Assembly (NCBI GenBank): GCA_024679065.1
Contig: JAGIQG010000016.1
Span: 12,338,001 to 12,402,000 of the forward strand
Reading direction: 5' to 3'
Length of the DNA stretch: 64,000 nucleotides
From: Sphyrna mokarran
Lineage: Eukaryota
Shown: piece by piece, positions 1 to 64,000 of the stretch
Numbering within the stretch: the stretch's first letter is position 1
Layout of the letters: the number at the start of each line of letters is the position of its first letter
The notes under the pieces: model-generated
The model's database searches: none
What the model was told of the DNA's origin: nothing
Seen by the model: only the letters and a program-made list of their open reading frames with translations
Position numbers and translations under genes: made by a program

Positions 1-850
1 AGATTGAAACAAGCTGAGGCATTTAATGAAAGTTATTATTGTTTCTGTTCATATAAGCAAAATTAAAAGTTTGGAAAATAATTTGCAGCCATTGGTTCAG
101 AGTTAGTAGGGTGAAAAAATAGCATCTAATGTCACTTACAAAGTTAGATGTTCAGCTGTTGACAATTACTCTCCCAAATGTCTTCCTGAAAATTCTGTTG
201 CTTTGCAAAGGGAAGACTGTTCGAACCTCCCACCAGGGTATGACTGGTGTCATTCAACTTAGAAACAAAGAAGAGTTCGATGCTCCATCAATACTGATAA
301 TTTCAAATGTCGTTGTGCACAGCACACCGCTGTGAAACTGGGAAACTATTCGCAGCCCACATTGGAAAAGTGGGCCAAGTGGATTATCCGCCTCCACATT
401 CTGATGTGATTTTCTAAATCACGAAAACGTATCAATTACTTCGTTTGACGACCTATCACACTTCGACTGAAGACAATGCTTAGAGCATGACAATCGCCAT
501 TTAGTAACAGTTGAGCTGCAACAATAAAGGCACTTGTTCCAGAAACTACCATTCGCCGAGCCGGTTGTCTAAGCCCTTGTCATTGCACACGCATCCTAAG
601 TAAGTTCAAATAAACCGGTCTGGCGGCAGGGAGATAAGGGCTGGTGTGGGTGGGAGGTGGTGGGTTTGGGTGTGTTTTTTTTTTGGGGGGGGGTCAGATG
701 TGAGAAGTGGGTTAGGCGAGAGCACGTAATCGGTGCTGGCCTCAGAAGAATCATAGCCCTACTATATGTGAGTTAGTGGATATCGTGAGGCCTGGTTTGT
801 GTGGCGGGGTAAAGATGTCAGGTTAAATTACTACCGTTTTTTACTCGTTG

Positions 851-1325
851 AACAATTGCTTTTGTTTTGGGAGAAACAGGACTCATTGTTTTCAAAACAA
901 GTGTCACATCTTGTTCGGGTGATAGTGTGAGTGTTGTTTGCAGCTGTGCACGCACCAAAACAAAAAAAAACAAACAAAATCCTATGGAGATTTGGCAGGC
1001 AAATTGACTTCCACAAGCATGGCGATTGCAACCCAGCCAAACGAATTGGAGATGTATGTATGTATAGAAATGTCCGCAAAGCACGATTATAATACAAAGA
1101 TTTTAATATTGTAACTTGGTGGGATTCTGAGCCGAGGAATGACGATATTAGTCACCTGAAAACAAATGTTGAGGTTGAATAGAGAAATCATGAACGCTAG
1201 TTATAAAGATGCAATGAAACATGAGACTAACAAATGGTGATTTTGCGATATTAATGCCCATCTGTTTAGATATACAAATAACATATTATGCACTGCCAAT
1301 TTCAGGGAAAAAATGCATTATTCTG
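851..1325. repeat. Local direct duplication, copy 1 (copy 2 at ~2621-2677 plus ~2990-3395)
   Basis: Colinear shared blocks, e.g. gtgagtgttgtttgcagctgtgcacgcaccaaaa and cctgaaaacaaa.gttgaggttgaatagagaaa. Confidence 0.9.
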
Positions 1326-1336
1326 CTGCGCTTCCA

Positions 1337-1339
<3 letters not shown>

Positions 1340-1392
<53 letters not shown>
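1340..1392. repeat. (CA)n microsatellite
   Basis: Direct observation. Confidence 0.98.
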
Positions 1393-1395
<3 letters not shown>

Positions 1396-2006
1396 TTCGT
1401 TATGGTGACCGCCTCCAAAAATGTGACGGAAATGTATATGTTTTAAAATTGCACAATATTATTTGTGTCTTCCTAAGAAAGACCACGACATTTTTCTTTT
1501 CCAACCGGGAGGGCTAACGATTTTCAAGTTAGGAAATTATCAGAAAATACTATGCAATTGATATTGTAAAAAATCGCCGTACTTCAATTAAAATTCCATG
1601 CAGATTTTTTTCCCCCTTGCAGTAGGACAGCAATAAGAATTGATACAGAAAATCTCAAGGCTACGTAATTAAAATTAAATGGACATCGATTTCTCTTTTT
1701 TGTTTGCGTTAGCCTATAAAGGGAAGTTTAATCCGAACGGTGAGCTTTGTGGTATTTACAAATTATGGAAGTATACGGCTGTTTGTTTTTGTTATCAGCG
1801 TCGTCATAAATTTTCCAAATGCAATTTATTTGTTCATGTCAATTCAATTCCTCAATATGATATAGAATGATGTAAGAGGAATGAGGGATGAAAATCGGAG
1901 AGAAGCATTAGAAAACATATTTCCACTTCATTGTTTGACATTTTGTTTCTTTCATACTGGAATCACAATTTATTCCTGTGAACGCCCCGTCAATCTCAGT
2001 ACATAC

Positions 2007-2033
2007 CTTTGTCTTTTTCCTTCAACTTGTTTT
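2007..2033 (-). CDS. Coiled-coil gene microexon, 27 nt, type A: (E)NKLKEKDK
   Basis: gtttgttcatcacag|aaaacaagttgaaggaaaaagacaaag|gtatgt. Canonical AG/GT, phase 1-1, homologous to 48571-48597 and 41752-41778. Confidence 0.85.
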
Positions 2034-2471
2034 CTGTGATGAACAAACATGCTGATTTCACTTATGTGTTGGAAAATATTCCGACAAATGTGACATCATT
2101 CTAATCTGACTTTTACATTAGTATTAAGTGCATGCAGAATAACATGTTTAAGTTCTGTCCATAATTATAAAAGCAAACAACAAAATCGAGGTCTATTAAA
2201 AATAAAATGGACATTGGGAACCCTACAATTAAAAGTGAAAGGTAAGTTCTGTACAAAAACCGGACATCAACATTCTGTAAGCAAAGCGATTGATGAAATG
2301 TTATTACCAATACTGAATCCAAAACAAATCCAATCCAAAGTTGAAAAGAGAAAAAAAAAAGCGAAAACGTAAGCAGGTTAAGGTTCAATTGAGGTGTCTT
2401 GGGAGAAGAATGACATGAACGAAAAATACAGCCGAACTTCAAGAAGACATTAAGTTTGTTATGTTCATGTA

Positions 2472-2473
<2 letters not shown>

Positions 2474-2513
<40 letters not shown>
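2474..2513. repeat. (TG)n microsatellite
   Basis: Direct observation. Confidence 0.98.
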
Positions 2514-2516
<3 letters not shown>

Positions 2517-2696
2517 TGGAAGCACAGCAGAACAATGTATTTTTTTTGTCTCAAATTGGCAGTGCAATGGAGGGGGGGTGGTGACTAGGAATCCTGCGAG
2601 AATTGGAAATCACTCGGTGGACAATTGCTTTTGTTTTGGGAGAATCAGGACTCATTGTTTCCAAAACGAGTGTCACAAATCACACTATCACACTAT

Positions 2697-2936
2697 ATCG
2701 TGCGCACCGGGCTGGGACAATAAGGACCATTGTCTACCATCATTGTCGTAATTTACCCCTTATTTATCCATTCGATATACCATATCCTTCCTTCGATAAT
2801 GCTCTCGTTTTCCGACAGATTCCACAGTCTGGTATGTTGAGTTGCTAGTCATGCCCTGATATCAATGATGTTTATTAATGGTAACAATATCACGCTTCTA
2901 TATGCCAATCCACAACTTTAACTTAGTAGAGTTATC
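2697..2936 (-). repeat. 240-bp inverted copy of 4017-4256
   Basis: Reverse complement matches 4017-4256 with only a few mismatches. Confidence 0.95.
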
Positions 2937-3729
2937 ATTGTTTCCAAAACGAGTGTCACAAATCACACTATCACACTATATCGTGCACTATCGGGTGATA
3001 ATGTGAGTGTTGTTTGCAGCTGTGCACGCACCAAAAAGAAACCAAAGAATCCTGTCGATATTTGGCAGGTAAACAGAATTTTATAAGCATGGCGATTTTT
3101 TCCTGGCCAAACGAGTTGTGAATTTATATATGGATAGAAATATCTACAAAGCAGAATTATAATATAAATGTTTTAATATTGTGGCTTGATGGAATTCTAA
3201 GACGAGGAATGTCGAAAATAGTAACCTGAAAACAAACGTTGAGGTTGAATAGAGAAACCGTGAACGCTAAGTATAAAAATGCAAGGAAACGTGAGGCTAA
3301 TAAATGCTGATTTTGCGACATTAATGCCCAAAAATTCAGATATGCAAATAACATATTAGGTACTGCAAATATGAAGCAAAAGAGACATTTTTGTCTCTAC
3401 AATTATGAATAAGTCATGAATAAAGACAGACGATTACTGAATCACTGTCGAAGAATAAAGTTTTAATAAGACCAAGGAAATTGCGATGTAAAATAGCAAC
3501 ACCAACTTGAATTACATAAAGTGGAATGATAAAACTAATTGTAGTCAGGTGTTTAGAATTTCTGTCATTGTTGAAATTATGGGACAGGTCAAATATTTTG
3601 GAAAGCAATATGCGTATTTATGAAAAGAATAAGACTTTCCACACCTAAGCCTTTTCACGTGTTGGCTGAATACATCTAGACAATACCAACTCCAAAATCT
3701 GAACTGTAATGCTGTTAAGGGAGCCATGA

Positions 3730-4300
3730 TTCGAAGGTTAGCTGATGGGCTTCACATTTCTGGGGAAAGTGGGGTATGTACAATCGGGAAAAGCTGGTCC
3801 TGAATCAATTTGGGAACAATAGTGTTGCAAAATGATTTGGTGGGTAGTTGGGTGTAGTGCCAACAAGTTGAGCAGGTGATGGAGAACTAGAATGTTCAAA
3901 AGAACGAGATACGTAATACCACAGTAAAGGAAGAAACTCAGAGTCAGTTCAGAAGTTTTGAGTATCAAGAGGGTAAGGCAAGCGTGGGAGTCCTTTACTT
4001 TAATCATAGTCTAACAGATAACTCTACTAAGTTAAAGTTGTGGATTGGCATATCGAAGCGTGATATTGTTACCATTAATAAGCATCATTGATATCAGGGC
4101 ATGACTAGCAACTCAACATACCAGACTGTGGAATCTGTCGGAAAACGAGAGCATTATCGAAGGAAGGATATGGTATATCGAATGGATAAATAAGGGGTAA
4201 ATTATGACAATGATGGTAGATAATGGTCCTTATTGTCCCAGCCCGGTGCGCACGATTAGGAGTACAACACGCCGTGGGACGTCACCGGCAGTTGTTCCGT
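3730..4300 (+). mobile_element. Decayed CR1 LINE, ORF1 end and ORF2 endonuclease start
   Basis: Relics GF.F.GKWG.YN..KL.LN (ORF1 end) and VLYFN.SL...LWIG...DIVTI (endonuclease N-terminus); many stops. Confidence 0.7.
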
Positions 4301-4449
4301 GAGATTCACGTTGGTTTTCCGGGCCTGCAAACATCCCCCAGGATCAAATTTTCAGCAGAATATCATAGGCGCTGAAGATCGATGTGACGACAATGTTAAC
4401 ATATTAATAAAACTTACACAAGAAAACATAGAGTACCAACGTCACTGTT

Positions 4450-7400
4450 GCCAGTTCCTCCCCTCTGATGGGAATCTCTCCATCTCTGGTGTTACGTCAC
4501 GATGACTCCATTTATTCCTGCCCAATAAAAGTCGGAAACTGGCGTGACTGCACTGAATAGGAATGAGAATGTAAATGGCACAGAGCTACAGCACGCAAAG
4601 TGAGGGGCGGGGAGAGCACCTGTGGGGGAAGTAGGATGGAGAAAGGGCTTTCAAAGGTTCTGGATAAATTGGGAAATTTGATTGACTGCTGAAAGTGCAG
4701 TGCCCAGGCACACACATGTTCCATTTTTCTGCCAGCGGGGTGGGTTGACGTTTGTTTTTGACTCTCCATTCGTGGTACTACTGATTCCAGCCACCGGTAT
4801 GATTCATAATCTTGCAGTGGGGTAGGTCGAGTGTCCTTACAGAGTACCAGTGGGATTGTTGTTTCCAGACACATCGTTGATCCATTTTTCAGGCTGTAGA
4901 GTGAGCTGAGGCTCATTTCTTTGTGCTGGTGGTTTTCGTGGATGTTAGGGAGACATGTGTTGATTGAGGGCTCATCAAGTCAGGAAGTTTTTTTTAAAAT
5001 TTCTTTTGAGGAGAGGAGCTCATGTTATATCAGAGAAACAAAATGAAAAACAAAACAAACTTGATGCGATCTGGAGACTGCCCTGCCAGTAAGCCGGACT
5101 TTGAACACATCCCTGCAAGAAAATTGATTAGTTACACCAGTGACAATGGCTGAAGTATGCAAAAATGTAAAGCTTGCAAAATAAACGCATATCCTCCCAC
5201 TTCCACCAGCAGCCACAACAACGATGGCAAGCAACCTTTTCAGATGATCTATGACGCACGAAATTGTATATGTTCACAGCATCCACAATTCGGGACATTT
5301 GTCTCAATGTGGGGCAGGGAGTTCGGGAAACAAACAAAAAAAAGAAAGCATGTATCTCTCACTCTTTGTCTCTCTGTATTACCCACTGGGCAGATAGCTT
5401 TCGAACTTATACTCATGAAGATGGTCATCATTGTAGCAACTGTTGAAGACGGGGAGGCTTGTCATATAGCCATTGGAATGTAAAACAGTGTCAGAAAAAA
5501 AGACAGGAAGATCTGAAGCAGCGGGTGAGACCCACGATGTGCTGCAGGAATCTAATCTTGGGAAAGGTCGCAGATAGAGACAGTACAGAACAAGATGATA
5601 CCTGAAGTGCGTGCTGACACTATGTGCTTGCATCGGTTCCTTCTTGCCGGGAGACAGAGTGGCACCTGTGTCGTGTATTCACAGAACTGGCACATCCAGG
5701 CAAGTAGCGCAAACAGTAAACATGAGGGTTGACGACCCTGAACTGCTATGCCACTGAAGCGTTTTGGTGGAGAGAACTCTACACACAGCTGTTTCAAAAA
5801 TGTTACCGATTGTTTGCAGAATCAGCTTAGGTGCATGTACTTTGATGTTGGTCAAGTCGAAAAAGGGAGTCTGGAGCTGCACGTTTCGCCACTCGAGCAC
5901 GCATGTCCCTTGTGCATGTATTTGCAGGGTGGTGGGCGCATAGCCACCTGTGGTCCAGTCAATTTGAGCGAAAACCATTCGCAAACAGGATGGGTTATTT
6001 TTTCTTGCTCATCGGCTCTTAGTTTTATGACTGCAGACGACTATTCAGGCATTTGTGAGCATGACATCCAGGGAATATTCATATTAGTCCCCAGGTTCTG
6101 TGGAGTTCGGCCATTCCTGCGCTGTTTGACTTTCAGCCAGGCTGCAGGAAACGCTCATGAAGAACAGAGATAATCCATAAGATCATGGCTGTTGGCACCA
6201 TTGCATTCTTCTGAGACCAATGCGGACAATCACTGTGATTAGACTCATGTTTCCACGGTCCGTTGTGAAGTGGTGCAATGTCAAGCTTAAGAAGTGGATT
6301 TCTTTGGGGATTCCCTCCAACAGGTTGATGAACCTGGTTCCGCTGTGCTTGTGAGTCTTTGATTAAGGCTGCAGGTTGATAGAGACTCATTCTAAGGTTC
6401 TGGGATCCTGCCCTTCTGGCACCTGATGTCTGATTAAACACTAGTATCTTGGCTAATTTGGAATAAGGTTTGTGATCAGAAATCTTTGGATAACTGAGTC
6501 GGTATGCGAAAGTTGGGGGAACATGTTATGCTGCGCTATATCACACTTGGTCTGATGGATTCTTGACGAAAGCAGAACAGATACATTTTAACTTTTGATT
6601 GAGGGATAAATGTTGCGCAACATGACGGTCTGCAGCTTGAAGTCTGGAACTGGTACACTCTGCACTGAGAGAATAAGAGGCAAATTCTCACAGTTGTGTG
6701 GTGCAGAGATAACTTGTAATAATTATTTAAACGTTTAGAAATGCCTTCACCCCATAAAGATGAGATGTCCTCTTATTGACTCTCCAACTGTCTTAACTTC
6801 CATGCAGCCTCCAGAATGTACAAAAGAGATATCATCCGTGCCCTGTGGTCTGTGATGCCCTGGGATGATGTCCCCAGTTCGAATGGGAACTGGGCGGCTA
6901 CAACCGACTTGTGGGTGGTACTAATGTTGCCATGGCTTGATGTTTATCTGATAGGAATAACGGGGATTTAGAAGATCTCAGGACGTATGGAGTCTCTTAG
7001 TTGCATGGGCCTTCGACATGGGCTTCAGCCCCTACATTGGGACGTTCTGTGGGACGCCAGAGCAGCTGGACTAAGTTCCATCTCCCTTGGAGTCAACTCA
7101 ATTTGCTAGCCTTGAAGTCAATGATCCTGCTTCCCCATTGTTCGTGTTCCCTCAGCGCTAGACCTCTGAGACTTTGTGAAGATTTGGACCCCCATCGCTG
7201 CAGTATTCCCTGCATTACTAAATCTAAAAATCAATATCAGATAGGTCCTTGAACCCAAACAACATTGTGACCTAAAACTGAGACATACAGCGTCTCCTAA
7301 ATCCCTGCTAGAGGCCCTGTCATGGGGAATCCTTCTGCTATCCATCACCATGAAAATAAGTGGCTTCAGATTTGCAGAAACAGTCACAGCCGGAGAGTAT

Positions 7401-8895
7401 AGTGCTCTGCGATGGCCCACTATGTCTCAAGGAGGCTTTGCATCTGCCGCACATGAGGAGGAAGCGCTAGCCCGACTTCCCACTGTGAATGCTATCTTAA
7501 TGTGTTAACCTTGGATTCACGTCATGAGAGCATCACCTCCTGCGACAACACTGCATTTTCATTTCAAAACAAACTTGTAGGCGCAGCACGATTGCTAATA
7601 GCCCATTCACAATTAGCCGGGTCGACGAACTCAGCTCCACCAACTTTGTGATGTCCAATCCCAGAGGACATATCTTGGGAAGGGTTGAATGCTCTCATCC
7701 AGCAGCGTGTCCGAGCCATTGGGCGTTACCACCTGAATCAGATGTGCATCAATGGCTGTGATTGTTCACTTTAAAACGAACGAGAAGCCTCACCACTCTA
7801 ATTCTCCATCTCATGATCATTCATGTGTTGGTGGTTGTATCACAGATGCCTGTGGTAGTTCACTGGTGCATTCTTCACAGGATTCCTCAAGGCTTCCCAG
7901 CGAGGAATCATCAAAACGTTATAGAGACTGTCAGCAAAAAGAGAGCTGCTATGCCGACACTGATATGGCATTGCATATCAGGATCCATAAGAAGAAAAGT
8001 CACACTGCGATATCTAATTGCCTTATGGAGCGAATCCAGCTGAAGTCAGCCTGTATCACTTATGGACCAATTAGATACATTTTCTGATGAATGATTCACA
8101 GGCTCGCCGGTTTCGATAGAGGTGAAGCATCTACAAAGCTGTTGATTGACTTATTTAAACAAGTCACTGTTTCTGAGGAGACGTGCAATCATAAAACATC
8201 TCATCAACAAAGATCTTTGCAGTAGTGATTGGGTTAATGAACTTTGTAATAATTGGAAAATGAAACAAAAAAAAGTGCAATTTGCATGCAGCTTGTTTTC
8301 AATTAAGTCAGATAGATGCAACATTTGTTTTTTTATGTGCCCAGACTGAGAGGCTGCAGCTGCCCTTGCTGTTGTAAACAAGTTTATGATAGTCGGTTCA
8401 GAAATTTGGCTGGCCCAGCTCGTTTCTATGTTTGTGTCTTTAATTTGGGGGATTTTTGCAAACACAGTGAAGCTTGCATGCCCTAAATGTTATCCGTTAT
8501 GTACTGCTTATGTGCCGTGTAACAGCATGTTATACACATTATATGCTATACAACGTATGCACGGATGGTTAAACCGGCCCGTTAACTTGTCTCCTCGTCT
8601 TGTGTATTAGCTAAGGGCTAATCAAACACAATTGCGGCCTTGAGATAACCACGAAGAATCAGCGAGGCAGCCATGTTCCCACGATGGAGGACAATGCACA
8701 TCGTCTGAGAGGGAAACTGAGAGGCTGAGAAGATGCAACCATAACTGTGGGGGGGGTAATAAATGTATGGTCTTAAGTTGTGTTCGGGGAGACGGCTGGG
8801 GAATCGCTGCTAGGTCCCAGGTGTATGTCCCAAATTTTTTTGAATAAACTTGTTGTACTTTGACTCAATTGGTCTCAGAAGTATATTTTTCCACA
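4450..8895 (+). mobile_element. Highly decayed endogenous retrovirus (class I-like) with integrase, env and 3' LTR relics
   Basis: Frameshifted relics in retroviral order: ELAHPG...FWW (integrase Zn finger, ~5680-5780); RE.I.RF-G-IP-like (~6380); GP...GRQSSW GPY/F-like (~7000-7080); env-TM-like CC-TY and DWVNEL..NWK (~8130-8260). Confidence 0.55.
8488..8895 (+). mobile_element. Putative 3' LTR of the ERV
   Basis: TGT start and CCACA end; TATA-like taataaa at ~8757; aataaa at ~8843. No partner LTR seen. Confidence 0.5.
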
Positions 8896-8943
8896 ACTGA
8901 CTGCGCACGGGTTGTTCTGAATTGGAGATTGGAAAGTAAAATA

Positions 8944-9237
8944 GGGTGGCATTGTGTCACAGTAGTTTGTATTGATGCCACACAGCATCATGGGTCCAGA
9001 TTCAATTCCCGACTTGGGTCACTGTCTGTATACACATTCTCTCTTTATCTCCCTGAGATTCCTCTCGGTGCTACGGTTTCCTCCCAGAGTCAAAACGTGT
9101 GCTAGTTAGGCGCAATGACCATGTTAAAATCTCCTTCCAAGAAAACAAGAACCCACCTTAGTTGATGACTAGGGGATTTGCACAGTTAGTTCATTGCAGT
9201 GTGATTGTAAGCCTACGTGTGACTGATAAATGAGTTT
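8944..9237 (+). mobile_element. tRNA-derived V-SINE (HE1-like) with L2-type 3' tail
   Basis: Degenerate A/B boxes (gggtggc...ttcaattcccgacttgggtcactgtctgt), V-domain ggtttcctccca, tail ttcattgcagtgtg.ttgtaagcctac. Confidence 0.75.
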
Positions 9238-9583
9238 TAGAACATAGAACATTACAGCGCAGAACAGGCCCTTCGCCTTCGATGTTGCGCCGACCAATTA
9301 GGAAAAAGCAAAGACCCTCTAACCTAAACCATTCTCTTTTCGTCCATAAACTTATCTACTAACCTCTTAAACGCCACCAAACTTGGCGCGTCTACAACTG
9401 CAGCAGGCAGGGCATTCCATACCCTTACCACCCTCTGGGTAAAGAACCTACCTCTGACATCCGTCCTATAACTACCACCCATTAATTTAAAGCTATGTCC
9501 CCTCGTGCTAGCTTTCTCCATCCTAGGAAAAAGGCTATCACTCTCCACCCTATCTAAACCTCTAATCATCTTATATGTTTCAA
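9238..9583 (-). mobile_element. Young 5'-truncated CR1 LINE 3' end
   Basis: ORF 9324-9569 is 74/81 aa identical to the end of ORF 16312-17052; ctatgttct tail. Confidence 0.95.
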
Positions 9584-9614
9584 TATGTTTCTTTTAGTTT
9601 ACCTGTAATGTTCA

Positions 9615-9830
9615 AAAACCTTTAATGTGGCGGGAGTGGAGGTTGGCAGAGGCCAGCTGTGCGGCTAACAATGTACAGGGAGAGATAGACGCATGGCCAG
9701 CTAAGTTCATGTGACAGTTGTTTCAGAGGGACTAAGTGCATGTGATGTGCATGCATAGTTTCGGGGAGAGGATGGAGTCCTTAAACGATATCACGAATGT
9801 ACCACCGACTGGCCTTTTGAGAAGACAACT

Positions 9831-9861
<31 letters not shown>

Positions 9862-10270
9862 GGCACGCGCACGCGCGCGTGAGCGTATGTGTTGGTGATG
9901 GGTGGAGGGTAGAGGGAAGAAAGAGTGAAAGGCTAGCGGTTTTCCCGGAAGTGGGACGAGTGAGGTGCCGGTGTGTGAGAGAGAGGCCAGTGATATCCAT
10001 GGCGGCGGTGGTAGTGGCGGTGGTGGGGGAGGGGGATGGTTGGGTGGTGGGGCGGGGGGGGGGGAGTAGGTGTGGCGTGGAATTGTGAAGCCCACGATGT
10101 CAGTGATGTGTTTATCTTAGGGGGCAACCATGGAGCTAGAAATGTACTTGGGACAGCCTGCAGGTTTGTGAGAGGTAATGTAATTAATTGTAGGGGAATG
10201 TGTGCACCGAAATCCCAGATTACACAAGGGCGCACTCTACCCGCTGATTAAGTCCACCTTGCGGAAATAG
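9615..10270 (-). mobile_element. Probable Harbinger transposase 5' relic
   Basis: SQKASRWYIRDIV resembles the HARBI1-family SQxxxxRCIRxV motif; GC-rich. Confidence 0.35.
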
Positions 10271-10769
10271 CCGGTATTCATGACTAGTCTGAGTAATTCG
10301 CTCTATGGCACTCTGCCGTTCTCACATTTCTGAGATTTGTTCAGATGATTATGATATTAAAAAAATAATCTTGAGGAAACGTCCATGTTTTTGCACACGT
10401 TGCAAACATAGATTAAAATAAATAAATAAATCCCACCTGATATATGTGATGACTGGTCACAAAGAGGTTTTGCCGGTCAAATTACGCATGCAAGGGCGAA
10501 TAGCAGGTTGGGTCGGAGGTGGTGGTGGGGGCAACTTTCATATGTGCACTATAATATTAAAGGCCTCCATTGAGTCGTCTAGACGGGTCGTATTGCAGTA
10601 AAAATCAGCTGGGAATTTCAATTCCAGGAACACAATTTGGGATGCTCACAGTTGCAAAGTAAGGGCGGAGATTTCTTGAAATATATCCATTTGTATTTTT
10701 AATCAATATGTAGACGGTTCTTGTGGGGGTGGGGTTTATCTTTTTTTCTGGGGAGGAATACCAGACAGT

Positions 10770-11095
10770 TGCTCGAATCACAGCACTGCAGAAGGAGACC
10801 ATTTGGACGGTAGAGCCTGCATGGCACTAATTTCACTTAGGTTCTATTACACAGCAAGAAAACAATTTTACAGCTAGTCTCCCTGTTATCACGGGGAAAA
10901 CTAGCGTTTCAAAATACCATAACATACACTTCCTTGCAGTGTGAGAGTAAAATGATCATAGCGTCTGAATGAACTCCATACAAACACACGTAGGGCAGAT
11001 AAGCTCTATGCCGACAGTAACCCGAGGTCATCAGTGAACACGGTTTCCTGGAACTGTGAGGCAACACATCTAGTGGCAGCGCCAACGTGCGAGCC
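10770..11095 (-). mobile_element. Decayed SINE (V-SINE-like)
   Basis: Reverse-strand tRNA-like head (gacagtaacccgagg...ctggaactgtgaggca) and a CR1-like tail. Confidence 0.5.
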
Positions 11096-11199
11096 ATTGA
11101 TCACTGTGGCAGTGGAAAACTGTTTTGGGATTGAGACTACTTCTTGAAAAAAAATGTGATGCTACAGCTGGAGCATTGTTACAGTTATGATCGCCACAC

Positions 11200-12362
11200 T
11201 ATCAGAAGCAAACCCATTGTGCTGAAGTTGGTGCAGAAGACATTTACCAAGGCGCAACTTGTGATGAATTATTTCTAGTATAAAGAGTTTACGTAAGCTT
11301 GGGTTGTTGGCATTGGAGCAAATAAGATTGAGAACGAGCGGATTGAGGTTTACAATATTTTGGAAACATGTAAGTAGTATAAACAACAGCTGTTACCCTC
11401 AGTTGAAGGATCAGTCACAATGGGGCTCATTTCATGATTAGGGACAGGAGGTTAAGCGGGGATCTGAGGGAAAAAAAAGAACAAACAGTCGTAATTGTCT
11501 TGACTGTGCTGCCGTCGAGAATGGTGGAAGAGGGATGTATCAAATACGTAAAAAAATCTAGATGAACACTTGGTATTCCATGACATCGAATACTGTGTGC
11601 CAGATGATGGTAGGTGGGAGTAGATGGGAGTCAACGTTTCTCTCATGCTTTGATGCAAACTCGATGGCCGAATGGCCTCTATACCTTTTTGCTTCGATGA
11701 GTCTCTGATTCTATGAGTAATTTTAGTACATATCTCATATGGACAATGGCAAACGTGGACTGCAGATGAAAGCATTTGATTGGCATCTTAAGTAAACAGA
11801 CATGGACTGTCGAAATTGAAGGGGAAGAGGCATCTCATTGTATGCAGTTCCGTATGGGAGCAGTTGCGGACAATAATAAAGCAGGACAGATTGCAGGTCA
11901 AATCGATATTTCATTTTGGGGAGGGGGCGTGGGGTTTCAATGTAGAAGCAATACGTTAAGGGAAACTGGACCATGGATATCTGGTGCACTTCCCGACTGT
12001 GCGAAGAAAAAAAGAACGTCCTTTGCATATCCACATGGAAAAATTCAGCAGCACCGAGAAAGGAGTATACAAATTGTGTGTGGGAACTTAAGAAATTAAT
12101 GAGATGAACAAAAAAGGGAATGAAAAAAGTTATGTGAAACAGCGTAGAATCTAAGACATAATTCTTAAATAAATTACTGGGAAGATATTTATCAGAGGTA
12201 TACGTCAGCCTATTAGAGAGGAAGTGAACAATGCATGTATGAAGCAACGTGCGTTGAAAAAGATTTCAAATGAAGACTTATCTTTGGTCTTCACTTGTGT
12301 AAAGAAAATATAGGTACAATATGAAGAAACTGGGACTATGAAGAGCTATGACGAAGAATATG

Positions 12363-12401
<39 letters not shown>

Positions 12402-26599: not shown

Positions 26600-27250
26600 A
26601 CTATTGAATGGCAAGTCACATTTCTAGAGAATGTAGAAAGAATGCAAGAGGAGCATTTAGAACAACAATTGGGAATTCAATTTGTAGCAATGTAAACACA
26701 TGGTTAGGACGCATTTCCAGTGCTGCATGCAGTTCTGGTCGTCATTTCTCTTGTGAGGCGTGACAATTTTGGAGATAGGGCAACAAAATTACCAGGATTT
26801 TTACTGGATTCGAGGCTGTTGACTATGACAGGAGGTTGAATAACCAAAGAATCTTTTCACTGGATATCCGGAGGCTGAGGAGTGTTATCATAAATTTATA
26901 AGAGGCAGAGGCAGAATGGATAGCCAAAGTCGTTTTCCCGGTGTTGAATTTTGATTTAGAACTGGGCACAGCTTCAATGTGAGGAGGAAATTTAAGTGAA
27001 ATATGCGGAAGAATATTTTCGTGTCAATTGTTTACGTTTGTAACGCTCTGCCGGAGTGGACGCTGGGAACATACGCATCAAGAACATTTAAGTGTCATCT
27101 ATGTGAGTACTTGGGTAAACATGGAATATAGAGATATGGGAGAGGAAGGGCAGCAGTTTTTATTATTTTATTACTTAATTAGGTCATCATGATTGGCACA
27201 AGCTTGAAGCGTCAAGAAACCTGTGCTTTTTCTGTACCTTGTTTTACTCT
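26600..27250 (+). mobile_element. Old CR1 3' fragment
   Basis: ggttaggacgcatt.ccagtgctgcatgcagttctggtc and a CR1-type 3' UTR. Confidence 0.7.
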
Positions 27251-28353
27251 GTTATTTTTTACTTGAATGAAATCCCCACTATACATCTGCTACTGCTTGA
27301 CTGAGCACGATGAAATGCAGGCTCTAAAATCTAACAATCCAGTGTAAGTTAAGGAAATTAATCTCCCCCACTCACCTTTGCTCCACGCCTCAGGTCGTAT
27401 TTCATTTTATTTCCCCAGAGAAAACCGCTCACTTCCCCGGCAATCCTTGAATGTCATTGCAAGATAATCAATTTACATTTCCAGCACAGTAAAATTAATT
27501 TGCAATAGTTACATTTTTTTTTCCATTCGCCACTCCCTTTCCCACTTCGTTCTCAAGTTACTTAATGCGAAATGGTTCTTGCTTGAAGAAATGATCACGT
27601 GTATTTCGTGCAACCTGCTCTTATGGAGAATTATGCTCTCTTTCTTATTTGTCCTGTAATGAGTGTCACATTGCGTTTTTTTTTGATAATGTTGGAATTA
27701 TAAAGTTTTTAACATAAGCATGATGGTCTGTCTGTCTAGCAATTTGCTTGGCACGTGATTATTTTTTTTTTCTGAATATTGTTTGTCTTTTTTCCTCCCG
27801 GTTATTATCCTTTCATTTATTTCTCTATTCAAATCTCTACTCGTTTACATGAGATTGAAATTCTTCTAACATCATACTTTTTCTCGTTGAGCTTTCTCTG
27901 TGCGATATCCATTCATTAATTCAAATCCGTGATCACACTCACGAACAATTGTGACTTGTACTTTGTTTTGTCTCCTCGAATTAGCAATTCCATAACTGCG
28001 CATGCACACAAACTCGCACGCGCACACACACACACACACACAAACACACACACGCACACACATGTAAACACCCATTACACATGCGCTGACGCACATTTAT
28101 CTTTCTCATTTTTTTCTTGTGCACAACATCATAATATTTCCGTATCATTTACAGAGAATTCGATCACAACATGGAAACAGTAGTTGTGCAAATTAAATTG
28201 CAAAATCACCGAAGTAATGTTCGAAAATATTATCACAAAAAATATGGCTTGTTTTTGTGCATACGTGGGAAATACAGAAGAAATCATGTTGCAGCACTTC
28301 TCAACAAAAGTATTTTTTTAGCCGACCTTTCCCCACCCCCCCTCATTTTCTTT

Positions 28354-28520
28354 NNNNNNNNNNNNNNNNNNNNNNNNNNNNNNNNNNNNNNNNNNNNNNN
28401 NNNNNNNNNNNNNNNNNNNNNNNNNNNNNNNNNNNNNNNNNNNNNNNNNNNNNNNNNNNNNNNNNNNNNNNNNNNNNNNNNNNNNNNNNNNNNNNNNNNN
28501 NNNNNNNNNNNNNNNNNNNN
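28354..28520. other. Assembly gap (N run)
   Basis: 167 N. Confidence 1.
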
Positions 28521-28757
28521 TTTCTGAATTTCAATTAGAATTAATGTATGGGCAACTCATTTTGATTTATTTTTGTATGAGTAGGATTTATTAATATGAC
28601 CAGTTGTTTTTTTTTTCATTTGTGAAATCAACATATTATCTACGTTTTAAACACGATTATTTATTTTACAAATACTTATTTCCTATGATGAAAAAAAATA
28701 AGTCATACGACTACATTTTCTAATCGTTAGAAGTTTTTTTTTAATTCTATTAAATAC

Positions 28758-28784
28758 CTTCTTTTAGCTCGTTTATCGTGTCCT
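28758..28784 (-). CDS. Coiled-coil gene microexon, 27 nt, type B: (E)DTINELKE
   Basis: tttttttttgcctggtacag|aggacacgataaacgagctaaaagaag|gtattt. Confidence 0.88.
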
Positions 28785-30993
28785 CTGTACCAGGCAAAAA
28801 AAAAACATATACAGGCACAGCTTATGAACAATTGTTTTAATGAAGATACAAATTAAATATATCTAAATGTGTATCTTAAAGTGAAAATTAGAAATATTCT
28901 AACTTGTAAAGAATAGTGTAATAAACCTGTCAGCTATGCTAACTATCAAGATCGTTAAAAGCCAATTTAAATACGCATTTGATATTCATGCAAAATGTGT
29001 TCTCTGTTTAGTGCGAATTGCCATGAATACATTGAAACATGTTGCCCTTATGAAGAAGGAAACTATACTTTCTCCTTGAACGGAAACAATTTGAATTTAC
29101 TCGCTCACGATTCCAACATAAAAGTCATCAATTGTGACGCACGTTGAAAATAATCAGAGCAGTTTGTCCTGTCATACTTAGCACCTTGTCTTCAGGCCAA
29201 CTCCAGTTTGACGCAAATTAACTTTATTTATTGCTATTTTCCTTCTAGTAAAGAAATGTGTTGTGTCTGATATGAGTTGTGGAAGACGATTTTATTGAGT
29301 TTCTGCAGTTAATGTTACACAGATTCGACTGTGTTCTTCACTAACGTGAATAGAGAATGGATCTATGAGTGTTTTATAACTGTCTATTTCATGCAGCGTG
29401 CATCATCCTTCGTGATGCCATTCTCCTTGAGAGACTTGAATGCAGAGTCATCCAGGAAAGTCAACGTATTCCGTGACAGTAGTACATGTCTGAATAAAAT
29501 GATTGAACTGGAAGATTCGATCATCAAACTCTGTGTATATGGTGTGCTTTGTATGGTGTGCTTCGCCTGAATTAGTGGAATAACAAGTGAGAAGTATGTG
29601 TCAGAATTCCTAATCCTTGGTCTTCTACTAAAGACATGCCATTTTTATATCAAATGGAGCTAATATTATCTTTATCCTTATTACGCGAATATTGCTGGTA
29701 TTAATTCAGACAAGTTGATGCGTTCTGAATGTCAAAAGCGAATGCTGAGCTTTTCACCATTGGGATCGGTCACTGTCTAGCACTTTGATGAGTTGAACAA
29801 TCTTTATATATTCGTCATCCAAATGTCGTCTATATTTTGCCACATTGGGCCATGTGAGTTTAGGTATATTCGGAACCATGAAAGCAAAAAAAAAATGTAA
29901 TAATTAGTAAGCTATAATATGAAGGCTTGAGTGACAGAATACATTGATGAACATGTTAAATTGTTTTAGCCTAGGGCAGGAGGTTCAGGAAAAGGAAAAA
30001 AAAAACTATGGGGGATGTGTCTGATTACGTAATTGAATTGGAATACTTGAACAGCAAAAGGTATCTCCCTCTCTGGGGCACACGGTGGAAATTCAGCCAC
30101 CATCCTACTACCTGCATCCCCCTCAGCAAGATATCAATTTCGCCATCATCACAACAGACCCATCAGCCTTCTGAAATTGACATCAGTTTTATCAGCAGGC
30201 CATTCGGTCAAAAATGCATTGAATGAAGGAACAATTAAAGATTAATCATCCCTTGCCACGACCCAACTTTGGAACACTTAATAATGACATTAGTGGTTTA
30301 CTTGTGAAGCTCGTATTCAAACTGTTTCTGTGAGAAGGTGAATGATGTGGCCCTGTAAATTTAGAACAGGGGAGGAGGTGCATGTGATCGACATATTCTG
30401 TTCAATGAACGCAAAATGATGAACCAAGAAAATAGAGACTGCATTTATTCGCAGTTAATATTCACACGAATGCAAGCATGACGACCTTTGTGCATGCCTA
30501 TCTCCGCTTACAGCATTTGACGGAGTGCATGCTTTTAGCACTATATCTCAAAAAAAACTAGTCATTTGGCCGTTATTGTTAATTCTGTTTGCTGAATTAT
30601 CAGGTATCTCGAAATTGAAGAGTACACCATACTTGTTGATGCTTACAATTTCAGAAGATGTGGAGATGGATAATTTGCTCAGTAGTTTTTGCCCGAACAC
30701 CACTCCAAATATTCTGTGGATAGTATCCTGGTTTTCTGTAACTCTTATTCAGAATGTTCATATTTATAGGGCAACAACTCTAGTTTGTTGTTGATCACCA
30801 TACCATCAATCACAAGCTCAATTTTATAGCAGCACGCGACTGTTTTAGTATTGTCTACGAAAATGCATTTAGAACCATTTCATTGCTGAAAGCTTGAAGT
30901 CGAATCGATAAATGTTATAATAGCTGCCATTTCTGAGTGACAGTTAAGAGGAATTTTTGACACTACCAGCTCTAAATCCTTATCTGTACGAAC

Positions 30994-31020
30994 CTTTCTC
31001 TTTAGCATCGGATATTGCCG
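30994..31020 (-). CDS. Coiled-coil gene microexon, 27 nt, type D: (A)AISDAKEK
   Basis: ctttttatattgtattacacag|cggcaatatccgatgctaaagagaaag|gttcgt. Homologous to 41386-41412; weak donor. Confidence 0.78.
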
Positions 31021-31769
31021 CTGTGTAATACAATATAAAAAGAATATTTATGAAGAAGTGCTAGGACATGTTCCATGTGGTTAGTCCAACACATCGAGGT
31101 TTACTTTGCTTTGATAATGACTACTGCAATCACAATGTTTGTCCAATCGGGAAAGTGACGATGGTTTGTTTTATAAATGCGCGTTTTAAAGAATACATTT
31201 GAAGGAACTTTACATTTGCACAAGCAGGCCGTGCAGGAAGCACGTGACATTTGACGAAACAGCTCATGACAGTTATCACAACAAGGTAAAACCAAAATGA
31301 AGACAGAAATGATATGTTATAAGTGAGGAGGCAGGGTAGCATTGACCGGATCTAAGTAAAACACAACTGTTCTTTCTGATACTTGCAAGAAACACAGAGA
31401 TCTTTGTGTGTAAAGTGCAGTTAACTGGGTGTATGGTGAACAATCAATGCAAATATTCCCGAAGTTTGTTAAAAAAATTGAAAACAAAATGTTTGCTGAA
31501 TGAGTGGGAAAGGAACCCAACAACTTCGCTCATGAATACACATTTTGTGGGGAGAGAAGTTTTTTTTCCCCTGTGGGAATTCAAATATAATGATGGAAGT
31601 GCAACAAGACTGATTCATAACGACTGTGAATTGTTACAGCTTAGTTGGGATAATTGCCCCTAACGTGTCGGAGCAATGTTAAATTCATTACCGTACACAA
31701 CACATTTGCCGTTCCTACAATCCCTATGTAAGCATACACACAAACAAGCATAAGCACACACAGACACGG

Positions 31770-31779
31770 ACACACACAC

Positions 31780-31836
<57 letters not shown>
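31770..31836. repeat. (CA)n microsatellite
   Basis: Direct observation. Confidence 0.97.
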
Positions 31837-31838
<2 letters not shown>

Positions 31839-32499
31839 TGTGCAGAAAGAAAACGACGAAAGTTTTTTTTTATTATTGTTTGTATAACATTACTTCGTGT
31901 TTCTCTTCTTTTGACACAACCTGATAATTATGATGCCATCTGGTCTTTCAACCCGACAGGGGAAGGAAGTTAGTGGTGGTGATCACAAATATGTCTTTTT
32001 TTTCAAATGCTCTGAAAAGCTGCATAGTAGTTATTATTTAGTTATTAGCAGTTATTAGTAGTTATTAGCACCCTAGCACCAATTTACTACTTTTAATTGC
32101 ATGCCAGTCAAGAATATTTGCTTAATGCTTGATGGTTTAAATTGATTTAAATTCTAACAAAGCGAGTAAATGCAAATTCAAATGCAAATTCAAATATGAA
32201 TTTATATTGTGGGTGATGGCACAGGCAGTTTCATTAAAATTAGGAGCCATGTGGAACTGAACGGTCATTAAATTTTAACAGTGGTTCAGTTCGGCATTGG
32301 CGCAAGTGTACAAAACCCATTCAGATGTGCTGAACAGCTGATTGATAGGACATTATATCATATGTTGCAACTTCGTCGTAGTCAAATAACAGCGAATATA
32401 TATTGCTGCATAATACGCATTCATGGGCATCAAAATTTTTGTTCCCACTACCAAGTATATTTTCAATAAATGAGCACACATTCATTGTCATAAAATAAC

Positions 32500-32526
32500 C
32501 TTTCTCTTTACCTTTCCAATTTTCTT
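32500..32526 (-). CDS. Coiled-coil gene microexon, 27 nt, type A: (E)ENWKGKEK
   Basis: gtttctcccttgcag|aagaaaattggaaaggtaaagagaaag|gttatt. Weak donor; an internal in-frame alternative donor (aag|gtaaag) would give 15 nt. Confidence 0.75.
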
Positions 32527-34903
32527 CTGCAAGGGAGAAACACGAATATCATTTTTGAGAGAATGTTAATTGTCCAAGCGGCATCGTTATTGACAAAGCT
32601 ATGCATTTGTATTATTATACACGTAGAATAACATATGCAATGTTAGGTATCAATTTGCAGATACTAAAGTAAATACGGGAAGACAAAAACAAAGTCTATT
32701 ATCAACGTATATTTCTGAAATAAATCCTGTATAATCAGACAGAAAAAAAAAAGAACATTCAGAGCAGGGTAAGTTACTAAATTCAACTCCTGGGAACAGG
32801 CGAACGTCTCAAAAAGAACGTAAACTGACTTAGCAAATTGAAAATGGTATGAGCTGGAAAGGTGACGCTACAGATGCAAACCGATGATGGAGTCATCGGC
32901 AGTTAAACGAACAAGATTGCTAACTCGTGGACAGCAAAACATCTGTAATCTATTTTTTTTTTAAATGCTGGAATTTCAAGGGACAACTTTTATTTCCTGA
33001 GGTGCGAAATGAACCAGTAAATATCACTGCACACAACGCAGATAAATCAGAAGATAACCTGCGGTACAAATCCTAGCTTTTATTTTGGAAAGATAGCTTT
33101 GTTTTGGGTTATTTATTCCAGTTGAACAGCATGGTTAAGAACGTGAGCACCTGTTCGTCCGTTAGCGTTGAATGGGCCCTATTATGGAAAAAAAGTTTAT
33201 TTTTGTCATCTTTTCTTCAGAATAATAGGAAGTTATTAAGATTTTGTTGTCATGGGCAAACGCATTTGCCGTTTTCTCTGTGAAAAAAATAACTGTTTCA
33301 CATAGCGAAATATCGTAGTATATCCTGGAAAAAGTTAGGGAGGTCCTAGATGATAACGTATCCTTCCCATTCGCTTATACTTTTTCATCACCTGAGTTAC
33401 ATGCAGAAAATAAAGAGAAAATCAGCTACTTTTCAAATGTGCATTTATAGTTTTCAATTTTAGCAATCTCAAAAAATTCTAGAGCTCCAAGACTTATTTA
33501 ATGGAGTGTTTGTTTTGTACATAAGGTCATGCGATCCGAATCACAGCAACGGCTAACTGTTTTCATAATGTATCAACTCTATTCTCAAGGCAATTCTTGA
33601 ATCTGTCACGAGTGTAGTCATCACACAAATAATATGAAAACAATCCTATAAATTTTATTTTTCCATCACAGATAAAATTTGCAACCAGTTCATCCATGTT
33701 AATGAATGCTTATCATAAAAAAAAACAGATCCCTAGAGAAAGCTGAGAAGGGGAAATCTGAACTGAGACAATAGCACGTGAAATCACAGTCACTCACCAT
33801 GAAAAGTATGCACAACAATTTGCTGGAGAAACGTCTTTGAAATATAAATCAGAGAAAAGAGCTACACCACTGTGAAGTTTTTGGAACACTAATATGCCAT
33901 TTTGTAACCCAAAATGATAGTTGGCCGCAAGTTATTGTTGATCCATGTTTCAGGGAAAGCAGTTTTTGTTGGTGGGAGTGTCAGGAAGTACTGTTGTATT
34001 TGTCTGTATCCACTTGCATATGAGTGGATGGCTGGAGGGCGTTCGTATATATCTGTAGAATAATACACCTTCCATGTACATAAATGAAAATTTAATTCAT
34101 TGCAAGTTACCTAAAAACAGCGTCTGGACGCCAGCCACGGTAAAACTGTACTAGCTATTGGGCGTCAAAAAAGGGCCCGTTTCCAGTGCTGTTTTGTTAT
34201 TTTGTTCTTTGTTCATTGAATAAGTCACGACAAGGAGTTCGAATTAAGTATTACCTGTGATGTTTTGCAAATACCTTTGGAATGTCATATAGGCATGAAA
34301 CATATTGCTGAATTTCCGAAAGGACACACTTAATCACAAACTCCTTCCTTGGCGAAAAAAAATGGATTCACTAAACTGAACAAATTTTGGGATCCTACAT
34401 CAATAGCAATCATCAGCATGCTCAATACATGAATGATGAGGACACATCAATGTTTGTTCAGCAAATCAGGTCACTCAGAAAAATCCGGTTTGTCTTGGCA
34501 TAAATTCATTTTCACTGATTTTTCGACATCATTTTCTCCTTAAAAGCAGAGAAATTTATCGGGAATGTCAAATTCAAAGAAGTGTACCACCGATTGTGTC
34601 ATATGAGGTTCCCTTTTGAGACGGTACAATGCTCGAATTAGGTAGTAGTTTGTTATTGTACGAGAACTTAATCACTTTTGTAATCAGACAGATTGGAAAA
34701 ATGGATTGCGTCCGTTCCTTCTTGCCGATTTGCTATTTTCGCTTAGTGATATGAAATTACTTGAGTTTTATGAGTTAACATCATAGTTTGATGGGTTAAA
34801 TATGCAAGAGTAACATGCAATACGAACTACAATTATAGAGAGATTACACTTATGAAAAAAAAAACAATGGAACAGCCATTGTTTACTGGTGTTCATTGTT
34901 TAC

Positions 34904-34939
34904 CTGCATCCTTTAAACTTTCTTGGCACTTGGACAATT
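34904..34939 (-). CDS. Coiled-coil gene microexon, 36 nt, type C: (E)LSKCQESLKDA
   Basis: atttcaattacgttccag|aattgtccaagtgccaagaaagtttaaaggatgcag|gtaaac. Confidence 0.88.
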
Positions 34940-35531
34940 CTGGAACGTAATTGAAATATCTATGTTTTTCATTTAAACTATTATTTGTCGTTTTCTTGTC
35001 AATATGGGAATTAATGTTCATACACAGAGTCGGAAATTTTATCATTTATGTATTTCTTGTTGAGTACTAGCGCACAAAACATTTGGGTAAAAGTCGCCAT
35101 TCTAAAATAATTATAATGAAATTCTCTTTCTTTTCCAAGGGTCAGAAAAACACTATTTAGAAAATATATACGATCGTTGATGTCAATAATTGAACCAACC
35201 TTTCCCTGCCACAACATCGAAAAAACCCCAAGTCTTATGCATTCCTTTCTTGAACACGGCAATCTCTTTGTGACCTTGTCTAATACAATCAGTCAAAATG
35301 AACATTATTCACTTTCGTGCACTGTTTAAAAGTCCAATAGTGACTCCCTGTTACAACACCGCTCTGCTCAATTCTATTTGTGTCTGTTTCAAACAACAAC
35401 TTTCCTTCTGAGGTGTACTGCAATCCTGTTTTTTTCACTTATGTATTTATTTCGATTTGAGGTAGAGTTCGTTCTTCTGTCTCAAAAGGCACATTTTAAA
35501 CCAAAGTTGGCTCCTTCTGTGACAATTCCCT

Positions 35532-35535
<4 letters not shown>

Positions 35536-35617
<82 letters not shown>
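35536..35617. repeat. (TG)n microsatellite
   Basis: Direct observation. Confidence 0.97.
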
Positions 35618-35621
<4 letters not shown>

Positions 35622-35859
35622 TTTTGTGATTCTGCTCCTGCTTGCATTAGCCCCATCCTTCTTACTTGCATGAGGGGACGGGGTATTAATTACGATGTTT
35701 ATCAACTTTTTTTCACAATCCATATTCAATGATGTAATTAGTAACTAGGGTAATTACTTAATAATTTGTAAAATAGATTTTAATTAGTCTGCAGAAGAGA
35801 TAACATGAAAACGTATATTTTGTAAAAGTGCAATTGACGTTCTACTTTCACTCACATAC

Positions 35860-35886
35860 CTGCGTTTAGTTCACATATTCTGTCAT
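35860..35886 (-). CDS. Coiled-coil gene microexon, 27 nt, type B: (D)DRICELNA
   Basis: tctttttgtgtatgcgccaaacag|atgacagaatatgtgaactaaacgcag|gtatgt. I4/L7 pattern of type B. Confidence 0.8.
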
Positions 35887-36099
35887 CTGTTTGGCGCATA
35901 CACAAAAAGACAACATTTGTTGTCTTGAATCCGATATGCAACAGATTACGAACAATACTCTGAATGAGAAAAAAAAACTAAATGCATACAAATCTAATGT
36001 GTTGAGACTAGCACGATAACGATGTTAAATAATAGCCGTCGGTCTCACAAAAGTTCTGAATTGGTGGGAGATTTATTCCAAACCTCGAGTGATTTCTCA

Positions 36100-39000
36100 G
36101 TTCAGATTTTCACCCGAATCTCTGTACCATGTGCACTGCAGAGAGCCTCGTCGTGTATATCATTAACCGTTGCGGGGAGCCTGACCTCATTTCCGGCAAA
36201 GAGCCCGAAATCGCTGGGATGTGTGGGAACCAGCATATGGGCACAACGGCTGTAGATCGCGGAAAATAGTCGATAACTGTCGTCAAACACTCGAATTCCT
36301 CGCTGCCCCAATAACCACCGCGCCTCACTTCTCCCCGCCCCGCAACATACACACCTCATCGCTGGCCTCGTTGCTGGCGCCCACAGCCCCGACAATCCTG
36401 CACAGAAATCCTGCACTGACCTCAATGCCCTCCCTGCAGCCGCCTCCTCTCCCCCCCCCCCCCCCCCCACCACCACCACTACGCAACCCTTTGTTCCCCA
36501 CAGAGAGACATGGCGGCCAGCTTACATCATGCCCCCATGGATCCGGATAATGCGGGTACGCAATCTCTCCATTCCTTGAACATACTGTCCTCACTGCTGC
36601 CCAGCAGATAACTATGACTGTGTTGAAATGCAGAACCCCAATACGTAATCATTCCCTCTCTTGAATGGGAGTCTTTGTTATTGCACCCCACTCCCACCCC
36701 ACCCTCGAACACAGCAGCGAATCTATTATTAAATGCAACCCTCCCCCTCCCCCTGCCACCGCCATAACCCGGACACAGCATCCGACTGAATGGCAACTAA
36801 TCAATATACTAGGGATGAATGACACTCTACTGAATGAAAACGGCAATCTCTGCCATAAATGTTTGCCGTCAACTGGCCATAGTCGCTTTACCTGCACTCA
36901 CCCAATAAGTCAGAGCTCTATATAAGCTGCAGGAATGGATGCGCAGCCAGTCACGCCAAAAAAAAAGATCGACACGCAGAATGCATTCTCCAGAGTTTTG
37001 CACGCAGGCCGGTAGCATTTGCGAGATGTCGTAGAGGAGAAATGTGATCATCTGCTCACTGGCCAGTGACCTAAATCAAGCTGTGTATGTGCCATGCCAT
37101 TGAGGGAGGTGACAGATGTGGTGAATACCAGGAGCCTGATACCGTGCTCTGGCAGGAAGTGCCCTAAAAATAAACTGCACGATGATCTGCGAGCAGCAAG
37201 GATGAGTGTGCATTACACTTGAAATTGCACACATGCTTGCAACGGATGTCCGACCCTACTTGGACACATAAAGCGCATGCAAAATGTGAACAGAATGTAA
37301 TCACTTCCCTCATCCCTCAATGAGTGTCATTCAGTGGTGAATGTTTTCCGCAAAAAAAAAGTCAGCACAACGCACATGACACAGACAGGCACTGTGCACC
37401 ATGCACTGCAACATGTTAATCCTTGCTATCCACCTATATTCCCACACAGTGAGAGAAAAAAAAAATCTGCAAAGCACCCGAGACGACATAGTCTGATAGG
37501 GCTATGCAAAATATGTGGAAATTGAGAATCATGGATGAGTGTGTCATGAAGCTGGCATGGGATGATGAGCCATACCGAACGGTCACTGACAGCCAGATCA
37601 GCATACAGCATGCAAGTCAGCAGAAGGTCACCCTCAAACATCGCTCTACTCTAAACACGTGCGATGCTACAGAGAATGTTTGTCTCTCACTCCCAAATGC
37701 ATGTTTTTTTTTAGCCCTGGGCCCAGAGGAGCCCGACTATTCGGGATTTGCTACGGCACTCACTACTCTAGAGCCAACTGCCTACGACACGCTAGGTGAC
37801 ATCTCAGAGGAAACACTGATAAAACAGTGAGGACAGTAGCACTGAAGTGTCATCAGACCCAGCATGCAATACACCAACATAGAGACATTCACAATGTGCG
37901 TACCATTCGTGTTGAGGCGTCTGGATAATGATCTGATGAATAGATCACTGCCGCTGATGCTCATCGGATGGAGGCGGGCCCATCCGAAGTTTTGGGCATA
38001 CGGCGATCTGCTGGAGACCAGGTTATAGCTGTCCCCAAGCCAGGTTCTGGGCTTCTGGATTTGTTTCTTCCAAAACTGGTGCAGATGTATCAAGGATACC
38101 CTGAGCGTTGTGAAAGGACTGTCAACAAAGATGCTGTGGCTGCAGGGCTGTTTAGGGGAGTCAAAAACATTGCTTTTGCAGCATATGGTGCAGAAACAGC
38201 ATGAGATTTAGGCAATATTGCAAGGGAGCCGACCACGATGAAAATTTTGGCTCTGGAGTCTGCCTTCATGTGTAACAGAGTCCCGGCCATCCTGTTGAAA
38301 CTACGGGCCACGGGCGAGTGTGTTCTTATCATTCAGGAGACACAAAACGTTTGATGACCATGGACGTCAAGGCTGTATGGTCACACAGCTGGTCATGACT
38401 CAGACTATTGCTGGCATCCTGGAGACACTGCAGGTCATGGTTGTGAGCTTGGAAAACAAAGCCCAGGTTCATTGGGCTACTGCTGATTGACTCCGGATCC
38501 TGGCTTTCTCACGGAATGCTGTAGCTGTGAGTTGCAGAGATTGACTGAGTCTCAGAAGGCCCGTGTTGCTGGATCACATATCATGGGGCAAACAGTTGTA
38601 GGTCACCAGGAATGGCAGGGACAGGTAACGCCAAAAAATCTGGAGCTCACTCCACCTATGCTGGTGTCCTATGGAGTCCCTCTGGGGCCTTTAGGCACTC
38701 CAAGATAAAAGGATGTCTTTGAAACCAAGTTGGTGTCTTTCAGCTGGGAGATTCAGATATCCCAACTCTCCCTTTTTCGCATCGGTGTTGTCTCAGGGTT
38801 AAAGTAAAGAACAAGGTGGCACTCAAACAGTGCCATCCACATGTCAGCCAAGGCCTTCCAGGTCCTGGCAACCTAGGGGACTCAGCTAAGGCCGTTGCAA
38901 GCAATGGGACATACATCAGAGTTGGACACCTCATTCTACTATCTCTTTTTTTCTAGGCGCTACCTGGAGAAAGGAATAGACAACACAAAGTTAGAAAGTT

Positions 39001-40311
39001 GTGGTTTACTGAAGGGCACGAATGAAGGTAAACATTATCAAGTTTTGGTACTCATTTATGTTAAGAACACAGTAAAATGTTAATTGCACATCAAACTGTG
39101 ACTAATCCGTCTCTGATTCGCACTTACCCCACTCATGCATCCCCTCCCCCCCACAAAAATGCGAATTACCCCAAACTTCCAAACACAGAAGTGTTATCTA
39201 TAGAGGAACATATCAGGAGAACAATCAGGGTATTGGACCAACAGCCGACGCTGGTCACAAGTTCAGACAGAGGGGAGAGAGGAAAATGGAAAGAAGAGCT
39301 TGGAAATTTTCACAATGAGAGCTGATGACAAGCCGATGTCCGAATGAGTTCAATTAACTTTTTCAGTAATGTCAGTGATTTGAAAAGTCCCGAGATTAAA
39401 CTGATAATGGTATTTAAAATATATTTCTAACAATATTCAAATTACTCGCCTTCCCACCAGTTTATAGTGTGGCCTGACCGGTGACTGTTTGCTGCTCTGA
39501 GACATACGCATGCACTCCAAGTGCAGAATATCTGTTCAAGGCCCGTGACAAGCATCTCCCACGGCGACCTGAAAGAAAAGTTGTAGGTTGGAGACCAGAA
39601 CACACCATTCGCCAAAGAAATCGCGCCCCTCATCTTTGCGGCTTTGCCCTGAGTTCAGCAGAGAAATATGGTTCAATTCTTTGCATCTCGGGTACCTCTC
39701 CCTCCCTTGCACTTAACAGTACAACCTATGTTATAGGATCAGATTATGAACGCCCTGAAAATTTGTGAAATGGTGGCCTCCGCTACGTTTCGCACCCACC
39801 CTTCCCCAGATAGTTCGGAATGAGTCCTTGGAGCATGTGAGTTAATCGACTCCGAGGGTATCACTTTTTCAGCATCAACTTCCAACTCGCTGTTCATCTT
39901 ACCAGATAATGACACGACGTTGGATCCAATTATTGCTCAGGCTTATCGTTCACTTTCTGGTGAGCAAGACATATTTGATCGTGTACATCGGTGGGGGAGG
40001 GTAAATATCAGACCTGTGCTTTAAGTGGCTTGCTGAAGGCGACAACTCAGCAGGCAACCTTCTGTATGCAATATCGCTGAGATGATTTCTATCTCAGCTG
40101 CTAGGTATGCAGTAACAAAGCCATGCAATATAGGATTGAGAGATGGTCACACTAGAACAACTGGAAGAATGTCGGGAGCAGTCCCAATTTTTTTTTAGAC
40201 AAACCAGTCGATGGCTGTCTTGCATTGCTCCCAGGACGCAAATCATGCTATTTGCCTCACGCCCGATTTTACCACATTTTCGCACCCGGAAATTTGTGAG
40301 AAATTGCCCCT
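36100..40311 (+). mobile_element. Decayed PIF/Harbinger DNA transposon with Myb/SANT-like gene relic
   Basis: ~36985-37201 reads RDVVEEKCD.L...LREVTDVVNTRS...C.K...DDLRAAR (Myb/SANT-like); later HQEWQGQVTPKNLELT matches 62600; TIR-like end aaattgcccc at ~40310. Confidence 0.6.
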
Positions 40312-41385
40312 ACTATCTTTGATAAACTTGCTTAATCTTCAGTGCAACAAGAGGCTAAATCCCCCTTGATAATTAAACTATATATTTACTTGAGTTCATT
40401 TCCGATCAATTTCGTCCCTCGGTCACAAGAAAGGGACCCTTGAAGTCGGATAAATTATATGGTTGTGCAGGTGATTGCTCAACCTGCAATCACCTGCAGG
40501 TTCATAAACCTGTCATAAGTTCATGAAACTGTCGACGGCACTGATTAGCAGCTTATTTTTTCAGTTTTCATTTTTCGACAGAACAGAAAAGGTATTGTTG
40601 ATTGATTGGACCCATTAAGCCTGTACCACCTCTCCAAAAGAGCAAAACTTCCAGACCCTGTTCTTCTATTCTGATGTATACCTCTGTATTCCGCCTAAAC
40701 TAAATATCTGGAGAGGACTAAACGGCTATTGCTAGGACAAAACCAGCTAACGTGCACATTTTTGCACTCTGCAAGTTATTTTTTTCACCTCAGTAAAGGT
40801 GTAAACAAAAGAGAAAATCAAAACTACCTACACGCAATCACTCTTGGTAGGATTGGAAGCATGCGCCATGCCGCACTGAAGGAGCAGTGTTAACAACAAT
40901 CCCATTCCTCCACGCTGCAGCATAGACTTTCAACAGGTTTCCACAATGTTAATAAGCCGTCAGCTAATTGTGCAGCAGATACATTCAGCTGCCGTTTGAT
41001 ATCTCGACAATAAATCAGTCACTGGTATCTGTTACAATTTTGATCACAAAAGAAGTTGCTCATGGGTAGCGAACATAGCAACTTAAACTGAAGATGGTTG
41101 TGAACATCCTATCTATATTCCAATGATACGATATGCTGAGCCACTTTTTAAAGATGCCAAAATGTTATCGTCATCGGCCGTAAGTTTACTTTGTAATCAA
41201 GAAAACCAAGAGCAACTACACATGGCCGGTCTGAAAAGCGTTGACATTGCATGACAAAACAGTCACTGGGGATATGTTACAAACTCAAATTTTGGCATGG
41301 CATTCGCCAAGCCTTTAATGTCTACTGTTATAAATGAGAGCTGTGTTTTCGTTTCCACCAGCATTTAAGCAAATTTTTAGCACAC

Positions 41386-41412
41386 CTTTGTCTTTAGCTT
41401 CCTTCTCTGCCG
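41386..41412 (-). CDS. Coiled-coil gene microexon, 27 nt, type D: (A)AEKEAKDK
   Basis: gtgtcatcttcacag|cggcagagaaggaagctaaagacaaag|gtgtgc. Confidence 0.8.
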
Positions 41413-41751
41413 CTGTGAAGATGACACATATAGTAACTTTGATAATTTGAGGGGACAAGTTGCATCTGAACAATCAAAATCACGAACTTAGCTTTACGCG
41501 CATTAATAAGACCATACATTATCACAGCACTTGGTCAGCAATAGAGGAACGAAAATTACTGTTTATCAATGTTATGTATGTTTTATCTCCTGGAGTTCTT
41601 TTCTTTAATTAGTTGAATTCAAAAGTCATGCATTTTCCTATGCGTACACGTCGCAATTCGTAAATCAATGGAACCAACACGTCTCAACAAGATACGTGGT
41701 GATACACATGTCTATTTTATTCTGGAACATTTTAATGCTTATTCAGTCTAC

Positions 41752-41778
41752 CTTGCTCTTTTTCTCGCAGTGTTTGCT
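41752..41778 (-). CDS. Coiled-coil gene microexon, 27 nt, type A: (E)QTLREKEQ
   Basis: cctttctgtttcctttctgttag|agcaaacactgcgagaaaaagagcaag|gtagac. Confidence 0.85.
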
Positions 41779-42167
41779 CTAACAGAAAGGAAACAGAAAG
41801 GGTTTTGAAAAGGTGACATAGTAATTGAAATAGCTGGGGATACGAGGTAGTCTTGTCAACTATTAGAAATCGCAAAACAGTACGAACATGTTATTACATT
41901 TATAGCTGCAAATAACGTTTTATTGTTTAAAAGTGCACTTATTATTTGCCGTCAAAAATACTACCTAAGTAAATGGACATTTTCCCTATACAACTTATTG
42001 GAATTAACACAATCTATGAAATTTATTGTACAGGTTAAGTTACGAAATTATCTTGAACTGATTCCGAAATATATCGATCTATTTGTTATTAGAAGTCGGT
42101 TTGAGTCATTAGCATGTAGAACCTATTTGCGGGCGAGCTTTCAGCAACATAGTATACCTCAACTCAC

Positions 42168-42203
42168 CTAGATCTTTTAAAGCATCCTGACAGTTTGCTA
42201 AGT
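42168..42203 (-). CDS. Coiled-coil gene microexon, 36 nt, type C: (D)LANCQDALKDL
   Basis: ctttcgttctgttatctag|acttagcaaactgtcaggatgctttaaaagatctag|gtgagt. Confidence 0.9.
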
Positions 42204-43147
42204 CTAGATAACAGAACGAAAGATTTTTTTGAGCATGATAAACTTCGTCTTGCCATTCTAAACATTGGAATATAGGTTAGCTTTACAATTTAGTTCTATC
42301 AATGAATACGACTGTTGTAGATCTGTATACTTCTTACGAACTTAAGTCATATTAGAGATTTACCACACCTATTCTTCTTTTTTTTTTCCTTCCCAGATCT
42401 GCTCAGTTTCAATTCTGCACATTTCCATCACAAGAATTACGATTATTGCTTATGTTTTCATTCCACGCAATGAAACTCGTGAATGTAGTATTTCCTAATT
42501 GCATTTATTTGTGTCTGAATAGCCACGTTCTGTTGGTTTACATATTGTAAATTTATATTCCATATTTTTGTAAGAAAAAATACAACTATCATGTTATTGG
42601 ATAGCTCGTGTTGTCAATAATCATCCTGATATTTATGATTCCGAAGTTCTGGTAGAAATATGTCAATGCTCATTGAACTTTCCAGTACTCAAAATACATA
42701 AAATATGAAATATGACTGGGATAGTTATGCATTGTTATCAACTGTATTCTTACTAATATCTATAACATGTTGAAAATCGATATGCTGCTTATTGTGTTCC
42801 CTATCTCATTCTCTGCTCATACATTTCATCCCATTGCTACTTTGTCATGCTAACATGAACATCAGAAGCGGATACAATTGCTATGTTATGTCCATTATGA
42901 TCTGCTTGAACTGTCAACGCACACTTTTGCTTTCCCAGAAAATTCCGAACTCTTATTACTTTGTTTAGCTTTGCCTTAAAAATACTATAACAGTCTGCAT
43001 CAATGTCAAATTGATCAGGAGAGTACCGGAAACTCACAAAACTTTTGAATGAAGACTAAAATCTGGCCTTTTCTTAAAAAAAAAGTGATATGACTTTTTA
43101 ATCATCCGTGGTCACTTCATTTTGATTCTCTGACAAATTGAAATATT

Positions 43148-44494
43148 GGGTCAGACTTTACCAATCGAAGGCTAAGTGCCGGATCCGGATGTAAAACGGA
43201 TCAGTGCCCGGAATCCTCGTTCTAGTGGGCCCAGACGTTTTTTTTTTGTTTCCGGCTCCGGTCCGGTCTGCGCTGCCGGGACGATCGGAGCTCACAACTG
43301 CGCATGAGCAGTTCGGGGAAGAAAATCTGAAACAGCGCGCCAGAGCGCGCAAGACTAAGAAAAAGCAGAGAGTCCGCGGTGAAGGAGGGGAGGATGACCC
43401 GCGATCGGACCCTCCCGGAGGCAGCCCACCCAACCCCCGCCAACTCGGCAGAGCACACTCCTCGTGATCCATGCGCCTCGGAAGGCAGCCCCCTACGCGA
43501 TCCATCCACCTTGGGATGCAGCCACACCTTTCCCTCCTGGCGACGTAATCCCCTGAAAAAAAGCACTCCTTCTCCCCGTTCAGAATTCCCCTGGAGGCAG
43601 TCGCCCTCGATCAGTCGTCCTCCGCAGAGGCAGCCAACACCCTCCCCCCTTACCGCACACCCCCAAACGACCACAACTGATAATGTTCATGCCCCATCCT
43701 TTTGACTTGCACTCCTTGATAAACAGATGCCGGAGTTGTACTGGGGTAAGCACAGCAAGAAATCCCACAACGCCAGGTTAAAGACCTGTTGGATTTTAAC
43801 CTGGTGTTGTGAGACGACTTACTGTGTTTACCCACTGCAACGCCGGTATGTCCAAACCAACGAGTGCAGCTCAAAACAGAGATCAACAATGAAGGTGGGA
43901 GGGGTTGCTGTGCCGATAGCGGCCTATGTGCCTGAGGGGTTGAGGGGCAGTCTCCCCGCGTGTGGAGAAGTGGGTTGGCAGGAGGGGGAGGGTGAGTAGC
44001 AGGTGGAGGGGGTGCTTGATGGCGGAGGGAGGGCTGATTCCCGGGTTGGGTGCATCACAGCGTAGAGGAGGGGAGGAAGTTGGAAGCCTGTAATAAGAGG
44101 GCATGTTGCCTCCCAAGGGGAATGGATTGCGGGCAGGCTGTGGTCTTAGGAAGGGGGTCTGCCTCCCGGTGGTTGTCTGTCCGGGGTGGGTGTTATGGTC
44201 TGTCTCCAGGGTGGTCCAGTCGCGGGGGTGGGAATGGGACTCTGACGGGGTGAATGGAGGGGGCGGGGGTATATGTGAAGGATGCTCGAGGAGGATGGTC
44301 TTCAGAAACTCCCCTGCAGAACAGGAATCCGCTTCGGATTTTTATTCTGCGGGTTGGTAACAATGCGGATCCGAAAGTTTGGCAGTAGATTTGGGCGCGC
44401 GGTTCATGACATCGATTATAGGTCCAGCGTCCTAATTTACTTGCATTTCGCGCCCAAAAGCGGGCGCGATTATTTTTGGTGTGAAATCGGGCCC
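43148..44494. mobile_element. Non-autonomous Harbinger-like element (GC-rich, TIR-bounded)
   Basis: Ends gggtcagactttacca... and ...ggtgtgaaatcgggccc are imperfect inverted repeats; sharp GC rise. Confidence 0.5.
43726..43852. mobile_element. Fold-back remnant of Penelope-like element ends
   Basis: ~55-bp imperfect inverted arms; sequence recalls shark Penelope-type termini (ctgttgga.tttaacctggtgttgtgagac). Family assignment is from recall. Confidence 0.6.
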
Positions 44495-45049
44495 ATTATC
44501 TGATATCTACACCGAAAAAAAAAACATTTCAACGAGAGATTGTTTTCGATGAAGTCGCTGCTTACACGTTAAAACTGCATCAAATGCAAACGTGATCTTT
44601 GCAGATTTTCCGCGTAAGTAAAGCGATCCTTTCTTGGAATGAGTTGATTATATCTTACTGCGACTTATGCATTTTCATTTTTATTTGAAGATGAGTTCAA
44701 AACTCCATAAATGCTACGTCGCGGCTCATTATCACCTTGCAAATCTGAAGCATAAGTTCCAATAATGAAGTAATCCATTTCCTATGCAATAAACAATAGC
44801 AGTCTTGCAGGATTTCCGTTGAACTATTGTCTCACATCAGGATAATTTGATCTGTGAGCAGTGCAGAAGTCTGTTATCTCGCACTCTCGATATAATGAGC
44901 TATTTTCGTATTATTCCTGAAAACAATGATATTTCCTAACACTACACTCCATTTGGCAATTTGTTGTTCACAGAATAGTAATAGAATAGTAATAGTAATA
45001 GAATTGTATTTCCTCTCTCTCGCTTTACAATTTGTATCTTATTTATCTT

Positions 45050-45760
45050 CCTGCCATAGACCAATATAACATAGATATCTTTAGGCCCTTCATTAAAGTA
45101 ATCGATTTATTTAGAGATATCCACACTGACCTGTTTATAAACAATTCAGCATAGGCTGTCCATCGGACAAAGACATACTTATTTCTATTTTCTGCTGCCT
45201 GCGAGCTAGTTTTTCTTCAAGCTATGCCTTTATGTTACCAGCTCTAACTTAATCATTATTTTTTGCAATAAAGTTAGATATGGCAGATTTTTTTGAAGAA
45301 GTTCTGGAAATTGAATTAGAATTCACCTCCCTGATTCTGCTGCATCCACAGCACAAGCAACCTTCAAATAGCTTCAACAGATTGGCTAATACGTTTTCCT
45401 TCTAATAATAACCGTTACTCCTGGCTTTGGATTTTATCAATTGCCCACTAATCCGATGGAAATAATGAATTCCCGTCATTCCCTTCTGATAGGCTTTGGA
45501 CTAACTTCCAAATATATATATTTTTTCTTGACCTTGTTTCACCCTCTTTCTGAATAAAAGTCTCGCTTTTTTTATTATCTTCCAATCTCCGGAATCTCTC
45601 ATTAATCGAGTGTAATTGGAAAATTAAAACTGATGCATCAACAATCTTATTACAAATAGAAGGCGTTCTTCTAAAACCACCAGAGCCATTGTTCATGTCA
45701 ACCCCCAGTTTGACCAACTTGTCCAACATCTCATTCATGCAATGCTATCTTGTATGAATG
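45050..45760 (-). mobile_element. Old CR1 fragments, reverse orientation
   Basis: Reverse strand resembles the CR1 RT segment WIxNWLxxRKQRV and CR1 3' sequence. Confidence 0.45.
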
Positions 45761-45909
45761 ACGACTTCCATTTGCAGGATTTACTCAGTTTAAAACATAT
45801 CTGAAAAAAACAAATCGCTTAATATATGATCTGATTGGAAAATACTTTTAATGGTACAATATAATAACTATTCACAAGTAGGAACAGGACAATCAATTGC
45901 TCCACTCGC

Positions 45910-45936
45910 CTTCTTTTAATACTTTTATTTTCTTTT
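45910..45936 (-). CDS. Coiled-coil gene microexon, 27 nt, type B: (E)KKIKVLKE, GC donor
   Basis: ttttttttgtcgctaacag|aaaagaaaataaaagtattaaaagaag|gcgagt. Non-canonical GC donor in an otherwise strong AAG/GCGAGT context. Confidence 0.72.
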
Positions 45937-46499
45937 CTGTTAGCGACAAAAAAAACACACACACATTCTGTGTAATACCACATTATTCCCCAATTGATTT
46001 ATCATATTTCATATATGCTATTCCATATTTTTTTTACCATTTTCGTGTCAACGTATGCATTGTAAATATATTTATATTGTATTACAAACATACACTCTGC
46101 AGTGGAAAATTCAGATATCAAAACAGCGACCGCACGTTTGGAAACTATTGAGAATATTTACTGGATCTTCAGACGAAATTATCGACCTTCATGACCATGG
46201 TCAGTGATAAGATGAAATTCGCACACGTGGTAAAACGTAGAAAGTGGATCATATCAGTCCAATACACGATTTTCTTTTAAACATATAACATTTTTTTTTC
46301 CAGAGCCACGGTGTTGGGAAACACTGAATAATACCTTGCTTACATCTCACAGCTGACTGAGAGTCAGTTCTTGCAAGGAAGCTTGGAGACATATGACAAT
46401 TCAAATAAAAATAAAACATTCAAATTCCGAAAGCAGCCGGACCCTGCATAGGCTGGGAAGTGGTAAGCGAAGAAGTGTCGCAGAAGTATCAAACAATTG

Positions 46500-47530
46500 T
46501 TATCTTAAACAAAATTGCATTTATGTGTCAAATCGTTGAATACAGCAGTTGGGACGTCTTGTTGAAGTTGTAAAAAGACAGAGGTGAGACCACATCTGGA
46601 ATACAGTGTACAGTTCTCGTCACTCGATTATAGAAATGATATCGCTAAACGAGAAACAATGCAGAAGAGACTGCCTGTAGGATGCTACAGGGACATGAAA
46701 GATGGAGTCACACAGAGGTGTTGCATTGACTGGAACTTTTTTTTTCTCTCTAGAGCGAGGGACGCTAAAGCTTGATCTTATAGAAGTCTATAAATTAATG
46801 ACGGATATTGATCAGCTAGAAAGTCAATATCTCTTGCCAAAGTTACGGGAGTCTAAAACTAGAAGGTAAAGTTTCAGGTAAAAGGGGGAGATGCGAAAGA
46901 TCCAGAGAGGCATTTGTTTTTAATTCAGAGAATGGTTTATGACTGGATCAAACTGCCAGATGTAGTAATTGAGTTGCGTCCAATTTTGTCTTTTAAAATA
47001 CATTTAGACATGGATAAGATGAGTACAGAGGGATATGAGCTCAATGCCATCAATTAAAAGTAACTGAAAAGTTAAAAAGGGCTACAATGATAAATTGGGC
47101 CGAAAGCCCTATTTCGATGGTGTAACCTTCTGTGGCTCTAAGACTCCAAGTATCTCCCCTTAAAACACAAACCGATTATCATAACTGAGTACCCCAGTAT
47201 CTGTGCTATCGTTATACAATTGACACGAAACTGAATTGAACCAACAGTTCAATTAAACCCTTCAGATGCATTTTTTTATGTAATGCCCCTTAAATAAATA
47301 TTCACAATGGAAGACTTTTTTTTTGAATACGTGTTGCATTTTCCTTTCGTGCAATGGACGAAGCCAAGGAGTTGACACTTTAGGAGCTTTCAAGCGGTTA
47401 TTGGATAAGCGCATGGAGCACTCCAGAATGATAGGGAGGGAGTCGCTTGATCTTGGGATTGGACATAGCCCGGCATAACATTGAGGGCCGAAGGGCCTGT
47501 ACTGTGCTATAATGTTCTATGTTTTTATGT
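46500..47530 (+). mobile_element. CR1 3' fragments (46500-47140 and 47370-47530)
   Basis: VRPHLEYSVQFSS motif; tail gagggccgaagggcctgtactgtgctataatgttctatg. Confidence 0.8.
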
Positions 47531-47728
47531 TTCTGTGTAAGTCTGGTAAAACCATTGAAAATGCATAAAAGTATGTAGGTAGAATCGTGAAAAAATCCAT
47601 GTTATAAATTAGATATTGTACTGTACATTTTTTCCAACAATTCAATTCTGTATGATAAAAAATGCCTCATCAGCACAAAATGCATGTGTTCTTGTCTGTG
47701 AGCCAGGAAATAACGAGTTTATTCTCAC

Positions 47729-47764
47729 CGAATCCTTCGCTCATGATGATGCACGCAGCCAGCT
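47729..47764 (-). CDS. Coiled-coil gene microexon, 36 nt, divergent type C: (E)LAACIIMSEGF
   Basis: ttttcatttcgttcacacatag|agctggctgcgtgcatcatcatgagcgaaggattcg|gtgaga. ELxxC start conserved, second half divergent. Confidence 0.72.
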
Positions 47765-48570
47765 CTATGTGTGAACGAAATGAAAATATCAGACTGTGCA
47801 TAATAACTTTCTGCTTGTTTTCTTGAGTAAGTAGCAAAGCTATGGCATCAACTCACATTTTGATATCCGGAAATGAAAATATGATGCGTTGTACAGAGTC
47901 GATATTTCCTCTTGAATACGAGATTGTGTTGTTGAAGCTTAGTCCCTAAAACCTGGATATCCTGAAGACTTAAATCAAGAAAGTTTGAAAAGAGCACTTC
48001 CGTCATTATATGTCACGATCTCAGTTCAGCAAATATTCATTAATTGCTTACACCAATTCAGGAACGTGAGCAGCGAGAGCTTAATCTTTAAAAAATGGCA
48101 GTCGGGAGTTTATAACCATCCAATCGGATAACATATAATCACAAACTTAGGCCATTAACTATAGGCAATCCTTCCTGTTCATTTTTTGACTGCAGGGGGA
48201 ATCTTGCAAACTGGCGAAAGACCACACAGACATGGGTACAAAGTAAATATTCGTCACAGCTCGGCGAGACTGCATTTTATCATGAAATCCTGAAGGTGAG
48301 GAGCAAAACTATTAACCATTGTACTATCGTTCTGACCTGTCAGAACATTAGTTGCATAAATGTAAATTCTGCACAATAGATTCAAGAGATTAGCTGTTAA
48401 GTATCATTAAATCGCTTTCTTTTGCATTGAGTGTTGAATCGAACAGATGCTAACAAACGTTTAGCCCATTGCTCCAAGATACTCTTTTAAATTATATCGG
48501 ATATTGCGATATACGTTACATGCGAAAAAAATGTAGCTGGGCGAATTCGGAAAACAATGTTAACAGGTAC

Positions 48571-48597
48571 CTGTTTCTTTTGCCTTTAATTTTTCTT
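48571..48597 (-). CDS. Coiled-coil gene microexon, 27 nt, type A: (E)EKLKAKET
   Basis: cctttaatctttacag|aagaaaaattaaaggcaaaagaaacag|gtacct. Confidence 0.83.
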
Positions 48598-49968
48598 CTG
48601 TAAAGATTAAAGGTTTGCACAACTTTGCATCAGTCGCAGGATCACATGCAACTTGATGTGTTTCACTATTACGCGACGTTGTGTTAACATTACTAACGGA
48701 TAAAATGTAGAAATATGATTAAAACGCTATCATTCTTTCAGTCACAGACTCGAATCAAGCTGAGGAAAGGCAACGAAACATACTGTAAGGTTAGTGTAAA
48801 TAAAACTAATCATTCTGTCAAAAATGTTGCAATCGTAATATGCATTTTATTGCCACTGTTTTAGTTTATGTTAATCATATAAAAAAAACGACTTTTCCTT
48901 GTTGCAAGTGATGATCTTAAAATCGAGCCATGTCTTGGAGCTTTCGTTCACGCGTCACAGAAATAAACAGTACATTCTCAGATCGACAGAATCGTGTTCT
49001 GTTTTCCGTGCGACTGATCAAAATAAAACTGTATTAAAATAGACAGCAAGCCACTGGAAGCAAAGTAGCATCGGGTTGCCGTATCATAGATACTTGTTAC
49101 AAAGTTGAGGGGCGGCGAGGTGGAGGGCGGATGCGATCGGTGGAGAGAGCCAATAAAATCGCTTACAAAGTAAACTGAAGAAGGAGGCTCAGACCCAGAA
49201 ATGTTCGCATTCCAGACAACATACGATGACCGGAAAAAACATATATTCCGCATGTGAAAAGAATTGCTCGTAGCATATCTTGAAAGAATGAAAAAAAGTG
49301 ATTAGCACATCACCGATTTTTTTAAGAATCCATTCCAATTGTAGTTATATCTTTCGATGAAATTTTGATAAATAATACCCCGTGGAGCAGCATTTTCCTT
49401 CATGGTGTGGCCAGCGATCAGGAATTGTTCCCGCGAGTATATGCCATGGAATTTTTTGAAGCGCAATTTAATAACTACGTGGTCTATTGGTGGTTATATA
49501 TTTAGAATTACATAAATTGTGGAGAAAGTTCCATGCCTAAATCGTCGAGGGAGTAGGTTGGAATCCCTCCTGAAACGGTTAGGATTTTGTGGGGTTTCGT
49601 TTGTTGGGCAGCTGTCTGAAGTCTGAGTGGGATCATAAGAATATATGGCCACTGTCTTGATCGGAACTGTCATTTATTATAAAGTTGTGTTTCCAGCACA
49701 TTTACCTTGTGCGTTCACGTGCAATGCGTAGAATTTATAAGTATTACCGTAGTAAAAGCATGTTATTATTAGCTGAACTTTGATAGCACAGTTTCTGGTT
49801 ACAGGCAAAAAATAATGTACTAATGTTTTCGTTTTTCTTTTCTTCCTCCCGAACGATGGTCGAGATTCTGAGAAATATGGTACATTCAGTAAAATGGTGT
49901 TGACCACTATTCAGATATAAAAAAAAACTTGATAATGTGGTTTACAATCAGAAAAAAAAAACAAAGAT

Positions 49969-50170
49969 GGGGCTTGTCATGCCATTTATCCGGATTATCC
50001 TGTTCCGCCCAAAATAAAACCCAGCCCACGACTTTCTCGCCGACATGGGGTCACATAAATGAAAGTTCCCATTCACAGGGCAAGGACCATTGAATCCTAC
50101 CATTTGTAAGCGGGTCCACCCTGCCACTGGCCAGGAACCACACAACAAGTAGGCCGGAGAATTCTGTTTA
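49969..50170. mobile_element. Possible MITE (Harbinger-type)
   Basis: Short GC-richer segment ending ggccggagaattctg. Confidence 0.3.
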
Positions 50171-51919
50171 ACATTTTGGAAAAAAAAAACTGCCGCTAAA
50201 ATCTGATAGTTTGTGAATTCAAACTGATTGTGAACTTCACATGTATTAAAACAAAACAGTTACTGTCCATTTGCTAATCGTTTAGTTATAATATTATTGC
50301 ATCCAATAATTTATTCAACATATTGTTTATATATCTTCCGATGCATTGATTATATTTAGAAATGCTGACACTTCCAAAGTCTTATTTGTTTGCTTAGAAA
50401 TGAGCTAAAGTGATAAACAAAAAAGTGATCTCCTTCTGATTTTGATATGACTCATTGCAAAACCATGTTGAATTACCATGAGAACTCTTCCGTTTCAATG
50501 TACATTGTTAAAAAAATTCTTTGAATGAGTTGTAGAATGTCAAGTGAGTGTGTCATGCAATATGTCCTATTGCTTCTGGTTCCGATTTCTCAAATCTGAC
50601 TTAATTTCATAATTTAAAAAATACTCCAGTGTCCTGAGAATTTTGGGAACTTTTGGATACCGGATGCCTTGTCGTGGCTTTGTTTTGAAATTTACAGCTT
50701 CCATGTCTATAGAAACAACATTGTTCGAACGAGGAAAAAGATGCTGCCTGGTGTCTTGACGGGTGTGACATTAAATTAGTAATAAAATCACAAATGTGAT
50801 CTTTAAATTGTGACATGATTCTCTTGCCAAAGTTGTGATCAAATAGTATGATGAATATGCGCCTCAAAGAAGTGTGTGTATGTACCGAGAACTGTTTCAT
50901 TTGAAATCAGTAATGGGGAAAATGGAGGATCGTGATTATTAATCTTTGGGTCTATCTGAATTTGATCCATGCTTGGACCAGTTTTCTTCAAAAACTCAAA
51001 ACTAAAAATAAGTGGAGAACTACTGAATACAAATAGTTCTGGAGAGGGGATACAAAGGCTTACAAAACAGATCGCTATGAGCCAATTGCAATACTGATAT
51101 TGAAGTAATAATGCACAGAGTTGCTGGAATGACAAAGGCACCAACATTAAAAAGAAAACAACGAATAGACTCCAATAAATAAGATAAAACTGATGAAATC
51201 AATGTCTCTTTGCATAAGTACACGAATATTCAGTACATCAAATAGAAATAAATGGCTTAAATTGAGATTTATGGATATGATCATACAACCATTTCAAATA
51301 CATTGTTACAAGGAAATCGAAACTCAACTGTCACTTTTCGGAATTGTGTGCATTCCCAAGGAGAGACAGGAATAGATAGATTTTGCATAGCTTTGTTGGT
51401 GCGAAATATAATTAAGTAAGGTAGGTAGAAACTATGTGGAAGCAATCTGGGGAGAGGAGATAAGCTTGATGACCAAGAAAATAGGGGGAAGAAAAGCTTT
51501 GAGTGTTAAGTAGCACACAATAAAAATGTGCAATAAGCACTTCGGCTGTTATGAAGAAAACTCAAAAGAAAAAAAAAGAAAGATGGTACCATAAAAAATG
51601 TAATGAAGTTGGAATTTCAGATCAAAAATACGCATTCGAGAAGGAAGACAATAAATCTATACTTGATAACCCACATTGTTGCTGTCAATACTTTGCAAGA
51701 GATTGACCCCTGATAAATAAATAAATAACAGCCGAGTAGAATGAAACAAAAAAATGGCATTTTGACGATGGCACTGTCTTAGTATTGCAGGGTGCCACAT
51801 GAATTCACAGGAGACAGTGATAGGTCCTACATTATTTACAGCATGTGTTAATATACATTGGACGAGGGTGTGAATGCAACATTTCAATGTTTGCATTTAA
51901 CACAAAAAAAACAGGTGAG

Positions 51920-52200
51920 GTGTGAAATCATAGTGGCACTGTTGTTAACACTGCTGTTTTACAGTGTCAGGGACCCGTGGCTCAATTCCAGAGTCGGGTC
52001 ACTGTCTGGGATTTGCATCTTCCCCATTTGTCTGTGTTGGTTTCCTCCGAATTCTTCGGTTTCCTCCCACAGTCTGAAAAGAAAACGCGTTGCTTCGGTG
52101 CATTGACCTGAGGAGGTGCCAACGGGTGGCGACGAGAGTAATTTGCTGTAGTTTCATTAAAGTATTAATGTAAGCCTTATTTGCGACTAATAAATGAACT
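51920..52200 (+). mobile_element. V-SINE with L2-type tail
   Basis: gtcagggacccgtggctcaattcc...gggtcactgtctg...ggtttcctcccacagtc...taatgtaagcctta; same family as 8944-9237. Confidence 0.8.
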
Positions 52201-52449
52201 TCAAATTTAAGCGTAGAAGGCGGCACGTGGGTTTTCACGGCTTTGGTCGAGCAAACACTTAAATTCCGGTCCGAGGCCAAAGGACACTTCCCTTGTCCGC
52301 GAAACGCCTGCCTTCATTCAGTAACAGGCGATCTATTCAAATTCCAGCTCAAATATCGGCAGACCGTTACGTGGGTATTTAGCAAGTGATTTTAAAACAT
52401 TGGCAAATGCAATTTTGCGTCACAAATGTACACATTGTGCACCTTTGTT

Positions 52450-53290
52450 AGGATCATGAAGGACCTAGAAAGTATTTCCATGGAGAATGGAGATAGAATG
52501 TGTAGCATCGTGGGATTTTTGGGTCTCGCCGCTAAATCGCAACAACTTAGTAGGAACGTTCAGCAGGTAATATGAAAGCCAGAAGGAACATTGTCTGAAT
52601 TTCAAAAGGAATGCAGTGCACCAAAAGTTAAGTCTTGCTGTGGTGACCAGTGTTTGATTCCACCGACGATTGTCTGTTTGGAGTCTGCACGTTCTGTCAG
52701 TATCTGCCTGAATTTATTTCGGACGCTCCTGTTTCCTTCCATAAGCCATCAATGAGCATGTGGACTATAAAAATCCTTGTCGTTGCAACTTTTGTAAATT
52801 AGCAAGGATATACGTAGGTTCATATGAATTGGCATTGGGATTTAACAAAAAAAAATGCATGGACAATTTGGGCCAAAGGATCTGTTTACATGCTCTAAAC
52901 CTCTATGACTCTATGGGAGATTGAGAATGAGAGGCGACTTTTTTGAGATAGATGAGATTCTCTCGCCGTCTGAAACTGTGGGACGTTATGCCTCATTCTG
53001 TTGGGATTCCGCGATCAGAATGCATAATCTCAAAGATGGTCACCATTAAAACAGAGATAATTCGACGTTTTCGGAGCGCGCTGAGTCTGCGGAATCTGTA
53101 AATGCAGAGTGCTATCATTACTCATTAAATATGTTCAATGCAGAGATAGCAGAATTGTTTTTTCAATAAAGAAACCAAGGGTTAATGTTGCATTGGGAAA
53201 GCAGAGTTCTGGATTATTATCAGATGACTCACCATCTCTCCGAATGGACGAACAGCCTTCATGAACAATTGCCTTACCTCTGCTGCACAT
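52450..53290 (+). mobile_element. Old CR1 3' fragments with a nested SINE piece
   Basis: CR1 3' relics; SINE V-domain gtctgtttggagtctgcacgttct at ~52672. Confidence 0.55.
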
Positions 53291-54070
53291 GGTTTTGTCA
53301 CGTAATCTACTGTATTTTTAGTGGGATACCCTTTCATTGTAACGCGAATGCACATCAGTGAATGCAAATTCTGAGAAATACTAATGGCATTCTTCGCCAC
53401 AGTACCCTTTGTCTTTATATAATGAAACAGTGTGCAGCCGGAAAAATAAAGAGTAAACTTGAACTGTATCTGTACTAATTACGTGCCATGCTAAATATCT
53501 ACATTTGTCTCTCATATTCGAGTATAGTCTGATGCTTTTGAAATCTGGCCATTTACTGTCTCTTATCATTGATATAACGCTGTTTTCTTTCACATTTGCT
53601 GATGTTCTTCCGCAGAGAGAAAAAACATCATTTCAATTGAATAGAGCATCAGGTCTGCTTCAACGACATTGTCGCGACGGAAGACTCATATATCTTAGAA
53701 GGTCAAGTGCAACTGAAACCGTGAAACATTATCAGTTTATCTAACTTGCAAGGCCTTCGCATAAACCTGAGTTCGATTTTCCTATCCTTCACTTGCGATC
53801 AGTCAAAGTCTTGGAAATGTTAAAACAAATCTGGATATTCATACCGGATGTGGGCAGCGGCTCAATAATGTATTCCCCTGCTACATACTCAGAGCCAATA
53901 TCGGGTGAGAAATTATTGCCCATGCATGCAGCCATACATACATTGTTAATAATTAAGTAAAATTTCTAGAACGAGGGGCATGGGTGAGGATAGGAATGTT
54001 AGAAATATGGGAGAGGCACGATCCAGTAAATGTTTTCAGAGTGAGTTACTGTTGAAATCTCAGCAACTAC

Positions 54071-54106
54071 ATAATCCAGTGTTTTTGGTAAGTGGGACAG
54101 TTATGT
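54071..54106 (-). CDS. Possible additional 36-nt phase-1 microexon (D)ITVPLTKNTGL
   Basis: ttttacttttcacacag|36 nt open|gtagtt. Right length and phase, but no Cys, contains Pro and has a weak donor. Confidence 0.25.
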
Positions 54107-56778
54107 CTGTGTGAAAAGTAAAATACGTCCAATTTGCAATCATCGTATATTGCAAAATAAAACTAAATAAATTCCACGGGAATTCAATCTGTGCTTCGGG
54201 TGGCTGTTGCGTATTTCGTAACACAGACATAAATTTTCCCAAGAGTGACAAAACAGTCTTTTTTAAAAAGTCGTATGTTTGCCGAAACATAGAAATATAT
54301 AAGATTCATTGACAAAAAATGTTGGAAAACTTCAACCGGTCTGAAGGGTCCACTGGTGCTGTAATAGAGCAGCCGTTCGATTCTGGACGACATTCCTTTA
54401 GAGCTGACGGCAAATCACCCAGTCTTGATGAATGATACAATGCCTTTGGACGTCGTGAATCATCTCGATTCAAATTATTTCCAGTTTTATCTTCTTCCTT
54501 GATTAGCGTAACGCTGCAAGTCCTCAAGTCTCAAAGCGATCGGCCTGAGAGTGGTATCTTGATTTGGGATGTGAAGCATTTCGTGACATAGAGACCCTCA
54601 GTCTTTCTGTTAGCTATCTGCAGCAACAAGATAACCAATCCCGGTAGGGTCATCGGACCCACTTAACTACTTTTTTTTAAGAAAAAGCTTATTATGTTTC
54701 TCTGGAAAGACTGAAGATCATTGATCATATTTTAGCAACGCTTTATAAATCATAGTTACGACCTCGATGAAGTAAAATTATCTATGCATTTGTTTCGTCT
54801 GATTGGAATCAGTCAAGATTCGTTGTTTGGTTCTTGAACGCTCTGCCAAACAACGCATGTGTCTCCGCCCACATTAAATATTAAGCTGTAAATGTTAATA
54901 TTCGTAGCGCGTATGCACTCAATCGTTCCTTCTACATAAAAAGGCACATATGTTAGATGATAGACTGCTCGGAAATTTCAATCCTTCAATCTTTATTCTC
55001 CTGGCATATATTAGAAATTTATTCGCAGTATGTTTTTTTTTCTAATTTTGAAACTAAAACAATAGTCTCTTTTCTTCCCCCCTAGGCCCATTCGACTTTG
55101 CCACGCCGTGAGTTTTATTATAAATGGAAAATAATTACACTTGAAAATGAACATTAATTCGGTTGAACAATTAGACACTTTTCAAAGAAAAACTGGAAAG
55201 TAGAAATTGGTCAGGTATGTTTCCCTTCTCAAAACTCATATGGGGCGCTGCGAGAAGAACAACACTCCAATTCCTGAATGTTTCGTTGTGCTTGGAAAGT
55301 GTAAAAAAAATCTAAAAACTCAATCTTAACGATGATAGTAACCGAGGAACTCAGAAAATGAAAGTTTTTGGCCCTATTAATTTGGAGAAAGCATTCAATA
55401 CGTGATAAACGTTGATATAATCAGAACAAAGAAAGATGGGATAATGATTAAAGCGTTATCATCGTTTTTAAATACACAAGAAGGGGCAGGAATTTCCAAG
55501 TTAACAAAAAAAAAGTTACAAGATTATCCATGTCATTGTACAGCTGTTTTATTACCCATGTCAACAGTGGGAGCTATATTTCATGGCCGATGAAGGCATT
55601 GGAAGCTGAATTCTTGTTTATCAGAAACATCATTTTTTCGTGTGTGTGTGAGCAAACAGTGCTTCATTTCAATCGTATTATTACTGATAAGAGATCTGTC
55701 AGTATTTGTCCTACCAATGCTGTAAACGCTTGCTACTAATGGGAGTTACTTAACGGGATGTTCCTTTCTCTTGCTGACCATTTCTTTTCAGATTGTTTAA
55801 GTCCTTGGAGATTATGTCATTTTGCAGCTTTGAAGGGGAGGAGTGGATGTTGTGTGTATGTGCATGCGTGTGTGAGGATTTTTCTGTGTGTGCTCGCATG
55901 CGTCTGTCAAATCAGAACCAGGATATTTTGAATATCGTTTGCAAAGAACCTCATCTTTGCGGGCGGTTCCACTCATTTCATTGGATTAGAAAATTTCTTC
56001 CATAATGCGCAGACATACGGCAGAGTGTTCTTTTCACAATGTGGAGTCAACTTACATTTCTGAGGAGACTCAATACCATTTTCGCTGGCGATTTGCTATA
56101 TAATTGGAGTGACTCAAATTCAGCTCAAATGAAAAAAGGCAATTATTTGAGTTTGTCATTATAAGTATGTCAGTTATGGAAAAAATGTCTACGATTTCCA
56201 ATTGGGTTGGAACAGCATTATCTAGGGCGAGGATAAACTAGTTTTTATAAATTACAAAATAGCATCCAGTTTATGTCGGACAACATTCGCAAGCAGAAGT
56301 GGAAAACACCCGAAGCAACACGTGGAAATTAATGTAATAATCAGTACATCATTAAGAGATATGATGACAACAAGAACGAATTCCAGTACTGCTATAATAA
56401 TGCACATTGACAACCTTTTTTAATCATGGTGATCTCATCATTGTACCAAGTTTCACGACAAGATTCGTGAACTCATTCTCAGGTAATGCCTGTAAGCGAT
56501 TTTAAATTGGCAGTGAGGATACAAAAGGTGGAATGTAGAATACGCATTGTGGTAACATTGGAAACAAGTGAATGTTAATCGTACGTTAATTAATCTTAAG
56601 TTAATAGTGAACGCCCTGGCAACGACACGTGTTTAACAGAAAATGTCACAGTAGGTTACATTAATTTGTCTATTTCGTTTATTTGTTTTATTGATTAATT
56701 TGCGTTGATACGTGCATACACGAGAAAGATGCTGAAAAGCAACTGCGAATCAACGGAAATGGAATTTAAAGACAACAC

Positions 56779-56804
56779 CTTTTCCCTCTGGTTTAGAGCA
56801 GGTT
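56779..56804 (-). pseudogene. Defective (26 nt) type-A microexon copy (E)PALNQREK
   Basis: gtatttttgccaag|aacctgctctaaaccagagggaaaag|gtgttg. One base short of 27; sits 320 nt after a type-C exon, similar to the 390-nt C-to-A spacing at 42168-41778. Confidence 0.45.
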
Positions 56805-57124
56805 CTTGGCAAAAATACGTGAAATCTCATACCTAATATTCCATAACTATCTTGCACTGATCACATATCGGTAGGAATTATACAAGTGTTATTTTGTTCG
56901 AGAAAAATACCTTTGCATTTTCACGTGCTGCGTCACAAACTTATACAAAACGGGTCTTATAATTGATTTCCAATGTACATATTGATTCATGAACACATTT
57001 CGTAGAATTTTCGACATCTTGAGACGATGCTTATTGGAATCTTGTAGCACTTGAAGGTACAAAACTGGAATGATAAGTTCAACGATTGTACATGTTTCAA
57101 AGTGATAATTTGCTCACTGCTTAC

Positions 57125-57160
57125 CTAATTCCTTTGAAGCGTCTTGGCAGTTGTATAATT
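57125..57160 (-). CDS. Coiled-coil gene microexon, 36 nt, type C: (E)LYNCQDASKEL
   Basis: cttttcatttaattatgaattatccag|aattatacaactgccaagacgcttcaaaggaattag|gtaagc. Confidence 0.88.
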   Translation of the reverse strand, partial: NYTTAKTLQRN

Positions 57161-59140
57161 CTGGATAATTCATAATTAAATGAAAAGTAAAATACATGTC
57201 CTTGAATTAATTTAGTAGACCCAACTGTTGCATTGACTCCTTTATTCGTTATTACCAATGTAAAGTTCATTTGTTCCATCAAGTGAATACGAGTGCATTC
57301 TAGGCCAACTGACGCTGTACAATTTTATTCTACGAAACCTACGAATCACAGACGCAGTTGCTCCTATGTGCCTCCATAGTTATTTTATGTTTTTAATCGC
57401 ATTCACTTCCAGTACTAGAATTTATAATAACCTCCGTCAATTTCCCACGTTGCGTAAAATAATTTTCCAAACTGCTATATTATTCTTTTTTATCAGAAAA
57501 CTTCAACGTTCTCTGGTTTGGATTTTCCTTATCTGCTAATTGATGAACATTTATTGATCTACTATCTCGGAACTTTGCAAAATATTCTGTTCCAATACAC
57601 ATTCCCCCTGAATTTTCTTTGCTTCTTAAATGTAAAGATTATATATATTATGATTCTGAAACTTCGCTTTAGAATCCGTCAGTCCTTATCGCTTGAACAG
57701 CAGGGCACTGGTCAAGAATCCTGGACCAGAATTTTTGTCAACACTTCCGTACTTGCCGAAAAAAGACTTCCATAAGTATTGTTTGTACCACCTTTTATGG
57801 TGTACCCGGTTTTAAGGGAAACATGGATGTTTTTGAATTTGCTGACAGTTCCCCAAATACGTTTGATGAAGTGAAGGAAATTATCTCTTTCCCACTAAAT
57901 CTTCACATTCCTAAGAATCGTTCTATTATCTAGACATTTTCTCTCCCCATCTATTCTGTTCAATTACATCAATTCTGATGTATATGCTTTAAATTCTAAC
58001 AAAAGCTCATTTGAGAAGCATCAGGCTCATTTATGTCCTGAAATGATTGGCAACGAATCTCGTACAATGAAATTTGGGACAGGTGCCATTTTGAGCATTT
58101 TCTTAACATCAGTTCATGATGGTCCCTCAACAGTACCTCCAGCGGGAACATGATTGGAAGAACATGCATTGAGTTATTTCAAATGATGCTTACAATGTGA
58201 TCATGGGGTTAGCTTCCTTTATACTGAAATTGTGAGTGCACAGCTTCCCTCTGGGCTTGCACAAAAATGGAGGACAAGTATTCCAACTTTTGTTTTCTAT
58301 CAATTAGCTTTTATTTTAATTGTTTCAACTTGACGCGAATGACCGTATTTCAAATATCCGTGCCTTGTCAACCAAACGCTGATGTCTACCTTGGCAATAG
58401 CTTGCCATTGCTATGCAGCATCTACTTTCATGCCAAAATATGTCTCTTTGATCTGATGGAATCTGGCAGTGATGGCCAACGCCAACTGTAGAACAGGGGA
58501 AGATGGGGTGTGGAACAAAATCAGGCCATTATTTTGGGCACATTTACACGTTCTCGGTTGATCGCGTTTAAAAAAAGTGAAACAATAAGCTTTTCCTTCA
58601 ATTTAAACATCAGTCCTCACTGCAACGGGGTCTAAACTAAAATCTGGCAATTTAAACCAGGATTATTTCAGTACACTTTCCTGCGGGAAGCCAATCCCTC
58701 CATTCCTTATCTGCCACGAGCCATTTCTGTGAAATTGGTGCAAAAACTCATTCTGCTCTCTCATTTTTGCGATCTTCTAAAGTCTCTCGTAATGTTCCCC
58801 TTCTTCTGAAACCCATAATAATTTTGCCAATATTGTTTTGCCCCAATCATACAGTGTTTTTTTTAAAATTCTGTCTGTGCTCCCCGTCACTTTTCCAATG
58901 ATATAATTCAGTAAATTCACAACTTTCTTCAAAACTGTGAAATGGTCATGTAGATCCGAAATGTTTGCATTGCATATTTCCACATGCTACTTACATTTTG
59001 ACTTCATACAACATTCTCCTTTAATTGAGATTTCCAAGATCCATGGTAATTTGTATTTCTTTGGTAGAAAAATGCAAAATAAACTAGTCTTGATTAATCA
59101 TTGATGCTTTCAGAGTTTTGCAACGATTGAATATGTTTAC

Positions 59141-59167
59141 CTCTGTTTGCTTCTTCCAATTTCTCTT
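59141..59167 (-). CDS. Coiled-coil gene microexon, 27 nt, type A/B: (E)EKLEEANR
   Basis: tatattctaatag|aagagaaattggaagaagcaaacagag|gtaaac. Confidence 0.8.
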
Positions 59168-60559
59168 CTATTAGAATATAATCGTATTGCCAACGATTGG
59201 TAAATTGATGCATGTTACTGCAATGTTGGTTAGTTTATTGCGTAAAGCAAGAATGTAGAGTACAGTTATTAATTAATACTTTTACACTACTTTTCAATAT
59301 CTTGTTCTGTATCACAAATTGACATTTGACTGGCATCTCTATTTAATTTCGAGAAGGCACTGCTGTTGCATAACGTCATTGTAGGACTGAATGTAACGAC
59401 CTTGGTGCGGCTGGTTTACGGTTGGAAATTGTTGTATAAAATTACGTTAAACTGCTAGCAGAAATACCACTTGATTTCGATCCCGTTCGTAATCCATAGG
59501 GGAAAGAAAATGCGCGTGATGGGGATCTCTCCCTAAACGGACGAAATGCCAATACACATGTTTATTGTTCTTCTTTCATTTATTATGAAGACATTAGAGA
59601 CCTATGTTTCTAATCGTCAAAGACAAATCATGGTCCTAGATCAGTAATGTTTAAAAAAATATGATTCTTTGCATTCAGGCTGTTCCGTACTTCCCGTGTG
59701 TGTCTGGGGGGGGGGGGGGGGGGGGGGGAGGTGAATGGAGAAATGGATGAAGGGTACTGTGCGAGTGTTTGGGCGAGTAGTTTGTTGTTATTGATGACGC
59801 AGTCCAAACTCGGATTCTCATCACGGAGCTTGCCACTTACATTTCAAGTCCGATAATGCTCCGCCTGACCGCAACATACGTTTTCCCATTATATAACTGA
59901 TCCCCTTGTTCCCAATCCACTTGAAGTACTGACCGATCACAGGCACATCCGCTTCCCCCCAGCGATTGCAGGCTTAGTGGCAGCGAACACTGTCCCCTAC
60001 CTCTCGATCCATAGAGTGGCAGCGGACCCCAATTCGCATTCACCGATCTAAGACAGAGTGGTAGCTGTACAACTCCGCCCGCTGATCAGAACGCCGGTGA
60101 TTGTCGCCCCTTCTCCATCACTGACTGTAATCAGAACTAATAGCTTGTTTTCCTCACGCCAATCACGGGCCTTTCTGCAGAAATTCCTCATCTCTTCCGG
60201 AGTTTCATGACTGTATGGCAGTCCCGTCCCAGTAACAGAGACACTGATCCACCGTCCACGCAATAGAACGCCTTCAAGTAATCACTTCCTTCACCCACAA
60301 CTCCTCCAAACGCATTGCATGCATCTAGCTGAAATGCTCTGCCAAACTGCTTGCAGCTGATCTGCCCTAACGAGGAGGAACTTCCGAAACAAACAAACTA
60401 AGAACAGGCAGACAGGCGGTGGACGAAAATGAGACCAAACAACCAGCCCATCACGCTACCCGTCTGAGTGAGAGTGATCTCGAGATCTGTCGAACGCAGA
60501 TGGTGGACACCATCTTCCCCAGAGATGATACTAGTGGGACTGATGGTAATGCGGTCTGG

Positions 60560-60742
60560 GAATCACCACAGCCGTCGGAGGTTGTTGAGGCAAACTCACT
60601 TGGGTCTTTTAAAAGACTTCTGGATGAGTATATGGAAAAGAATAGGATAGGGGGTTATAGATAGGTCTGTGGATTGGTAGATGTGATCGGTGCAACTCGT
60701 TGGCCGAAGGGCCTGTTTGTGCTGTATTGGTCTATGTTCTAC
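60560..60742 (+). mobile_element. CR1 3' end inserted into the Harbinger Myb exon
   Basis: VVEANSLGSFKRLLD.YM and tail ggccgaagggcctgtttgtgctgtattggtctatgttct. Confidence 0.85.
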
Positions 60743-61463
60743 TTCTGTTGGTGCTATGACACTAGCCATCAGATCAGTGAAACAGTCTTGCAACACTGTT
60801 AATGACCTCATCAGGGCGACCGACGTGAGTGCTTAACCCTATCTAGAACTTCCTCTCAGTCAGTTCAAGATCCTTCCAACCCCAGCATGTTTCCAGCTTC
60901 TGACACTCCAATCACCTTCCTCCTATCACACCCAAAAGTGCCATGACACTTTGACTACAGGTTACTCTGTAGGAATCATGCATCGTTTATTTCATGGATC
61001 CTTCTGCTCCACAGAAGAAGGCAACTCGTAGCACCAGGGAAATGACGCAGACAAGATGGTATTGAGCCAAACCTGCAGATTCTCACTGTTTTTGAAAAGT
61101 GGATGTTGGAGCTGTCCAAGGAAGGAGAGGTGTGGACTGTCACAGACTGCTTTTTCGAGCAGGCATCAGGAAGAAGCAGCTGTTAATTTCCGCCTTAAGG
61201 CGGAAATTTGCAAGGCGCAAAGTTTAATGAAATGTACAAGGCATTTTTATGGGCACGGTGAAGGTGTTGGCTGTCTCGAACTCGCTGCCAGGGGTGTAGC
61301 AGCGACAGATGGATTTGACCTTTAAGGGATATCTTTACATCGAAGTAAATGGGATGAGGTTCGAGACATCAGGTTTTGTGAACTAAGGGGTTACAATTCA
61401 ATTTGACAGTCTGTTTGCCACAGGCTTGGCGGACAAAGGGCCGTTTTCCTGTGATGTGACACT

Positions 61464-62022
61464 TCTAGGTCACTCTCTGGTGAGCAGAACACGTCTGAAA
61501 GTTTACATCGAAAAGGGCAGAGAACATTCGAGGGCTCTGGCATTCAGGAACCTGTCAGTGGTGGAGAATCAGCTAGCTCCAGCCTGCATGGTATTCTACT
61601 TGACATTCATTAGCGAATGGCAAATCACGTTTTTTTTTGCATTGTGGATTCCATTCAATCCCTCGCACTTTAACTTCTGTCCCGTGTCATAATGACAGAT
61701 CAGGAGACCCTCGTGTCATATTCCATTTTGGCTCTGACTGGCTGCCACCCATTCTGCTTCAGACAACTCGGGCAACCCGTCAGTGTAAGCGGGAGAAGGG
61801 ATCTCCGTGGATTGCACGTTTCTGGTGTCAGCATTCACCTTGCTATTGACCATCCCAAATATTGATACGTTGGAGGTTCCAGAAGTGGCGAGACATCTGG
61901 GTTACTCTCTGGTGAGCAGAACATGTCTGATAATTTACATCGATTGGGGCAGGGCATATTCGAGGGTTCCAGCATGCAGGAACCTGCCGGTGGTGGGGAC
62001 TTAGCTAGCTCCAGCCTGTATG
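61464..62022 (+). repeat. ~125-bp direct duplication (61464-61590 and 61897-62022)
   Basis: Shared actctctggtgagcagaaca...tttacatcga...caggaacctg...agctagctccagcctg. Confidence 0.9.
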
Positions 62023-64000
62023 CTGGACCTTTGCGGTCAATTCTCCCTCAGCTGTTGAAGATGCAACAACAGAGACAAGGAATGTAGGGGAAGCTAACAG
62101 CCAAACACGGCTGACTGTGACGCTAATGGGAGCTCTGCCAAATCTTTCAGAAAAAAAAAAAACAGCAATTATCTGTCTTGCGCGGTTTCTGGGCCAGGAC
62201 TACAAGGATAGCTTCTGTGGTGGAAAGGTTAGGGCAGGGAAACTCATTAAGGGTGACGAGGTACAAAAGATGCCTGATACAGCAGGCCGTATCAGAGTTC
62301 AGAGGTCAGCAGCTGAATCAAAGAGGTCCACAGCTGACGGGCTGATCAGACTCACAGATATCCTGCTGTCCATGCCTCAGAGCCTCAAGTGCTTGTATGA
62401 ACCCGGGGAATAGCACTGAGATTTAGCGGCATGCAACACTACCCCTTGAGAATGTGGCCTAATCACAGAGGTTCATGATTGTGGGGCAGGAGGGTGTGAC
62501 CCAGTGTTAGAGGGCACTTGCAGCGGCAATTGACACGTGCCTCAGATTGAAGTTCCCACTGCAGAGTTCTCATCCAGCAGAAGTGGCACGCAAATGTTCC
62601 TCCGTGATTGGCAAGGCCAGATTACATCGGAGCGTCTGGAGCTCACTGTAAAAGTACCACTGGTCCAAGGAGAGAATGGCAGATCTTCTGCACCTGCAAG
62701 GGAGAAGGAAGGGCTTGAGCCCATATGGGACAGTCCCCCCACAAGATGGTGGCTATAGCTATACATTCTGACTGCTGTCTTCCTGACACCAGGCATCTCA
62801 GAGACTAAGGGGTGAAAAAGAGTGACATGAAAAATAAACAGGGAGATGGAAGCCAGCCAGGGCTCCCAAGTTCCAGGGCGACATGTAGTACAGGCAACAG
62901 GACGAGATAGGCAGAAAGCCGCCTCCACTTCTGATGAAAGTTGTGTGCAGGCACTGAAACGTAGTGTTAGTCCACATTAGGTAAGTCATTGTGGTTCCGC
63001 TAAGATCTCACAGATGAAGGGCTCATTAAATTAGACAAATCTTCACATACCTTAACATTTTCAGTTCACATTTTTTAATGTTCAAACTTACATTTAAAAC
63101 ATCTTTATTGCTATTATTAAATGTGTTTTCATCACCTATCTGTAACTAATTAGTCTCATATTTGTCTTGAATAGAACTCTGTTCAATTAAATATCGCTGA
63201 AGAGATGCTTCATCTTGATGGCAGTTGACGAGCCCACTCAACTCTATGTCACTTAAAAAAAAACGAAAAGATTCGCTCCCCAGAATCCAAGGGCGTTTCC
63301 CTCGCGCTCCCGAAGCCATCCGCTCCTGAGTTGTTTATGGGTGTTTCAGGTCCCTGTCCCACTTTATAGATGTGGACCTTAGTACCAGAGTACATGCAGA
63401 GCTCTGTATTTTTTTTTGTATTGTGGAGCTCAATTGTCAACAAAGAACAAAGAGCAAAACAGCAACACTGGTAGGAGTCGGCCTACACTGAAGCGACACG
63501 TTTTCATAATTGCACTTTGAGAATCACTTTCATTTTGTTGCCTGCAAAAGGAACTCTTATCACATAGAATCCAGGCCCACAACTCTGGGGAGACGACATT
63601 GCAAGTAACAGAAGGAATTTGATGATGTTGGGGGCTTACTAAACTTATAAAAAGCAGCTCCTAGTGACAGAACCGCCTAATGATCATGGCCTCCCTCACA
63701 TGGCTCACTCAAGTTGCCAGATCTCAACCACCTTGGTGGATTTTCTGGGCCTTGTCCTGCCTTTCTTCCTCCTTCTCTTCCTGTTCGTCCTCCTCTAGCA
63801 ACGCCATACTGCTCGGCCTCCATGACCTCCTCCTCCTCCTCGTCCTATGATATGTCAACTGTCAACTACTTCCGCGGGGCCCTCTAGTATAGCTTCTTGA
63901 TAGTGCCTGGTGTTTTGATGCCGTGTTGTGTCATTCGCAGTCTGGCACAGAAGCGAGGTGACCTTCTTGGGAAGGAGGACGACAAGGAGACGAACCAGCG

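Follow-up and report, generated by a model that had tools for sequence, protein, structure and literature searches.

A 716-kb minus-strand array of microexons ending in a B30.2 exon in Sphyrna mokarran, a probable single gene encoding a very long protein rod

In the genome of Sphyrna mokarran about 150 phase-1 microexons, mostly of 27 and 36 nt, are strung along the minus strand over 716 kb. From their sequence, this array and a terminal B30.2/SPRY exon are likely to form one gene, whose product would be a rod-shaped protein of great length, and the architecture of an array ending in B30.2 is held with high confidence. The window, that is the whole stretch of DNA analysed (64,000 nucleotides), represents about 9% of the array. 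An earlier, sequence-only reading had described an array of at least 17 microexons, which is real but takes in only about 17 of the roughly 150.

The window microexons are real. All 11 peptides named in that reading (11/11) were located on the minus strand, each bounded by AG and GT or GC; it had listed 11 of its 17 peptides, and the remaining six exons were identified in the present analysis. The reconstructed set runs from 59167 to 2007 and consists, as claimed, of 11 exons of 27 nt and six of 36 nt (513 nt), the only GC donor being that of the exon at 45910. One of these sizes probably needs correction: the exon starting at 32526 is likely to measure 15 nt (32526-32512) rather than 27 nt, because its inner donor (AAG|GTAAAG) is conserved in 5/5 module copies whereas the outer GT is lost in 3/5, and because the shorter form raises the 3.5-residue periodicity in 5/5 copies. 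The 36-nt exon at 47764, formally intact in the window, may be decaying, since its acceptor is gone in three sister copies, and two further copies, at 24451 and 20183, are unusable. The features are as follows.

1..64000, minus strand: entire window, interior of the putative gene
1..47800 (upper edge approximate), minus strand: most of module 1 of six, which extends about 9 kb beyond the window start
C668:12,641,645, minus strand: most 5' microexon found, in the upstream array
59141..59167, minus strand: 27-nt microexon, phase 1-1, linker class (exon scan)
57125..57160, minus strand: 36-nt Cys-type microexon (exon scan)
48571..48597, minus strand: 27-nt microexon
47729..47764, minus strand: 36-nt Cys-type microexon, intact, possibly decaying (acceptor lost in sister copies)
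45910..45936, minus strand: 27-nt microexon, GC donor (GT in 5 sister copies)
42168..42203, minus strand: 36-nt Cys-type microexon, 3 copies in the array
41752..41778, minus strand: 27-nt microexon, 3 copies
41386..41412, minus strand: 27-nt microexon that served as module marker, 6 copies
35860..35886, minus strand: 27-nt microexon, 6 copies
34904..34939, minus strand: 36-nt Cys-type microexon, 6 copies
32512..32526, minus strand: microexon, likely 15 nt (inner donor); 27 nt, down to 32500, if the weaker outer donor were used
30994..31020, minus strand: 27-nt microexon, 5 copies
28758..28784, minus strand: 27-nt microexon, 5 copies
25709..25744, minus strand: 36-nt Cys-type microexon, 5 copies
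24421..24451, minus strand: dead 36-nt exon copy, 5-nt deletion, no donor left
20157..20183, minus strand: relic of a 27-nt exon, weak splice sites; its final T would make TAA with the next exon (17983)
17957..17983, minus strand: 27-nt microexon, 5 copies
15968..16003, minus strand: 36-nt Cys-type microexon, 5 copies
2007..2033, minus strand: 27-nt microexon, 5 copies
G000:C668:11,926,118-11,925,598, minus strand: terminal B30.2/SPRY exon, intact, 412 kb downstream of the window

With 15 window exons as its training set, a model run over 664 kb returned 116 matches on the minus strand (16 in the window and 100 outside) against two weak ones on the plus strand, a strand specificity in keeping with the hidden, spliceable gene proposed earlier. 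A further 34 exons are manual additions based on relaxed scans, so that the list may include false exons or lack genuine ones; five of 155 exons were dropped, two of them repeat-derived and three from decaying classes (two of these gave junction stops). When the 150 curated exons are joined, they read through 1,475 codons with zero stops, and the coding fraction of the array is 0.7%. For window positions 40000-49000 no RNA record was listed. In the 153-exon list, 89 exons are of 27 nt and 52 of 36 nt. One B30.2 exon lies at the 3' end of the array and none within it, while the array continues upstream of the window, so that both ends fall outside the window as had been anticipated. Two scan matches were discarded as dispersed repeats, and an upstream match to ATP synthase f, considered as a gene boundary, was ruled out as a processed fragment inside a short repeat. 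The first 150 downstream ORFs listed contained no lectin domain, SPRY being found instead; a type II C-type lectin of the CD23 kind, once an option, is not supported, given the B30.2 nature of the terminal exon, which fits the proposed analogy with butyrophilin and BG genes.

The array contains six tandem modules of exons with their introns, each of 57-76 kb, and the window spans most of one. Among 52 flank-homologous copies of 13 window exons, none (0/52) carries a stop or an indel. Between module copies the exons diverge by 11.6% (178/1539, with 0 gap columns), compared with 17.4% for the introns (2268/13048, with 425 gap columns), and dN/dS across 16 exon classes is 0.36 (bootstrap 0.26-0.51). 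A neutral simulation gave a survival of 0.56 per copy, to be read with the common ancestry of the copies, whose counts are not independent. Because the introns have diverged with gaps while the exon copies are intact, and with dN/dS at 0.36, the module copies are, on this pattern of divergence, under selection. Four exon classes are decaying, and their behaviour is neutral-like, with a frameshift or a lost splice site in 10/12 further copies.

The order of the exons preserves a heptad register. In the 153-exon list the 3.5-residue periodicity reaches 0.95, against 0.36 +/- 0.05 in exon-order shuffles (0/300 as high), which upholds the suggestion of a coiled-coil rod whose register runs across exon junctions. 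The intervals between 36-nt exons equal 21 aa in 32/50 cases, as the idea of 27+36 nt as a main unit of three heptads had implied; 38/50 are multiples of seven (7n) and seven are 7n+4. A Cys occupies position 5 in 44/51 of the 36-nt exons, where it sits at core position d. Each 36+27 unit would supply the core a-d-a-d / a-d, with Leu2, Cys5, Leu9 and Ser/Leu/Ala12, then Leu/Ile4 and Lys/Leu7, as the putative core residues, and the d-position Cys, if oxidised, could cross-link two chains. The rise of a coiled coil is 1.48 A per residue, at which the full-length rod would measure about 220 nm. A nonad or beta-layer reading of the 27-nt unit was set aside, 45/50 intervals fitting heptads or stutters, as were triadin and collagen-type 27/36-nt exons, in view of the B30.2 end and of a composition with no Gly-X-Y pattern (Gly 1%).

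Six paralogs are present in this genome. Chimaera, sharks, skate and ray have relatives as well, so that the narrow sense of lineage-specific first proposed is not supported. That it is unannotated holds in part: RefSeq carries fragments of relatives under misleading names (e.g., TRIM39-like, nuclear-pore anchor-like), and its models of relatives are predictions. The predicted catshark model XP_038668997.1, whose B30.2 is 71% identical, joins orthologues of the last microexons of the array, its first 125 residues being LINE-derived junk, and the predicted chimaera model XP_042192744.1 (1,697 aa) combines this type of B30.2 with a long coil in which the Cys units recur. Two annotations of the chimaera protein differ by 9 or 12 aa at 8/12 indels, and the isoform models of relatives in ray, catshark and chimaera are set apart by pieces of 6 or 9 aa. 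Used as a query against proteins with lengths of 933-2,970 only, the chimaera coil matched just the chimaera protein itself, in its two annotations. A literature search over listings and abstract openings, outside subscription journals, returned no account of this family.

SPRY is the only Pfam family in 8/8 family proteins scanned. In a tree that left out this genome's own butyrophilin B30.2 exons and in which butyrophilins are not one clade, a branch (100/100) separates 16 family B30.2 rows from 11 butyrophilin and 18 TRIM-type rows. In this tree the family domains form one clade apart from the sampled butyrophilins and TRIMs, and the tree does not place this clade nearer to the former than to the latter. 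Matches to solved structures (TRIM58, TRIM21 and BTN at E 2e-22 to 1e-16, the two TRIMs slightly ahead of BTN) and the position of one paralog inside the TRIM/BTN cluster on C1548 would suit an intracellular immune sensor or adaptor of the same architecture (RING-less TRIM/pyrin-like), its B30.2 pair binding a pathogen or host ligand and its rod multimerising or recruiting a partner. Such a role, however, does not call for a 200-nm rod, and the family has only seven copies with long-lived orthologues, against a C1548 cluster that contains more than 100 B30.2 exons of the ordinary kind; we regard it as unlikely.

The core Cys would also suit a fibre outside the cell or on its surface, linked by disulfides and either secreted or anchored through a short hydrophobic exon at the N-terminus, and three relatives' models do have a hydrophobic start (chimaera XP_042192744.1, skate XP_055510696.1 and Hemiscyllium XP_060706632.1). 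Two of these starts look like intron read-in before an acceptor, the chimaera one not being so explained. Against a fibre, a strongly hydrophobic N-terminus is absent in 10/13 family proteins checked, the starts are charged in most small-member isoform models, and the catshark C1548-type isoforms have an N-terminus that maps to the first microexon located in this genome's paralog. No hydrophobic 19-residue span above 1.6 occurs in 13 family proteins, while two butyrophilin controls reach 2.7-2.9. Upstream of the array, signal-peptide-like candidates are about equally frequent on the gene strand and on a control strand (13 vs 9), ab initio scans for starts and signals gave noise, and tblastn with relatives' N-termini found nothing above background, no start exon being located. 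A fibre is, on balance, quite improbable.

The missing start, the four decaying exon classes and the several alternative 5' ends of the small relatives' isoform models, which make internal starts possible, could also point to several shorter transcription units or to a partly dead gene, with the window module not translated together with the B30.2 end. The selection on the module copies, a frame open end to end and a chimaera model similar in total length speak against this, and we give it little chance.

A folded head domain had also been expected; tblastn with BTN and TRIM heads over 1.46 Mb matched neither Ig nor RING/B-box, and because of this the gene is, by the tests run, neither a butyrophilin nor a TRIM. 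Within 11.538-13.002 Mb (1.464 Mb), 19 BTN N-terminal parts found no Ig, similar queries detecting Ig exons on C1548 at E 1e-9 to 1e-17, and 18 TRIM heads found no RING/B-box in the region. Pfam gave no Ig-family match above cut-off on the upstream ORFs (44/122 of those beyond 12.80 Mb scanned). A genuine receptor of the butyrophilin/BG type, with Ig and membrane exons that escaped the searches or are located still farther upstream, would share the tail logic of short phase-1 exons followed by B30.2 (PMC5938342, PMC4046983), but it deserves hardly any credence against these searches, a genome search with BTN IgV giving 26 matches (55 candidates scored) with none on C668 from 3.4 Mb to the contig end, and an opposite-strand paralog starting within about 150-240 kb upstream.

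Architecture and role taken jointly, we lean slightly towards a single gene for a soluble cytoplasmic coiled-coil rod with B30.2 and a scaffold role. Its product would reach up to about 1,650 residues, and two chains are predicted to form a two-stranded rod that carries both B30.2 heads at the same end. By analogy with the BG zipper protein and enterophilin, the rod may act as a long tether or cytoskeleton-associated scaffold. The gene would have grown first as symmetric exons duplicated and later as entire 57-76-kb modules did, copies that broke register or frame having decayed, and its likely origin would be a butyrophilin-type tail (27-nt phase-1 exons plus B30.2) without the Ig and membrane exons. 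As a tentative extension, an undescribed family of headless giant B30.2 rods may predate the chimaera-shark split, each with up to about 150 or more 27/36-nt exons, forming a Cys-cross-linkable structural filament or molecular ruler whose length would be set by exon and module number and by exon skipping.

About 150 coding microexons in a 716-kb unit are four times the largest BG tail of the B12 haplotype (36 exons; PMC4046983), in an array that annotation has largely overlooked or misnamed. The array is a clean natural record of symmetric exons and modules duplicating and being pruned, in which even a re-tuned splice donor (27 to 15 nt) would keep the heptad register. In the oldest jawed-vertebrate lineage it would represent a third use of B30.2, next to those in butyrophilins and TRIMs, and it bears on the origin of butyrophilin and BG tails.

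Among known systems, the TRIMs with PRY-SPRY (TRIM21, TRIM58, TRIM39) combine a coiled coil with B30.2 and lend the relatives their database names; their coils are encoded in ordinary-size exons, and they differ by the RING/B-box, absent from the region and from the 8 family proteins scanned with Pfam. Enterophilin-1 of the guinea pig is a soluble protein with a long leucine zipper followed by B30.2, mammalian and with a rod much shorter than the shark one, and the likeness is one of architecture. A review links it with sorting nexin 1 and EGFR trafficking (PMC13749957). Butyrophilins (BTN/BTNL) share short phase-1 heptad exons, a terminal B30.2 exon and B30.2 similarity; they have few heptad repeats, together with Ig domains and a membrane span (PMC5938342, PMC4046983), whereas the shark gene has about 150 exons, no Ig found and a B30.2 in a separate clade. 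In this genome's true butyrophilins IgV lies no more than about 40 kb from B30.2, and the tail has candidate phase-1 exons of 27 nt. In chicken BG genes (PMC5938342, PMC4046983) the tail follows Ig-V and membrane exons, the gene structure lists no B30.2, and many tiny split-codon exons of 21 nt (some 18 or 24), 13-36 per gene in the B12 haplotype, encode a long coiled coil whose heptad crosses the junctions, a soluble zipper form of which acts on actin-myosin in brush borders. The shark exons differ in size (27/36 nt), in number (about 150), in their Cys, in the presence of B30.2 and in that no Ig was found; what they have in common with BG is a coiled coil written in many tiny exons.

The microexon array crossing the window on the minus strand is far beyond chance. 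All 11 peptides quoted in the sequence-only reading, which had claimed at least 17 microexons, lie on the minus strand between AG and GT or GC, and once exons 59167, 57160, 47764, 35886, 32526 and 16003 are included (names give the window position of the exon's 5' start), the whole set reaches the 513 nt stated there. A length scan returned 8 strict 27-nt matches on the minus strand vs 1 on the plus strand. When 15 window exons were used to train a model, its search of 664 kb picked up 116 exons on the minus strand (100 of these beyond the window) vs 2 weak plus-strand matches. The inner donor of exon 32526 is retained in all five copies and the outer donor is gone in three; the resulting 15-nt form gives 36+15+27+27 nt, that is, five heptads. 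Two exon copies within the window (24451, 20183) are relics. The GC donor at 45910 is the sole one in the window (across the array, GC donors occur in 6 of the 153 exons on the list) and, since five sister copies have GT, it likely reflects a GT-to-GC change in the window's module. Two intronic N runs, at 20927-21085 (159 nt) and 28354-28520 (167 nt), may conceal an exon, and the intron separating exons 17983 and 16003 holds a 248-codon open frame (16306-17052, plus strand), presumably resembling the C-terminal part of a LINE ORF2.

The region examined covers 11.538-13.002 Mb of contig JAGIQG010000016.1 (C668) in the 2.77-Gb genome (G000), with the window at C668:12,338,001-12,402,000; C1548 is another contig of this genome, and L-numbers denote sub-stretches.

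Features of the array and its surroundings
C668:12,641,645 down to 11,930,493 (-): microexon array
C668:11,926,118-11,925,598 (-): open 173-codon exon after the array, phase-1 acceptor
C668:12.05-12.39 Mb: six tandem modules, spacing 57-76 kb
G000:C668:11,544,745-11,879,669 (+), L101-L120 and L061-L075: giant paralog of >335 kb, tail to tail with the array gene, its start outside the region read
G000:C668:12,790,000-12,990,000 (+), L099-L139: paralogous array, head to head with the array gene
L078:6209-8494 (-): retroelement reverse transcriptase and integrase fragments, between two converging B30.2 exons
L086:8740-8900 (-), C668 ~12,660,800: processed ATP synthase subunit f fragment within a short interspersed repeat
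G000:C1548:110.04-110.33 Mb (L161-L171): butyrophilin (BTN) genes, at least three, with IgV, second Ig exon, B30.2 and candidate 27-nt tail exons that they share

The 173-codon exon matches SPRY (E 1.2e-16) and the solved B30.2 domains of TRIM58, TRIM21 and butyrophilins (E 2e-22 to 1e-16); no further B30.2 exon was found within the array. The starting list comprised 121 exons with high scores and 34 added by hand; after removal of 2 that derive from repeats and 3 that belong to decaying classes, the remaining 150 join into 4,425 nt, or 1,475 codons with no stop, spread over 716 kb with a median intron of 2,955 nt. This list is a prediction, in which some entries may be false and some exons absent. 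The genome contains seven B30.2 exons of the array type (E <= 1e-31, the next match being at 2e-22): six lie on C668 at 8.56-14.32 Mb and one within the TRIM/BTN cluster on C1548. Apart from the array's own, each of these, six in all, has microexons of the 27/36-nt type upstream.

Most of the first tandem module falls in the window, and each of the five full intervals holds 12 or 16 exons. Of 16 window exons queried, 13 have flank-homologous copies, 52 in all and none with a stop codon. Divergence among copies is 17.4% in introns, with 425 gap columns, vs 11.6% in exons, with none. The dN/dS ratio is 0.36 (0.26-0.51) over 16 classes and 74 exons, and in a neutral simulation a fraction of 0.56 of copies stays intact; this list contains intact copies only, so that a comparison by class is fairer. 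Sixteen classes are fully intact. Four are decaying: of the 12 copies in these four that are absent from the list, 10 carry a frameshift or lack a splice site. Because the copies have common ancestry, none of these counts are independent.

The joined product is rich in Glu (18%), Lys (18%) and Leu (13%), with 3.7% Cys, 1% Gly and 0.1% Pro. Core positions are 2, 5, 9 and 12 in 36-nt exons and 4 and 7 in 27-nt exons, and Cys occupies position 5 (d) in 44 of 51 36-nt exons. Hydrophobic periodicity is maximal at 3.5, and it drops from 0.95 to 0.36 +/- 0.05 when exon order is shuffled (0/300 shuffles equally high). The spacing from one 36-nt exon to the next is a multiple of 7 in 38 of 50 cases, 7n+4 in seven and another value in five.

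Among relatives, the catshark model XP_038668997.1 (71% in B30.2) joins orthologues of the array's last microexons, its front part being LINE junk. The chimaera protein XP_042192744.1 (1,697 aa) has Cys-type units and the same B30.2 type, isoforms of ray XP_069775384-90 and catshark XP_038672306-10 vary by 6 or 9 aa, and fragments occur in skate, basking shark and Hemiscyllium. Every member named comes from a cartilaginous fish, in searches that were word-limited or clustered. The presumed splicing of the array in Sphyrna mokarran rests on selection and these predicted models. A 45-row tree places 16 family domains on one side of a branch (100/100, bootstrap not fully settled) vs 11 BTN and 18 TRIM-type rows, and does not settle the clade's position among BTNs and TRIMs. 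The turtle model XP_074872824.1 (P0136), in which two B30.2 domains flank coiled-coil repeats of 14 residues, falls outside the family clade, and a similar design may thus have originated separately.

Enterophilin is soluble and consists of a long leucine zipper followed by B30.2. Judging by the array's own architecture and by analogy with enterophilin and the BG zipper protein, the most likely product is a soluble rod formed by a parallel coiled coil, with two B30.2 domains at one end, acting as a tether or cytoskeleton-associated scaffold. Such a rod would be up to ~220 nm long, possibly locked by disulfides at d positions. PMC5938342 and PMC4046983 provide the BG analogue for this role, and PMC13749957 ties enterophilin to sorting nexin 1. 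Rival readings are an intracellular immune sensor, a secreted or anchored fibre, a receptor with a missed head, and several shorter units. A secreted or anchored fibre would fit the hydrophobic stretch at the N-terminus of three relatives' predicted models; for the array gene itself, no candidate start exon was distinguishable from noise. Queries with the N-terminal parts of 19 BTN and 18 TRIM proteins found no Ig, RING or B-box match across 1.464 Mb, whereas true BTN genes on C1548 were readily detected as controls (B30.2, IgV, a second Ig exon and a few candidate phase-1 exons of 27 nt, all inside ~40 kb). Pfam scans of eight family proteins gave no family other than SPRY. The C1548 paralog's array ends at 101,490,951, where the catshark orthologue's N-terminus maps, and the next 97 kb contain no head-domain match, which together suggest a minimal Met-bearing first exon.

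The array is real. No description of its family was found in the literature searched; PMC12841164 deals with shark butyrophilins. The 21-nt exon size of BG and BTN recurs in five consecutive candidate exons near the front of the head-to-head paralog. The array gene would work like a butyrophilin/BG tail freed and hugely extended, a variant of that kind set apart from BTN and BG by the lack of an Ig match, and from TRIM proteins by the lack of a RING/B-box match, in the 1.464 Mb searched.
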